NCBI GenBank assembly: GCA_963719515.1
Contig: CAVRCJ010000013.1
Span: 32,001 to 96,000 of the forward strand
Direction of reading: 5' to 3'
Length of the DNA stretch: 64,000 nt
From: an uncultured cyanobacterium
GTDB lineage: Bacteria; Cyanobacteriota; Cyanobacteriia; CAKZMO01
Shown: one piece after another, positions 1 through 64,000 of the stretch
Layout of the letters: each line of letters starts with the position of its first letter
Numbering within the stretch: the stretch's first letter is position 1
The notes under the pieces: model-generated
What the model was told of the DNA's origin: nothing
The model's input: the letters and a program-made list of their open reading frames with translations, nothing else
The model's database searches: none
Made by a program: the position numbers and the translations under genes

Positions 1-134
1 TTGTGGCATGAACGAACTTCAGGACTCATAACAAATTTCAGGCGTTTGAGCGTAAGGCGTCAGCTGGCGAAGGCAGTGCAGGAGACCGACGACAGCTCGG
101 AAGCCTTGCTTATCTCAAGCATAAGCCTCTGACA

Positions 135-180
135 GATTGTATCGGTACCGGAGAATCTTCTCTAAAATAAAAATCATTCA
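135..180 (-). promoter_or_regulatory. Putative promoter (TACAAT -10) with AT-rich operator-like box; paralog of 4160-4204
   Basis: gattgtatcggtaccggag...aaataaaaatcattca is closely similar to gattgtatcggtgccggag...aaatagaaattattta at 4160; the minus strand has TACAAT in both copies. Confidence 0.55.
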
Positions 181-265
181 GTGGGCCGTTATCAGCACCG
201 CCACTCCCGCTACCGCTAGCATCAGCCCAGCAGGCCACCGATGACGCCCGATATCAGCGATGACT
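178..265 (-). pseudogene. Remnant of a TMEM14-family gene 3' end
   Basis: Minus strand reads PAGLMLAVAGVAVLITAH*, preceded out of frame by SSLISGVIGG; compare PAGLMLAAGVLALVLMTAQ* and PSLIAGVGSG of 5599-5904. Confidence 0.7.
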
Positions 266-286
266 CGCTGCAGAGCCGCCAGCGCT

Positions 287-1107
287 CTAAAATCGGAAGA
301 CAGTTCTCAAATTCACGCCAAAAATCGTACTGTTATCGCTATCGTGCTCTGGATCAAGAATCACCAGCAGCCCAGGAATAAGCTGGATATTGTCGCCAAT
401 GCGATAGCGATAGAAACTCTCCAAGTGCCAAGAGGCATCGGCATCTTCCGGACCGCTGTCATTAATTTAAGCAGATCTCTACCGATAAAACTGGTATCAA
501 AATTGAGGCGGACCCGGTAGTTGAAGGTAACGTTTTCATCTAGATCCTCGCCGCTGTCGCCCGCTCGCTCAGTGCCAAAGAGGCTATTGCCAGAGAGCGA
601 AACGGTTCCCCGTAGCCGGGTCGTGGTGGAGAATTGGTTGGCCTCTAGCTCAGCAGCCTGCGCTTCTAGCGCATTTGTTTCTGCTCTCAGCGCAACTAGC
701 TCGGCGGCAAACTCTTCCTGCAGTCGCTGCAAAATAGTGATGTCTTCCCTAGAAAGGGCCTGAGAGAGGCGATCGCTCACCTGCTGCAAGCAGGCGTTGA
801 GTCCAGCGGCGAATTCGTAGCGACTTATAGCAGCATTCCCCCGAAAGCTGCCGTCTGGGTAGCCCGTGATGCAGCCGTAGCGCTCAGCCAGGGACTGTAG
901 CGCTGCATAGGCCCAATCTGTGGGCCGCACGTCCGAGAGCTGCGAAACGGAGCTGGCTGGCTCTTGGGCATTCTCGAGAATTTGTAAGATCACGCCATCC
1001 GCTGCAGCGGATGGGCTTGGAAGGCAAGCTAGTAGAGCTAGTGCCCCTCCGCTTTTGGTAAGAAGCTTGATGAAGAGGCGGATGCAGCTAGTGTGAGTCG
1101 CGGCCAT
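287..1107 (-). pseudogene. SLH-domain cyanobacterial (OprB-like/iron-uptake) porin with internal deletion and frameshift
   Basis: N-terminus SVSQLSDVRPTDWAY..LAERYGCITGYPDG..NQFSTTTRL..RVRLNFDTSFIGRDLL is joined near 463 to an out-of-frame porin C-terminus WHLESFYRYRIGDNIQLIPG..NLRTVFRF*. Confidence 0.85.
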
Positions 1108-1122
1108 AAGTCGTTGGAGCAG

Positions 1123-1514
1123 GTGACATCCTCCCGACGCTGACAGCAAGCTGTACAGCGCGGGCTTCCTCAGTGACTCCCAGCTATTGCCGAGACATAT
1201 CCTGAGATAGGTTTATACTCCGCCTGATGCCCCACGGCAGAGTTTTGAATTTTCATCTCCGCGAGGGAGGATACGCACTATGTGTCGCAGATACATTTGC
1301 AAACTGAGGAACGGGTGACTTGCAGCTTTCGCCTACGGGCCCGTCACACTCTTTGCGGGGTGTATCACCTTGCTATCTCTATCATACCAACTGCTAGCCT
1401 CAGCGCTGAGCGCACTATCCGCTGTGCATCATTTTGCGGGCGCACTTCGGCTAGCGCGACTCTCATCCCGACGCTCACCCTGACGGGTAGAGCGCGGGGC
1501 TTCTCGTCTAGTCG
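1123..1514 (-). mobile_element. Non-autonomous IS200/IS605 derivative (392 bp) related to the element at 27892
   Basis: Both subterminal hairpins CCCG-CGCT..AGCG-T-CGGG present; right end TCAC; left flank TTAG; retains tnpB tail (AVGHQA..SAIAGSH*-like); tggTATGAT -10. Confidence 0.85.
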
Positions 1515-1677
1515 CTAAATCGTTCATATGAATGCGCTCCAAATATTAGTCGTAGATTAAAATCCTGTCAAAAGACAGGCTGTCAAACCCAGCCAATGGG
1601 CTCGATATTGCCGCAGGACCATCTATTGCCGCAGGACTATCTAAGGGCCTAGAGCGCATCTTGGAGACATTAAGACA

Positions 1678-2856
1678 TCACTCCGCTGCCTCGGATGGAT
1701 CGCTAAAGGCAGGGTTTTGGACAAACGTTTCGTCTGTGAGACTGTGTAGAAACGCCAGCACATCTGCCCGTTCCGCGTCCGTTAGCTTAAAGCCCACTAC
1801 AAAGATGCTCTTCAGAGGACTCTCGCTGCCCACGCCAGCATATTCACCCTCAGAGATGGTGCGGCCCGCAGCAGCGTAGTGATCGAGGGCCTCTTCCAGC
1901 GTGGCGACGCTGCCATCGTGCATGTACGGAGCCGTGAGGGCAATGTTGCGTAACGTGGGTGCCTTAAAGTGACCCATGTCCTCCGGGTGCTGGGTAATCT
2001 CCTGGACGCCAGTATTGTTGGGTGGGTAGGCGCCGCTGCCGTCGATGTTGTAGAGGCCGGTGTTGTGGAAGGCGATCTCTTGGAACGCTAGCCGCTCATG
2101 GACCGTCGAATCGGAAAAGTTGAACCCGCTGTGGCAGTGGAAGCACTCTAGCCGCTCGCTGTTGAACAGCGCCTCGCCTCGCTTAGCTGAAGCCGAGATA
2201 GCGTTGGGGTCACGGCCATAACGATAGCGATCGTAGGGCGAACTGGCCGAGATCAGCGTGCGCTCAAAGCTGGCGATCGCCTGGGTCAAGTTTCGAATAC
2301 TGATTTGGTCCGCTGCCGGGTCCTCTGCAAACGCTGCGGCAAATTGCTCTGCGTAGCGCGGGTCCTCTCCCAGCATTGTCAGAATGTCCTGCTCACGCCC
2401 CACCATGCCCATTTCCGTTGGGTGCTCTCCAAAAATAGGCACCAGCATCTGAGATTCTAGGTCTCGCATCAGCGGATTGGCCCAGGTAAGCACCGAGCTG
2501 TAGGCCACGTTGGTCAGGCTCATAGCGTTGCGGGGATGGTGCTCCTCGGTTGCACCCACGCTGACTCGCTTACCGTCGGTAAATGCCAGGGACTGCAGGT
2601 GGCAGGTAGCGCAGGAAAACTCGCCAGTAGAAGAGAGCTGCGGCTCATAGAACAAGCACCGCCCCAGCTCTACCTTTGCCGCTGACATAGGATTATCTTC
2701 AGGGACAACCGGCTTAGGTAGCCAATCCGGAATATCCCAAGAGTAATCGGTTACTGAGAGCGCTGGCGGCTCGGCAGCCACGACATTGCTCAGCATGACT
2801 GCCAGCCCAAAAGTCAGCAGCCCAGTTACGAGGTAAGATAGCCCGCGTTTCAGCAC
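1678..2856 (-). CDS. mbnH: Di-heme cytochrome c peroxidase-like enzyme, MbnH/MauG family
   Basis: Two CxxCH motifs (CATCH, CFHCH), FKAPTLRNIALTAPYMHDGS, signal peptide; directly downstream of an mbnP-like gene. Confidence 0.8.
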   Translation of the reverse strand: MLKRGLSYLVTGLLTFGLAVMLSNVVAAEPPALSVTDYSWDIPDWLPKPVVPEDNPMSAAKVELGRCLFYEPQLSSTGEFSCATCHLQSLAFTDGKRVSVGATEEHHPRNAMSLTNVAYSSVLTWANPLMRDLESQMLVPIFGEHPTEMGMVGREQDILTMLGEDPRYAEQFAAAFAEDPAADQISIRNLTQAIASFERTLISASSPYDRYRYGRDPNAISASAKRGEALFNSERLECFHCHSGFNFSDSTVHERLAFQEIAFHNTGLYNIDGSGAYPPNNTGVQEITQHPEDMGHFKAPTLRNIALTAPYMHDGSVATLEEALDHYAAAGRTISEGEYAGVGSESPLKSIFVVGFKLTDAERADVLAFLHSLTDETFVQNPAFSDPSEAAE

Positions 2857-2859
2857 AGC

Positions 2860-3840
2860 TTACTCCATGCGAAAGAACGTTTGACCAGAGGACGGTCTCT
2901 CGGCGTGAGAGAGCCCAAAGTTGTTGAGAATTCCCCTACAATCGGCATCTTCTGGGGAAGACATGCAGCCTAGGGGGGTATCGGCTTCATTCTGGGTCAA
3001 ATCATTTTCTGAGACCAAGGCCTCCACATCAGCCACAATGACGTTTTGGCTGGGGTCAAACCCGGTGAACATGAACCGCGAGCGGTTGGGCTGGTTGCAC
3101 AGCGTCGGTTGAAGGCTGTCGCCTTCGATCTGGCAGCCGGTACTGCCCAGGTGGATGAGAAAGCCCTGCGCCATAGTGTGGCCTTGTCCACCAGCATGAT
3201 GACCGTCGCCGTGGGTGCCATGTTCCTGACCGTGCCCCGCCGCAATTTCTGTGGAGGATAGGCTGCGCACCTGCGGCCCTACCGAAGTCGGCAAGCTAGT
3301 GCTCATCACTTCGTTCTCTAAGTCGATGCGGACAAACTTATAGCCCCCCGCCCAGTTCCACCACATGGAGGACACATTGAGGGGCGAAGGCGCGAGGGTC
3401 ATATCGTCGTGGTTGAGGCTGAAGGGGACGCCCAAGGTGAATGTGACGCCAGTGTAATTACCGGGCGGGACCGTACCGACCACTGCGGTGCGGGTTTCTG
3501 GGGTGCCGTTGCTGCAGTCGCCGGTTTGGTCTTCAAAATCTAGCAGGGCGACGGATTCATGCTGCCAGACGCCGTCTTGCTCCAGCATCACGGGAACAAC
3601 GCTGCCACTTTCGTCAATCAGCGCCACGTCCGAGATATAGAAACGGAAGTCGGTGGGGGTAACGGTGGCGCTGCTGGTTCCCAGCCCAGAGTAGCTAGAG
3701 CCGCAGGTGAACATTTCATCGCCTACCATTCCCTGAAACTGAATCGTGACGGGTTCATTCGCCTGAGCGGCCTGGCCGGCAACTAAGGGGGCGATCGCCC
3801 CAAGCAGCACAAGTCGAGCAGCCTGAATTAGCTTTGACAT
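2860..3840 (-). CDS. mbnP: MbnP-family copper-binding periplasmic protein with His-rich insert
   Basis: DFRFYISDV, ALLDFED, FTLGVP..LNH, MWWNWAGGYKF, HLGSTGC, GCMS motifs; signal peptide. Confidence 0.8.
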   Translation of the reverse strand: MSKLIQAARLVLLGAIAPLVAGQAAQANEPVTIQFQGMVGDEMFTCGSSYSGLGTSSATVTPTDFRFYISDVALIDESGSVVPVMLEQDGVWQHESVALLDFEDQTGDCSNGTPETRTAVVGTVPPGNYTGVTFTLGVPFSLNHDDMTLAPSPLNVSSMWWNWAGGYKFVRIDLENEVMSTSLPTSVGPQVRSLSSTEIAAGHGQEHGTHGDGHHAGGQGHTMAQGFLIHLGSTGCQIEGDSLQPTLCNQPNRSRFMFTGFDPSQNVIVADVEALVSENDLTQNEADTPLGCMSSPEDADCRGILNNFGLSHAERPSSGQTFFRME

Positions 3841-4159
3841 AAGGACTTAAGAGTTAGCTTGTAGGGACAGGGAATCGGAACCGCGCTGGTCGACGACTTC
3901 CCTTGGCGGACATAATCCGAAGCTGGGCTAGGAAGCCATGGCGATGACGAACCGCAAAAGCAGGGTTTTTCCAATACTCTCCTGTAAGTGGAGAGTGCAA
4001 ACCTTCCTGCTAGGGTAGAGTATTCTTCCTGATTATGACAAGCCTTGTTGAGGGATCGCGGTTTGCAGGGCACCTCGTAGAGGTAGCGCCCGACGGCCCC
4101 TCAAAAAATGTCGCTATTCTAACGATGGTTCTGCCCGAAGCGTTTTCTGCCTATTTACG

Positions 4160-4204
4160 GATTGTATCGGTGCCGGAGCTTCTCTGGAAATAGAAATTAT
4201 TTAA
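4160..4204 (-). promoter_or_regulatory. Putative promoter of the mbnP-mbnH-porin operon
   Basis: TACAAT -10 on the minus strand; sequence conserved with 135-180. Confidence 0.5.
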
Positions 4205-5602
4205 CTGGTAGACGGGAAGTCCCGCGCTGTATGCGCAGCATCAGCGTCGGGATGAAAGGCGCGTGAGCCGTAGGCGAATAATTAAGGAGCGGCGCACTAC
4301 TCCTTAACAAGGCTATAATCGAAGTGTGTTGACCTTGAACTACTCCTACAGAATTTATCCGTCTGTTGAGCAGGAAGCCCGTATGGTCTGTTGGCTTGAG
4401 ACCTGTCGCGGCGTCTATAACTATGCGTTGCGCGAACGCAAGGACTGGGTAAAGTCGAGAAGCTGCGTAGCTAATGCCTGCTCGCTTCAGTCGGAGTACA
4501 TCATTGCGGCGGACGCGCCATATCCTGACTATTACAAACAGCAAAATGCGCTGACTGCGGCTAAGAAGATATTTCCTCACCTGAAGGACGTGCAGTCTCA
4601 GGTGCTTCAAGAGCCTATTCGCAGGGTAGAGGCAGCATTTGCTGCGAGGAAGGAGAGAGGTCACGGTTTTCCCCGCTTCAAGAAGTTTGGGCAGTACCGC
4701 TCGTTCCTCTTTCCGCAGTTCAAGGAAAACCCGGTGACGGGTAGCCAAATCAAGTTGCCTAAGCTGGGCACGATGCGCATCGTTCTGCACCGACCTATCC
4801 CTGATGGATTCAAAGTAAAGACGGTGCGCATAATCAAAAAGCATTCAGGGTGGTACGCTACCGCGAGTATTCAAGCTGATGTCAATGTTCCTGATGCCAT
4901 CCCTGCTGGGGACAGCATTGGTATTGATGTCGGGCTTGAGTATTTCCTGTCCACTTCCAACGGTTTGCAGGTAGAGCGCCCGCGCTTTTTCGGTAAGCTG
5001 CACCGCAAGCTTAAATTGCTGCAACGCAGGCTGAAGAATAAGCAGCGGGGCTCGAATAACCGCGCCAAGCTGATTGGAAGAATTGGACGGGTACATGAGC
5101 AGATAGCAGCTTGCCGCCTTGACTGGCAATTCAAGCTGGCCCACAAGCTGTGTGACCAAGCCCAGATCATCTTCGTAGAAGACCTTGACCTTCGCATCAT
5201 GGCGAAAGGGATGCTGGGTAAACACACTCTTGATGCTGGCTTGGGGCAGTTCATAAACCAGGTCTTGCCGTGGGTGTGCTTCAAGCGCGGCGTCTATTAC
5301 GGCAAGGTTGACGCTTATGGTACTTCTCAGGAGTGCCCTGACTGCGGCGCTGTGGTCAAAAAATCGTTGGGCGATCGCGTTCATCGGTGTCATGAGTGTG
5401 GGTCGCTCAAGCCGAGAGATATTGCCGCTGCTCAAGTCATCAACGCCCGTGGAATTTCGGGTACTCAAATTGCCTGTGGAGTCGAGGTAGCGGGGATGTG
5501 GGAAGCCATATCTAGCCAACTGGCTGCGAAGCAGGAAGCTCATCGGGTGACCGATGAAGCCCGCGCTCTATCGCATCAGCGATGAGCGTCGGGAGTATTC
5601 AC
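4205..5602 (+). mobile_element. IS1341-type (IS200/IS605) element, tnpB only
   Basis: Left-end hairpin follows target TTAA (4201-4204); right-end hairpin ends in TCAC at 5602; TATAAT just before tnpB. Confidence 0.9.
4326..5585 (+). CDS. tnpB: RNA-guided endonuclease TnpB
   Basis: YRIYP N-terminus; RuvC motifs GIDVG, FVEDL, PRD; Zn finger CPDC..CHEC. Confidence 0.92.
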   Translation: MLTLNYSYRIYPSVEQEARMVCWLETCRGVYNYALRERKDWVKSRSCVANACSLQSEYIIAADAPYPDYYKQQNALTAAKKIFPHLKDVQSQVLQEPIRRVEAAFAARKERGHGFPRFKKFGQYRSFLFPQFKENPVTGSQIKLPKLGTMRIVLHRPIPDGFKVKTVRIIKKHSGWYATASIQADVNVPDAIPAGDSIGIDVGLEYFLSTSNGLQVERPRFFGKLHRKLKLLQRRLKNKQRGSNNRAKLIGRIGRVHEQIAACRLDWQFKLAHKLCDQAQIIFVEDLDLRIMAKGMLGKHTLDAGLGQFINQVLPWVCFKRGVYYGKVDAYGTSQECPDCGAVVKKSLGDRVHRCHECGSLKPRDIAAAQVINARGISGTQIACGVEVAGMWEAISSQLAAKQEAHRVTDEARALSHQR

Positions 5603-5904
5603 TGGGCCGTCATTAAGACTAGCGCTAGGACGCCTGCCGCTAGCATCAAGCCGGCGGGCATAAGCTTACGTGTTTTTGCGAGGCGCACCGCAAAGACAAC
5701 AATTAGCACGGCGGTGACAATTGCCGCTAAGATCTGTCCCCAAAGTACGCCGCTCAGCTCAAGAATACCCCCCAGGATCAGCAGCGCGCCGCTGCCCACG
5801 CCCGCTATCAGCGATGGACGACTTCCCGCCTCTTTGTACCCCATGACACCCCCAACAATTGAGAGTATGCCGTAGGCGATCGCCGCCCAGATTCCAATCA
5901 TCAT
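5599..5904 (-). CDS. TMEM14-family small membrane protein
   Basis: YG.LSIVGGVMGY.EAGSRPSLIAG..KLMPAGL; the stop codon now comes from the IS right end. Confidence 0.85.
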   Translation of the reverse strand: MMIGIWAAIAYGILSIVGGVMGYKEAGSRPSLIAGVGSGALLILGGILELSGVLWGQILAAIVTAVLIVVFAVRLAKTRKLMPAGLMLAAGVLALVLMTAQ

Positions 5905-6098
5905 CGTATGACCTCTAGGTTGTGCTGGCTGCTCTTAACGCTAGCGGACTTCGAGGATGGCGTCTAGCCCCTAGGACCAGTGTCCGGTGGCTTGCGGCCG
6001 TAGCCTATACCCGTGCCCCGCCTGTGCAACAAACCATCTCGGAGCCCAATTCTCCGCTACGATGAAGAACGGTCCCTTCACGCCGCTTCCAACCTGCC

Positions 6099-7418
6099 AT
6101 GTCTGCCCGCCCGTCGCTCGATGCCACCACCCTCGTTCAGCGGGCCACCATGCTGCTGCTTTACGCCCCCGTCCTAGAGACTCCCGTTGGGGAGGCCTGG
6201 GGGCACCTGCTTCACCAGCTCTCCTGCCGCGTCCCCAAACTCGAACTGCTGCAGGGCTACAGCCGCTGCTTCACCGCGATCGCCAGCTCTGGCCACGGCT
6301 GGCGCACCTACCTGCTCACCCAAATCCTCTACGCCGATAACCCCTTCACCCGAGCCGCTCAGATCCAATCGGTACCTCAGGGACTGCAGGCAGCAGCGGC
6401 CCACGACTTGGCAATTCTGCAGCAGCTTTATGACGTAGGCGATCGCCTCACGCAGCGGGTGCAGGCGACAACAGACACGACCTTAATCCCGCTGAGCGCT
6501 CTAGAAGATGACTGGGTACCGAATTTTCCTATCGCTGTGCGCCTCCAAGAGACTGCAGACCAGCCTCACCACTGGCCGAAGCTAATCTCTGATCTAACTG
6601 AGCACCACCACCAGCACGGCGTCGGCCAATTTGCCCGCTACCGTGCCTTCCGCTGGGGGCAAGGGCAGCTCCAAGGCATTGCTACCCCCGACCCCATTAC
6701 CCTAGATGACCTAGCGAGCTACGATCACCCGCGCCAGCAGCTGCTGCGCAACACTGAGGCGCTGCTGGCGGGCTACCCAGCGCTCAACGTGCTGCTGTAC
6801 GGCAGCCGCGGCTCTGGAAAGTCTTCTCTCGTGAAGGCGCTTCTGACTGAGTATGGCGATCGCGGTCTGCGGCTCATTGAGGTGCCCAAAGGCGAGCTGA
6901 GCCACCTGCCAAATATTGTGGAGCAGCTGCGACTGCGGCCCCAAAAGTTCATTTTGTTTGTGGATGACCTGTCGTTTGAGGAAGACGACGACGCTTTCAA
7001 AGCCTTGAAAGTGGTGCTAGAGGGCAGCATCACCGCCCGCCCTAAAAACGTTGTGGTCTACGCCACCTCCAATCGCCGCCACCTGATTCGCGAATTTCAC
7101 GACGATCGCCCCCGCCCCCGCGACGCCGAGGAGATTCACCAGTGGGACACGGTGCAGGAGAAGCTGTCCTTCAGCGATCGCTTTGGCCTCACCCTCACCT
7201 TCGAGCCGGCAGACCAAGCCACCTATTTAGGCATTGTGCGTCACCTAGCGCAGCAGGCTGAACTCAAGATTGCGCCTGCAGCGCTGGAGCGCCAAGCCCT
7301 ACGCTGGGCCACTCGCCACAACGGGCGCTCGGGCCGCAGCGCCCGCCAGTTCATCGATGCCCTGCTCGCAGCTCACCAGCTGCAGGGTGGTGGTGAGGTT
7401 ATTCCCGAACTTCTATAG
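6099..7418 (+). CDS. AAA+ ATPase (DUF815 family)
   Basis: Walker A GSRGSGKS, FVDDLSFE, YATSNRRHL, SFSDRFGL, GRSGR. Confidence 0.9.
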   Translation: MSARPSLDATTLVQRATMLLLYAPVLETPVGEAWGHLLHQLSCRVPKLELLQGYSRCFTAIASSGHGWRTYLLTQILYADNPFTRAAQIQSVPQGLQAAAAHDLAILQQLYDVGDRLTQRVQATTDTTLIPLSALEDDWVPNFPIAVRLQETADQPHHWPKLISDLTEHHHQHGVGQFARYRAFRWGQGQLQGIATPDPITLDDLASYDHPRQQLLRNTEALLAGYPALNVLLYGSRGSGKSSLVKALLTEYGDRGLRLIEVPKGELSHLPNIVEQLRLRPQKFILFVDDLSFEEDDDAFKALKVVLEGSITARPKNVVVYATSNRRHLIREFHDDRPRPRDAEEIHQWDTVQEKLSFSDRFGLTLTFEPADQATYLGIVRHLAQQAELKIAPAALERQALRWATRHNGRSGRSARQFIDALLAAHQLQGGGEVIPELL

Positions 7419-7597
7419 AGCGTTCTTGGGCATGCCGTCGACCTATTGATGCAATACGGTTAAAATTCTCCACAATTCCGACCAAGTTACCGGGAGATGA
7501 TCTAGTCTGATATAAATACAATCTCTCATTCCTGCCGCTAATCTCGCTTCGTGCGGGCGGCGCGACCACCCTAAAATCTATCTACCAACTCTAATCC

Positions 7598-9520
7598 ATG
7601 GTTACGACGCCAACTTCCGAAACAAAGCGCACTTCCCGTGTCGAAGGCATCAAAGAGCGCAGCAACGGTCTGCGTGAGCCCGTAGCCACGGAGCTTTTGC
7701 AAGACACGACTCACTTTACCGAGGATGCCATCCAGATCCTCAAGTTTCACGGCTCCTACCAGCAGGACAACCGCGACAACCGGGTCAAAGGCCAGGAAAA
7801 GGACTACCAGTTCATGCTGCGGACCCGCAACCCCGGCGGCTACCTGCCGGCGGCGCTGTACCTTGCCATTGATAAGCTTTCAGACGAGCTGGGCAACGGC
7901 ACCCTGCGGGTCACCACTCGTCAGGGTATCCAGATCCACGGCATTCTAAAGAAAGACCTGAAGGCGGCGATCGCCACCATCGTCACCAACATGGGATCGA
8001 CGCTCGGAGCCTGCGGCGATCTCAACCGCAACGTCATGTCTCCGCCGGTCCCCTTCACCGACAAGCCGGAATACGTCTACGCCCGCGAGTACGCCGACCG
8101 CGTCGCTGACCTACTGACGCCCCAGAGCGGTGCGTACTACGACGTGTGGCTGGACGGCGAGAAGGCAATCACCTCGGAGGAGCACCCCGACGTGGTGGCA
8201 GCGCGGATGCGCAACATCAACGGCAGCATTTTTGAGGGCCACGTAGAGCCGATCTACGGCACTCAGTACATGCCCCGCAAGTTCAAATGCAGCGTTACGG
8301 TGCCGGGAGATAACTCTATCGACCTGTACTCCCAGGATGTGTCCCTGGTGGTGATCACCAATGATAAGGGCGAGCTAGAGGGCTTCAACGTGCTGGCGGG
8401 CGGTGGCCTGGGCCGCACCCACAACAAAGAAGAGACCTTCGCCCGGCTAGCGGACCCCATTGGCTACGTCGATAAGGCCGACGTCTACGACCTGCTCAAG
8501 GCCATCGTCGCCACCCAGCGGGACTACGGCGATCGCTACAATCGCCGACTTTCCCGCATGAAGTACCTGATCAACGATTGGGGCGTGGAGCGTTTCGTTG
8601 AGCAGCTGAAGACCTACTTCGAGGGCGAGCTGCATCCCTTCAAGCCGCTGCCTGCCTTTGAATACCGGGACTACCTGGGCTGGGGTGAGCAGGGAGACGG
8701 CAAGCTGTATCTGGGGCTATCCATTGAAAATGGCCGCATCCAGGACACCGACACTCTGCAGCTAAAGACTGCCCTGCGGGAGGTGGCCCGGCAGTACGAA
8801 ATTCCCATGCGGCTGACGGCGAACCATAATATCGTCCTCTACGACATCAACCCCGAGTGGAAAAGCGACATTGATGCCCTAGTCAAAAACCACGGCATCA
8901 AGCGAGAGACGGAGATTGACCCGCTGGTGCGCTACTCCATGGCCTGCCCCGCCTTGCCCACCTGCGGCTTAGCGGTCACCGAGTCAGAGCGCATTCTGCC
9001 CACGATGCTGGGCCGTATGCGGAGTCTGCTCAACAGCCTTGGTCTGGAGGATCAGCATTTGGTGATTCGGATGACAGGCTGCCCCAACGGCTGCGCCCGC
9101 CCCTACCTAGGGGAGATTGGCTTTGTGGGCCAAGCGCCGGGGTCTTATCAGCTGTGGCTGGGGGCCGACGCTAACCAGAACCGGCTATCGGCACCGTTCA
9201 TGAACCGCATGCACGAGTCTGACCTGGAGAAGACTTTCGAGCCGCTGTTTGTGCTCTTCAAGCGCAAGCGCAACGAGGGGGAAGGCTTCGGTGACTTTTG
9301 CAATCGAATCGGCTTTGACGCGCTGCATGAGTTCACGGCTATCTACAAGATAGGCTCAAGCGTGACGGCTCCTAGCTCTAGAGCTAGCCGCACCAAGCAC
9401 CGCATTGGCGTTTCTGATGACCTGTATGAGCAGCTCAAAGTAATCTCTATAGAGCAGGGAAAGCCAATGACGGAGCTGGCCTCGGAGGCGATCGCGGCCT
9501 ATCTAAGCAGCCAGTCGTGA
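7598..9520 (+). CDS. sir: Ferredoxin-dependent sulfite reductase
   Basis: [33 protein letters not shown] siroheme/FeS ligands. Confidence 0.95.
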
Positions 9521-9526
9521 CCTCGT

Positions 9527-9552
9527 CGCGGTGCGTTATCTGACGCACCGCG
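9527..9552 (+). terminator. GC-rich hairpin after sir
   Basis: cgcggtgcgt-tatctg-acgcaccgcg perfect 10-bp stem. Confidence 0.6.
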
Positions 9553-9693
9553 CGTTTCATTCACGTGATGCGATCGCTTGTGTATTGATTGTGCGTCCTC
9601 TGGATAATACTTTTGCACTGCGCGATCGCTAGAATGTGTCGCATCGCTAGCGGTTGACCTAAGAGACCAAGCTTATCCAAGAAGCATGGATGG

Positions 9694-10095
9694 ATGGGAC
9701 GATTTGAAATCTACATAGACGGAGATGTCGCTGGTTCATACCTTAAGCAAGGTAGTGCAGCTAGAGATAAGGACCACACTGTTGCATCCATAGGCGTCAA
9801 TGTTGTGAGGGATGTCAGTACTCCCACTGTCATGCAGCTCATCAATCGCTTCCAAATGGTGGAAGGCATGACGGACGCTGATAAAGACAATTCTGGCAAA
9901 TCTCATCCTCATATTCTCTTCAAGAATGGGATGGCGATCCGCACTTGGAAGAATATGTTGGGAGTCGAGCACGTCTTCATTACTGATCGCTCTGGAACGT
10001 GTGTGTACGGCGGCTACGTGGGATGGCTGCACTCAAAACAGTTGCAAGACGCCCTTCAGTCTAGGCGTGACGACTTGAAAGAGTATATTGCTTGA
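9694..10095 (+). CDS. Hypothetical protein
   Basis: 133-aa ORF with plausible composition; family not recognised. Confidence 0.6.
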   Translation: MGRFEIYIDGDVAGSYLKQGSAARDKDHTVASIGVNVVRDVSTPTVMQLINRFQMVEGMTDADKDNSGKSHPHILFKNGMAIRTWKNMLGVEHVFITDRSGTCVYGGYVGWLHSKQLQDALQSRRDDLKEYIA

Positions 10096-10582
10096 GCCAG
10101 CTAGACAGCGCTCATTCTACTGTGAGAGCGCTGTTGCCGGTTGATGCTGCGTTTTGCCCTTTCACCTGCTGAGCTATGTCACGACTATATATGTCACGAC
10201 TATAAGTAACACCGACTAACGACAGAGCGATCTAATCCGTAGCAGGGTTTGGGGCGCTGCGAACTGTGCCGCCTCAGGGGGCAGCGAGTGATATTGAGTT
10301 GTCATGAGGGACTCCTTTTATCGGTTGATTTGGAGTCCTCCACCGACCGGCCATCCGCGACGTTTGCTGGGGTGAATAATGACGGCCATAACACAACTTC
10401 AGCTGAGGTAGAAGGCATGACTCAGCGAGTAAACAATGTAGTCTTCGGAAGATCTGATTGGTCAACAACGGAAATACGGTGCTTATAGGTAAATCAAGTA
10501 GCGTTGTAAATACCGTTCATACCTAACGGCTGCAATAGAACATAGCCATCAGCTAACTTATTTTTTGGCCACGCCTTTCGCC

Positions 10583-11752
10583 TCAAACAGTGTCAAACTG
10601 CTGCCTCAGCTTCTGACAGTCTACTTTGCATTCTCGCAGAACGCGCATGGCCATACCACCACCCGTCTCGCCTTCTTGCAAAATGCCGAGCAGCAGATGC
10701 TGTGGGGTCATCCGTCTGTGGTCTTGCTGTTTTGCCTGTTTATTAGCGAGCTCCAGTACCCGGTATGCACGGGGCGTAAAAGGAATTTCTGCGGGAATAT
10801 CCTCAGCGGTGACGATGCATTGAGCCAACCAGTTGCGGAATAGGTCTTGTGCAATAGCAAAGTCTACGCCTTGGTCTTTTAGCGCCTGTGCCGCCGGGGT
10901 TGTTTCGATAGATAACAGTCCTAAAAGTAATCCTTCTGTGCCAAACCAATTGAGGTACAGCTCCCGCATGCTTTTCTGGCCTTGAACCAGCGCTTCACGC
11001 GTTTCGGGGGCCAGGTCATCCAATGAAAGTCCGATCATCTCTTCCCGTACTGACAGTAGCGCCACCGCCTTGAGAATATATTCCAGCGTGGGGGCATTCA
11101 ATGTGCCCCAGCTAGCGGCTTCAGCGCCCTCCTGCTGATAAATTCTGATGAGGGCTTCATAGAGTTGCAGGTCACCACTGACAAATGACAGGATACTGGC
11201 ACGCCACTGCCGTGCCATTTCCTGCACCTTTGGATCATTGAAATCATGACCATAGGTGATGTGCGATCGCGCCTGTTCTAGTAACTGTAGCCACTCGGCC
11301 TGCCCCTGATTCAATCGGGATTCGAGCAAATCGTTTTGTTCTTGGGTCAAATATTGCTGAGTCATTGTGAGGTTCTCCATTATCTGCATGAGGTCGTCAA
11401 CCGCAATGGGTTGGGAAGTTTGGAGTTGTTGGGCCAGAGTGCTGAGCTTAGTAAAGAGCGACTGCGACACGGCCATCTGCTCTTGGAGTTGCGCCAAATG
11501 TAGACTGATGACGCTCGGCAGAGAGAATTCGGGATTCTCCAAACACTGACGAATTTCCTTGAGGGCAAAGCCCAACTGTCGCAACGACAGAATTTGCTGG
11601 AGTCGTGCAATGTCTGCTCCGCTATACAGTCGATACTCCGCCTCAGTGCGGTGCGAGGGCACCAGCAAACCAATCTCGTGGTAGTACCGCAAGGTCCGAA
11701 TAGATAGTCCAGTCCGTTCTGCCAACTCCCCGATCTGCAACAGCTTTGGCAT
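10583..11752 (-). CDS. MerR/TipA-like regulator fused to a C-terminal Clp N-terminal (repeat) domain
   Basis: IGELAERTGLSIRTLRYYHEIGLL HTH; TipAS-like middle; GTEGLLLGLL..PFTPRAYRVLELA..TPQHLLLGIL Clp_N repeats. Confidence 0.85.
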   Translation of the reverse strand: MPKLLQIGELAERTGLSIRTLRYYHEIGLLVPSHRTEAEYRLYSGADIARLQQILSLRQLGFALKEIRQCLENPEFSLPSVISLHLAQLQEQMAVSQSLFTKLSTLAQQLQTSQPIAVDDLMQIMENLTMTQQYLTQEQNDLLESRLNQGQAEWLQLLEQARSHITYGHDFNDPKVQEMARQWRASILSFVSGDLQLYEALIRIYQQEGAEAASWGTLNAPTLEYILKAVALLSVREEMIGLSLDDLAPETREALVQGQKSMRELYLNWFGTEGLLLGLLSIETTPAAQALKDQGVDFAIAQDLFRNWLAQCIVTAEDIPAEIPFTPRAYRVLELANKQAKQQDHRRMTPQHLLLGILQEGETGGGMAMRVLRECKVDCQKLRQQFDTV

Positions 11753-11799
11753 AGGTTGCTTCAACTCCGATTTCCCAGAAGATTGCCGTCGATGACTGA

Positions 11800-11830
11800 A
11801 TACTAAAGGATGACGTAACGTGAGACTCAA
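11800..11830 (-). promoter_or_regulatory. MerR-type promoter/operator with 19-bp spacer
   Basis: TTGAGT-19 nt-TAGTAT with imperfect dyad CTCACGTTACGTCAT in the spacer, resembling the tipA operator. Confidence 0.8.
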
Positions 11831-12090
11831 GGGGAAATTAGAGGATTTAGATGCGGCGAGTCGGCTAACACTGCGCTGGTACGGACGGCCTCAAGACTTT
11901 GATTTACGAAGCTAAGCCTACTGACCGCCGCACAACTTCACCGTCAGTAGATCTCAAAGAAGCAAGTTATGGAGATAGCAAAAAATATTACCCTAGCGAT
12001 CGCCACCTTGATACGGATTTCTAGATATTCAGGATAGGGGCCGCTATCGAAGAATAGAGTATGGCTACTTTACCTTGATGCAGATAGGGC

Positions 12091-12480
12091 TTGGACCAGA
12101 CAAGCGTGCGGATAACACAGCTGAGCCTGCCAAAAATAGCCTCGATCGCGGTCGCTCTCACTTTCTCAGCCGGGTTTGTGACCCTGGCGCAGGCCAACTG
12201 CAGTGACCCCGCAAGCAGCCCAGAGTGGCACGAGCCTATGGTCACTGTTCCGATTGCCCCGGCCGCCGAGCGCTCAGTTCGGCTAGGCTTTTGGAACTCA
12301 GTCGGCTATGAGCAAAGTGACTGGTGGATCGCTTGGGTTCCCGAACAGGGCTACTTTGAGATTAACCCGGAGAAGTATGAGGCCGCTCGCCCAGAGCGAT
12401 ACTGGCAAGTCGCTGATCGCAGCTACCCCGACGTTGTGGTGAGGGAAGACGGCACCCAACTGGCGGAAAAGCACTTCTGA
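12091..12480 (+). CDS. Hypothetical secreted protein
   Basis: Signal-peptide-like N-terminus, Trp-rich mature region. Confidence 0.55.
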   Translation: MDQTSVRITQLSLPKIASIAVALTFSAGFVTLAQANCSDPASSPEWHEPMVTVPIAPAAERSVRLGFWNSVGYEQSDWWIAWVPEQGYFEINPEKYEAARPERYWQVADRSYPDVVVREDGTQLAEKHF

Positions 12481-12579
12481 GTCAGGAACATGCCGCTGAG
12501 GTCGCGACCTCGCTAGCGCAAACAGTGATAGCGCTTCGGGAGGGAGCTGACCTACGGCTTCGGCTGTGCCGTAAGACCA

Positions 12580-13050
12580 TCACTGAGATACAGCTGGGCT
12601 CACCTGGGCTTGCTCACAAGCAAAGCTTAAAACGGCTGCTGCGCTACTGCCCGGCTGAGGTTGCGCTAACTGACCGGCATCCCCGTAATTAATACGCTCA
12701 ATTACCTGCCGCTCCTCATTGCGAACAATAACTTGCCTGAGCCGAGAAATCCCGCTAGCGCAGTCAGCAGAACGATACAGGGTTGCACTATGTACCGGCT
12801 GCTCCAATTCATCCTCGACTATGGCATTGTTTGGCTGAGGAAAATCGCGGTGTTCCCAATACCACACAGTGCCATCTCTAAGCTCAATAGAATTACGCTC
12901 TATCATGAAGCGATCGCCCGCCGTATTGTACGTTACCTCTACCCAATCTTCTTCAGCAGATTGAGCCAGTGCAATAGGCGTGCTGATAACAGGAACAATC
13001 GCGGCCAAACCAACAAGCCAAGTTTTCATAAGTCGAGTTTTCACAAGCAA
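12580..13050 (-). CDS. Secreted protein, surface-adhesin E-like
   Basis: Signal peptide; WV...F.I...SI...VWYW...YRSADC...FAC pattern. Confidence 0.6.
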   Translation of the reverse strand: MLVKTRLMKTWLVGLAAIVPVISTPIALAQSAEEDWVEVTYNTAGDRFMIERNSIELRDGTVWYWEHRDFPQPNNAIVEDELEQPVHSATLYRSADCASGISRLRQVIVRNEERQVIERINYGDAGQLAQPQPGSSAAAVLSFACEQAQVSPAVSQ

Positions 13051-13134
13051 AATATAGCGGTATTTACGTCAGTTAAGTCCGCGCAGTCCCAAGAATCAGG
13101 GGTCACTTGCGGAAGCTGAGAAGACAAGCTGAGA

Positions 13135-13881
13135 TTAGGGCTCAGAGGTCTCTTCAGATGTGTCCGTACGATACTGCTCAACGTTTTGAATGGCTTGCTG
13201 AGCGTAGGTGTTGTTGGGGCGTTCATCCAATGCCCGCTGAAAAAAAAGCAGCGCGGTCTCATAGTCGCGCTGATCTGTTGCCTCGTACCCCGCCACCATG
13301 TAGCGATCGAACTCCGATGACTGAGAGGCCTCGGTCGCAGGTGCAGAAGGCTGGGGCGCAGTCGCAGTCGCCCCTTGCTGGTCTTCATAGGCGCTCACGA
13401 CCGTCTGAATATAGTCTGCAATTTCAGGACTGTTGTACTGGGACGCGTCACCCCGCATCCACCAGGCAGCAGAGCGACGCACCGCTAATAGTTCGTCGTT
13501 ATTGCTAGCGCTATACTCGTCCTGCATGACGTCCTGCATCACACAGGTCACAACCGAACGAGCCGCGTCTGGGTCGGCCTCAAACTCTGTTGGCGAGAGA
13601 TCTCTACCGATGCACGAGCTAGACCAGCGAGGGATGTTTCCCGGCATAACCTGCCAAGCACTATAGAGTCCGTCGTCCGCACGCCCCGTCTGAGGGGCAG
13701 CCCTGCGCAGCGCTTCAACCAGTGCTGCAACTTGGCTCTCTGAAACTTGCGCCTGAGCTGGTAGCGTTACGGCTGTCAGGAGAGCGCCAACGCTGATGAT
13801 TAGTTTGACGATAGATCCTCGCATGGCCGTCATCCATCCCAACTCGATTGAGAGTTCTGTAAGTAACTGGGCAATGCTCAC
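13135..13881 (-). CDS. Secreted hypothetical protein with C-terminal TPR (start probably near 13824)
   Basis: Signal peptide; YMVAGYEATDQRDYETALLFFQRALDERPNN TPR-like helix pair. Confidence 0.7.
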   Translation of the reverse strand: MSIAQLLTELSIELGWMTAMRGSIVKLIISVGALLTAVTLPAQAQVSESQVAALVEALRRAAPQTGRADDGLYSAWQVMPGNIPRWSSSCIGRDLSPTEFEADPDAARSVVTCVMQDVMQDEYSASNNDELLAVRRSAAWWMRGDASQYNSPEIADYIQTVVSAYEDQQGATATAPQPSAPATEASQSSEFDRYMVAGYEATDQRDYETALLFFQRALDERPNNTYAQQAIQNVEQYRTDTSEETSEP

Positions 13882-14110
13882 TATGATACATAGGAAATCC
13901 TAACTTTGACTTTAGGGGCGTGCTAGCACACTGAATCACGCCTCTAAAGCGCTTAGAGGGCAGGGGGGGCGCTTAAAATGCGGGACGATGAATGCAGATT
14001 TATTATCAGCTAGAAGCGATGATAAGTTGAGGGCTGCGAGCAAATGTCACCCTTGCAGGGAGTTTAAATGGTTGATAATCGGTTAGTTTTTTACCTAAAA
14101 GAGGAACCGG

Positions 14111-14350
14111 TTGGCCTATTTGATAGGACAAGCCTACCCAGCACAATCGGGCCGCTTTGAGTATTCCCCCTATCGCGGGACCGGACATGCACGTTTGGTC
14201 GAGATTCTTAACCGAAATGAAGTTGCTGAATGTTGGTTTGTTCAGCAAGGAAAACCTGTACGATTCGAAGTTTCTCAAGAAGATTTCACTCAGGGGCAGT
14301 CTGATTCAGGGTGCCCCTGGTATATTCACGTATCGCAGCTGAAATGTTGA
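14111..14350 (+). CDS. Small hypothetical protein, possibly frameshifted at the 5' end
   Basis: 79-aa ORF with TTG start; an upstream ATG at about 14088 lies in another frame. Confidence 0.35.
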   Translation: MAYLIGQAYPAQSGRFEYSPYRGTGHARLVEILNRNEVAECWFVQQGKPVRFEVSQEDFTQGQSDSGCPWYIHVSQLKC

Positions 14351-14499
14351 AAAGATTTTGCAATAGGTGGACCGGAACGTTCTGCGGCCTATCAATAGGT
14401 TTTAGGTGAGGGAGGAGGCGATCGCTTCCCGAAAAAACGGCGAAGGAAAGCGCCAAATTTGAAAATCTTTGAGTGGAAGAGCAATTTGCTAATGCTGAA

Positions 14500-14891
14500 G
14501 GGTTGTTTTACCGTCCGATTTCGCGGTTGCAGAAGCCTTCGTCTGACCGCAAAGACTGCTCCAAGATTCCCCCGCTCCCCAACTCGATCGACACTCGCGC
14601 CGTCTCGGAAGCGTTTTGGGCGGGCCGCCCGATGCGGCCCCAGCCCTCTCCCGGCAGGCGTCTGCGATTAACTACATTAAACCGGGTTTGCCGCCAGCAC
14701 CGCTGGTGTATGCCGGACGTGACCATGTGGTAGAGGCTAGGTATGGTCGTCATCTCTACGAGCAGCTTGAAGCCGCTGGCAATCAGGCTGTTTTCCTTAA
14801 AATTCCTTGGGCTGACCATGCTTTTGATGCGGTGTTCAACGGCGTTAGTGATCAGCTGGCGCTGTACTATACGGAGCGCTTTCTTGCCTAG
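14500..14891 (+). pseudogene. C-terminal fragment of an alpha/beta hydrolase (esterase/lipase)
   Basis: PLVYAGRDHVV and IPWADHAFD carry the catalytic Asp/His; no GxSxG N-terminal half; frameshift near 14615. Confidence 0.75.
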
Positions 14892-15089
14892 GCGCTGAAG
14901 TCGGCCTAAACTACTACATTGGTACTGTTGCCGGGGGGGCCGCGGTGATGAGATGCTCAACTGCCAGATAACGCCGCTATGTAGAACATCTGACAAAAGT
15001 GACGGATAACAAACACCCTTAGATCCTTAGTTAGCTGGCATGGGCGAAAGCCCTGAAAGCAAAAGCGAAGCAACACACTGAGGAAAACA

Positions 15090-15508
15090 ATGACTGATAC
15101 TGATATTGACACGGCTTGTCAGCTGCTTAAAAAATTGACTACCGACCGATGAATAGGCTAAACCGTCCAGCGAATGCTGAAGTTCAGGCCGCACTAAAAG
15201 CTGTGGCCCAGAAGTCAGAATTTCAGATTTTTGGCGTTTGTGCAGGCAGTCTAGGCGAAGGCGTGGCTGCCCTGGAGGGCTATACTCAGGCGCTTGGATA
15301 TGAGCTCCCCCAGGATTTGACGTTCGGTGCCGTGGAAGGGGCAGCCTACATCAAGTTCAATCCTAAATCGGGCTTGCTATACGCTGACAGTTACTCAGGA
15401 GACCATTACTCAGGAGAGCACAGAGGGGTCTTGGTATTGTGTCAATCGGTCCATGACGATGGACCGATTGAAATGTATGGTCATCTACCGCTGGATTTGT
15501 TCTCTTGA
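15090..15508 (+). CDS. DUF1824-family protein with apparent 5' frameshift
   Basis: FGVCA..G..AL..Y..ALG, YIKFN, Y.G.HRGVLV.CQS, YGHLPLDLF; an SD-preceded ATG at 15090 is out of frame with the 15149 ORF. Confidence 0.7.
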
Positions 15509-15655
15509 TCGCTGCCGCTGCCTCTTGCGAAATTTGGACTTCTATTGGCGAGGGTTGGAAGGTCGATCTGCTAGTGATTGCCAAATTGATACCGATCCCA
15601 ATCACTCCCGACGGCCAGACAACTACACTACCGACATGAGAATTAGAGACTGGTT

Positions 15656-16138
15656 ATGGTAAACGAAATAGAGTTCCAGTATTTACGCCGTTGCGTAGAG
15701 CTTGCAGCAGAAGCCCTGAAGGCGGGCGATGAGCCGTTCGGCTCTGTGCTCGTCGCCGCGGACGGGACTGTCCTCATGGAAGACCACAACCGGGTGTCGT
15801 CCGGTGATCAGACTCGCCATCCTGAGTTCGAGATCGCGCGCTGGGCTGCAGCAAATATGAGTTCGGAGGAGAGAGCAGGCGCAACCGTTTACACCTCCGG
15901 TGAACATTGCCCAATGTGTGCTGCAGCGCATGGGTGGGTTAGGCTAGGCCGCATCGTGTATGTGAGCTCCTCCAAGCAATTGTCAGCCTGGCTAGCCGAT
16001 CTCGGAGTTCCAGCCCCGCCTGTACAAACGCTGCCCATTCGAGAAGTGGTGCCTGATCTGTTGGTGGAGGGTCCCATCCCCGGTCTTGCCGAGCAGGTAC
16101 ACGACCTACATCGTCGTTTCCACAGCCCAGCCAAATAG
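15656..16138 (+). CDS. Nucleoside/cytidine-type deaminase
   Basis: PFGSVLV, HPE, EHCPMC Zn motif. Confidence 0.9.
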   Translation: MVNEIEFQYLRRCVELAAEALKAGDEPFGSVLVAADGTVLMEDHNRVSSGDQTRHPEFEIARWAAANMSSEERAGATVYTSGEHCPMCAAAHGWVRLGRIVYVSSSKQLSAWLADLGVPAPPVQTLPIREVVPDLLVEGPIPGLAEQVHDLHRRFHSPAK

Positions 16139-16264
16139 CGATCGCGGTATCGTCGCAATGCAAAAGAGCGATGAGCCGCCTAACAGCTCGCTGCATTGGA
16201 CCTCGCCTGTGCGCTGCTTCGACATGCCAGTGAGCTCAATATCTATTGCGAGAGAGAATTTTTG

Positions 16265-17494
16265 ATGCAATTAGATTCAAGATTTATAAGACGCCAATTT
16301 CCTGCCTTTGAAGAGCCGTCACTAAAGGAGTGCGCCTTTTTTGAAAATGCAGGAGGCTCCTATACCTGCAGGCAGGTGATTTCTCGCCTGAATGACTACT
16401 ACACAAAGACCAAGGTTCAGCCCTACTACAACTACCCGACATCGCAAAAAGCGGGTGCGGCAATGGATGAGGCCTACAGTCGCCTGGCGGCGTATCTCAA
16501 CGTCGGTGAAGACGAAATTCACTTTGGTCCATCGACTACCCAGAACTTCTACGTTTTGGCCCAGGCCTTCCGGGAGCTGTGGCAAGATGGCGATGAAATC
16601 ATCCTGTCCAACCAAGACCATGAGGCCAACGCTGGATTTTGGAGACGCCTTGAGCAAACGGGCATCGTAGTCAAGGAATGGCGCGTTGACCCTCAGTCAG
16701 GGCGGTTGAATCCGGATGACTTGGACACTCTGCTGTCCAGTAAGACCAAGCTGCTGGCATTCCCCCACTGCTCCAACGTTATTGGCCATATCAACCCGGT
16801 GGCTGAAATCGCGGCAAAGGCAAAGGCTGCTGGTGCCTATGTCGTTGTGGATGGGGTAGCCTATGCGCCCCATGGGCTGCCGGATATTGAAGCGCTAGGG
16901 GCGGATATCTATTTGTTTTCCCTTTATAAGACCTGGGGAACGCATCTTGGCATGATGACAATCAAGAAAGAGGTTATGGATGAGCTGCCCAACCAGGGCC
17001 ACTTCTTCCATGAAAATAATGCTCGGAAAAAGATGGTTCCAGCTGGCCCGGACCACGCCCAAATCGCTGCTGCTGCCGGCGTAGCCGAGTATCTTGATGC
17101 CGTCTATGAGCATCACTACGCTGAAGCGGTGGATCAGGCGGAAAAGGGACGGCGTGTTAAAAAGCTATTCCAAAAGCACGAGAGAGGGCTGCTGACACAG
17201 CTGCTGGACTGGCTGCGATCGCGCGATGATGTTCGTATTGTTGGCCCCGATGATCCAGAGTCGCGAGTATCAACCGTGTCCGTCATACCCAAAGCAAAAC
17301 CAGTTGATGAGGTCTTTGCGGCACTGACGGCAAAGAAGCTGATGATAGGGCAGGGAAATTTCTACGGCGTTCGCCCGCTGAAGGGAATGAATATTCCCCT
17401 GGATACGGGGGTTATACGGTTTTCGTTCCTCCACTACACAACCGAGGCTGAAATCGACCAGCTGATTGACGGGCTTTCTACGGCCCTTCGCTAA
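16265..17494 (+). CDS. Class V PLP aminotransferase / cysteine desulfurase-like protein
   Basis: FFENAGGS, DHEAN, VDGVAYAPH, FSLYKTWG (PLP Lys). Confidence 0.88.
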   Translation: MQLDSRFIRRQFPAFEEPSLKECAFFENAGGSYTCRQVISRLNDYYTKTKVQPYYNYPTSQKAGAAMDEAYSRLAAYLNVGEDEIHFGPSTTQNFYVLAQAFRELWQDGDEIILSNQDHEANAGFWRRLEQTGIVVKEWRVDPQSGRLNPDDLDTLLSSKTKLLAFPHCSNVIGHINPVAEIAAKAKAAGAYVVVDGVAYAPHGLPDIEALGADIYLFSLYKTWGTHLGMMTIKKEVMDELPNQGHFFHENNARKKMVPAGPDHAQIAAAAGVAEYLDAVYEHHYAEAVDQAEKGRRVKKLFQKHERGLLTQLLDWLRSRDDVRIVGPDDPESRVSTVSVIPKAKPVDEVFAALTAKKLMIGQGNFYGVRPLKGMNIPLDTGVIRFSFLHYTTEAEIDQLIDGLSTALR

Positions 17495-17649
17495 GGGGGC
17501 TTCCTAGACTTTGACTCAAAGCGTGGGTTCGAGGGTGGTTGGGCGATCGCCTCTTCCACGGTCAGGTGCCGCTGGCCAAATTTGCGTCCGGTAATGCTAA
17601 GGACCTTCGCCAGCGGCATCTGCTAGGGGGGGACTAAGACGCGGAGAGA

Positions 17650-17934
17650 CTATCCCATAGGCACGTCTAACGAACGCTGTCGCACGAGGTAGCTCAGGAC
17701 TTGCCCTTCCTTTTGGGTAATCCTAACGCCGCCCTCGCCGATGTCGATCAGCTGGGTCCAAAGGCTCTGTTCGACGTAGCGCTTGTTGTGCAGCAGATGG
17801 ATGGTCTCGCGGACGCCTGCGGGGGAGCCGATGATGATGTGGCGGATGATTTCGCCATTGGGTCCAGGATCGGGGGTAGTCAGCACGGTGGGTGCGGCCT
17901 CGGTGGGAGGCAGCTCAGGGTATAGAAATGTCAT
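17650..17934 (-). CDS. Small cyanobacterial hypothetical protein with structured leader
   Basis: RHIIIGSP..VRETIHLLH..Y motif; GGAG SD before the ATG. Confidence 0.7.
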   Translation of the reverse strand: MTFLYPELPPTEAAPTVLTTPDPGPNGEIIRHIIIGSPAGVRETIHLLHNKRYVEQSLWTQLIDIGEGGVRITQKEGQVLSYLVRQRSLDVPMG

Positions 17935-18315
17935 GGTTTTTCTCCATTAAGTGGCAAAAAACCAAAAACTTGGCCATCCCGGACTATGGCGTGTCTAGGA
18001 TGGCCTTTTGCCAGTGAAATACAATGACAAAAGTCCAAGACAGGATACGTCTGTCGCGGGCTAGGGCGCGATCGCCACCGAGAATGGCGATCGCGTCCGC
18101 TGTTGACCAAATTTTTGGGGAGTAGAGCGCTACAGCGAACGGCTCTAGATGGAGAGAATAGCGCATTGAGGGGTAGTACGCAAGCCCTCAATTGAAGCGC
18201 TGGAGTTCTTACTGCAGCGTTCAGGGTTTGGAGCATGGACGTTCAGGGTTATTCGGTATCGAGCCCACAGCGCTATAGTTTGGGTGGTTGCTCCCCAGCT
18301 AACTCAGGAGGGTCT

Positions 18316-20340
18316 ATGGTTCCACTGCTCGTTCATCTGGTTTTCCATCCAAAATCTCAAAGCGCCCGCGAGCTAGCCGACCGCATCCACGAGGCGCTCA
18401 ACAGCGATCCAGTGGTTCCGGGACTCAATGTTCCGACCCGGTTTACGCCAGAGGATGGGACCACCCTGCCGCCAACCGAGAGCGGCTACTTCGACGACGC
18501 CGAAAAAGTCTTCGTGGCGGTGCTGGCGGATGACTATCTTGCCGCTCCCTACGCCGAAAACCTACCCTCCGGACGTCAGAACTGGGGAGAATGGATTGGC
18601 GGCCTGCATGAGCGCTGCCTCGAAACGGGCAAAGGACGCTGCGTTCCTTTTCAGCTTTCTGAGTACGCCTGGCCGCTAGACGAACGCTTAGGCAACGTGA
18701 GCTTTGCCAGGGTTTGGACCGTTGCAGAAGAGCAGCAAGAAGACTGGGTCAGGCAGAGGCTTGTCATTGAGCTAATTCGGTTCTTGCAAAACCTAGATCC
18801 TGCCGATGCTGCCCATCCCCAGCTCACCGTTCAGGCTTTTATTAGCTACGCAACGCGCGATCTGGGCCAAGAGGCCGCCGTAGTTGAACAGCTGGTGGAC
18901 TCCTTGAAAACCGATCAGCCCGTAAGTCCCTGGATGGATGCGGGCAAGATTCCGGCTGGCGGCGACTTTCGCGATGAGATTACGAAGGGGATTGGCGAAA
19001 GCGCCATCCTCAGCGTGATGACGGACGCCTACGGGTCGCGGGAATGGTGCCGTAAGGAAGTCCTTTTGGCCAAAGAGCTGATGCGCCCGGTGGTGGTGGT
19101 CAACGCGCTGCAGACCCAAGAGGTGAGAAGTTTTCCATACCTCGGGAATGTCCCGGTGCTGCGGTGGGACAACAACCCCCAAATGGCCACCGACCTGCTG
19201 CTAAAAGAAACCCTCAGGCAGCTGCATTCTAAGCAGCTGCTGGCCGGGCAAAAGCAGGACGACGAAACGATATTGACCAGCGCTCCAGAACTGGTGACCG
19301 TGGTCGGGCAGCAGGGCAAGAAGTTTCTCTATCCCGATCCACCGCTTGGTGAAGAGGAAACCAGACTGATTGAAAAAGCGGGTGTGACCATCGAGACCCC
19401 CCTACAGCGCTCTGCCCGCAGTCGGTTTTTAGAGCAGGTGCAAATTGTGGGGTCTTTTTCTGAAAGCGGCGACCTAGAGCGATACGGCCTGGGGAAAGTC
19501 CACCTTGACGAAGCCGCCATCGAGATTAGCCGCTACCTCCTACTCGCTGGGGCTACGCTTTGCTACGGGGGCCACCTTGGCGCAGAAGGCTATACCCTGG
19601 CCCTGTTTGAGCTAGTGCGAGCCCACCCAATTTCTGGAATACCCCCGCTCAAAAGAGTGACAAACTACGTCGGCTGGCCGCTTCCCATAAGCGTCCGCCA
19701 AAGAGCCCAGTTTGCAGCCGTGGCCGCTTTTCGGCAAATGCCGCGACCTTCGGACCTCTCTGAGGCCGATGCCCCAGAGTTTATCCCCAAGATAGAGACG
19801 TTCTTCTCCGATGAGCAATCCCCCCTGCATCGCTTTGCCTGGGCGCGGGGAATGACTGAAATGCGCGAAGCCCAAACGAGTGAAGTGCAGGCCCGCGTCG
19901 TGTTGGGAGGCAAGGTGGGGCCGACGGTCTCGGCAGGGCCCGACGGCGATCGCTCAAAACAGTGGTACAGGTCACGGATTCCGGGGGTCTTAGAAGAAGT
20001 GTTGACCTCTCTTCGGCACCAGCAGCCGGTCTATCTCGTCGGTGGGTTTGGCGGCTGCGCCCGGATGATTGCCGATGTTCTGCAGGGGGGTACTCGTGAG
20101 GAGATGAGCTGGGAGTTTCAAAAAGGCGCGCCCCACGCCGCTGAGATGCGCAGCCTCTACGAGACCCGTGGCTTAGACTGGTGGTCGTACGAGGACATGA
20201 CTCGTTTCCTGCACCAGTCTGGGATTGCAGGCTTACGCAACGGGTTGACAGAGCAAGAAAATAAAGAGCTTTTTGAGACCGCAGATATAGACAGAATTGT
20301 GTTTTTGCTGCTTCGGGGTCTTCAGACCTTGGCGCTGTAG
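18316..20340 (+). CDS. TIR-domain protein with C-terminal SLOG domain (putative defence/nucleotide signalling)
   Basis: AFISY..D, WMD...I..G.DF, SREWCRKE (catalytic Glu); SLOG-like LCYGGHL, MTEMR, ARVVLGG, PGVLEE, PVYLVGGFGGCA; AGGAGG SD. Confidence 0.8.
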   Translation: MVPLLVHLVFHPKSQSARELADRIHEALNSDPVVPGLNVPTRFTPEDGTTLPPTESGYFDDAEKVFVAVLADDYLAAPYAENLPSGRQNWGEWIGGLHERCLETGKGRCVPFQLSEYAWPLDERLGNVSFARVWTVAEEQQEDWVRQRLVIELIRFLQNLDPADAAHPQLTVQAFISYATRDLGQEAAVVEQLVDSLKTDQPVSPWMDAGKIPAGGDFRDEITKGIGESAILSVMTDAYGSREWCRKEVLLAKELMRPVVVVNALQTQEVRSFPYLGNVPVLRWDNNPQMATDLLLKETLRQLHSKQLLAGQKQDDETILTSAPELVTVVGQQGKKFLYPDPPLGEEETRLIEKAGVTIETPLQRSARSRFLEQVQIVGSFSESGDLERYGLGKVHLDEAAIEISRYLLLAGATLCYGGHLGAEGYTLALFELVRAHPISGIPPLKRVTNYVGWPLPISVRQRAQFAAVAAFRQMPRPSDLSEADAPEFIPKIETFFSDEQSPLHRFAWARGMTEMREAQTSEVQARVVLGGKVGPTVSAGPDGDRSKQWYRSRIPGVLEEVLTSLRHQQPVYLVGGFGGCARMIADVLQGGTREEMSWEFQKGAPHAAEMRSLYETRGLDWWSYEDMTRFLHQSGIAGLRNGLTEQENKELFETADIDRIVFLLLRGLQTLAL

Positions 20341-20360
20341 TGCCTGCCCCGTCGTCACGT

Positions 20361-20540
20361 TCACAAGCGTGATTCGACAAACGCAATCTCTCCTGCTTGA
20401 TCTGCACTGACGCTCTGCAAGCGGGCCAAGTTGGCCTGCCCCAGCTCGACGAGCGTTCCCTGGCTGCGCTGCGTAAAGGTGAGCTCCTCGCGAGCCATTC
20501 CCCCCGACAGGCCCAGGCGATCGCTGCCGTCGTTGGCTGG
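20361..20540 (-). pseudogene. C-terminal remnant of an RTX/hemolysin-type Ca-binding protein
   Basis: DGSDRLGLSGGMAREELTFTQRSQGTLVELGQANLARLQSVSA..* resembles cyanobacterial RTX C-termini. Confidence 0.55.
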
Positions 20541-20645
20541 GGTGACCTACAGGGGGGCATTTAACCCGCTGGCAACGGGGTTTAAGGAAATTTCTCGCTC
20601 TGAGAGGTCGGGAAGCATGGCGCTATCCTTTGTGTTGAACCTTAA

Positions 20646-20822
20646 CGCTGCTCAAGTCATCAACGCCCGTGGAATTTCGGGTACTCAAATTGCCTGTGGA
20701 GTCGAGGTAGCGGGGATGTGGGAAACCATATCTAGCCAACTGGCCCAGAAGCAGGAAGCTCATCGGGTGACCGATGAAGCCCGCGCTCTATCGCATCAGC
20801 GATGAGCGTCGGGAGTATTCAC
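20646..20822 (+). mobile_element. Isolated copy of the tnpB 3' end/omega-RNA region and IS right end
   Basis: 177 bp matching 5426-5602 with 4 differences seen; ends in TCAC; no recognisable left-end hairpin. Confidence 0.9.
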
Positions 20823-20902
20823 TAGTTTCTCTCTGGCTGTAGCGCCTTTGAGATGGGGGGAGGCCCGCTTGCGGGAGAAGAGCGATCGCCTAACCCAGCG
20901 CC

Positions 20903-22606
20903 TCAGCACCGGTAATGCTGATACTTATAGCCATCGACGCGCTCTGTCTTGTGATAGCGACAGCCGTAGCGCCTCAATCCGGGCTGACCGGCGTAATTGA
21001 TCAGCCACAGATCTTCTCCCTCCGGCAAAGACTCCAGCAGCGCAGCACCGGGAGCACCGCAGTTTTGCTCCCCCGTCTTGGCGCAGGGCTGCGGGTCAAG
21101 GAAAAACCGGAATTGATCTAGAAGCTCGGGGCGGTGGGTTTTGATATCCCAGGCGATCGCCATCAGCCGCCCTGTCTGCCCGTGGGACTGGTGAGAAGCC
21201 GCAGCCACGGCGGGGCGCTGGGTTTCTGCCACCTCCTCGACAATGTCGGCCCCCACAAGGTCGGGGCGATGAACTTTCTGGTAGGCCAGGTTCTGAGCAA
21301 CGCTGACGCTGCCCGCGAGGCTGATGAGCAGGGCTACCCCTACCCCAATGCGGCTGTAGCGCTGGGGCGATCGCCATCGTTGGGCCAGCCCTACCGCCAT
21401 CACGCCTACAAACGCCGGGAAATAGACAAAGTGGTAGCGCAAGACCTGCGCGAGCCCCACCTGCTGACCGTAGCTGATGGCCCAGAGAATGGCAATGCTG
21501 GCGGCGCAGGTGCCCCACAGGCTAGCGAACTGGCCTACAGCCGGACGGCTACGCCACGGGACCAAGCCTCCCAAACTCCCCCCGACGCTCCAAACCGCGA
21601 TCGCGATCGCCAGCACCGCTGACAAGATGGCGACCCAGCCGGGCACACCCTGGATGGGGAGTAGGTAGACCATGCTAACGGCGCTAGCCACAGTGTGGGT
21701 GACGGGGGCAATCCAGTCTGCCCCCGACCAAGAAGACTGAATCCACTGGGTCAGCTGCCCTTGGTCGGGGGCAGCGACCAGGGCAAAAATCCAGGGAATA
21801 CCGCTGACAGCGGTGCCCAGAGCGACCAGCCCGAGGCCCGCTGCAGCGCGAGGTAAGACACCGTCGGGCCGTCGCCACAGATAAGCTGCACCGACCAGCA
21901 CCAGCACCTGCGCCAGAAGCGCGATCGCCATGAAATAGTGGGTGGCCAGCCCCAGACCATTCACCCCAATCCACACCAGCACCAGCCAAAAAGGCAGCGG
22001 CCTGCCCTGCTCCATTCGCCGCAGCGCTTCCGTGAGGCAATACAGCGACGCCGTAATCCATACTAGAGCTAGGGTGTAGTGGCGGGCCTCCTGTGAGAGG
22101 TAAAGCCCAAAAGGCGATAGGGCCGTCAGGGCAGCGGCAAACTGGGCCGTGACGGGAGACCGCAGCGTTAAAAAGACCAAACCGTAGATCAGGGGCGTCA
22201 GCAGCGCGCCAATGAGAGCCGAGAGCGATCGCGCCACCGCAGGCACAACGGCGCTACCGTCGGCATGGGTGAGCTGCAGCCAGCTGTGCATCAGCGCAAA
22301 GAACAGCGGCGGGTGATTGCTGTAGGCCAAAATCGATGAGGACGCATCCCCGGCGGTCTTTGTGGCGTCTATCTGCAGCGGCTGCAGCAGCGCCTCTGCC
22401 GTCAGCATCTGGCTGAGGGGCACCGCCTTGAAGCCGTGGCCAAGGCTAAAGGCCAGCGTCGAAATTTCGTCGGTCCACAGGGGTTTGAGGTCGAGCTGGT
22501 AGAGCCGCAGCCCTAGGGCAAGCGCGGTCCATCCGGCCACGAGAAGGAGCTGTTTGCCGTTGCCCATCACAAGCGCGTCTGCTGCACGGTATACCCAGAA
22601 CAGCAT
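20903..22606 (-). CDS. GT39/PMT-like membrane glycosyltransferase
   Basis: LW.DE, NHPPLFF, SQEARHY, THYF; multiple TM segments. Confidence 0.85.
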   Translation of the reverse strand: MLFWVYRAADALVMGNGKQLLLVAGWTALALGLRLYQLDLKPLWTDEISTLAFSLGHGFKAVPLSQMLTAEALLQPLQIDATKTAGDASSSILAYSNHPPLFFALMHSWLQLTHADGSAVVPAVARSLSALIGALLTPLIYGLVFLTLRSPVTAQFAAALTALSPFGLYLSQEARHYTLALVWITASLYCLTEALRRMEQGRPLPFWLVLVWIGVNGLGLATHYFMAIALLAQVLVLVGAAYLWRRPDGVLPRAAAGLGLVALGTAVSGIPWIFALVAAPDQGQLTQWIQSSWSGADWIAPVTHTVASAVSMVYLLPIQGVPGWVAILSAVLAIAIAVWSVGGSLGGLVPWRSRPAVGQFASLWGTCAASIAILWAISYGQQVGLAQVLRYHFVYFPAFVGVMAVGLAQRWRSPQRYSRIGVGVALLISLAGSVSVAQNLAYQKVHRPDLVGADIVEEVAETQRPAVAAASHQSHGQTGRLMAIAWDIKTHRPELLDQFRFFLDPQPCAKTGEQNCGAPGAALLESLPEGEDLWLINYAGQPGLRRYGCRYHKTERVDGYKYQHYRC

Positions 22607-22657
22607 ACTCGGAGATGCGTTGCTGCCTGCAGTCGAGCAGCGCCGAGCGGACTAAGC

Positions 22658-22954
22658 CTAGTCGGCGTCTTCCGCGTCGATGGTGGCGCTGGGGGAGGCG
22701 TCATACAGATCGTTGAGGCGATCGCGGGCGTCGTCTACCGACATGGAGCGCATGACGAGATAGGCCTCGCGAATCACGTCCCCAGAGTCGTCAAATAGCT
22801 CGGGGTGGGTGGGTTTGGGCTGCTGATTTGTGGGGGGCTGAGCGCGGTATCCGCGCTGAGACTCGGTGCCTAGAACCATCAAGTTCTTAATTAAGTTGGC
22901 GATGGCGACGGAGGCCAAGACGGTGAACGCCAGAAGGTATAGCAGGTGCAGCAT
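22658..22954 (-). CDS. DUF2973-family protein
   Basis: MLHLLY..AF, HPEL.D..G, DARDRL..LY..SP. Confidence 0.75.
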   Translation of the reverse strand: MLHLLYLLAFTVLASVAIANLIKNLMVLGTESQRGYRAQPPTNQQPKPTHPELFDDSGDVIREAYLVMRSMSVDDARDRLNDLYDASPSATIDAEDAD

Positions 22955-23080
22955 GGCTTTTTAAAAGGGGTTATAGGGTGTTAAGTGAAAATTAAATGAA
23001 TAAAGAAACCGGGCTACGAGGGCATTGCGTGAGCGCTTGGCCCCTTACCATTACTTGAGCATTCCCATAACTGTTGCCCG

Positions 23081-23392
23081 TTAGTCCTCAGAAGCTGACG
23101 TGTGATAGTCGATCGAAACGCGCCAGCATTCTGCCACCAGCTGATGCCACCGCTTAACTGCAGCCGGGTCGATGCCCACCTGCTGGTCGGTGGCTTGGAA
23201 GAGGGCGATCGCAGCACTGACTTCCTGCTGAGCCTGATGCACGCGGGCAAGCAAATCGGCCTGCTGGCCTGTGGTGAGGTTGGGCAGCTCACGCTGAAGC
23301 AGCGACTGGGCCCGTCCTAGCCAGTAAATAAAGTCATCAAGCAACGGCTGAAGCACCGTCTGTAGCAGCTCGGATTGTGAATATCCAGACAT
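23081..23392 (-). CDS. DUF2605-family protein
   Basis: LL.TVL.PLLDDF.YW..R, WH.LV.ECW. Confidence 0.75.
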   Translation of the reverse strand: MSGYSQSELLQTVLQPLLDDFIYWLGRAQSLLQRELPNLTTGQQADLLARVHQAQQEVSAAIALFQATDQQVGIDPAAVKRWHQLVAECWRVSIDYHTSASED

Positions 23393-23640
23393 AAAATTCT
23401 AATGCGGCCTTTAACCGTATTATATAGCCTTTACGTTTTGTTACGGTCTCTCATTCTATAGAGTTTGCCCCGTCACGGTCTTCTTCCGCAGGCTATATTC
23501 GAATCTCATCCTGTGCTTTAGAGAGAGCTGCGAGGCCGCTCGCCTGCGCTCAACAGGTCCACCAGTCGTTAATATGGTTAGGAGCATTGCCCTGTCTCCG
23601 CACAGCGCTGCCCAGTCTTACTACGCGAACCCGGTTGCCA

Positions 23641-25485
23641 ATGTCATCTGACGTCCTCTCCTCCAGCGCAGCGCCCAACGTGGAAAAGATCCACCTGCCC
23701 CGCACCAGCGAGTCTGAAAGCTTGAAGCGCATTCGCCACACCATGTCTCACGTGATGGCCATGGCGGTGCAAAAGCTGTTTCCGAAGGCGCAGGTGACCA
23801 TCGGTCCCTGGATTGAGACAGGGTTTTACTACGATTTTGACAGCCCTGATTCTTTTACGGAGAAGGACCTCAAGGCCATCCGCAAGGAGATGATCAAGAT
23901 CATCAACCGCAAGCTGCCGGTGGTGCGGGAAGAGGTTACCCGGGAGGAGGCGGCTGAGCGTATTCGGGCGCTGAACGAGCCCTACAAGCTAGAAATCTTA
24001 GGCGACATCGACAGTGAGCCCATCACCCTTTACCACCTGGGCGAATTGTGGTGGGACCTGTGCGGTGGCCCCCACATGGAGAATACGGGAGACCTTAACC
24101 CCAAGGCTTTTGAGCTGGAGAGCGTGGCGGGAGCCTACTGGCGGGGGGATGAGACCAAAGCGCAGCTGCAGCGCATCTACGGCACGGCCTGGGAGACCCC
24201 CGAGCAGCTCGCAGAGCACAAGCGGCGGCGAGAGGAAGCCCTCAAGCGGGACCACCGCCGTTTGGGTAAAGAGCTGGGGCTATTTCTGTTTGCGGACTTG
24301 GTCGGGCCGGGCCTGCCCCTTTGGACCCCCAAGGGCACCATTCTCCGCTCCACCCTGGAGGATTTTCTGAAGCAGGAGCAGGTCAAGCGGGGCTACCTGC
24401 CCGTGGTCACGCCCCACATCGCCCGAATAGATCTATTTAAGGTGTCGGGCCACTGGCAAAACTACAAAGAGGACATGTTTCCGATGATGGCGGAGGACGA
24501 CGACGCCCGCGCCTCTGAGCAGGGTTTTGCCCTCAAGCCCATGAACTGCCCCTTCCACATTCAGATCTACAAAAGCCAGCTGCGATCCTACCGGGAGCTG
24601 CCCATTCGCTACGCCGAGTTCGGCACCGTCTATCGCTACGAGCAGTCGGGTGAGCTGGGCGGGCTGACGCGGGTGCGGGGCTTTACGGTGGACGACTCCC
24701 ACCTGTTTGTGACCCCAGACCAGCTAGAGGCGGAGTTCCTCAAGGTGGTGGACCTAATTTTGTCGGTGTTCCAAAGTCTGCAGCTGAAGAACTTCAAGGC
24801 GCGGCTCAGCTTCCGCGACCCCGAATCCGATAAGTACATCGGCGGAGATGAGGTGTGGAACAAAGCAGAGGCCGCCATCCGCAACGCCGCTGAGACCCTG
24901 GGCATGGAGTATTTTGAGGGCGTCGGCGAGGCGGCCTTCTACGGCCCCAAGCTAGACTTCATCTTTCAAGATGCCTTGGACCGGGAGTGGCAGCTGGGCA
25001 CCGTGCAGGTGGACTACAACCTGCCGGAGCGCTTTGAGCTAGAGTACGTGGCCGAGGACGGCACGCGGCAGCGCCCGGTGATGATTCACCGCGCCCCCTT
25101 TGGCTCCTTGGAGCGGCTGATCGGCATTCTCATCGAGGAGTATGCGGGGGACTTCCCTCTGTGGCTAGCGCCCGTACAGGTGCGGCTGCTGCCGGTAACC
25201 GAAGAGCACGTCGGCTTTGCCCAAGAGGTGGCGGAGAAGATGCGATCGCTTGGAGGTCGGGTGGAAGTGGACTTAGGAGGCGATCGCCTTGGTAAGATGA
25301 TTCGCACCGCCGAGAAGGAAAAGATCCCCGTGATGGCGGTGGTGGGGGCGAAAGAGGTGGAGTCAAACAGCCTCAGCCTGAGGGTCCGGCACACGGGCCG
25401 CGACACCGAGGATTTAGGCTCGCTGCCGCTAGAGCAGGTGCTGGAGCGACTGCAGAAGGCGATCGCAGAGCGGACGGCGTTTTAG
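23641..25485 (+). CDS. thrS: Threonine--tRNA ligase
   Basis: RHT.SHV, DLC.GPH, RDHR, KPMNCP, YGPKLD, MIHRA. Confidence 0.97.
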   Translation: MSSDVLSSSAAPNVEKIHLPRTSESESLKRIRHTMSHVMAMAVQKLFPKAQVTIGPWIETGFYYDFDSPDSFTEKDLKAIRKEMIKIINRKLPVVREEVTREEAAERIRALNEPYKLEILGDIDSEPITLYHLGELWWDLCGGPHMENTGDLNPKAFELESVAGAYWRGDETKAQLQRIYGTAWETPEQLAEHKRRREEALKRDHRRLGKELGLFLFADLVGPGLPLWTPKGTILRSTLEDFLKQEQVKRGYLPVVTPHIARIDLFKVSGHWQNYKEDMFPMMAEDDDARASEQGFALKPMNCPFHIQIYKSQLRSYRELPIRYAEFGTVYRYEQSGELGGLTRVRGFTVDDSHLFVTPDQLEAEFLKVVDLILSVFQSLQLKNFKARLSFRDPESDKYIGGDEVWNKAEAAIRNAAETLGMEYFEGVGEAAFYGPKLDFIFQDALDREWQLGTVQVDYNLPERFELEYVAEDGTRQRPVMIHRAPFGSLERLIGILIEEYAGDFPLWLAPVQVRLLPVTEEHVGFAQEVAEKMRSLGGRVEVDLGGDRLGKMIRTAEKEKIPVMAVVGAKEVESNSLSLRVRHTGRDTEDLGSLPLEQVLERLQKAIAERTAF

Positions 25486-25530
25486 GAATTGGGTTTAGAG
25501 CCTGCGGGCCCTTAGAACCCTTTCAGGAGT

Positions 25531-26247
25531 CTAATCCGCGTCGGACTCAGACTGCAGAATGTCGGCCACTTCCGGAAAATGGTGACGCATGCAGTCGTGG
25601 CAGATGCCGTGGGTAAACCCAACGTCTGCATGCCGTTCGATGAACTCTTCTACCGTTGACCAATATCCCTCGTCGTTGCGAATGCCCTTGCAGTAGGAGC
25701 AAATCGGGATCAGCCCTTCCATCAAGGTAATTTTATCTAGGGCGGTTGCGAGGTGAGACGAGACGCGCTGCAGCTCTAGAAGCGTGACCACCTGGCGGCT
25801 CAAGGATTCGAGAGATTCTTGCTGACGTTTCGACAGCGCTCTAGGTTGGTGGTCAACGACGCAAAGCGTCCCGATGATCTGTTTTTCAGGGGTGACCAGC
25901 GGCACACCGGCGTAGAAGCGAATTTTGGGCGCACAGGCCACAAACGGGTTGTCGGCAAAGCGCTCGTCTTTGAGCGTGTCGCCGACAATCAGAATGCGAT
26001 CGCCCAAAATAGCGTGGGCACAAAACGAGACGTCACGACTCGTTTCACGAACCTCTAGCCCGACGCTTGACTTGAACCACTGTCGGTCTGCGTCGACTAG
26101 ACTAACGAGGGCGATGGGAACATCACAGATGAAGGCGGCCAGCGCCGTAATATCGTCGTAGGCCTGCTCTGTGGGTGTATCCAAGATGCTGTATTGCCTC
26201 AGGGCTTCGAGGCGAGCAGCCTCTTGGCTGGGCACTTTAGCTTTCAT
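25531..26247 (-). CDS. GAF-domain protein with C-terminal Cys/His motif
   Basis: ILDT..E..YDD, SFCAHAI, RFYAGVPL; PICSYCK..THGICHDC. Confidence 0.88.
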   Translation of the reverse strand: MKAKVPSQEAARLEALRQYSILDTPTEQAYDDITALAAFICDVPIALVSLVDADRQWFKSSVGLEVRETSRDVSFCAHAILGDRILIVGDTLKDERFADNPFVACAPKIRFYAGVPLVTPEKQIIGTLCVVDHQPRALSKRQQESLESLSRQVVTLLELQRVSSHLATALDKITLMEGLIPICSYCKGIRNDEGYWSTVEEFIERHADVGFTHGICHDCMRHHFPEVADILQSESDAD

Positions 26248-26285
26248 ATCACTGCTCCAAGGATCGGGGCTTGGGATAACGCGGC

Positions 26286-26551
26286 GTGAATACTCCCGGC
26301 ACTTACCTTACGGATAGAGCGCGGGTTCATCGGTCATCCGATGGGCTCCCTGTTCCGCGTTACGGGCATAGTTGCACACATCGCGGCAGACCTCAAACCG
26401 AGAGACCACGAAGGCTTTCTGCTCGAGCGACGAATAAATTCTAGAGGCGCAGTTTGAGGTCAACATATGTCTATTTTGACAGATTTGAGGAGGGTTAACC
26501 GCTCGTCTCATCCCCGTCAAGGAGGAGAACGGGGGGGACTAGTATTGCAGC
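26286..26551 (-). mobile_element. Decayed IS605 deletion derivative (tnpB N-terminus fused to C-terminus)
   Basis: MLTSNCASRIYSSLEQ..EVCRDVCNYA joined to EQGAHRMTDEPAL, homologous to both ends of tnpB 4326-5585; right end TTCAC; left boundary approximate. Confidence 0.8.
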
Positions 26552-26570
26552 TTAATCCGCTAAGGCTAGG

Positions 26571-27602
26571 CTAGGCGCAGCTGACCCGGTTGCGTCCGCT
26601 CCGCTTGGCTTGGTAGAGCTGCTCGTCTGCGACTGACACGACAGTCTCAAGACTGCTGGGCTGGATATCTGCTGCGCCAGCGCCCGTCGAACCAATGCTC
26701 ATCACGCCAGTGCTAGTGCTCGTCACGCCAATGCTTAAGGTAACTTCCAGTTCGCAATGGAGGGTTGACCAGTCGTAAGATTCGATCGACTGGCGCAACC
26801 GCTCGCACAGCGTCCTGGCCTGCTCTAAATTCGTTTCGGGAAAGGCCACGATGAATTCTTCGCCGCCAAAGCGAGCGACCAAATCCGTGCTGCGGGTGCC
26901 CTGCAGTAGAATGCGGCCAATCTGCTGCAGGACGCGATCGCCAACTTGATGGGAGAACCTGTCGTTGATGCGCTTGAACAGATCCACATCGGCCAGCATG
27001 AGGCTGAAGGCGCGATCGCCTTTGCTCGCCTGCGCAAGCAGCTGCGGCGCGTATTCATTGAAGAATCTGCGGTTGTAAAGTTGGGTCAGCTCGTCTCGGA
27101 TGCTCAGCTCTTGGACTTCGCTGATTGTTCGGTCTAGAGTCGTCAGGGTGCTTTGGACGTTTATTAGCAGGTTCCCCAGCTCGTCTGAGTAGTCTGTGGG
27201 AAAGTGGGGCAGCTGACGCTGCTCGGTGTACTGCGTCAAGGCATAGATTACCGCCTGGACCGGTTCAGTGTAGGCCCGCAAGGCCGCCAGAGTAATGCCG
27301 GTGCCCAACAGGGTGGCCGCCAGCACGACGGCGAGGTACGACCAGCTGCGACCATTTAGCGGGTCGTGGCTGAAAAGGTAGAGGGTGAGGGTCAATAGGG
27401 GAATATGCGTTCCCAGGAAAGCAATGGCCAGAATTCGGTTGCTAAATCGCTGTGGGTAAGGCAGGCGAGTAAACAGGCGGTACAGCGCCATTTGAGGCGG
27501 TGCGGCGACTTCAATCCCCCCCTCCAAAGCAATTCTTCCTGTCTCAGCTCCGCTCATTTTACTCGGGAAATTGACTTGCATTTCTACAGTAACCCGCTTC
27601 AA
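26571..27602 (-). CDS. Membrane diguanylate cyclase (2 TM + HAMP-like + GGDEF)
   Basis: DELTQLYNRR, D.DLFK.IND, RSTD I-site, ARFGGEEF. Confidence 0.9.
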   Translation of the reverse strand: MKRVTVEMQVNFPSKMSGAETGRIALEGGIEVAAPPQMALYRLFTRLPYPQRFSNRILAIAFLGTHIPLLTLTLYLFSHDPLNGRSWSYLAVVLAATLLGTGITLAALRAYTEPVQAVIYALTQYTEQRQLPHFPTDYSDELGNLLINVQSTLTTLDRTISEVQELSIRDELTQLYNRRFFNEYAPQLLAQASKGDRAFSLMLADVDLFKRINDRFSHQVGDRVLQQIGRILLQGTRSTDLVARFGGEEFIVAFPETNLEQARTLCERLRQSIESYDWSTLHCELEVTLSIGVTSTSTGVMSIGSTGAGAADIQPSSLETVVSVADEQLYQAKRSGRNRVSCA

Positions 27603-27740
27603 TATGGCAGATATTTTATACCACCGTAGCTTGTGGCGTCTTGTAGCGTATGTCCCAAATTCACGCTGCGGCTAGAGACGACCCTCAGCAGAGGTCTTCG
27701 CCAGCGCAGTAGCGCAGTATCTTCTAATGCAGGATAAGAA

Positions 27741-27813
27741 CGCCCCAGGCAGGATTCGAACCTGCGACCGACTGCTTAGAAGGCAGCTGCTCTATCCACT
27801 GAGCTACTGGAGC
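27741..27813 (-). tRNA. trnR-UCU: tRNA-Arg (anticodon TCT), CCA not encoded
   Basis: GCTCCAG/CTGGGGC acceptor stem, AGTGGATA D-loop, cTTCTaa anticodon loop, GGTTCGAATCC T-arm. Confidence 0.95.
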
Positions 27814-27937
27814 AAGGGCAAAGATCCTTCAAAGGACATTTCAGCGGGCGGCTATGGCCAAATTAGCACATCCTCAAACGTTGAGAGCAATGTGACATCC
27901 TCCCGACGCTGATGCTACGCATACAGCGCGGGCTTCC

Positions 27938-29134
27938 TCAGTGACTCCCAGCTACCGCTGAGACATTTCCTGAGAGATTAAGGGCTTGATGTCCCACAGC
28001 CCTATTCAATAGGTTGATAGCCGCGTTGTGGTCGCGACAGATCGTTAAGCCGCATGACGGGCAACTATGGACCCGATCGGCCAGCGTCTTTGGTACCCGC
28101 TCACCACAACCCGAGCAATCAATGCTGGTTCCGCGTGGGTTCTCAGCGATGGTCATCTTTCCAGCTTTCGCGGCTTTGAAAGAGCCTATCTCCAAGAATG
28201 TACCCCATGCGGCATCAGCGATTGACTTTGCCAGTCTGGTTCGAGCAAGTCCTTTGATGTTGAGCTTTTCATGAGCGACAACATCGTACTTTGAAAACAG
28301 CCAATCCCACACCTTAGAAAAGAAATCACGACGCTGACGCGATATCTTTAGGTGTAGTTTGGCGATGCGATTCACCTGCTTACGCCAGCGGTTAGAGCCC
28401 TTCTTCTGTCTCGATAGCTGCCGCTGCAGCTTGGATAGCTGCCGCTCTGAGCGTCGAAAGAACTGAGGGATAGGAACGCTCTCACCGTCACTGGTAACCA
28501 AGAAATCCTTCAGCCCAACATCAACACCGACAGACTTAGCCCTATCGACATCCGGAGTAAGCATCGGAACGGCATTGTTTTCCAGTAACAGGCTCACATA
28601 CCAACCATCTGCTTTGCGAGTCACCTTGGCCGTTTTGACAGTAAACCCATCAGGTATCGGGCGATGAAGGATTAGCTTCACCTGGCCAATCTTAGGCAGG
28701 GTAATACGACTTCCATCGATGCAGTCAGGTTTCATCTGCGGGAACGTGAACGTCCTGTAGCGCCCCGCGCCTTTGAACCGAGGCTTGCCGCTACGCTTAC
28801 CGTTTTTATCACCTTTGATGAAACGCTCGAACGTCTGCTTTACCTGCTTCGTCACCTCCTGAAGCGCTTGTGAGTGCAAATCTTTGTACCAGGGTCGCTC
28901 TCGCTTGAGAGGTACTAGGCTAGCCTTCTGGCTGTAGTAATTAGGATTATCTTTGAGTGGCGCAAGGCTACAGGTGAGTGGGCAGGCGTTGACCGAACAG
29001 CGGTTCATCTCCCACCAGTCGAAGCGCTCAGCCAGCAACCAGTTGTACTGTGCCCGAAGCATATCTAGCCATCGGGTCATGGTAACCGTTTGCTCAGCCG
29101 CTGGACGCAACTTGTACTGATGGGTGACTTTCAT
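27938..29134 (-). CDS. tnpB: RNA-guided endonuclease TnpB
   Basis: QYKLRP; RuvC motifs GVDVG, AHEKL, CRDHNAA; CSGC..CPSC. Confidence 0.92.
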   Translation of the reverse strand: MKVTHQYKLRPAAEQTVTMTRWLDMLRAQYNWLLAERFDWWEMNRCSVNACPLTCSLAPLKDNPNYYSQKASLVPLKRERPWYKDLHSQALQEVTKQVKQTFERFIKGDKNGKRSGKPRFKGAGRYRTFTFPQMKPDCIDGSRITLPKIGQVKLILHRPIPDGFTVKTAKVTRKADGWYVSLLLENNAVPMLTPDVDRAKSVGVDVGLKDFLVTSDGESVPIPQFFRRSERQLSKLQRQLSRQKKGSNRWRKQVNRIAKLHLKISRQRRDFFSKVWDWLFSKYDVVAHEKLNIKGLARTRLAKSIADAAWGTFLEIGSFKAAKAGKMTIAENPRGTSIDCSGCGERVPKTLADRVHSCPSCGLTICRDHNAAINLLNRAVGHQALNLSGNVSAVAGSH

Positions 29135-29167
29135 GCAATAATGATAGCATATTGACATCAGAACGAC

Positions 29168-29350
29168 ATGCAGCAAATAACTATTAGAGCCGCTGACAGA
29201 GAAAAGCAGCATCTTGACAAGTATTGTGAGATGACCGAAAGAACTATCAACGATGTCCTTAGGGAGTACATCCGAAGTTTGGCCGTCTCCGGGGCATTGA
29301 GCCCCATCGACGACCGCGACTCTCATCCCGACGCTCACCCTGACGGGTAG
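29168..29350 (+). CDS. Small ribbon-helix-helix (CopG-like) protein
   Basis: QITIR (strand) + EKQHLDKYCE (helix) + TINDVLREYIRSL (helix). Confidence 0.65.
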   Translation: MQQITIRAADREKQHLDKYCEMTERTINDVLREYIRSLAVSGALSPIDDRDSHPDAHPDG

Positions 29351-29667
29351 AGCGCGGGGCTTCCTGTCTAGTAGCTAAACAACCGTCAAACAACAGCCCT
29401 CAGGGCCGTTGACCTACCATGAGCTATCGACCGCCTCTAACGCTGGGCGCAGTCAATAATGCTAAGCTGCTTCCAGACGAAACCGTCGATGATCACGAGA
29501 CCAGTTTACGCCCTTTTTTTAGCTTGTGAGAACTGACAAAATCCAGCCGTGCGTCACCACGTTGTGTAACGCTGAATGCCTACAGCATTACGGGCTGTGT
29601 GACGCTGCTGGACGAGCTGCTTGGCGTCTACCCCCTTTAGCCCTGACAGGAGTCGATTGTCACCGCC

Positions 29668-30342
29668 ATGTTTATCTTGAAACGACAAGATGTCGAAATT
29701 TCAAGCATTCAGCATCCGAAGCGGAGCCAGAAGGTGCCGATCTTGCAGTATCAGGGTCAAACATTTCGGCTAATTAATATTTTTGGTGCAACTCAGTCCA
29801 ATGAGGCGAGGGCCTTTTGGCGTGACTTGACCGATAACCGAGGCAAGGCCTGTGTGCTGCTAGAAGAGCCTGAGCGCTACAGCATTTGGGGCAAGATTCG
29901 GCTTGATCAGCTGCAGGAGAGCGACGAGGATCCCCCAATTGGCAGTGCCAAACCTGTTTTGGTTCAGGCCTGTCTTCTCCTGCTGCAGGCGGTCCATATT
30001 GATATCGAAGATCTGTTGGGCGATCGCCAGCTCAAAATCTTTGAGCAAGAGCTGGTCAATTTGTTTAAGGGGAACCAGTTTCCGGGGGTAGACAGCCCAG
30101 ATGCGACAAACCAGCTGCTGACCATCGATCCACTGGCATCGCTTCAGGTTCCCCCCTGGCCAGAGGGCCATCTAACGACGCTGCTTCAGGAGCTGCATCG
30201 GTTAGGGAAAGAGCATTTTGGCAACGCGAACTTTACGCAGCGCGTGATGGAGACTTTGGAGGATATGCCAGACCCCGACCGCAGCGCGTTTTTGGCCTGG
30301 CTCAAGCAGTCGCCAGCCGGCCAGGCTTGGCAAATCAGCTGA
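29668..30342 (+). CDS. Conserved cyanobacterial protein (Npun_F0813-like)
   Basis: MFILKRQDVEI..YQGQTFRL..WRDLTDNRGKACVLLEEP. Confidence 0.75.
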   Translation: MFILKRQDVEISSIQHPKRSQKVPILQYQGQTFRLINIFGATQSNEARAFWRDLTDNRGKACVLLEEPERYSIWGKIRLDQLQESDEDPPIGSAKPVLVQACLLLLQAVHIDIEDLLGDRQLKIFEQELVNLFKGNQFPGVDSPDATNQLLTIDPLASLQVPPWPEGHLTTLLQELHRLGKEHFGNANFTQRVMETLEDMPDPDRSAFLAWLKQSPAGQAWQIS

Positions 30343-30414
30343 GCCGCTCAGAACCAGCTATATCGAATTGATGCATGCCTATTGATACGCGCGTCTACCA
30401 CAAGAGGATGAGCT

Positions 30415-31494
30415 ATGAGTGACAATGTCAGCACAAAATCGTTGTCCGTACAAACGGTAGTTCTATTGGCGGCGCTGTGGGGCGTGGTCTCACTGATTAT
30501 CTTCTTATTGGGGAGCCCCATCTCCCCCCGCCCTCAGTGGTACGGCATCACCACCTACGCCTTGGAGAATTTAGCCTTTTTGGGTGCGGCCCTTCTGTGC
30601 TTGCGAAACTGGCGGAGCTCTCAGATTGTCAGCGGTAGGGCGGTGTGGCTATTGTTCGCAATCGGGATGCTGTCTTACTTCGCGGGCAATCTTATCTTGG
30701 CCTGGTGGGAGCTGGTCTGGAATCTGGAGCCCGACGTTTCCCCGGCAGATTTATTCTACCTGCTGACCTATCTGGTGTTGGGGGTTGGCATGCTGCTCGC
30801 CGTGGTGTCAAAGCGGCTAAATCTGACGGCGCTTCAATACGGGATTGTCGCTACGATCGCCGCTGTCGGTATTGGGGTCGCCTACTTTGCCTCCTACAGC
30901 GCCCCTCAAGACGCCGCCGTTTGGCCTCAGCCGGCATTGAGCCGGCCGACTGTATCCGCGGAGATCGTGCCGGCGGCGATCGCTCTAGAGCCCAGTCACT
31001 CCGCCGGTCAGGTAGCCCAAGCGCCGCCCCAGACCCCGCCGCCCGCTGCCCCGGCTGCCCCGGTTACCCCAGACCCCGCGCCAGATGCCCCGCCCCCCAC
31101 ACCAGAGTCCGCTCTAGAGCCCGTCGTCGAAGGCGATTCGTCTACGCCAGCATGGGTGAACGACCTCAATGAAGCCCTAGCGCCGTTCGCGGGTCCGGTC
31201 GGCTTACTGTACGTCGCTGGCGATGTCTTCCTTTTGGTGATGGCAGCGACCCTTTTGCTAGCATTTTGGGGGGGGCGGTTCTCGCTGTCCTGGCGCTTCA
31301 TTGCCGCTGCCGCGTTCTGCTTCTACATTGCCGACGTCTGGTTTGCTTACGCAATCTCCCAAATTGAAGGCTATGAGACGGGCGAGCTCCCTGAGGTTTT
31401 TTGGATTTTTAGCGCCGTGTTGTTTAGCATTGGCGCAGCGCTTGAGTACAGTTTGTCGACGCGATCGCGCCGGGGAATGCGGCGACGTGCCTAG
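30415..31494 (+). CDS. Integral membrane protein with Pro/Ala-rich loop
   Basis: About 8 TM helices, SPADLFY motif. Confidence 0.75.
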   Translation: MSDNVSTKSLSVQTVVLLAALWGVVSLIIFLLGSPISPRPQWYGITTYALENLAFLGAALLCLRNWRSSQIVSGRAVWLLFAIGMLSYFAGNLILAWWELVWNLEPDVSPADLFYLLTYLVLGVGMLLAVVSKRLNLTALQYGIVATIAAVGIGVAYFASYSAPQDAAVWPQPALSRPTVSAEIVPAAIALEPSHSAGQVAQAPPQTPPPAAPAAPVTPDPAPDAPPPTPESALEPVVEGDSSTPAWVNDLNEALAPFAGPVGLLYVAGDVFLLVMAATLLLAFWGGRFSLSWRFIAAAAFCFYIADVWFAYAISQIEGYETGELPEVFWIFSAVLFSIGAALEYSLSTRSRRGMRRRA

Positions 31495-31569
31495 CAGCGC
31501 GGTTAGGATCTCTATCTAGATTCGGTTAGAATCACCTCACATCCCTAACGAGCGAGAGCTGCTAGCCCC

Positions 31570-32565
31570 ATGGCCCCCAAACGACTATCGAACCCAGAGA
31601 AGCAATCCATTCTTCAGCTCTACCGTCAGCCGACAGAAACTACATCTACCCTGGCAGCTCGCTTTGGCGTTAGCAGCAGCACGATTAGCCGCGTCCTGAA
31701 GCAAGGTCTATCGACCGATGAATACGAGGCTCTCGTGCAGCAAAAGCGTACCGGGGTGCCCCGCCCTTTTCCTGCAGCGGCCCCCGATCCTCTTGTGGAG
31801 TCTTCTTCCGAAGGAGTCGCGGCCTCTCGCCGGATTATGGCGACCGTAGAGATAGGAGGGATGGATGCGGGAGAAGTTGGAGGTGTGGTCCCCCCTGCAG
31901 CAGAGGCTGCCGAGACCGAAGAAGTGACCTCCCCACCGCCCGCTAGCACTGGGAAGCCTGGCCCTGTCTTACGAAAGCGCTCGAAGCGGGAAGAGGACGA
32001 CGATGAAGGCGATCGCGATGATGAGAAGACCGTGATCACAGACGGCAGGATGAGCCGCAGCGACGCTATCGACAACAGGGACGATCAGCTAGATGACGAT
32101 GACGACGATGACGATGATGAGTTTCAGGACGACCTAGACGCGGATGATGATTATGACGATGACGACGACGATAGCGACGATGATGATAACGACGACGACT
32201 CAGACGGGACGTTTACCGGCTTCCAGGTAAAAGGCGGCGACTACCTAGACGTGCGCCCGATTACCGAGGCTCAGCTGCCCCGCACCTGCTATCTGGTGAT
32301 CGATCGCGCCGCTGAGTTGATTACCCGCCCCTTGAGCGATTTTGCCGATTTAGGGCGTGTGCCTTCGGGCGAGATAGAAGAGAAAACGCTGCCCGTATTT
32401 GATAACCACAGAATCGCCAAGCGGTTTTCAAATCGCCGGTTCCACCGCATCGTCAAGATTCCAGACAGTCGGCTACTGGTGAAAACCACGGCCTATTTAC
32501 AGGCCAAGGGTATTACGCGGCTGCTATTTGATGGACAGGTCTACGCGCTGTCATCCCCAGACTAG
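31570..32565 (+). CDS. Conserved cyanobacterial HTH protein with acidic linker
   Basis: N-terminal HTH TTSTLAARFGVSSSTISRVLK; Asp-rich tract; conserved C-domain CYLVIDR..ELI. Confidence 0.75.
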   Translation: MAPKRLSNPEKQSILQLYRQPTETTSTLAARFGVSSSTISRVLKQGLSTDEYEALVQQKRTGVPRPFPAAAPDPLVESSSEGVAASRRIMATVEIGGMDAGEVGGVVPPAAEAAETEEVTSPPPASTGKPGPVLRKRSKREEDDDEGDRDDEKTVITDGRMSRSDAIDNRDDQLDDDDDDDDDEFQDDLDADDDYDDDDDDSDDDDNDDDSDGTFTGFQVKGGDYLDVRPITEAQLPRTCYLVIDRAAELITRPLSDFADLGRVPSGEIEEKTLPVFDNHRIAKRFSNRRFHRIVKIPDSRLLVKTTAYLQAKGITRLLFDGQVYALSSPD

Positions 32566-32769
32566 TCTCGGCCTAGCATATCGTCAACAACACAGCGTGA
32601 CGCTATGCCCAATTAGCCAGACTAAAGGCAACAATTTGTTTCTGGGAAACGAGAGAAATCAGACTGCGCCGAACGAAGAATGTTAAGAGTCCATTAGCTG
32701 TGGATGTAAAGCTGTCGGTAGCATCGTAATAGCGAATTTGTAACAGCTGGTGTAAGGGAGACGCATCAA

Positions 32770-34425
32770 ATGAAACCTTGGATATGCGAAGGGGTGGCTA
32801 AGGATGGAGGACAGCACTCAAATCAGAATCCACCAGGGCCACATGAACCTTACGAGAATTATGGGGAAGACTGCGTTATTTGTAACCTGACCCGTGAGCA
32901 GGTTGTCGGCGGTGTGAAGAAAGGCGAAAGCTCATTCCCTGCCAAGGGTCTTGCCGCTCTGGGCCTCGCTGTCTTAGCTGTTCTCGCCGCAGGCTGGTTC
33001 TTCTTCCTTCGGGGCTCTGATCCAGATCCTGTCCCTGTAACAATCAATCAAGACACTGAAGGCGGCAGCGAACCCATAGATGGTCCTTCTGGCTCAGAAG
33101 CTGTGGACCTGACGCCGGAGGCAACTGGACTCCGCCAGGATCTCTACGCGTGGCAGCCCGATCGATTTACATGGGGACAGCAGACGTTTTTCTCGGGCGA
33201 TGCAAACGTGCCGCGTGACGAGGGCATTGAGTCATTTCGGGCCGGAGATTACGCGGCGGCAGCCTCTAGCTTCGATCGCGCTGTGTCAGGAAATCGCAAC
33301 GACCCAGAAGTTTTGATTTTTCACAATAACGCTCGGGCGCAGCAGCAGGGTTCTCCCTATACATTGGCCGTTGTGGTTCCCGTAGAAGGGCGCTCAAAGT
33401 CTGCTGAGGAGATGCTCAGAGGCGTTGCGCAGGCGCAAAATCAGTTCAACGAAGCCGGCGGTCTCGATGGTCGGCTGCTTGAAATTGTCGTCGCCAACGA
33501 TGGAAACGATGCCGAAAATGCCGTGAGAGTGGCAGAGGAAATTGCGGCCGATGACTCTGTATTAGGAGTCATTGGACATAACTCAAGTGATGCCAGCCGG
33601 GCCGCTCTAGAAGTTTACGAACGGGCCGGCCTGCCGATGATCTCTCCAACCAGCACCAGTACTGAGCTAGAGAGCGACTTCTTCTTTAGGACCGTGCCCT
33701 CTGACGCTGCTGCTGCGAGAGAGCTAGCCCAATATGCCCAAAGTCAGGGCCTTTCAAAAGTTGTTATTTTTTACAACCCTGAAAGTAGCTTCAGTAACAG
33801 TCTGAAGTCGGCTTTTGAGAATAGCTTTTCTGAAGGGGGCGGCGAGTCTATCAGCAAAGACATGACAGATTCGGAGCTAGACGCCGGGATTGAGGTTTTT
33901 AGAGCTGCGAGTGAAGATGGGGCCGAAGCGCTTTTGCTGTTTCCAAGCACCAACTACACCAGAGTTGCCATTGAGCTTGCAAGGGCCAACTCAAAGCTGT
34001 CTGAAGGCGAAAGGCTTTCACTATTTGGGGGAGATTCTCTATACAGTATCGATACGGTGGTGGCAGGCGGGGAGGCGACTGAAGGTTTGGTTCTTCCCGT
34101 TCCTTGGTTTGCGGGGGCTCCGCAGTTCAAGACTTTTAGCGACGCGAGCGTGCAGCGGTGGGGTGGGCCGGTGAGCTGGCGGACTGCCATGAGCTTTGAC
34201 GCCGCCCAGGCCCTCATTGAAAGCTTATCTAGCAGCGCGACAAAAGCTGACGTCTTAGACAACTTGAGGCAGATAAATCTACCTAGCGAGGAAACCTCAG
34301 GCCAAGCGTTTGGGTTTGCGGAAAGCGGCGATCGCGAGAGTGAGCCGGTACTGGTTCAGATTGTCAGGGGCTCGGCCAATACCGTTCCGGGGTCGGAGTT
34401 CGGCTTCGAGTTGGTTTCAGACTAA
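32770..34425 (+). CDS. Membrane-anchored Liv-type solute-binding protein with N-terminal Cys/His knuckle and TPR-like segment
   Basis: WICEG..HEPYEN..CVIC; one TM; NDPEVLIF.NNA; LRGVAQAQ, GVIGHNSS, ISPTST, FRTVPSD. Confidence 0.8.
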   Translation: MKPWICEGVAKDGGQHSNQNPPGPHEPYENYGEDCVICNLTREQVVGGVKKGESSFPAKGLAALGLAVLAVLAAGWFFFLRGSDPDPVPVTINQDTEGGSEPIDGPSGSEAVDLTPEATGLRQDLYAWQPDRFTWGQQTFFSGDANVPRDEGIESFRAGDYAAAASSFDRAVSGNRNDPEVLIFHNNARAQQQGSPYTLAVVVPVEGRSKSAEEMLRGVAQAQNQFNEAGGLDGRLLEIVVANDGNDAENAVRVAEEIAADDSVLGVIGHNSSDASRAALEVYERAGLPMISPTSTSTELESDFFFRTVPSDAAAARELAQYAQSQGLSKVVIFYNPESSFSNSLKSAFENSFSEGGGESISKDMTDSELDAGIEVFRAASEDGAEALLLFPSTNYTRVAIELARANSKLSEGERLSLFGGDSLYSIDTVVAGGEATEGLVLPVPWFAGAPQFKTFSDASVQRWGGPVSWRTAMSFDAAQALIESLSSSATKADVLDNLRQINLPSEETSGQAFGFAESGDRESEPVLVQIVRGSANTVPGSEFGFELVSD

Positions 34426-34536
34426 GGGGAGACGCTCTACGAAGACTCATGGGTTACAGCTAAGTAAATATATTGCTCTGTATCGCAGCTTGTGAATTTT
34501 CAAGATACGGCACGCTTTAAAAGATAACTGGAGGAA

Positions 34537-37500
34537 GTGATGGCAGCAGTTCAAGAAAAAAGCATGGTCCCTACTGTCTTGGTAGGCGTGGGGGGAACCG
34601 GTGCGGAAGTACTGCTGCGGACTCGCCGCTTGATTGAAGAGACCTATGGGGGCTTAGAGAAGTTTCCTATTGTGAGCTTTCTTTGGATTGACACAGATAA
34701 AGACTACAAGATCGGCAATCCTGAGGCAGCTGGCTCTCCTTTGAAGGACAACGAAAAATACTGGGCGAGCGTCAGCGGCAAAGAGGTCAGCGACATGATG
34801 ACCAACATGCACAAGTTTCCCTGGATTGAGTCGTGGTTTCCCAGAGAGCTAGAGCGCAATATTGGGGCGCTAGAGGCTGGGGCCGGGCAGATTCGCGCCT
34901 GCGGACGGTTTGCCTTTTTCTACAACTATCACGACATAAAATCACAATTTAACGAAGCCTGCGATCGCACCAAGGGGCATGAGAACTTCATGCAGGATAA
35001 GTACGATATCCGCGTGAACAGCAACGGGATCAATATTTTCATGGTGGGCTCTCTGTCCGGCGGAACCGGAAGCGGCATGATGCTGGATCTGGGCTACTGC
35101 ATTCACAGCTGGCTGAAGGGGCAAGGGAGTCCCCTTGTAACGGCGATCGCGCCTATGCCCAACGCCTTTGCGGGAATTAAAGTCGGCGATCGCGTCCTTG
35201 CTAACGGATACGCGGCGCTTATGGAGTTGAGCTACTTCTCCGACCACCGCACCGAGTATATGGCCCAGTTCAGCAAAGGGCTCACCGACGAGGTCCGCGA
35301 CATCCGCCCGCCGTTCGACTTCACCTATCTGGTGGGCACTAAGAACGGCGAGGTGGAGTTCAACTTAGATCAGCTGCGCGAGATGATCGCGCAAAACATC
35401 TTCCTCGACCTCACCTCCGACTTCGCGCCTCACAAGCGCTCCATTCGAGACAACATAAAAGGCGCTTGGGCTCAAGCCGACCCCGGTGGACGAGGCTACC
35501 CCAAAAATTTCATGAGCTTTGGCCTAGCCACCATCGAAATTCCGATTGCGCAGATTCGCTCCGCGCTGTCCAATCGTCTATCAAGCGACCTCATTAGCTG
35601 GTGGATAAACGACTCTGTCGCCCTACCGCCCAACATGGTAGACCTGGTTCAAACTGATATCCTCAAGCGGATGCGGCTGACGGAGGCAGACCTGCTGAGC
35701 GACATCGCTTCCGCCAATGACAAACTGCTGATCAGCGAAATCGCGGCCTGGGTCAACAGCGTTCGCAACGAGATTGCCACTGGAGACAAGCTTAAGTCTA
35801 CGTACCAGGGCGCTAATCTTTTAGGACCGGAGAAGGGAAATATTCTCGGATTTCTAGACTATCTGCAGCCCAAAGTCGATGAGTACCGGGCCAATCACCT
35901 GCGGGAGCTCAGCACCGACGAGCGAGCCCATGGGGACTTCTTGCAGAAGATGTACGACAACCGCAACCAGATCATTCGCCAAGGGCGGATGGCGCTAGAG
36001 GAAGAGCTGTACGCCGTTATTAGCGATCGCAACCGAGGCCCCAAGTTTGCCGATGCCTTCATCACAACCGTCCGTCAATTGATGACGAACACCGCCGACA
36101 AGTTTCGGCGTGAGTCCGAAAAGATCTATCAGCCCAACGAGACCAACCGTCAGCGGCAGTACGAAGCCGCCTTGCAGGAAATTTCCGAGGCGAGAACGTC
36201 TTTTGGCATTACGAAGCAAGCTCAAATGGATAAAAGCGCCGCCGATGCGCTGAGCGGTTTAGAAGGCAGCCTGGTTGCACTCATACAGCGAAAGACGCGA
36301 TCGCTGGGTTTAGAAGTCATCAACCGCATGGAGGAGCACCTCACGCTCCTAGAGCGGCGCGTCACCCGCCTCAACCAAAAATTTAGACAGCTTCAAGCCG
36401 ACTTCGGGCAGGCCGCAGAACAAGAAGCCAACAGCGCTGACGCCCTCAAAATCAACGGCATGAAGCTCTACGATAGAGATGAGCTAAACCTGCTCTATCA
36501 AGATATGGTCGAGCGCCTCGCAGGCTCTTCAGCAGGGAGCCAGAGCCGGTTTGAGCTAGGACTGGGCCAAATCTGCAGCACCATGACTGAGGATATTCTC
36601 AGGGAGGCTAGCCCGCTGTGGAAAAAGACTCGCCAAAACGATGAGGTGATGCAGCTATTCAATATCACCGAGCTGCCCGAGGTGAACTACGAGGACTTCA
36701 AAGAGAAAATTGAGGACAAAACCCGGGCGACCATCGAGCGCGCCCCCAAAGAAAGTATGCTGAAGCGAAACTTGTCAGCCTGCGATCGGCTGTTCAAGAG
36801 TTTGCAAAATGACGCGGACGACATTCGCAGCAACATCCGCATCGTGCATCAGCGCTCTCAGCCGCTATTAGAGCTGTCGCAGACTGCCTTGATGGGGGCA
36901 GGCTTCACGCCCGCCAAAAACACAAAAGTTGCTATCTTAGGGGGCCGTAACTCTAGCGACCCGGCGGCGATGAAGCTGATTCCCTTTCTTCAGGCCCGCG
37001 TCGGCAGCGCTGATGCTATTACGCCATTGGGGGAGCAAGAGCGTCATCGGGTTGTGTTTGTCCAAGAGATGGGTGGATTTTCGCTCCGATGCGTCAACGG
37101 GATGGAGAGATTACAGCAGTCTTATCAAGACTGGAAAGGGCAGGTGATTGAAGCCAAGCGGGCTCAGATGCGCGGGGAGAGTCGGGATTTGCCTATTCCC
37201 GTACATATTCAAAAAGAGCTGCCCTTTTGGGATATCTTCCCTGAAGACCCAGAAGTGTTCAAGCTGGTGATTCAGGCCAGAGCGCTAAACGTGCTGAATC
37301 TAAGAGAAAACCGCAGTACTGGTGAACCTGTCATTTGCTATGTGCGCAGCACGGTGACTGGGTCTGAGAACATTGATATTGCCTCAAGTTGGGAAGAGAC
37401 GGTTCAGGTGCTGGAGGTTCAGGCTTGCCGCCCTGACAGGGTGGAGATTCAAAAGCAGGTTTCAGCCGTTTTGGCCAAGGCTGAAACGCCTCAGGCAAAG

Positions 37501-38073
37501 CAGGCCCTCTATGAGCGCCTCATGGCGTATCTGCGGCAGCGCGAATCTGAGCTAGACAAGCTGGGCGGCAAGGATAGCGCAGAGTACAAGCGAGAACAAA
37601 CCATTATCCAGAACGTGATTACGACGAACAGGCTGCGGACGGGGCAGGGGTCTGAAAGCCAGCCCAGGTCTCATGCTGGGGGCGATCGCCCAAAGACATC
37701 GGCTAACCCCTCTGCGCGGCGCACGGGGCCTCGGCCTAATGGGTCTGGAGAAGCTGCGAATGACTATGCTCAATTTGAGCAGTATCTCTCTCAGCTCTGG
37801 GATCTTGGAATTCCAGAAGATGCGTTTGTGGCTTCGGCTCGGTCTAAGGCGGCAGAGCTTGAGCTAGATGTGAGGAGGGCAGAAGCCGTGTGGACGAAGT
37901 TCATAGGCCCAGCTGGTCTGACAGCTGAGGAACGTCAATATGAGCAGTATTTGAGCCAATTGTCAGCGATGAATATTCCGAAGGACGCATTGATAGCCTC
38001 TGCGCGAGCCAAGGCCGTGGAGCTACAGATTGGGCCTGAGAAGGCAGAGAGTATTCAAAGTAACTTTATCTAG
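34537..38073 (+). CDS. Tubulin-like (Tubulin_2 family) GTPase-domain protein with long helical region
   Basis: VGVGGTG, IDTD, GAGQIRACGR, GSLSGGTGSG, ANGYAALMEL. Confidence 0.85.
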   Translation: MMAAVQEKSMVPTVLVGVGGTGAEVLLRTRRLIEETYGGLEKFPIVSFLWIDTDKDYKIGNPEAAGSPLKDNEKYWASVSGKEVSDMMTNMHKFPWIESWFPRELERNIGALEAGAGQIRACGRFAFFYNYHDIKSQFNEACDRTKGHENFMQDKYDIRVNSNGINIFMVGSLSGGTGSGMMLDLGYCIHSWLKGQGSPLVTAIAPMPNAFAGIKVGDRVLANGYAALMELSYFSDHRTEYMAQFSKGLTDEVRDIRPPFDFTYLVGTKNGEVEFNLDQLREMIAQNIFLDLTSDFAPHKRSIRDNIKGAWAQADPGGRGYPKNFMSFGLATIEIPIAQIRSALSNRLSSDLISWWINDSVALPPNMVDLVQTDILKRMRLTEADLLSDIASANDKLLISEIAAWVNSVRNEIATGDKLKSTYQGANLLGPEKGNILGFLDYLQPKVDEYRANHLRELSTDERAHGDFLQKMYDNRNQIIRQGRMALEEELYAVISDRNRGPKFADAFITTVRQLMTNTADKFRRESEKIYQPNETNRQRQYEAALQEISEARTSFGITKQAQMDKSAADALSGLEGSLVALIQRKTRSLGLEVINRMEEHLTLLERRVTRLNQKFRQLQADFGQAAEQEANSADALKINGMKLYDRDELNLLYQDMVERLAGSSAGSQSRFELGLGQICSTMTEDILREASPLWKKTRQNDEVMQLFNITELPEVNYEDFKEKIEDKTRATIERAPKESMLKRNLSACDRLFKSLQNDADDIRSNIRIVHQRSQPLLELSQTALMGAGFTPAKNTKVAILGGRNSSDPAAMKLIPFLQARVGSADAITPLGEQERHRVVFVQEMGGFSLRCVNGMERLQQSYQDWKGQVIEAKRAQMRGESRDLPIPVHIQKELPFWDIFPEDPEVFKLVIQARALNVLNLRENRSTGEPVICYVRSTVTGSENIDIASSWEETVQVLEVQACRPDRVEIQKQVSAVLAKAETPQAKQALYERLMAYLRQRESELDKLGGKDSAEYKREQTIIQNVITTNRLRTGQGSESQPRSHAGGDRPKTSANPSARRTGPRPNGSGEAANDYAQFEQYLSQLWDLGIPEDAFVASARSKAAELELDVRRAEAVWTKFIGPAGLTAEERQYEQYLSQLSAMNIPKDALIASARAKAVELQIGPEKAESIQSNFI

Positions 38074-38117
38074 ATTATTGTTCGACATAGCGCAATTTAT
38101 CTCCCGAGGTCAGCCAA

Positions 38118-38566
38118 GTGACATACTCCCGACGCTCATCTTTTAGATAGAGCGCGGGCTTCTTGGCTCACGCACCACAATTTAATGGATGCCGCGCAAG
38201 AAGGTTTCCTGCTTCATCTGGTCCTGTCTAGTTACGCAGCAAGCCGTGCAACCCCGATTAGATCCCATCGACAGGCAATTTGTTTAATGTCCAGGCAATG
38301 ACCAACCCCAGACAGTGACGAGTATTCAATTTCCAGCTACGTTTTCTACCGTTTGCACTGTTCACCAGCCAAGGGCTGTACGTTTGTGTCAGGATAGCAG
38401 GCCGCCGCCATGAAATAGTTTGAGCTTGGTTCAATCGTACCCTTTGCTCGCCTCGGCGCTGCCCTTAATTGCCGCCTTCGGCATCCAGTCAAGGGCGCAC
38501 CTCGACTCGCTCGCTTACATCCCGACGCTGATGCTGCGCATACAGCGCGGGGCTGTCACGAACTAG
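38118..38566 (-). mobile_element. Non-autonomous IS605 derivative (449 bp), copy 1
   Basis: Terminal hairpins, right end TCAC, left flank CTAG; 6 differences seen versus 53508-53956. Confidence 0.9.
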
Positions 38567-38604
38567 CTAGAGGGGGACTTTAAAGGGCACAGCAAGCTAA
38601 ACCC

Positions 38605-39714
38605 CTAGCTATTGACCGGCAAAATCTCAGGGTGGAAGTAAAAGGCCAGCCCAATCACGGCATAGGTTGCCAGCAGCAGTGCCCCCTCTAGCCAATTTGA
38701 GCTGCCGTCTGAGCTGACCGAGTTGGCCACAAACACCGATACGGCGACGGCCACTAGCTCAAACGGGTTAAAGTTGAGGTCCATCGGCTGTCCGGTAAAC
38801 CAACCTACCAAGACCAGCAGCGGGGCCACAAATAGGGCGATCTGCAGCGTCGAACCCACCGCCACCGAAATCGATAGATCCATCTTGTTTTTGACGGCTA
38901 CGGTCACGGCAGTGGCGTGCTCAGCCGCGTTGCCAATAATCGGCAGCAGGATGACGCCCGTAAACAGCCGGGTCAGCCCAATTTTTTCCGTAGCCTCTTC
39001 CAGGGTGTCTACTAAAAACTCAGACTCAATGGCAACGAGCGCCGTGGCAGCCACCAAGACTCCGCCCCACAGCCACAGGTTGGGTTGGTGAGGCTCTATC
39101 GGCTCGCCATCAGCATCGACCTCCACAGCCATATCCGCTTCCCCAACCTCGCACAAATAGCTGTGGGTTTTCATCGAAAACACCAGCGTCAGCACGTACA
39201 CCAGCATCAGGACCACCGCCACCGCCACCGACAGATTCTGCAGCAGCGGCTCCCCAATGCCGGTAGAGGTAAACTCCACCGCTGTCGGCAGCAGCATAGC
39301 CACCACGGCTAGGTTCATCGAAGAGGCGTTGATTCGCGCCACTACGGGCTGAAACGTCTGCTCCTTGAACTTCAGGCCGCCCAGCAGCATCGAAAACCCC
39401 ATGACCAGCAGGAGATTACTGATGATGGAGCCGGTCAAGCTGGCCTTGACCACGTTGACAAACCCAGCGTTGAGGGCAATGAGGGCAATAATCAGCTCTG
39501 TGGCATTGCCAAACGTGGCGTTGAGCAGTCCGCCTAAGGTCGGCCCCACCACGACGGCGATTTCCTCTGTGGCGGTGCCCATCCAGGCCGCCAGCGGAAT
39601 GATCGCTAGTCCGGCGAGAACGAATATGGCGATCGCCCCCCAGTGGAGAAAATGGGCCGCGATGGAAATCGGAATAAAGATCAGCAGTATGCCGAAAAGT
39701 TGGTTTCTGGTCAT
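38605..39714 (-). CDS. cax: Ca2+/H+ antiporter
   Basis: LLNATFGNATELI and GNAAEH alpha-repeats. Confidence 0.93.
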   Translation of the reverse strand: MTRNQLFGILLIFIPISIAAHFLHWGAIAIFVLAGLAIIPLAAWMGTATEEIAVVVGPTLGGLLNATFGNATELIIALIALNAGFVNVVKASLTGSIISNLLLVMGFSMLLGGLKFKEQTFQPVVARINASSMNLAVVAMLLPTAVEFTSTGIGEPLLQNLSVAVAVVLMLVYVLTLVFSMKTHSYLCEVGEADMAVEVDADGEPIEPHQPNLWLWGGVLVAATALVAIESEFLVDTLEEATEKIGLTRLFTGVILLPIIGNAAEHATAVTVAVKNKMDLSISVAVGSTLQIALFVAPLLVLVGWFTGQPMDLNFNPFELVAVAVSVFVANSVSSDGSSNWLEGALLLATYAVIGLAFYFHPEILPVNS

Positions 39715-39810
39715 AGGTTAGTTATCCAATCGTATTGAGCGTAGCATCTCTGCTCTCACTCTCACGTCCCTTGTCGTGCAGATCACAACCTGAAGATCGC
39801 GGCAAAGATA

Positions 39811-39828
39811 TTAACAGTTGTTTACAAT
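39811..39828 (+). promoter_or_regulatory. HLR1-like (RpaB) direct repeat
   Basis: TTAACAGT-tg-TTTACAAT between the divergent cax and methyltransferase genes. Confidence 0.45.
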
Positions 39829-39863
39829 AGTTATCAAAGATATTAGAAACCCTGCGATTGACT

Positions 39864-40940
39864 ATGGCGATTACAGCAACGCCCCTCACAAAACTGGCCT
39901 ATCAGACCGTTCAGCAAGGGAAGAGCTACTTCGGGCTCGCCCACAAAATGCTGAGCAGTCAGCTTAGAACTGTGGTAGCCCCGCCGTCTGAGAGCAGCGA
40001 CCCTACGCCGATTTCTCCTCAGCTGCTGCTGGAGCTCAACCAGCGTATGAACCAGCTCTTAGACCAAGACTGGGCCGACGCTGAGCGGGAAATTTACTCG
40101 ACAGACATTCTGTTTGATAATCCCTGGGACGACTTCCTTCGCTATTACCCCATGATTTGGGCCGATCAGCCCCAGGTCTGGGATCGCGTCAACGGTAAGC
40201 GCTTCGAGGAGTTCTCGCCTGGTATTGCCACTGAGGATTACCCCAAGTACTACGCCCGCAACTTCCACTACCAAACCGACGGCTACCTCAGCGACCATTC
40301 CGCCAACCTGTATGACCTGCAGGTGGAGATTTTGTTCAACGGCACCGCCGACGCCATGCGCCGCCGCATTTTAGCGCCTCTGAAGCAGATGATGGCTGAG
40401 TCTGGCTTCGAGAACGCCGCTCGCACGCGAGTTTTGGACATCGCCTGCGGCACCGGGCGCACCCTGCGCTTTTTGCGGGATGCCTTTTCCAAAGCCTCCC
40501 TTTACGGCATCGACCTGTCCCCTGCTTATCTACGTAAAGCTAACCAGATGCTCTCGCGCATTCCGGGCGAGCTGCCCCAGCTGATGCAGGCCAATGCTGA
40601 GTCTTTGCCTTACGTTGATAACTTCTTCCAGGCGGTTACCTCGGTGTTCATGTTCCATGAGCTGCCGGCCCCCGTTCGGCAGAACGTCATCAACGAAGCC
40701 TACCGAGTAGTGCAGCCCGGCGGCACGTTCATCATCTGCGATTCGATTCAGCTGAGCGATTCGCCGGAGCTGAAGGTGTCGATGGAGAATTTCTCGGCCA
40801 TGTTCCACGAGCCTTTCTACCGCAACTATATCGAGGATGACCTGAATGGTCGCCTTGAGCAGGCTGGGTTTGAGGTGGTGGAGATGCAGGTTCACTTTAT
40901 GAGCAAGTACTGGATTGCCCGTAAGCCTGTTGAGGGTTAA
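39864..40940 (+). CDS. Class I SAM-dependent methyltransferase
   Basis: LDIACGTG, NFHYQTDG, FMFHELP. Confidence 0.9.
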   Translation: MAITATPLTKLAYQTVQQGKSYFGLAHKMLSSQLRTVVAPPSESSDPTPISPQLLLELNQRMNQLLDQDWADAEREIYSTDILFDNPWDDFLRYYPMIWADQPQVWDRVNGKRFEEFSPGIATEDYPKYYARNFHYQTDGYLSDHSANLYDLQVEILFNGTADAMRRRILAPLKQMMAESGFENAARTRVLDIACGTGRTLRFLRDAFSKASLYGIDLSPAYLRKANQMLSRIPGELPQLMQANAESLPYVDNFFQAVTSVFMFHELPAPVRQNVINEAYRVVQPGGTFIICDSIQLSDSPELKVSMENFSAMFHEPFYRNYIEDDLNGRLEQAGFEVVEMQVHFMSKYWIARKPVEG

Positions 40941-41004
40941 ACCGGCTGCTTGGGGGCAGGCTCCCTGCATATGACAATGTCCGTTGTGGGGTAAAGCGAT
41001 CGCC

Positions 41005-41039
41005 GTAGGGCGGGTTAGCGTCAGCGTAGCTCACCCTAC
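41005..41039. repeat. REP-like palindrome
   Basis: GTAGGGCGGGTTAGCGTCAGCGTAGCTCACCCTAC; similar to 54671-54702. Confidence 0.6.
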
Positions 41040-42001
41040 GGTTTGACTGACGAAAGAGCCTGCCGCAGATCCCCCCCGTGCTCTACTAACAACCGATCGC
41101 CCTCCTCAGCGCTCACGTCAGCCCAATGCATCAACAGCGCCAGCTTCACCCGGCGGTGGCTTTGCTCTAGCAGGTCTGCCGCTTTTTTATTGTCTAACTC
41201 TGTCAGGTCCATTAAGATGCGCAGGGCACGGTCGTACAGCTTCTGGTTAGTGACCGCCACGTCAATCATCCGGTTGCCGTAGACCTTTCCTAGCTGCACC
41301 ATCACCCCGGTGGAGATCGTGTTGAGCACCAGCTTAGTGACAGTGCCCGCCTTGAGGCGCGTCGAGCCCGCCAGCAGCTCTGGTCCCACCAGCAGGCGAA
41401 TGTCTACATCTACCGCTATCGGCACCTGCGCTTGCGGAACGCAGGCCATAAAAATGGTGGTGGCCTGCCGCTCTTGGGCGGCTTCCAAGGCCCCGTGGAC
41501 GTAGGGGGTAGTGCCCCCAGCGGTGATGCCCATCACCACGTCGTTTTCGCCAACCAAGGCGTGGGCGATCGCCTCCGCCCCGTCGTCGGCCCGATCTTCC
41601 AGTCCTTCCGACGAGCGCACCAGAGCCGCCTTTCCACCGGCCAGAATTCCCTGCACCATTTCAGGCGGGGTACAAAAGGTGGGGGGACATTCGGCGGCGT
41701 CCAGCACTCCTAGCCGTCCGCTGGTGCCTGCGCCGACGTAAAACAGCCGTCCGCCCTGGCGCAGAGCCGCAGCGGTCTTCTCAATGGCGATGGCGATCGC
41801 CTCTCGGGCGGCGGCAACGGCCTCTAAGACGCAGGCGTCTTCTTGGTTAAAGAGATCGACCAGCTCTAGGGGCGTGAGCTGATCTAGGGTTTGGCTGTTG
41901 GGGTTGACCTGCTCGGTGAGCAAGTGGCCGCGCGCTGTAGGTGGGGGTAGCACAAGATGGGACGAAGGGGATGGGGGCACTGACTCCATAGATAACTCCA
42001 T
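41036..42001 (-). CDS. murQ: N-acetylmuramic acid 6-phosphate etherase
   Basis: GAGTSGRLGVLDAAECPPTF, GSTRLKAGT. Confidence 0.95.
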   Translation of the reverse strand: MELSMESVPPSPSSHLVLPPPTARGHLLTEQVNPNSQTLDQLTPLELVDLFNQEDACVLEAVAAAREAIAIAIEKTAAALRQGGRLFYVGAGTSGRLGVLDAAECPPTFCTPPEMVQGILAGGKAALVRSSEGLEDRADDGAEAIAHALVGENDVVMGITAGGTTPYVHGALEAAQERQATTIFMACVPQAQVPIAVDVDIRLLVGPELLAGSTRLKAGTVTKLVLNTISTGVMVQLGKVYGNRMIDVAVTNQKLYDRALRILMDLTELDNKKAADLLEQSHRRVKLALLMHWADVSAEEGDRLLVEHGGDLRQALSSVKP

Positions 42002-42052
42002 ATAAAAACAAAAAGCGCTAAAGTACAGGGGCGGTGACAGAATTCTACTACG

Positions 42053-43270
42053 ATGGCCTCGAAACGTTTCTCCAAGGCCGGATTCCAGTGGCTATCGCGG
42101 GCCGCTATTCTGCTGGCTGCGGGGGTTGGCGGTACGATGGCCTACTTGACTTGGCAGCAGCGCAGCGCTCCCCCCATCCAGGTTAGAAGCCTCGTTGCCG
42201 AGCGGGGTAGCGTCGAAGAGAGCATCAGCGAGAGCGGCGTGGTTCAGCTCGCCAGCCAGCAGACTCTCCAGTCTCCGGCGGAGGGGGCTGTGGACCAGGT
42301 TCTGGTGCGAGCGGGAGAGCCCGTTGAGGCGGGGCAGGTGCTCATCGTGCTGCGCAATGCCGAACGAGAGACCGCCACCAGTAACCAGCAGCTGCAGGTT
42401 GAGCAGCAGCGCGTCAGCCTTAAGCGGGCCCAAGAGCGTATCGCCGAGTCGCAGGAGCAGCTTGCGGCTTACCAAAGCGACCTAGAGCGCTTCCGTGGGT
42501 TAGAAGAGGCGGGTGCTATTCCCTACAACGACATTCGCGATATTGAAGACAACATTCGCCGCACGGAAACCACCCTGGAAGATGCAAGAAGCGAAGCCGA
42601 GGGAGCTAATCTAGAGCTGGCGCGACTGCAAACTGAGAACCGCCGCATCGCTCAGGAAATGGAAGAAACTATCATTACAGCGCCCATCAGCGGCCAGGTG
42701 CTAGACGTGGGGGTGAAAGACGGGGATGGGGTAGAGCTGCGCACGGAGCTGCTAACCCTGGGAGACCCGTCCCAAGAGCTGGTGAGCCTAGAGCTCTCTA
42801 CCCTGGACGCGGCCCGCATTAGCCTGGGGCAGGCGGCACGGATAAGCGTCATCGGCCCGAACCCAGAAATCTTTGAGGGGCAGGTCGCGCAGATCTCTCC
42901 CCTGGCGCGATCGCCCGAAGAGGGCGGAGGTCAAGAGACCCAGGTGACCGTCCCGACGCTGGTGCGGCTCAGTGAACCTACGCGGCTCCTGATTCCGGGA
43001 AGCCAGGTGAGCGTCGAGATCATTTTACAGGCTGAGGAGAACGTCACGGTTTTGGGCACCGAGGCCATTCAGCGCGACGGCGGGGAGCCTTTTGTTTGGG
43101 TTCTAGACGAGGCGCAGCAGGTGCAGCAACGGCCCGTCCAAACTGGGCTAGAAGGGTTGACCCAGGTAGAAATTGAGTCTGGATTGAGTCCAGGAGAAAC
43201 GGTGGTGGTGCCACCGCCGGACCAGGCCCTTGCGCCCGGCGCTGCCGTTGTTGTTGATTCTAGGTCGTAG
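42053..43270 (+). CDS. Efflux membrane-fusion (periplasmic adaptor) protein
   Basis: N-terminal TM, lipoyl halves, coiled coil, ITAPISG. Confidence 0.9.
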   Translation: MASKRFSKAGFQWLSRAAILLAAGVGGTMAYLTWQQRSAPPIQVRSLVAERGSVEESISESGVVQLASQQTLQSPAEGAVDQVLVRAGEPVEAGQVLIVLRNAERETATSNQQLQVEQQRVSLKRAQERIAESQEQLAAYQSDLERFRGLEEAGAIPYNDIRDIEDNIRRTETTLEDARSEAEGANLELARLQTENRRIAQEMEETIITAPISGQVLDVGVKDGDGVELRTELLTLGDPSQELVSLELSTLDAARISLGQAARISVIGPNPEIFEGQVAQISPLARSPEEGGGQETQVTVPTLVRLSEPTRLLIPGSQVSVEIILQAEENVTVLGTEAIQRDGGEPFVWVLDEAQQVQQRPVQTGLEGLTQVEIESGLSPGETVVVPPPDQALAPGAAVVVDSRS

Positions 43271-43277
43271 GACAAAT

Positions 43278-44462
43278 ATGGGGCTATCTTCTGCCGATCT
43301 ATTGCGACTGACGACCCACTCCCTCCGGAGCAACCTGCTGCGATCGCTGCTGTCGATGTCGGGGGTGTTTATGGGGGTGGCCGCCGTGGTAGCGACGCTG
43401 CAGGTGGGCAGCATCAGCCGCGCCGTGATTGCCGAAGAGCTAGACAAACGGGAAGCGCCCCAGGTTTCCCTCTATCCGCGCTGGCAGCCGGGAAAGCCCT
43501 ATCAGCCTCTGCAAACAGACGACCTCGCCTTCTTACAGCAGCGGCTGGTGGGGGCGCGCGCCCTCAGCGCCATCGACTGGGCCGGGACGCGGCTAGCGCT
43601 GTTTCACGATCGCGAGGCCAATGCGTTTATGCTGGCGGTCTCCCGAGAGTTTTTTACCACCTCAGGGCTGGGGCTGCTGGTAGGTCGCTTGTTTACCGAG
43701 GCCGATTTTGAGCGCTACCGCTCGGTTGTGGTAATTGACCAGTTTTTGGCGGAGAGCCTATTTGATGAGCTGGGCGACGCTATTGGCGAACAGGTCTATT
43801 TCGGCGGTCGCCCGCTCGTGGTGGTGGGAGTCTTGGAAACCAAGCTGGAAGAGGAGGAAACCCCTACAGGGAAAGTCTACATCCCGCTCTCCCTCCACCA
43901 CGCATTAGAGGGCCATCAGCGCATCAACGCCCTCCGCCTGCGGCCTCAGTCTTTAGAAACTATCGAGACCCTCGAAGAGCAGGCGGAGCAGCTGTTGCAG
44001 CAGCGATCGCCTGACCGCCGCTTCTACGTCTTTAACAACGTTGAGGATATTCAGGAGCGTCAGCAGGTGCTGCAGCTTGCCGCCCGAGGGCTGGCCGCCG
44101 TGGGGCTAATTTCCCTGATGGTGGGCGGCGTTGGCATCGCCAACATCATGCTGGCGTCGGTGGCCGAGCGCACTGCGGAAATCGGCCTGCGGCGAGCGAT
44201 CGGGGCGACGCGGCAGGAAATCATGCTGCAGTTCATCTTGGAAGCCGCTGTTTTGAGCGTTATGGGGGGAGCAGCGGCGGTTATTGTTGTCCACGGGCTG
44301 ACGCGGGTGGTGGCCGACCAGTTTGAGCTGCCGTACCGGTTTGAGGGCCGCAGCGCTGCCGTGGCCCTAGGGGCGGCGATCGCGGTGGGGGTGGGGGCCA
44401 GCCTGCTGCCCGCGCTGCAGGCCAGTAAGCTAGACCCGGTGCAGGCCTTGAGGTCAGGGTAG
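43278..44462 (+). CDS. MacB/FtsX-type ABC permease
   Basis: RSLLSM.GV, GGVGIANIMLASVAERTAEIGLRRAIGA, LDPVQALR. Confidence 0.9.
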   Translation: MGLSSADLLRLTTHSLRSNLLRSLLSMSGVFMGVAAVVATLQVGSISRAVIAEELDKREAPQVSLYPRWQPGKPYQPLQTDDLAFLQQRLVGARALSAIDWAGTRLALFHDREANAFMLAVSREFFTTSGLGLLVGRLFTEADFERYRSVVVIDQFLAESLFDELGDAIGEQVYFGGRPLVVVGVLETKLEEEETPTGKVYIPLSLHHALEGHQRINALRLRPQSLETIETLEEQAEQLLQQRSPDRRFYVFNNVEDIQERQQVLQLAARGLAAVGLISLMVGGVGIANIMLASVAERTAEIGLRRAIGATRQEIMLQFILEAAVLSVMGGAAAVIVVHGLTRVVADQFELPYRFEGRSAAVALGAAIAVGVGASLLPALQASKLDPVQALRSG

Positions 44463-44482
44463 GGCGCTCGCATCGGGATATT

Positions 44483-45370
44483 GTGCTAGAGGATAGTCAA
44501 CAGTTGAGTGATGTTGGGGAGCTAAAGTTGCAGTCCTTTGCCAAACCCTACCGAGGGCGGCTCGCCCCGACGCCCACCGGCCACCTGCACCAGGGCCACG
44601 CCAAAACCTTTTGGACTGCTCAGCAGCGGGCCGCTCAGCCCGGCGGGGCGCTGCTGCTGCGCCTTGAAGACCTAGACCGCGATCGCTGCAAGCCCCAGTA
44701 CACCCTAGACCTGCTGGAAGATCTGGCCTGGTTTGGCTTTCGCTGGCAGGAGGGCCCAGACCTGGGCGGAAACTACGGACCCTATATCCAAAGCGATCGC
44801 CAGGCCTTCTACCGGCAGGTGTGGCAGCAGCTCAACCAGGCCCAGGCGATTTACCCTAGTCCTCACTCCCGCAAGGATGTGGCAAGGGCCTTAACCGCCC
44901 CCCACGAAGGCGATCGCCAAGCTATTTTTCCTGCCCGGCTCCGCCCTGCAGCCTGGCAGCCGGCCCGTGAACCCGGCGCGGTGAACTGGCGCTTTCGGGT
45001 ACCCGATGGCGAGACTATCGCCTTTGTAGACCAAAACTCGGGGCTTCAGGCTTTCACCGCTGGTCAGGACTTTGGCGACTTCCTCGTTTGGCGGCGAGAC
45101 GGGTTCCCCAGCTACGAGCTGGCGGTGGTGGCCGACGACCACGCCATGGCCATTTCTGAGGTGGTGCGCGGCGAGGATTTGCTGCTGTCAACGGCAAAGC
45201 AGCTGTTGCTCTACCGCGCCTTGGGGTGGGAGGCCCCCGCGTTTTACCACTGCCCTTTGGTGCGCGATGAGCAGGGGAAGCGCCTGGCTAAGCGGGATGG
45301 GGCCAGGAGTCTGCGATCGCTGCGGCAGCGGGGGGTGGCGCCGGAGGAGATTCGGGCAGGGTGGCGATAA
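44483..45370 (+). CDS. gluQ: Glutamyl-Q tRNA(Asp) synthetase
   Basis: GRLAPTPTGHLHQGH, LRLEDLD, VVRGEDLL, RLAKR; no anticodon-binding domain. Confidence 0.88.
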   Translation: MLEDSQQLSDVGELKLQSFAKPYRGRLAPTPTGHLHQGHAKTFWTAQQRAAQPGGALLLRLEDLDRDRCKPQYTLDLLEDLAWFGFRWQEGPDLGGNYGPYIQSDRQAFYRQVWQQLNQAQAIYPSPHSRKDVARALTAPHEGDRQAIFPARLRPAAWQPAREPGAVNWRFRVPDGETIAFVDQNSGLQAFTAGQDFGDFLVWRRDGFPSYELAVVADDHAMAISEVVRGEDLLLSTAKQLLLYRALGWEAPAFYHCPLVRDEQGKRLAKRDGARSLRSLRQRGVAPEEIRAGWR

Positions 45371-45427
45371 GGGCGATTGGGATGACGCAGTGCCGCTAGA
45401 GCCTGCTGGGCCGCGCGAGGTTGAGAG

Positions 45428-46462
45428 CTACCGGACTAGGCTGCCGGCAAGCTGCGGCGTCCGGTAATCTTGGAGCCATAGAACAAACTGCTGCAGTCCC
45501 TCCGAGAGAGAGGTTTTGGGCTCAAATCCCACAGCCTCAGTCAGACTGTCTATGTCAGCGTAGGTTTCCAGAACGTCCCCCGGCTGCATGGGCAGCATAT
45601 TCTTGCGCGCGGTGAGCCCCAAGCAGCGCTCTAGGGTTTCGATAAAGTCCAGCAGCGTGATGGGCTGGTGGTTGCCGATGTTGTAGATACGGTAGGGGCC
45701 CTGGCTGGAGCTGGGGTCGGGATGCGCGCCACACCAGCTGGGGTCGGGCTGGGGGACCTGGGGAATCAGACGCAAAATACCGTCGACAATGTCGCCGACG
45801 TAGGTAAAGTCGCGGCGCATTTGGCCGTGGTTATAGACGTCGATGGGGCGATCTGCCAAAATAGCTTCCGCGAACCTATAGGTGGCCATGTCGGGGCGGC
45901 CCCAAGGGCCGTAGACCGTGAAGAAACGCAGCCCCGTGGTGGGAATGCCATAAAGATGGCTGTAGGAGTGGGCCATCAGCTCGTTGGCTTTTTTGGTGGC
46001 GGCGTAGAGACTGAGGGGATGGTCGACGTTGTGATTTACGGAGAAGGGCATTGCGCGGTTAGCGCCATAGACGGAGCTTGAGGAGGCAAAAATCAGGTGC
46101 TCAGTTGAGTAGGTGCGGCAGCCCTCTAGCACGTTGAGAAAGCCCACCAGGTTGCTGTCGGCGTAAGCGTGGGGATTTTCGAGGGAGTAGCGGACGCCCG
46201 CCTGCGCGGCGAGGTGAATGACGACCTTGGGCCGATAGGTGGCAAATAGCCAGTTCATCTGGGGGCGATCGCTCAGATCAAGTTTGTGGAAGCGGAACCG
46301 AGGATGCCCGCTGAGCTGGGCTAGGCGATCGCGCTTTAGCTGCACGCTGTAGTAGTCGTTGAGGTTGTCCATACCCACCACGGTGTGGTCTTGGGCGAGC
46401 AGGGCCTTACAGACGTGGTAGCCGATAAATCCAGCGGCTCCGGTAACCAAAATCTGAGTCAT
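45428..46462 (-). CDS. NAD-dependent epimerase (UDP-glucuronate 4-epimerase-like)
   Basis: TGAAGFIG, HLAAQAGVRYS, YAATKK, YGPWGRPDMA. Confidence 0.92.
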   Translation of the reverse strand: MTQILVTGAAGFIGYHVCKALLAQDHTVVGMDNLNDYYSVQLKRDRLAQLSGHPRFRFHKLDLSDRPQMNWLFATYRPKVVIHLAAQAGVRYSLENPHAYADSNLVGFLNVLEGCRTYSTEHLIFASSSSVYGANRAMPFSVNHNVDHPLSLYAATKKANELMAHSYSHLYGIPTTGLRFFTVYGPWGRPDMATYRFAEAILADRPIDVYNHGQMRRDFTYVGDIVDGILRLIPQVPQPDPSWCGAHPDPSSSQGPYRIYNIGNHQPITLLDFIETLERCLGLTARKNMLPMQPGDVLETYADIDSLTEAVGFEPKTSLSEGLQQFVLWLQDYRTPQLAGSLVR

Positions 46463-46764
46463 AATGGGCGCTTCAATAGGGTTTGCGTTGAGGTAGCGCT
46501 TTCCTGTCGTGACGAGTGAGAGCCTAAGCGTAGGGGGGAATACTTGCGTAAACTTTGAAACTACGGCAGGTGGTTGGAAGGACGAGGGCAGCGGGTGTTT
46601 GGTTTCCTGCGATCGCCCAAGGCAAGGTGAGCCCGCCCGCCAAGCCGACCCGCCAAACGCTTTAGCGGGCATACCGGAGGGGGTACGCCCGCTAGAGGCA
46701 GTTGTGCTATTGAGTACTTTCTACCGCAGGTGGCCCGTGAGCAGCCGACTTTCCAAAACTGTCG

Positions 46765-47625
46765 CTAGGACGGCACGTTGCGAACGCGGGACCGATACGC
46801 CGCACTGTTCAACCCGTCGCCGACGTTGGCCGTAGCGGGGTCAATCTGCGCGTTGAGATCTTGAACGCGGCTGCCTGCAGAGGGATGGGTACTCAAGAAA
46901 GCGGGGGTAGAGGAGCGGCCCACCAGCTTAGCCATAAAGGCCGGCATTGCCGAAGGCGCGTATCCCGCCGCCCGAAGGTTAGCTAGTCCCAAATTGTCGG
47001 CCTCTCGCTCATCGCTCCGGCTGTTGGGACGCCGCAGCGCTAGCTCGACGCCAATGTTGGCAAGCGCGCTCTGGTCAACCCCAGCAGCGGTCATCAACCC
47101 CCGGGCGATCGCCGCCTCTCGCATTTGCTCCAGCGCATGCCGTCCGGCGATGTGGGCAATCTCGTGGGAGACGACGCTTGCCAGCTCAGCCTCATTATCG
47201 GCAGCCCGCATGAGGCCAGTGGTGACGTAGACGTAGCCCCCCATGGTGGCAAAAGCGTTGATGGCGTCGTCTTGAACCACTTGAAAGGTATAGGGAATAT
47301 TGGAGCGGGCGCTGTGGGGCACCAGCCGCTGGCCGATGCTGTTGACGTAGCGGTTGATTTCAGCGTCGCGATAGAGCGATACCTGTCCGCCGACGAGCTG
47401 CTGGTTGATTTGTCCGCCGAGGCGGACCTCTTGGCGATCGGACATGTTGGAAAGCTGGATGACCTGTATGCCCCTGAAAATCAGGTCCAAAAACGGGATT
47501 GCGGGAGTGGCGGTTGGCGTTCCTATAACAATACTCACCGCTAAGAGCGTTGAGATCGCTCCGTAGATCCAGCGGCGGCGTAGGGTCGTGAAGAGGTCGC
47601 TTGGTCGCATATCGCTTGGTCGCAT
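46765..47625 (-). CDS. M48-family metallopeptidase
   Basis: INAFA..GG, HEIAH, EREAD, FLSTHP. Confidence 0.92.
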   Translation of the reverse strand: MRPSDMRPSDLFTTLRRRWIYGAISTLLAVSIVIGTPTATPAIPFLDLIFRGIQVIQLSNMSDRQEVRLGGQINQQLVGGQVSLYRDAEINRYVNSIGQRLVPHSARSNIPYTFQVVQDDAINAFATMGGYVYVTTGLMRAADNEAELASVVSHEIAHIAGRHALEQMREAAIARGLMTAAGVDQSALANIGVELALRRPNSRSDEREADNLGLANLRAAGYAPSAMPAFMAKLVGRSSTPAFLSTHPSAGSRVQDLNAQIDPATANVGDGLNSAAYRSRVRNVPS

Positions 47626-47823
47626 TGCAGGTACGTTCTTATTCTAGGGGTGGGGCCGGGGGAAGCGATCCGCCTCCAGGTCAAATTCTAAGCTGTCACA
47701 GTATTTTGTGTGCCGATGCTCCATGCCAAAAGCATTTCTCAGCCGAGATAAGTCTGTGCCGATATCAAAGGCGTTTTGGTTTAGGATGTTGTCGGTGCTG
47801 ACGCAATTTCTGCCGACGCGATT

Positions 47824-49578
47824 TTGATGGTCAAACGCTCAAACGGTTTCCTTGTTTTGGTGGGTTTAGGGTTGCTTATCGCCCTGGCATACGGCGGCTG
47901 GATTATTACTATGGTCGAACCCTCTATATCCCCTGGCCTGCTCAGCGCCCCTTTCCTGCAAAGGCCCACAGCCTCTACGGTCAACGTCGTTTGGTTTACA
48001 GAATTTGAGGGCGATCGCCACCTCGTCGAATACGGCGACACCCTCGATCAGCAGCAGGCCACCACAACGCGGCTCTCCCGCACTCGGGAAGACCCGCCCG
48101 TGCTCGAGGGTGCAGGCGCGGAAGACAGCTCCCCCATCCGCCGCGTCATTTGGCGGCATGAGGCCACCGTTGCGGGCCTGTCCCCCGGCGAGCGGGTGCC
48201 CTACCGAGTGGTGAGCGAGGGAGAGCGCCGCCTGGAGAGCGAGACCTACACGCTTGCCCCCTTGCCTTCCGTAGGCCAGCCGCTAAAAATCTTGCTCACC
48301 TCAGACCACCAGCAAAAGCCCATGACCCCCGCCAACCTGGAAAAGGTGGTGGAAACCGTGGGTCAGGTAGACGCGGTGTTTATGGCGGGGGACTTAGTCA
48401 ATATCCCCGACCGGGCGTCAGAGTGGTTTGACGAGGATGTGTCTTTCTTTAGGGCACTGCAGGGCAATGCCAAAGGAGATTTGACCTACGACGGCGTCAC
48501 CATTCCCTACCGTGGGGGGGCCATTATTCAGTCAGCGCCGCTGTTCCCCGCTGTGGGCAACCACGAGGTCATGGGCCGCCTGTCCTCAAAGGGACTCGGA
48601 GAGCAGTTTAATGACCCAGTGCCTCGAGCGATCGCCGCCCAGCGCTATGAGGCGCAGGCTAGCATTGTCAATCCTACGGGCGACCCGGCGGTTCGGGGCG
48701 CTTGGCTCAAAGACCAGTCGTTCAACATCGACACCTACCAAGAGATTTTCACCCTGCCGGAAGGCCCCGCTGACGGCAAGTACTACGCCACCACCTTCGG
48801 CGACCTGCGGCTGGTGTCCCTCTACATCACCAATATCTGGCGCAAACCCAGCCTTGGCCCCAATATTCGGGGCCGCTACCGCGAGCGCGATGAGGATTTG
48901 GATAACCCAGAAAACTGGGGCTACGGCCAGCACATCTTCGAGGCGATTAGTCCCGTTAGCCCGCAGTACGGCTGGCTTCAGCAGGAGCTGGCCAGCCCCG
49001 AGTGGCAGCAGGCCCGCTACCGCGTCGTTATGTTCCACCATCCGCCCCACTCTTTGGGGGATAACATCGTGCCGGCCTACGCCGATCCGGTGCAGATTAT
49101 CGACTACCTCCCTGACGGCGAAACTATCAAGTCGGTGCGCTACGAATACCCCCAAGGCGCTGACTACCTGGTGCAAGTGCTGCCGCTGATAGAGGCTGCA
49201 GACGCCGACCTGATCTTCTATGGCCACGACCATATCTGGAACCGGTTCGTCTCGCCGGGGGGGCTGCACTTTCTAGAGACCTCTAACGTCGGCAACACCT
49301 ATGGAGCCGCGTGGAAAACCAAGCGGCGCGACGTGCCTATTGGGTTCAAAGAGAGCTATCCACCCTTGGGCGACCCCAATGGGCTAGAGCCGGTGGTGCC
49401 GACAATCGCGCCCCTCCTAGACGATGACGGCTCGCCCCAGCCGTTTGTGGCCAGCAACGAGATTACGGTGTTCAGCATTTTGGATACTGAGCAAGGTACC
49501 GTGAGTAGCTATCGGTTTGACACAAGGAAGCCGGACTCATCCGTGGTCAAATTCGATGAGTTTGCGCTGAAGCCGTGA
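47824..49578 (+). CDS. Metallophosphoesterase with FN3-like N-domain
   Basis: TSDHQ, AGDLV, GNHE, HH, GHDH. Confidence 0.88.
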   Translation: MMVKRSNGFLVLVGLGLLIALAYGGWIITMVEPSISPGLLSAPFLQRPTASTVNVVWFTEFEGDRHLVEYGDTLDQQQATTTRLSRTREDPPVLEGAGAEDSSPIRRVIWRHEATVAGLSPGERVPYRVVSEGERRLESETYTLAPLPSVGQPLKILLTSDHQQKPMTPANLEKVVETVGQVDAVFMAGDLVNIPDRASEWFDEDVSFFRALQGNAKGDLTYDGVTIPYRGGAIIQSAPLFPAVGNHEVMGRLSSKGLGEQFNDPVPRAIAAQRYEAQASIVNPTGDPAVRGAWLKDQSFNIDTYQEIFTLPEGPADGKYYATTFGDLRLVSLYITNIWRKPSLGPNIRGRYRERDEDLDNPENWGYGQHIFEAISPVSPQYGWLQQELASPEWQQARYRVVMFHHPPHSLGDNIVPAYADPVQIIDYLPDGETIKSVRYEYPQGADYLVQVLPLIEAADADLIFYGHDHIWNRFVSPGGLHFLETSNVGNTYGAAWKTKRRDVPIGFKESYPPLGDPNGLEPVVPTIAPLLDDDGSPQPFVASNEITVFSILDTEQGTVSSYRFDTRKPDSSVVKFDEFALKP

Positions 49579-49645
49579 GGTCTGATTTTGCAGAACAAAC
49601 CCTACACCGCCAGCTTTTGAACAACCCTCAGGTCAGCAAGGCTTC

Positions 49646-50410
49646 TCACTCTTCCTCAGCTGAGGCGATCGCACGGGCTACATGCTCCCCCACCCGCGCC
49701 GACCCGACCGGCGAAGGATGAACGCGGTCCTCGTCATACGCCGTCAGATCCTCCGTAGACAAGACGTCCCCTGCCGAAACAAACCATACCCCTGCAAGGC
49801 CCTCTGCCATCCGCATCAGCCGCCCATTGTGCAGGGCAATCTCATCGTTGCACTGCTCAAAGCCAAAGCGGGCATCGTCCGGCATAGCGTAATAGCCCAC
49901 GTACATCACCTGAGCGCCGCTAGCGGTTACGGCGCGCACAAAGTCTGGAATCTCGCCCGAGAGCCCATCCTCGCTAATCATTTCCTCTAGCTGAGCGCCA
50001 CAAGTCGCGCAGGCACAATCGCCGACCAGGTCGTTGGCCCCGCCGTTCATCACAACCCAACCCCAACCTTGGTCGTCGTACTGCTGGCGAATATCGTACC
50101 CCGCCTCAGCGGCTTCTCTATCGGGGTGGGAGACATGAGCGCCAGACACAGCGCTGTTGGTCACAGGCCGGTTTAGCGTCTGGCCGATAACGTCAGGAAT
50201 AGACCGATTCTCCTCGGCGTTCCAGTCCAAAATCGAGTCTCCGATGGCTAGAATTGGCTGCTTTTGTGGCTGCGCGGCGGTGCGGCTGCTAGAGGCAGAA
50301 CGCGGGGTATCGGCGGTGGACGTCGCTTGGTCTGCAATACCCGAACAGGCTGAGAGGCCTGCTAGCGCGGCGAAGTTTGCCAGCACTAAGCCCATGATGA
50401 GTTGCTGCAT
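49646..50410 (-). CDS. SGNH/GDSL hydrolase lipoprotein
   Basis: LSAC lipobox, GDS, GGAND, DRVH. Confidence 0.88.
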   Translation of the reverse strand: MQQLIMGLVLANFAALAGLSACSGIADQATSTADTPRSASSSRTAAQPQKQPILAIGDSILDWNAEENRSIPDVIGQTLNRPVTNSAVSGAHVSHPDREAAEAGYDIRQQYDDQGWGWVVMNGGANDLVGDCACATCGAQLEEMISEDGLSGEIPDFVRAVTASGAQVMYVGYYAMPDDARFGFEQCNDEIALHNGRLMRMAEGLAGVWFVSAGDVLSTEDLTAYDEDRVHPSPVGSARVGEHVARAIASAEEE

Positions 50411-50472
50411 TGGAGATGTTCGAGTGAAAGTCTAGGGCATAGAATACCCCTGTCGGCCTCTAATGCTAGCGG

Positions 50473-51423
50473 CTAACGTCGCTCAACGCCGTGGATGCGC
50501 ATCAAATCCGATACCGTCTCGCAATAGGGCGGAATATTGAACGTGCTTGGATTTACCGGATTCTCGTAGGTGAAATGGCGATACTGAAGGCAAAACCAGT
50601 CCCACTCTGCCATCTGAATTCGAAACAGCGGCACAATGACTCTGGCAAAGGTCAGCAGCGGCAGCTGGGCCGCCGGTACCGACAGGCCAAAGTAGCGGCA
50701 CAGCTCTCGAATCGCGCCGTTGACCGTGATTTGCGGGTTGCCCAGCACCATCTGCCGCATTGACCCTCGTGAGACGGGATTGCGCACGAGGTAGACCATC
50801 ACTTGGGCGATGTCGCGGGCGTGGATGTAGTGAAAGCTGCCGTCGATGTTGAAAAAGCGAATTAGGCCAACCCAGCGGGTCACGTCCCGTAGACCTGCTG
50901 ATAGATGAGACATGGGCTTTTGGGCATCGCCGCCAAACACTAGTGTCGGAAAGACTACCGTGGTTTTAGCCGCGATCGCCAGCTTCCGCAGCTCCCGGTG
51001 ACATTCGTACTTAGTGCGGATGTAGTCAGTGCCGAGAGTCTCAGCTTCTTCCAAAAGCCGGTTATTCTTATCGAGAATACTGGCCGTGGAGAAGTAAATC
51101 ACCTGACGGCAGCGCTCTACATCCAGCAGCTTCAGCAGCGCTAAGGTTTGGGTGACGTTGACGGACTGGGTCTGCTGCGGGTCACCCCAGGCGGCGGCGG
51201 TGAGGATGGCGACGTCGATGGTCTTGAGCAGCTCGGCCTGCTCCTCAATATGCAGAATGTCCCCTTTGACGAGATGGACGCCAGGGCGATGGCCGATGTT
51301 TACTTTGAGCTTGGCGGGGTTACGCACCAGCAAAAATAAATCGTGCTCCGTTTGCCGCATCAGCGCCGCCACAATATAGTGGCCAATGCAGCCGCTGGCC
51401 CCGGTGATAAAAATCCGCGCCAT
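50473..51423 (-). CDS. NAD-dependent epimerase/dehydratase family protein
   Basis: TGASGCIG, YIRTK; 2 nt downstream of hemE. Confidence 0.88.
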   Translation of the reverse strand: MARIFITGASGCIGHYIVAALMRQTEHDLFLLVRNPAKLKVNIGHRPGVHLVKGDILHIEEQAELLKTIDVAILTAAAWGDPQQTQSVNVTQTLALLKLLDVERCRQVIYFSTASILDKNNRLLEEAETLGTDYIRTKYECHRELRKLAIAAKTTVVFPTLVFGGDAQKPMSHLSAGLRDVTRWVGLIRFFNIDGSFHYIHARDIAQVMVYLVRNPVSRGSMRQMVLGNPQITVNGAIRELCRYFGLSVPAAQLPLLTFARVIVPLFRIQMAEWDWFCLQYRHFTYENPVNPSTFNIPPYCETVSDLMRIHGVERR

Positions 51424-51425
51424 GG

Positions 51426-52487
51426 CTAGACGCAGGCGAGCAGCTGGTCCGCCTGCTTAGCCGTCTCAAAGAAGTAGCGCACGTTGTCCTCGGGGGTGTC
51501 TTTGTGGACGCCGTGGCCCAGGTTGAGGATGTGGCCCGTAGGTCCGGCCTTGCGGATGGTGTCGAGGATGCGATCGCGGATGAAGCCGTGGGAGCCGTAG
51601 AGGACGCCGGGGTCAAGATTGCCCTGCACCTTCATGTTTGGCCCTAGCCGCCGCCGCGCGTCCGCCATGTCGACGGTCCAGTCGACGCTGATGATGTCGG
51701 CCCCAGACTGGCCCATGCGCTCCAGCAGGCCGCCGCTGCCGCTGATCAGCAAAATCAGCGGGGTGTCGGGGTGGGTCTTCTTGACTTGGCTAAACACCCG
51801 CTGCTGGTAAGGCAAGGCGAAGGTGTCGTAGTCCTGCGGGGACATCTGACCGGCCCAAGAGTCGAACATCTGCACCGCCTGAGCGCCGCTGTCGATTTGG
51901 TAGCGGACGTAGACGGCGATCGCGTCGGCTAGCTTCTCCAGGAAGCTGTGAAGCATGGCGGGCTCGGAGAAGGCCATGTTCTTGATTATTGAGTAGGTTT
52001 TGGATCCTTTTCCTTCCACGGCGTAGGCCGCCAGCGTCCAGGGAGCCCCCACAAAGCCCAGCACCGCCGCGTCGTTCTTCACCTCGGCCCGCAGCGCCTG
52101 CAAAATCTCGCGCACAAACCCCAGGGACTCCTCGGGCTGCAGCGATCGCAGTGCGTCTACCTGAGCCTGGGTGCGGATGGGCTCATCCATGATTGGCCCT
52201 TTGCCCTCGGCCACGTCCATTTCAATGCCGATGCCGGGCAGCGGGGTGACGATATCAGAGAAGAAAATGACGCCGTCAGGGTGGAAAGCGCGCCAGGGCT
52301 GCAGGGAGATTTCTACAGCCACGTCGGGAATTTCAGAGCGATCGCGAAAAGAGGGGTATTTTTCCCGCAGGTCTCGGTAGGCCTTCATGTAGCGCCCGGC
52401 CTGTCGCATCATCCACACGGGGGGCCGCTCTAGGGTTTCCCCACGGGCAGCGCGCAGCAGTAACGGAGTTTGAGAGGATGCGCTCAT
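51426..52487 (-). CDS. hemE: Uroporphyrinogen decarboxylase
   Basis: [28 protein letters not shown]. Confidence 0.97.
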
Positions 52488-52779
52488 GAACTGTGGCCTT
52501 TTATAAAGTCTTTAGAAAATCCATTTGTTAGCTTATCACCGCTTGATAGAGCTTTCGGCGGTGGATGTCAATGTCGTTACAATCTGGCATCAAGACGGCA
52601 GCGGAGGGCGATCGCCATTTGCCCAAAAGATTTAGATAAGATACATTGGCTAAATCGCTGAGCTGCACATTTCCCTTATGAGCAATATTGCAGCAGCAGT
52701 CTGTCAACCTCAGCAAGCTGCGCCCAGCAAATCACGCCTAGCAAGTCGCGCGCTGTCGCTGTAGAAGTAATTATGGCCT

Positions 52780-53481
52780 ATGCCTAGCGTATGGCGAAGA
52801 CCCTCAGTACTTCCAATTGACTGGCTTTCGCAGGCCAGGCTAGATGCGCTGCAGTTTACGCCTGCACACGAAGAAAAATGCTTCAATTCTATCCACGGCG
52901 GGGCTGGCTACCGGTGGCAGCACGCTCAGGTTTACCGGGGATATGTCCTTTGCTTAGTTACAACCGGTGATTCGGGCGGCTACGTGTACTTGGTCGTGAG
53001 CCCATACTATGAACGCCATCACCCCATTATTGGGTTTAACTTTGACGAAGTCAGCGCTGTGGCAGAGGCTAAGGCCAAAGTTGATGCTCAGAGCCCAGTG
53101 GGCTATCAGTGGACCCGGGCCGAAATTTATCGGGGGCATGTGGTTTGCTCCGTTGAGGTTGACGACTCAGGCGGCTGGACTTACCTAATTGTCAGCCCCC
53201 ACTACCATCAAGATTTTCCGATCGTTGGCGTCAACGCCAAAGCAACCACCGCTCTAGCCTGTGCGACAGTTCAAATCGATGAGCGCTACGAAAAGCGGGC
53301 CCTGCAGGACTATCTCCTCAAGCACCCAGAAGCACAGTTTCTTGACGACGGCGCTATTGCTCGCCTCGCCGGTATCCCGCCCCATGAACTCCATCCTCGC
53401 GGGCGTTCGGGTCGGCCCTTCCGCCCGGTTCATTTAGAACGTCAGCTCCCGACGGATGTCTATTTTAACGATGGGCCGTGA
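52780..53481 (+). CDS. Hypothetical protein with a tandemly duplicated ~65-aa domain
   Basis: GYRW..A.VYRG.V.C....DSGG..YL.VSP.Y....PI.G.N occurs twice. Confidence 0.75.
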   Translation: MPSVWRRPSVLPIDWLSQARLDALQFTPAHEEKCFNSIHGGAGYRWQHAQVYRGYVLCLVTTGDSGGYVYLVVSPYYERHHPIIGFNFDEVSAVAEAKAKVDAQSPVGYQWTRAEIYRGHVVCSVEVDDSGGWTYLIVSPHYHQDFPIVGVNAKATTALACATVQIDERYEKRALQDYLLKHPEAQFLDDGAIARLAGIPPHELHPRGRSGRPFRPVHLERQLPTDVYFNDGP

Positions 53482-53507
53482 CTTTGCTGGCCTGTAGTCT
53501 GCCTCTA

Positions 53508-53956
53508 GTGACATACTCCCGACGCTCATCTTTTAGATAGAGCGCGGGCTTCTTGGCTCACGCACCACAATTTAATGGATGCCGCGCAAGAAGGTGTCCT
53601 GCTTCATCTGGTCCTGTCTAGTTACGCAGCAAGCCGTGCAACCCCGATTAGATCCCATCGACAGGCAATTTGTTTAATGTCCAGGCAATGACCAACCCCA
53701 GACAGTGACGAGTATTCAATTTCCAGCTACGGTTTCTACCGTCTGCACTGTTCACCAGCCAAGGGCTGTACGTTTGTGTCAGGATAGCAGGCCGCCGCCA
53801 TGAAATAGTTTGAGCTTGGTTCAATTGTACCCTTTGCTCGCCTCGGCGCTGCTCTTAATTGCCGCCTTCGGCATCCAGTCAAGGGCGCACCTCGACTCGC
53901 TCGCTTACATCCCGACGCTGATGCTGCGCATACAGCGCGGGGCTTTCACGAACTAG
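53508..53956 (-). mobile_element. Non-autonomous IS605 derivative (449 bp), copy 2
   Basis: Near-identical to 38118-38566; left flank TTAG; internal TACAAT. Confidence 0.9.
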
Positions 53957-54073
53957 CTAAGACTAGAGCCCCTACCCTTGTGAGGGCTACTCCGGAGTGG
54001 TAGGTCAATCTTGATGCACAGGCTCTACGCATCGCGCCATAATGCATAGGTTGTACATCGCAATAGGCTATCT

Positions 54074-54406
54074 ATGGATCAGTACTATAACCCTGAACAT
54101 TTGCCGCGATTTGCTGATATTGGCGCGGGAAATGCTGAGTTGGCAGAGAAGTTTTTTGCCTATTACGGGGCGGTGTTTGAGGAGGGAGCGCTCTCGAAGC
54201 GGGAGAAGGCGCTAATTGCGCTGGCGGTGTCCCATGCGGTGCAGTGTCCCTATTGCATTGACGCCTATAGTAAGGCCTGTCTGCAGGAGGGGTCGGATTT
54301 GGAGCAGATGACGGAGGCGGTGCATGTGGCGGCGGCGATTCGGGGCGGCGCGGCGCTGGTGCATGGGGTGCAGATGGTGGATCACGTGAAGGATATTGCC
54401 ATGTAG
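54074..54406 (+). CDS. AhpD/CMD-like protein associated with ArsS
   Basis: REKALIALAVSHAVQCPYCIDAY. Confidence 0.88.
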   Translation: MDQYYNPEHLPRFADIGAGNAELAEKFFAYYGAVFEEGALSKREKALIALAVSHAVQCPYCIDAYSKACLQEGSDLEQMTEAVHVAAAIRGGAALVHGVQMVDHVKDIAM

Positions 54407-54424
54407 CCAGTTGGTTACCGCATC

Positions 54425-54702
54425 GTAGGGGCAAATGACCATTTGCCCTGACGTTGTTTGGGGTGTTGGGTTTGATGTTGACGGTTTTGGTCGAGCCGCA
54501 AGAATTGGGGACGCTTGTCCCCAAGCCCCTGCTGAGGGCGGGTTGCTGCCCCCAGACCCCCTGCAAAAGTGATCTGCTCAGGTTTGGTGCTGTTTTTGGA
54601 TTTGTCGGTATGGAGTTCAGGTCGCCTCTTTAGGTTGGGCCTATGGAGCAGGAAGTCAAAACACAGTAAGGTAGGTCGGGTTGAAGCGCAGCGTAACCCG
54701 AC
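54425..54702. repeat. Cluster of REP-like palindromes
   Basis: GTAGGGGCAAATGACCATTTGCCC (54425); tggggac..gtcccca (~54505); GTAGGTCGGGTT..AACCCGAC (54671). Confidence 0.6.
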
Positions 54703-54867
54703 ATCACAGTGGGTACGGCTGGGGGCGATCGCAATCATGCAGGGCCCACCGGCGGCTGCGCAGAGTCGAAACCACAGGGAATTCTCACCTACCCTTCAGG
54801 TCAGCGTTAGGTTTAGTCGTTACACTCGTTAACGTCTATGTCCTGTAGAAATCTTAGGAGACCCTGT

Positions 54868-55968
54868 ATGGTGCAGTCGAAGCGAGAGGCCAACCACGTC
54901 AGCAGCTCTAATCCGACTCAATCGCTGCAGTGGCGACGATCGCCCTTAGCGGACCCGCATCATCAGCTTCAGGCATTAGACGCGGTTGCCCTATCGCATA
55001 CGGCTCATAACGGTGATTTTTCGGAGGCGATCGCTCACCACGGCTGGAAGGACCTACGTCCGGCGACCCTAGAAATTTTTCAGATCAACGTCGGCAAGCT
55101 GTGCAACATGACCTGCCGCCACTGCCATGTGGACGCGGGTCCGGACCGACGGGAGAACATGGACCGGGAGACGGTGGATGCTTGCTTAAGCGCATTGGAC
55201 ATGACAGGGGCGCATACAGTGGACTTGACGGGGGGGGCGCCGGAGCTGAACCCCCATTTTCGCTATTTGGTAGACGAATGCGTAAAGCGCGGAAAGCAGG
55301 TTATCGACCGCTGTAATTTGACGGTGCTGCTGCTGCCGACTATGGCGGATCTGCCCCAGTGGTTTGCAGAGCGGGGGGTGGAGGTGGTGTGCTCGCTGCC
55401 TCACTACCGCAAGTTCAATACCGATAGCCAGCGAGGAGAGGGCACGTTTGAGAAGTCGATTGAGGCGCTGAAGCTGCTCAACGCGGCGGGCTATGGCAGT
55501 GGCGACCCCAAGAAGAAGCTGACGCTGGTGTCGAATCCGGTGGGGGCATTTTTGGCCAGCAATCAGGCCAAGCTAGAGGAGGAGTGGAAGCGGGGCCTGA
55601 TGAAAAACCACGGCGTGCGCTTCGATCGCCTAATTGCGCTGAACAACATGCCGATTTCCCGCTTTTTGGAGTGGCTGCAGGAGTCGGGGAATTTGGAAGG
55701 CTATATGGAGCTGCTGGTGAACGCCTTTAACCCGGCGACGGTGGAGGGGCTGATGTGCCGCAATACCTTATCTGTGTCTTGGGATGGGCGGCTGTTTGAC
55801 TGCGACTTTAACCAGATGCTGGACTTGGAGATCGATGTGGCGGCTGCGCCGAATATTCGCGACTTGCAGCCGGAGTGGCTGCAGCGCTCGATTGTCGTAG
55901 GCCGGCACTGCTTTGGCTGCACGGCGGGGGCGGGAAGCTCCTGCGGCGGGGCGATAGAGGCAGGGTAG
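54868..55968 (+). CDS. arsS: Arsenosugar-biosynthesis-type radical SAM protein
   Basis: CNMTCRHC, LTGGAPE, DCDFNQ, HCFGCTAGAGSSCGG; AGGAG SD. Confidence 0.85.
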   Translation: MVQSKREANHVSSSNPTQSLQWRRSPLADPHHQLQALDAVALSHTAHNGDFSEAIAHHGWKDLRPATLEIFQINVGKLCNMTCRHCHVDAGPDRRENMDRETVDACLSALDMTGAHTVDLTGGAPELNPHFRYLVDECVKRGKQVIDRCNLTVLLLPTMADLPQWFAERGVEVVCSLPHYRKFNTDSQRGEGTFEKSIEALKLLNAAGYGSGDPKKKLTLVSNPVGAFLASNQAKLEEEWKRGLMKNHGVRFDRLIALNNMPISRFLEWLQESGNLEGYMELLVNAFNPATVEGLMCRNTLSVSWDGRLFDCDFNQMLDLEIDVAAAPNIRDLQPEWLQRSIVVGRHCFGCTAGAGSSCGGAIEAG

Positions 55969-55983
55969 GCTACCTCTAGGACA

Positions 55984-56342
55984 ATGAGCCCTATGGTTAT
56001 TACGCGTCGCAGATTCCTCAACAGCGCAGCGCTGGGCGGCCTCGCCTTCGGCCTAACGCTGTGGGGCTGCCGCAATCAAAGTTCAGAGGCCTTCGACCCG
56101 CTCCAAGGCGGCGTAGCGCCGCTGGCGATCGCCCGCCCGAAGAGGGAAAGCTGCAGGGGAAGAACGACGTCGGCACCCTGGGCTATGGTGGCTCTCGCCC
56201 GCCCAGGGGAACGCACCGCTATGCGTTTGAGGTGTACGCGCTGGACCAAGCGCTGGCGCTGACGGCGGGAGCGACAGCGCGTCAGGTGCTAGAGGCAATC
56301 GCTGGGCATGTGATCGCTGGGGGTGAGCCTATACGGCTATAG
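55984..56342 (+). pseudogene. YbhB/YbcL (PEBP) family Tat lipoprotein with internal deletion and frameshift
   Basis: TRRRFL..WGC signal in one frame; QGKND..GYGG..PP.GTHRY.F.VYALD in another; the central part is missing. Confidence 0.75.
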
Positions 56343-57021
56343 CGCCCTGCAAACCCTTGAACAGCCGCAGTCCGTCCGTCAGGCCCAGGCGAGCGTCAGA
56401 GGCTCGTTCTGGGTGAGGCATTAGCCCGAGCACGTTTCCCTTGCGGTTGCAGAGGCCCGCAATATTGCTCAAAGACCCGTTGATGTTACCTTCTGGCCCG
56501 ATCTCTCCTGCCTCCGTACAGTAGCGGAACACCACCTGATGATGGCGCTCTAGGTCGGCCAGCGTCGACTCGTCGGTGTAGTAGCAGCCTTCTCCGTGGG
56601 CCACCGGCAGGGTGATCACCTCTCCGGCTCGATACTCGCTAGTCCAGGGCAAATTGATGCGCTCCACCCGCAGCGGCACGCGATCGCAGATGAAGTGCAG
56701 GTCGCGGTTGCGAACCAGCGCTCCGGGCAGCAGCCCCACCTCAGTCAAAACCTGAAACCCATTGCAAATTCCTAATACCAGCCCGCCCGCCTTGGCGTGG
56801 GCGACAGTGGCCGTCATGGCGGCAGAGAAGCGGGCTATAGAGCCGCAGCGCAGGTAGTCGCCGTAGCTGAACCCACCGGGCAGGATGATCAAATCGAGAT
56901 CGCTGAGGTCTTCGTCTTGGTGCCACACCATGCGGGTGGGGAGCCCCAGCAGATCTTGCGTCACCATCGCGGCGTCGCGATCGCAGTTTGATCCTGGAAA
57001 CACAATGATGCCGACATTCAT
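56329..57021 (-). CDS. purQ: FGAM synthase glutaminase subunit
   Basis: FPGSNCD, PGGFSYGDYLR, GICNGFQ, MPHPER. Confidence 0.97.
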   Translation of the reverse strand: MNVGIIVFPGSNCDRDAAMVTQDLLGLPTRMVWHQDEDLSDLDLIILPGGFSYGDYLRCGSIARFSAAMTATVAHAKAGGLVLGICNGFQVLTEVGLLPGALVRNRDLHFICDRVPLRVERINLPWTSEYRAGEVITLPVAHGEGCYYTDESTLADLERHHQVVFRYCTEAGEIGPEGNINGSLSNIAGLCNRKGNVLGLMPHPERASDARLGLTDGLRLFKGLQGAIAV

Positions 57022-57142
57022 GCCCTATCTCCCCTTTTGTAGCGCCTTCCGATTGTATCTCGCGGTCCTTGAATCACGGGCTTAGCCGTCCGAGTAGTCA
57101 ACTAGTACACTAGAAACAGTCGCATAGCAATATGCCTGAATC

Positions 57143-57454
57143 ATGGCTTCTCGGATAGTTCCCCTCTACCTCGACATTCGCTTCAATGCCCATCCCCACA
57201 CCTGCGGCGGAGAGCTGTTTTGCCCCAACTCCATTCCCCCCAGGGCCGGAGAAGGTATTTTCTGGGTCGACCCTAAAACCCAAAAGCTCGCCCTGTGGCA
57301 TATTCAGCGCGTCGAATACTATTGCGCTGTCGGATACCCAAAAGACCGCATTCCTAAGTCGTCCAAGGCTGCCGGTGCGGTCTGGCTAGACAGAATTGCT
57401 GAGGTAGACAATGGCCAACCGTCAACTGCTAAGGTCGATAGGTTTCAGGCATAG
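57143..57454 (+). CDS. Hypothetical protein
   Basis: 103-aa ORF divergent from purQ. Confidence 0.55.
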   Translation: MASRIVPLYLDIRFNAHPHTCGGELFCPNSIPPRAGEGIFWVDPKTQKLALWHIQRVEYYCAVGYPKDRIPKSSKAAGAVWLDRIAEVDNGQPSTAKVDRFQA

Positions 57455-57582
57455 CCGACCCCAAGTCAACGCCATCTCCACAGGATCTCTGCAGAGGGAG
57501 TGCCGCCTCCCCCCTAGGAAATTTGTCTCTCTCCTCAAAAGGCTAAATGGTCTATCCCCAGCGTCTAGACAGCCCATAATGA

Positions 57583-57624
57583 GTAGCTTGGGTTACAAAA
57601 TCTTGACAAATGCTTTGATAGTCT
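57583..57624 (+). promoter_or_regulatory. Canonical NtcA-activated promoter
   Basis: GTA-gcttgggt-TAC (57583-57596), 22 nt spacer, TAGTCT -10 (57619-57624). Confidence 0.85.
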
Positions 57625-57656
57625 TACTTCACTATTAGCAAAACCACCCGGGCACC

Positions 57657-58373
57657 GTGAACGCTATTGAGATTCAGATTATTCAAGGCAACCCCCACCT
57701 GCGATCGCTGTTGAGCTGGCACCTCCAGCAGGTAGGCTTTACGGTCCACCAGTCAGCGGGTCTACAGCAGGCCAAAACCGTCGCCAATCTCTCACAGCCC
57801 GCGCTAGTTGTCCTGGATTCCGACATGCCCGACGGCGACGGCATTGAGTTTTGCCGGTGGCTACGGCCTCAAACCCCGTCTTTGATCTTGATTTTGTCTG
57901 CTCGCACCGCCGAATCTGACGTAGTGGCCGGGCTGCGCGCCGGGGCTGATGACTACTTAAGCAAGCCTTTTGGCATGCAGGAATTCTTAGCGCGGGTCGA
58001 TGCCCTAACTCGGCGCTGCCGGTCGACCACCGCCCCTGCGAAGCTAGACTACGGTGTCCTCACCATTGATTTAGTGCAGCGGCGCGTCTGCCTCAACAAC
58101 ACCTACATTGATCTGACGCCGCAAGAATTTAGCCTGCTGTATGTGCTAGCCCAGGCCAATGGAACCCCACTCACTCGCTCCGAACTGCTGCAGCGGGCTT
58201 GGCCAGACGCCATCGACAACCACCGCACCGTCGACACCCACGTGCTTTCGCTCCGAAAAAAGATCGAAGCCGAGCCCAGACAGCCCCACCTGATTCAAAC
58301 GGTCCGCAACGTCGGCTACCGGTTCAACGTCGAGGTGAGCGAGCCCGCTATGATGGCGCGCACTCCGGCCTAG
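57657..58373 (+). CDS. nrrA: OmpR-family response regulator, NrrA/Rre37-like
   Basis: GNPHLRSLL.WHLQQ, LTPQEFSLLYVLAQ, RTVDTHVLSLRKK; NtcA site upstream. Confidence 0.8.
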   Translation: MNAIEIQIIQGNPHLRSLLSWHLQQVGFTVHQSAGLQQAKTVANLSQPALVVLDSDMPDGDGIEFCRWLRPQTPSLILILSARTAESDVVAGLRAGADDYLSKPFGMQEFLARVDALTRRCRSTTAPAKLDYGVLTIDLVQRRVCLNNTYIDLTPQEFSLLYVLAQANGTPLTRSELLQRAWPDAIDNHRTVDTHVLSLRKKIEAEPRQPHLIQTVRNVGYRFNVEVSEPAMMARTPA

Positions 58374-58440
58374 CGGCGCTGCCCTATTCTCGAAAACGCC
58401 TAACGTTAGAATGAGTAAGGACATTAGGACGAGATGACGA

Positions 58441-58845
58441 ATGGAAAAGGTTCAAAAAAGCGAGCAGGATTGGCAACAGCAGCTGACCTCTGAGCAATTT
58501 CGAGTAACCCGCAAAAAGGGAACTGAGCGGGCATTTACCGGAGAACATTGGGACAACAAAGCCGAGGGGGTCTATCGCTGCGTCTGCTGCAATACGCCCC
58601 TGTTTAGCTCTGAAGCTAAGTATGACTCTGGTACGGGCTGGCCTAGCTTTTGGGCACCGCTAGAGGAAGACAACGTTGCCTTCGAAGAGGACAAAGGTCT
58701 ATTTATGAAGCGCACTGAGGTGCTGTGCGCGAGCTGCGACGCTCACCTGGGGCATGTTTTTCCTGATGGCCCTCGCCCCACGGGGCAGCGATACTGCATG
58801 AACTCTGCCTCCCTCACCTTTGAGTCGCAGTCCTCGGGGCAGTAG
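58441..58845 (+). CDS. msrB: Methionine-R-sulfoxide reductase
   Basis: GTERAFTG, GWPSF, HLGHVF.DGP, RYCMN. Confidence 0.96.
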   Translation: MEKVQKSEQDWQQQLTSEQFRVTRKKGTERAFTGEHWDNKAEGVYRCVCCNTPLFSSEAKYDSGTGWPSFWAPLEEDNVAFEEDKGLFMKRTEVLCASCDAHLGHVFPDGPRPTGQRYCMNSASLTFESQSSGQ

Positions 58846-58880
58846 CGCTCTCAGCGCTGACGCAGAGGCCGGGGACCGCA

Positions 58881-59384
58881 ATGCCCCCGGTTTTCTGGAG
58901 CGGCCAGCGGCACATAGAGGGGTGGGAGGAAGAGATCGAGTGGTCTAGCCACGCTCCCACCCCCTACATCAGCCGCAACTGGCCCCTTTTGCTCCCCGGC
59001 TGGTCCGAGCCTGTGGGCTCCGTTGTGCTGCTGCTGCAGCGCGCTCCCCTGCCGCTTGTTGCGCCATCAAAGTCTGTTGAGGTGAGCAAAACGCAGCTGC
59101 GCGATCGCGCTCTTTTGCTGGGTGGCGCTGCGGTTGAACTGCTGCAGGCCCAGGGTCACCTAGCGGCGCTGTTTGACCCCAAAACGGGGCTTCCCCTATT
59201 TTCAAGTCGGGGGAAGTCGTTAGACGATGTGGCCGTGGTGCAGTCGCTTTTAGGCTATCGAGCGGCCCGCGAGGGAGTCTGTACGCGCATCTATCATCCC
59301 CGTTGGGGGTTTGCGGTTTACCCCACAACGCTACTTTCGACAGCACCCCCAGCTCAAATCCGCGATCAGCTGGGCTTTGGCTGA
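58881..59384 (+). CDS. MMADHC/CblD-like protein
   Basis: DPKTGLP..S.RG, DDV, LLGY, C..I.HP.WG.AVYP.T. Confidence 0.65.
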   Translation: MPPVFWSGQRHIEGWEEEIEWSSHAPTPYISRNWPLLLPGWSEPVGSVVLLLQRAPLPLVAPSKSVEVSKTQLRDRALLLGGAAVELLQAQGHLAALFDPKTGLPLFSSRGKSLDDVAVVQSLLGYRAAREGVCTRIYHPRWGFAVYPTTLLSTAPPAQIRDQLGFG

Positions 59385-59824
59385 GCCGCACGAACTTTGG
59401 TATACCACCACTGCTGCTCCTCGGGCGATAGCTTGATCCAGTACATCGTCATCATGACGGACTCGGTGGGATATTCCGGGTTAAGAATTTCCACTTGGTA
59501 AGAAGGCGATCGCTTCGCCGCAATATCGGGCACAAAGCGACGGCCAACGCGCCGCCAGCTGGGCTCTTTGCTGCGCCACTGCAAGCGACAGCAGGGCCAG
59601 GGCATCTCTTCGCGGTCGAACAGACGACAGCAGGGGCCAAGGACGCGGTAGGTGAAGTGACCGCCAGGGCTAGAAAAGGTCTGCCCATGGGCCAGGAGGC
59701 GGGTCGGACGCTCAGCCTCCCTTGAAGAAACAGCAGTGCTGTCCTCTAAATTGACGGTATCCTCGCGGCGATCGCTGTCGGATTTAAGCGTGAAGGGTAA
59801 CGGAATTTGAGCTTGATAACTCAC
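59366..59824 (-). CDS. Conserved cyanobacterial hypothetical protein
   Basis: GPCCRLFDRE.MPWPCCRL.WRSKEPSWRR.G.RFVPD. Confidence 0.75.
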   Translation of the reverse strand: MSYQAQIPLPFTLKSDSDRREDTVNLEDSTAVSSREAERPTRLLAHGQTFSSPGGHFTYRVLGPCCRLFDREEMPWPCCRLQWRSKEPSWRRVGRRFVPDIAAKRSPSYQVEILNPEYPTESVMMTMYWIKLSPEEQQWWYTKVRAAQPKPS

Positions 59825-60233
59825 GGGTCACGTCCATAAGGCAATGAGATCAGGCCTAGTTCGAGAGGCCTACTCCGTATCTATCAGTGTACTGACAAAC
59901 CCCTTCCTAGGTGGGTCAGTCTCAAGAATTGGTCTTTTGAAAAGCAAATATCAGCAGTATTCAGCCCATTGTCGTCCTGTGCCAGGTGAGATCGGATTGT
60001 AAAGCTTTAGTGTGTTGCATCCTAAAACTGCTGACCCAGCGAAGTGCTAGCGAACTAGCACAGACACAATGTTGTACTGCCCGCAGTACTTGCTACGGTG
60101 AGGCTCTATCCCAATCTCTTGCCAATGCGGGCTATAGCGGACGCAATAGGTGTGAAAACTTTCACACCGCCAACAGGGCGCAGACACCTCAGTTACTTCA
60201 AACACTGGACAGTCCTTAACTCCTGACGCCTGA

Positions 60234-62240
60234 ATGAACATATTAGAGACCCCCCAGGGCCGCTTTCGCTTCGACAAGCAGCTGCTCAATCGATTTGTCG
60301 AAATTGCCCAGCCCTACTTCTACCCCACCAACGGTCGAGGAACGGGAACCTTTGTCGGGCTGCTAGCTACCATTTTGGTTCTGGTCGTTACGGTGATGTT
60401 CTTCGTCGTTGCGGGGCTGACTAAAGGGGGGCAGCTGGTTGCTAGCGATTTCTTCACGCAGCTCGCAGCGCCTTTGGTCGAACGGGTTGACGGTCTCCTC
60501 AATTCAGCGGCCCTACCCGTCGCCCTTGCCGCCCTTGCGGGATGCGCAGCAATTTTTGCGCTGCAGCACCGGGTTATGCGGCAGCGCTGGCGGCAGTGGT
60601 TCTTACTCAGTTTGCTGCTGTTCCTGGCGTTTGTCGTCAACAGCATGAACGTCGCCCTCAGCTATATCTTTCGCATTATCGACAACGCGCTCAACCAAAA
60701 AGAAGCGCCGCTGTTCTGGCAGTTTTTGTTTATCTACGCGGGGATCATTGTCTTAGCAATACCGGTGGGAGCGCTGTATCAGTACGTGCGCCAAAAGCTG
60801 GCCCTGCACTGGCGAGAGTGGCTGACGACGCTGTTTTTAACTCGATACTTTCGCAATCGCGCCTACTACGACCTCAACTCCAATGCCGTCAACCCCGAAA
60901 TTGACAACCCCGATCAGAGAATTACGGAGGACATCAAGGCCTTCACCGAAGTGACGCTGTCTTTTTTGCTGGATATTCTCGACTCGGTGCTGGGGCTAAT
61001 TTCCTTCGCTACGGTGCTTTACAGCATCTCCAAACTCCTAACTTTAGGGCTTTTAGTCTATGCAGGGATGGGGGCGGCGATCGCTATTGTCGTAGGGCAG
61101 CGGTTGATTCGCATCAACTACGATCAGCTGCGGCTAGAGGCCAACTTTCGCTACAGCATGGTGCATGTGCGCGACAACGCTGAGTCTATTGCCTTTTATC
61201 GGGGTGAGCAGCTTGAAGAAGAGCAGGTGGGAGAGCGACTGCGGCGGGTGCTGAGCAATTCCAATCTGCTAATTATTTGGAATTCTATTATCGTATTGCT
61301 GCAGCGGGGGTACAACTACTTCACGCGCATCGTGCCCTACACCATCGTTGCGCCGCTCTACCTGATGGGGGAGACGGATTTTGGCACTATTGGCCAAGCC
61401 AGCCTCGCTTTTCGCATCATCCTAGATGCCCTCTCCGTGATTACAAACCGCATTGAAGAGATCGCCAAGTTTGCGGCCAGCATCAGCCGTCTAGGGGCGT
61501 TTTACGAATGTCTCCACGACCCAACCCTTCCCCCAGCGCTGCCTCCCTCAGGCCGCCCAGCGCAATCCATCATTCAAACCCGCATCGCCCCGGCCCTGTC
61601 AATCGAGAACTTAACACTGCGCACCCCTAACTCAGAGCAAACCCTAATTGAGCAGCTGTCTCTGGAGGCGACCGTCAGCGATCGCCTGCTGGTGGTCGGG
61701 GCCAGCGGCTGCGGCAAAAGCTCCCTGCTGCGGGCGATCGCGGGGCTCTGGACCAACGGCGAGGGCGTGATTTACCGCCCTGACGTCACCAATATCTTGT
61801 TCTTGCCCCAGCAGCCCTACCTGCTGCTGGGCACCCTGCGAGACCAAATTGTCTATCCCAGCCGCTTCGATACCCTCACTGACGACGCTATCCATCAAGT
61901 TCTCAAGCAGGTGAACCTAGGCACCCTGCCTGAGCGGGTGGGGGGCCTAGACCAAGAGCGAGACTGGCCCACCCTGCTCTCCCTCGGTGAGCAGCAGCGG
62001 CTGGCCTTTGCCCGCATCTTATTAACTCAGCCCAAATACGCCATCTTAGACGAAGCCACCAGCGCCCTAGACGTGAACAACGAGCGTCACCTCTACAAGC
62101 AGCTGCGCCACATGGAAATCAGCTACCTGAGCGTGGGCCACCGGCCTAGCCTCGTCGATTACCACGACAACGTGCTTGAGCTAGGGGAGAGCCGCTGGCA
62201 GCTCACCGAGTCCAGCAGCTATCTGTTTAATCTGACCTAG
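60234..62240 (+). CDS. ABCD/YddA/BacA-like fused ABC transporter
   Basis: DNPDQRI.ED, EANFR, GASGCGKS, LSLGEQQR, LDEATSALD. Confidence 0.92.
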   Translation: MNILETPQGRFRFDKQLLNRFVEIAQPYFYPTNGRGTGTFVGLLATILVLVVTVMFFVVAGLTKGGQLVASDFFTQLAAPLVERVDGLLNSAALPVALAALAGCAAIFALQHRVMRQRWRQWFLLSLLLFLAFVVNSMNVALSYIFRIIDNALNQKEAPLFWQFLFIYAGIIVLAIPVGALYQYVRQKLALHWREWLTTLFLTRYFRNRAYYDLNSNAVNPEIDNPDQRITEDIKAFTEVTLSFLLDILDSVLGLISFATVLYSISKLLTLGLLVYAGMGAAIAIVVGQRLIRINYDQLRLEANFRYSMVHVRDNAESIAFYRGEQLEEEQVGERLRRVLSNSNLLIIWNSIIVLLQRGYNYFTRIVPYTIVAPLYLMGETDFGTIGQASLAFRIILDALSVITNRIEEIAKFAASISRLGAFYECLHDPTLPPALPPSGRPAQSIIQTRIAPALSIENLTLRTPNSEQTLIEQLSLEATVSDRLLVVGASGCGKSSLLRAIAGLWTNGEGVIYRPDVTNILFLPQQPYLLLGTLRDQIVYPSRFDTLTDDAIHQVLKQVNLGTLPERVGGLDQERDWPTLLSLGEQQRLAFARILLTQPKYAILDEATSALDVNNERHLYKQLRHMEISYLSVGHRPSLVDYHDNVLELGESRWQLTESSSYLFNLT

Positions 62241-62257
62241 GGCGGGGTCTTAGGCCG

Positions 62258-63490
62258 CTATTCAGCACCTGTGCTATCCGTGTCAGAGTCTGCATCCGGC
62301 TCCAGCGGGCGACCGTACCAGGGGCTGACCTCGACCACCCCGTTGGAGCGCAGGACCACCCGAAACTGACCAATGGGCGCTAGGGGAAGGCCATCGCCCT
62401 GAGGAAGCTGAGTGAGCTGGAGAAGCGGGGTCTGGTCGATCTGTTCTAGGGCCGCATCGTTGACGTATTTGAATCCAATGATTTCCCCGTCGCTGTTGGT
62501 GCCCACGCGGTAGATCAGTTCATCAACGCCGTCGCCGCCGTCCCATGAGCGAGAGATAGACCGCCTCAGCTTAGGAACGAGCGCGTCAATTTGGTCGGGG
62601 TCGGAAAGCGGAACGGCGTTGGTAAACAGCTCGTCAATGGCCTCTTCGTCAATCTCATCACGGCTGAGGCGATCGCGGGCCGCTGTAGCGTTGTTCGGCG
62701 CATCGGGGCTGGCCGCGAGCTGGTTGGGTTCAATGGAGCTATCGACCGGGCCGCCGCGCTCCGAATCTACTTCGTCTGGGGAAGCCTCTACTGGATCGGT
62801 GTCTTCAGGGTCAAGAGCCTCAAAATCTTCTGCGTTGGGGTCATCCCCGGCGCTAGAGGAATCCGCGCCCTCCTCGACCTCTTCGGTCACCGGGTCGCGC
62901 TCTAGCTCGGTCGGACGAAATTCTGGCGGGGCAACAAAGAAGAGGGCGATCGCCGCTGCAGCGAGGCCAGACACCCCCAACGCTGCCGGGACAACCCGCC
63001 GAGAGAGAGGCTCTTGCGGGGCAACCGAGCGCCGCGACACGGAGGAGAGGGGGAGCACGAGATCAGGCAGGGTCTGCGCGTCGGCGACGAGCTGATCCAC
63101 CGCCTCGACGAGGTCGAACAGCTGCACCGTCGTCAGATCGAGCTGCTGCACCTCAGCGCTATCGACGATGCCGCTCTCTATGGCAGTTTTGTCGGGCTGA
63201 ACCACCAGCCGGTGGCGGTTGAGCCCCAGTCGGTCTAGTCGGACGCCCTCACTGGCGCTATCGCGAGGAATATTGCTGAGGATGCCCTGCGCGTAGGTGC
63301 TCACCACCTGTGCTAGAGCCTGAACGAACTCCCGGCCCCCCACAAGCGGCTGGGGGTGGCCCGCCACGTGGCACTCGGCGTTGGTGATCATCGACAGCAC
63401 AGGGCGCGCCGTACCGTCCGCTGGGTCACTACTCCAGCCCTCAACGATTAGGCGGCAGTTGGGTAGGTCGTAATGACGCTGAATCGTCAT
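62258..63490 (-). CDS. DUF4335-family protein
   Basis: Y.LPNC.L..EG, LTTVQLFDLVEAVDQ..D, TM segment. Confidence 0.75.
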   Translation of the reverse strand: MTIQRHYDLPNCRLIVEGWSSDPADGTARPVLSMITNAECHVAGHPQPLVGGREFVQALAQVVSTYAQGILSNIPRDSASEGVRLDRLGLNRHRLVVQPDKTAIESGIVDSAEVQQLDLTTVQLFDLVEAVDQLVADAQTLPDLVLPLSSVSRRSVAPQEPLSRRVVPAALGVSGLAAAAIALFFVAPPEFRPTELERDPVTEEVEEGADSSSAGDDPNAEDFEALDPEDTDPVEASPDEVDSERGGPVDSSIEPNQLAASPDAPNNATAARDRLSRDEIDEEAIDELFTNAVPLSDPDQIDALVPKLRRSISRSWDGGDGVDELIYRVGTNSDGEIIGFKYVNDAALEQIDQTPLLQLTQLPQGDGLPLAPIGQFRVVLRSNGVVEVSPWYGRPLEPDADSDTDSTGAE

Positions 63491-64000
63491 GAAATTTCTC
63501 CATCAAATAGACTTGCCCACAGACGCTGTGGCCCAGCGGTACCCGTACAGAAGAGTAGCTGATTTAGGAGATCCAATGCTAGGTGGTTGAGCTTATCGGT
63601 ATCGCGGTAGGCGATGACCGCCGCTCGCTTGGGGTTCATGCGGGCGTGAAAGTGGGCTCTAAAGCGCTCTAAATAGTTCGCCAAACCAAAGTTGTGGTCT
63701 AGGGAAAGCTGTTTGTCCTGCAGCTGCTGGTGGGCGAGCAGCAGCTGCCGAATCGTAGCCGTCAGCCGGCGAGAGAGGTGGCAGGTAATGAGGGCCAGCG
63801 CCTTAGCCTCCCGCAGTGTCATCGGCTGGCGCTGGCTGTTGCGCCGCAGGGGGTTAGTGCTGCGCAGTCGCCACAGGTTAACGCGATCGCCCACAACAGG
63901 CTGCAGGTCTAAATCTGCCGAAATTCGCAACAGCGCCTCGGACCCTCTCAAGTCAAGCGCTTCAACAGCGAGCAGCAGCAGATCGAGCTGCTGCCGCGCC
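63487..64000 (-). CDS. DUF3038-family protein (5' end beyond the window)
   Basis: QLDLLLLAVEAL, RV.LWRLRSTNPLR, LLFC.G.AG..RLW.SLFDGE. Confidence 0.8.
   Translation of the reverse strand, partial: ARQQLDLLLLAVEALDLRGSEALLRISADLDLQPVVGDRVNLWRLRSTNPLRRNSQRQPMTLREAKALALITCHLSRRLTATIRQLLLAHQQLQDKQLSLDHNFGLANYLERFRAHFHARMNPKRAAVIAYRDTDKLNHLALDLLNQLLFCTGTAGPQRLWASLFDGEIS

Follow-up and report, generated by a model that had tools for sequence, protein, structure and literature searches.

The window, that is, the whole stretch of 64,000 nucleotides analysed, contains two full tnpB elements and five short ones. The first full element, F1, is a tnpB-only element of the IS605 family (4205..5602, plus strand), which follows TTTAA and has an ORF at 4326-5585 with the three RuvC acidic motifs. 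The second, F2 (27892..29374, minus strand), is the predicted TnpB donor for one of the families described below, family A, and beside it lies a small divergent ORF (29168-29350, plus strand) that is likely of Arc type. The catalytic motifs are retained in both of these TnpBs. In the genome, 15 of the 16 F2 copies contain a long ORF in which the three RuvC motifs are all present; long ORFs are present in 6 of the 12 F1-family copies checked, two of these six standing after TTAG. The Y1 transposase has 14 matches in the genome, nine of them near full length and without stops, and one tnpA-carrying relative of F2 that was inspected has ends that are nearly those of family A.

An initial annotation had located the five short elements, both full ones, their TCAC right ends and five 16-nt guides next to the short elements, and all of these were found where it had placed them. 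It had also treated the five as one class of mobile promoter-plus-scaffold units in which the middle of tnpB had been lost. For the elements at 1123, 38118 and 53508, the description as mobile units is borne out by their copy number and fixed ends, by an empty allele and by kept scaffold pairs, but the loss of a tnpB middle is not, since their interiors match no local tnpB. The elements at 20646 and 26286 are instead lone remnants.

Two gene-less families and two remnants

Two multi-copy families of gene-less IS605-family transposons account for the elements at 1123, 38118 and 53508. They are PATEs, palindrome-associated transposable elements, a type defined in Haloquadratum walsbyi (PMC3119063). 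The copy of family A (1123..1514, minus strand) has 392 nt and is one of 53, and those of family B (38118..38566 and 53508..53956, minus strand) belong to a set of 18, the former having 449 nt. The genome-wide count called for in the initial annotation thus gave 53 and 18 full-length copies of ca 99% identity, far beyond chance. With a mean identity of 99.0%, the copies are of too recent origin for tests of selection within each family. Altogether there are ca 77 gene-less copies versus ca 27 full F1 and F2 elements.

Both families have near-terminal IS605-type hairpins at the two ends, and the left-end hairpin of family A (1467..1499, minus strand) is identical in the 27892 element. Six-frame translation gave no long ORF in elements of either family, and in G004 family A's short frame over the tnpB tail is shifted. 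A fixed motif, TTAG, precedes 70 of the 71 gene-less copies, the exception being 38118 (CTAG), and the empty allele described below is precise, with no target duplication. To the left of the family A copy the target-adjacent motif (TAM) is TTTAG (1515..1519, minus strand); TTAG is found at all 53 copies of this family and TTTAG at 47 of them.

The element at 20646..20822 (plus strand) is a 5'-truncated, single-copy F1 remnant corresponding to the 3'-most 177 nt of the 4205 family, and it starts directly after TTAA. It retains the whole scaffold (158 of 162 bases as in F1), has neither a left end nor a promoter of its own, and does not qualify as a PATE by its end hairpins. Read-through could still yield a usable RNA from it. 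The element at 26286..26550 (minus strand) is a decayed single remnant. The view that it keeps only a short piece holds for the scaffold, of which the 5' hairpin, the pseudoknot partner and the main stem are gone (z −1.16), the last 75 nt of an F1-type right end remaining; a left-end-like hairpin and ca 110 nt of degenerate sequence from the 5' part of tnpB are, however, also retained. It is likely that this remnant cannot give a usable RNA.

Scaffolds, promoters and leaders

The omega-RNA scaffold of family A (1123..1243, minus strand) comprises a 5' hairpin with a pseudoknot loop, a middle stem, the right-end hairpin and TCAC (z −4.3), and 97 of 116 aligned bases are identical to the 27892 scaffold. 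The scaffold with its pseudoknot, ending at the right end, is intact in family A and in 20646 and is lost in 26286. The omega-RNA-like scaffold of family B (38118..38313 and, in the second copy, 53508-53703, minus strand) is of the F1 clade. Its nearest coding match here is that of F1, with 117 of 150 aligned bases identical and a different 5' hairpin; the family B scaffold itself is absent from the coding elements of this genome, and its predicted pseudoknot contains a U-U mismatch. At 5 of the 26 loci checked, a tnpB gene of the F1 clade has a scaffold of this type at its 3' end. For family A, F2 is a well-matched candidate TnpB partner; for family B there is a related F1-clade scaffold only.

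The covariance analysis suggested in the initial annotation supports the scaffold: in an alignment of nine coding and three gene-less sequences, 94.2% of the cells pair and 13 of the 33 pairs have changed on both sides, a result reached by none of 500 shuffles. Locus L023, which is 100% identical to P0002 and therefore not independent, was excluded from the alignments.

The −10 hexamers, at 1381-1386, 38434-38439 and 53824-53829, lie 128–134 nt inside the left ends, as annotated. In family A the hexamer is part of a predicted extended −10 promoter, TG-n-TATGAT (1381..1389, minus strand), which is not called by a strict −35/−10 scan; the sister species have TG-n-TATACT and TG-n-TATAAT there. 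The predicted box of the 38118 copy, TACGAT, is a variant confined to this one copy, the other 17 of the 18 having TACAAT. The pattern TG-n-TAnnnT is found upstream of the leader at 11 of 18 loci versus 2% of 3747 intergenic windows, an enrichment that is overstated because the loci are kin, and bare TAnnnT occurs in 32% of the control windows. The idea that the gene-less promoter module is the counterpart of the promoter in the full 4205 element had to be abandoned, as its 76 matches in the genome are all gene-less.

We now consider the region between promoter and scaffold, called the leader. That of family A (1245..1378, minus strand) is non-coding and derives from no local tnpB. A structure for it is unsupported (z −0.29), and comparison with the leader of the sister mini-elements gave a weak consensus with eight pairs, one of them covarying. 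No metagenome stretch matched the family A pattern.

The leader of family B (38325..38425, minus strand) is a conserved domain with a near-invariant core (38355-38390; 53745-53780 in the second copy) within a covarying helix. Elements of this type are present in seven other cyanobacterial families, and the core is near invariant across them. A search of coding elements and of Rfam did not recover the leader, and it is undescribed in the literature searched, from which subscription journals are mostly missing. Judged by these comparisons, family B is an old gene-less lineage with a conserved, covarying leader, and this is the new part of the finding. One element, L143, has the leader and no scaffold. 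No viral stretch with the core and no plasmid match to a family B element were found.

Two likenesses of the leader were considered and dropped: one to the HEARO/IscB RNA, which a comparison with Rfam does not support, and one by eye to the hammerhead core, whose stems cannot form. At gathering level, the only Rfam match in the window is a tRNA, and searches in E-value mode gave nothing significant; no RAGATH-18 or HEARO match reaches its gathering score. With up to two mismatches allowed, an rRNA-type boxA is missing from both families; the G008 element has one.

Guides and insertion sites

The predicted guide of the 1123 element (1107..1122, minus strand) is host flank, and each of the 71 copies has its own distinct guide. 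An empty allele of this site is seen in a metagenome contig of run X1, which joins 1121 to 1514 and skips exactly 392 nt, and a paralogous empty site also shows that guides are host flanks. It follows that the only predicted target of a guide is the empty site of its own element. In all 107 matched left ends, the final base of the TAM is complementary to the left-end guide base (92 G-C and 15 A-T). No joint spans either of the two family B copies in the metagenome contigs over 36500-55500, and the contigs likewise show none at 4205 or 20646; four congeneric genomes are too distant or fragmented to reveal empty sites.

None of 87 guides (71 gene-less and 16 coding) has another TTAG-adjacent 12-nt match in the genome. 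A second TTAG-adjacent target is found for 0 of the 71 gene-less guides versus 4.6% of the control sites, a mild scarcity with a post hoc P of ca 0.04, which had been 0.002–0.006 before duplicated stretches of at least 3 kb were dropped from the control. A guide pair shared by two F2 copies was rejected as a homing event, as it lies in a long duplication.

Probable homing with borrowed proteins and its alternatives

We consider it likely that the PATEs are selfish elements that home by means of borrowed TnpA and TnpB, being moved by TnpA made elsewhere and expressing their own omega-RNA for TnpB to cut empty sites, and that 20646 and 26286 are remnants. In this scenario, TnpA encoded elsewhere likely mobilises both families. 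Transcription would start at the −10 box and run through TCAC into the flank, and TnpB would trim the 5' part of the transcript. The omega-RNA would then be loaded in trans, onto the F2 TnpB for family A and onto one of the F1 clade for family B, and the borrowed nuclease would cut TAM plus guide at the empty site, repair of which would restore the element.

It is important to note that the near-invariant leader core is left unaccounted for by the homing model. A tentative extension, which we hold to be possible but doubtful, is that family B is a long-lived, cyanobacteria-wide gene-less lineage that has turned into a dedicated RNA gene. The leader might then be a novel RNA module with a function of its own, either drawing TnpB away from the mRNA that encodes it or maturing or protecting the guide, and dozens of parasites could thereby home with a nuclease that is not their own.

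The near invariance of the core in seven other families and its apparent absence from coding elements could also be read differently, namely that the RNA serves chiefly as a decoy, or exerts its effect by way of the leader, soaking up or modulating TnpB or binding another factor rather than guiding cuts. The imperfect pseudoknot of family B, its want of an exact coding partner in this genome and the competition of the many gene-less copies with the fewer full F1 and F2 elements point the same way. However, ends, TAM and scaffold fit coding partners, most clearly in family A, and the mild, post hoc scarcity of self-targeting guides would be expected were such guides harmful. We regard this alternative as unlikely.

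Another option is that the elements are DNA-only hitchhikers, moved by TnpA and keeping the scaffold merely because it adjoins the right end, with no use of TnpB. In IS608-type elements the end hairpins suffice for the action of TnpA, the ca 99% identity within the families leaves little signal of selection, and the scaffold can be lost, as in 26286 and L143. Against this, a −10 box, leader and scaffold stems have all been retained by gene-less relatives in several cyanobacterial families, and the stems, well away from the end hairpins, show two-sided changes, many of them G-U in type. We hold the hitchhiker scenario to be quite improbable.

The initial annotation had instead proposed a scattered, CRISPR-array-like guide repertoire, serving host defence or regulation, and 71 different guides behind two near-constant scaffolds do have this appearance, but we consider it very improbable and already disfavoured, since the empty sites show the guides to be host DNA beside the insertions, the genome contains no further TAM-adjacent match to any guide, no route for the uptake of foreign spacers is visible, the insertion sites are polymorphic in the population and both TnpBs of the window retain their catalytic motifs. 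Selfish homing is the better reading, and the elements provide no evidence for a CRISPR-like guide bank.

Gene-less PATEs and standalone omega-RNAs are of a kind already published, including the idea of loading in trans. With the PATEs of H. walsbyi, as described in the parts of PMC3119063 used here, the present elements share the lack of terminal inverted repeats, near-terminal IS605-type palindromes, the absence of target duplication, a length too short for a transposase and homogeneous expansion at more than 90% identity. In contrast to that account, which predates knowledge of omega-RNA, the ends here enclose a promoter, a leader and a full scaffold. The PATE-like elements of Geobacillus stearothermophilus (Meers et al., bioRxiv 10.1101/2023.03.14.532601) are likewise gene-less IS605 elements with common ends; they are stated to encode omega-RNAs on which TnpB has to act in trans, and the guide is directed at the donor joint. 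Donor-joint cleavage was shown in that work and trans use of native PATE omega-RNAs proposed, with no dedicated leader domain in the sections we draw on; the two gene-less families here, unlike those of Geobacillus, outnumber the coding elements. The standalone omega-RNAs of Altae-Tran et al. (2023, PMC10691335) are similarly mobilised, carry no effector or transposase gene and occur with effector loci in the genome. In the parts of that paper used here they are stated to function in trans and their role is called unknown.

In the literature as drawn on here, the use in trans of native PATE omega-RNAs is thus proposed without a test on native elements. The test in the primary work on standalone omega-RNAs was reportedly on IscB. 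The present genome constitutes a clean test set, in that the ends and TAM of 71 copies are known, a likely partner is intact and an empty allele occurs naturally. From the conserved leader it might be learnt how non-coding RNA competes for a nuclease whose normal task is to process the mRNA that encodes it, a point that also bears on the design of separately expressed TnpB guides.

Finally, the central stem of the family B scaffold has a weak likeness to the RAGATH-18 RNA of IS607 TnpB (RF03064; parts of PMC11061315), with 17.4 bits and an E-value of 1.8 against a gathering score of 44.9; unlike in that IS607 system, the ends here are IS605-type hairpins.

The short elements and their mobility

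The five short elements of the initial annotation, with their TCAC ends and their guides (the 16 nt of right flank after TCAC), are all found where it placed them, and they make up three groups. In the genome under study, G000, whose contig C13 holds the window at 32001–96000, family A (1123–1514, minus strand) has 53 full-length copies of 391–393 nt, and family B (38118–38566 and 53508–53956, both minus strand) has 18 copies of 449–450 nt, each family with a mean identity of 99.0%. Their interiors have no match to any local tnpB, and the suggestion that they had lost the middle of that gene is therefore not sustained. The element at 20646, present once, equals the last 177 nt of F1, the full tnpB element at 4205–5602 (plus strand), and lacks a left end. 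That at 26286, also present once, is decayed: what is left is a hairpin like that of a left end, a degenerate stretch of tnpB start and, of an F1-type end, no more than the last 75 nt. Its fold does not surpass that of shuffled sequences. The 20646 remnant starts exactly after TTAA, the F1 target motif (junction at 20642–20646), and retains the whole scaffold, as if its left part had been cleanly removed at the left-end cut site. Directly upstream lies a TIR + SLOG (LD_cluster2) gene (18235–20340, plus strand), possibly a defence gene.

TTAG precedes 53/53 copies of family A and 17/18 of family B, the exception being the copy at 38118, and the right flank is unique to each copy. For the 1123 element there is an empty allele, in which a contig of the sequencing run X1 joins 1121 to 1514, skipping 392 nt with no duplication (one contig, depth 4.1, shorter side 60 letters). 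A paralogous empty site for a copy of F2, the full tnpB element at 27892–29374 (minus strand), also sets the boundary directly after TTAG. In all 107 left ends matched by one pattern, the last base of the TAM, the target motif left of the element, is complementary to the base that precedes the hairpin (G-C in 92, A-T in 15). In IS608 the target choice of TnpA is DNA-guided, and such pairing is what this would lead one to expect. Three F2 relatives overlap tnpA matches, and the ends of the single one inspected are almost the same as those of family A. From the ends, the TTAG sites, the empty alleles and this tnpA-bearing relative it follows that families A and B behave as palindrome-associated transposable elements (PATEs), gene-less elements of IS605 type, whose features as described in PMC3119063 they match.

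We also note that 45/71 copies of the two families point the same way as the gene upstream of them, compared with 45% among control sites (P 0.002, with crude gene calls). The 1123 copy lies 15 nt upstream of a short SLH/OprB porin ORF (361–1122, minus strand; only 75/372 OprB model positions covered), measured to its likely start codon, and the outward promoter of the copy could read into this ORF. At 17672–17927 an X1 contig skips 254 nt and X1 also shows increased depth, suggestive of a further small mobile repeat.

Coding relatives and the omega-RNA scaffold

The GCGATCGC octamer, which we take to be a cyanobacterial mark, is abundant in the genome, and most relatives of its TnpB come from cyanobacteria. 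TnpB domain matches number 81, those to the Y1 transposase family 14. The TnpB of F1 and that of F2 both have the three RuvC acidic motifs. Intact copies number 15/16 for F2 and 6/12 checked for the F1 family (2 of the 6 after TTAG); judged by sequence, these are the likely TnpB donors for families A and B. The 11 full F1-family copies in G000 (85–96% identity) have TTAA or TTAG flanks that track two left-end types, and their TnpB may read the TAM in a relaxed manner. F2 holds a 60-codon ORF (29168–29350, plus strand), divergent from tnpB and at the place of tnpA in related elements; it is likely to encode an Arc-type repressor, for which bioRxiv 10.64898/2026.09.24.754181 offers a precedent.

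The scaffolds of family A and F2 share 97/116 aligned bases, and in the 5' hairpin both strands have changed with pairing kept. A model of five helices plus a pseudoknot, applied to 9 coding and 3 gene-less sequences, has 94.2% of cells paired and two-sided changes at 13/33 pairs; 0/500 shuffles equal this, and the figure for slid controls is 34–45%, a comparison biased in the model's favour since the structure was drawn from the same sequences. The family B scaffold, which has a U-U mismatch within its pseudoknot, is nearest to that of F1 (117/150 aligned bases). Its exact form is absent from the coding elements of G000, and its type ends F1-clade tnpB genes of other cyanobacteria at 5/26 loci checked.

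Predicted promoter and leader of the gene-less elements

The predicted −10 region of family A reads TG-n-TATGAT, and the same site reads TG-n-TATACT and TG-n-TATAAT in two sister species; the family A box was not among the calls of a strict promoter scan. TAnnnT lies 33–66 nt before the leader core in 18/18 family B-type loci, against 32% of 3747 intergenic control windows, and TG-n-TAnnnT in 11/18 against 2%, figures that overstate the contrast because the 18 loci are kin. The promoter module common to both families has 76 matches in G000, of which 71 lie in the two families and 5 in further gene-less loci; as no coding element contains it, it is not the F1 promoter, whose counterpart it had been taken for.

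Relatives of family B occur in 7/400 other genomes by BLAST, 2/400 by exact pattern and 4/149 by covariance model, and in 13 metagenome stretches; taken together, the searches reach seven other families. Most of the inspected loci that have enough flank begin with TTAG/TTAA and the left hairpin, continue with −10 box, leader and scaffold, end in TCAC and contain no tnpB; among the rest are truncated loci and one whose left end is not clear. The leader consists of a long helix with a near-invariant core, an invariance partly built in, as some rows were found by the core pattern. Over 14 sequences 89% of cells pair, with two-sided changes at 8/15 pairs; the covariation score of 0.368 is reached by 0/500 shuffles and the pair count by 18/500. 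Taken alone, one sequence shows no stronger fold than its shuffles do (z −0.17). All 21 G000 matches to the leader model are gene-less (27 candidates scored), with none in 32 F2-clade coding loci or in the window's own F1 and F2, and the leader has no significant Rfam match. Among the genomes searched, family A does not occur outside the genus (2/4 congeners). Its 5' hairpin recurs in two distant gene-less elements, and fold and consensus tests do not support a structure for its leader.

A third gene-less family (contig C13, 184113–184530, and five more copies; 4 copies at 99%, 2 at 89%) combines a family B-like scaffold with a different leader and TTAA flanks, and is also present in two other genomes, G260 and G185. 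Other leader types stand between −10 box and scaffold in gene-less elements of G000 at C7:179.6–180.1 kb and C4:97.9–98.4 kb, and at the related loci L212, L214, L221, L225, L067, L172 and L173; a gene-less element of another genome, G008, has an rRNA-type boxA. Leaders and scaffolds appear to be exchanged as modules.

Probable homing by borrowed TnpB

We consider it probable that the gene-less units are moved by TnpA and that a borrowed TnpB uses their own omega-RNA for homing. The observed base of this model is formed by the ends, the TAM, the copy numbers, the empty allele, the scaffold pairing and the helper genes. TnpA from tnpA-bearing elements would move the units, and the internal promoter would give an RNA of ca 270 nt in family A or 325 nt in family B running into the flank. 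TnpB would trim its 5' part, a step modelled on the trimming of its own mRNA (PMC10278001). The complex would then cut TAM and guide at empty sites, and repair from the occupied chromosome copy would restore the element. The same homing logic was shown for Geobacillus TnpB in the preprint by Meers et al. (bioRxiv 10.1101/2023.03.14.532601), which already names PATEs with omega-RNAs for trans use; standalone omega-RNAs are named in PMC10691335. These are therefore known, and the addition here is the conserved family B leader, of which no description was found in the literature searched (most subscription journals lie outside its coverage).

With this leader in mind, one may ask if the RNA is instead a decoy or has another leader-based role, which we find rather unlikely. 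DNA-only hitchhiking is likewise rather unlikely. A host guide repertoire, array-like as initially proposed, is very improbable: the guides are host flanks, each with one predicted target only, the empty site of its own element, and for 1123 that site exists in the population. A 12-nt guide match after another TTAG in G000 was found for 0/71 gene-less guides (0/87 with F2 included), against a control rate of 4.6% after removal of long duplications (P ~0.04), which hints, weakly and post hoc, that guides with a self-target are removed.
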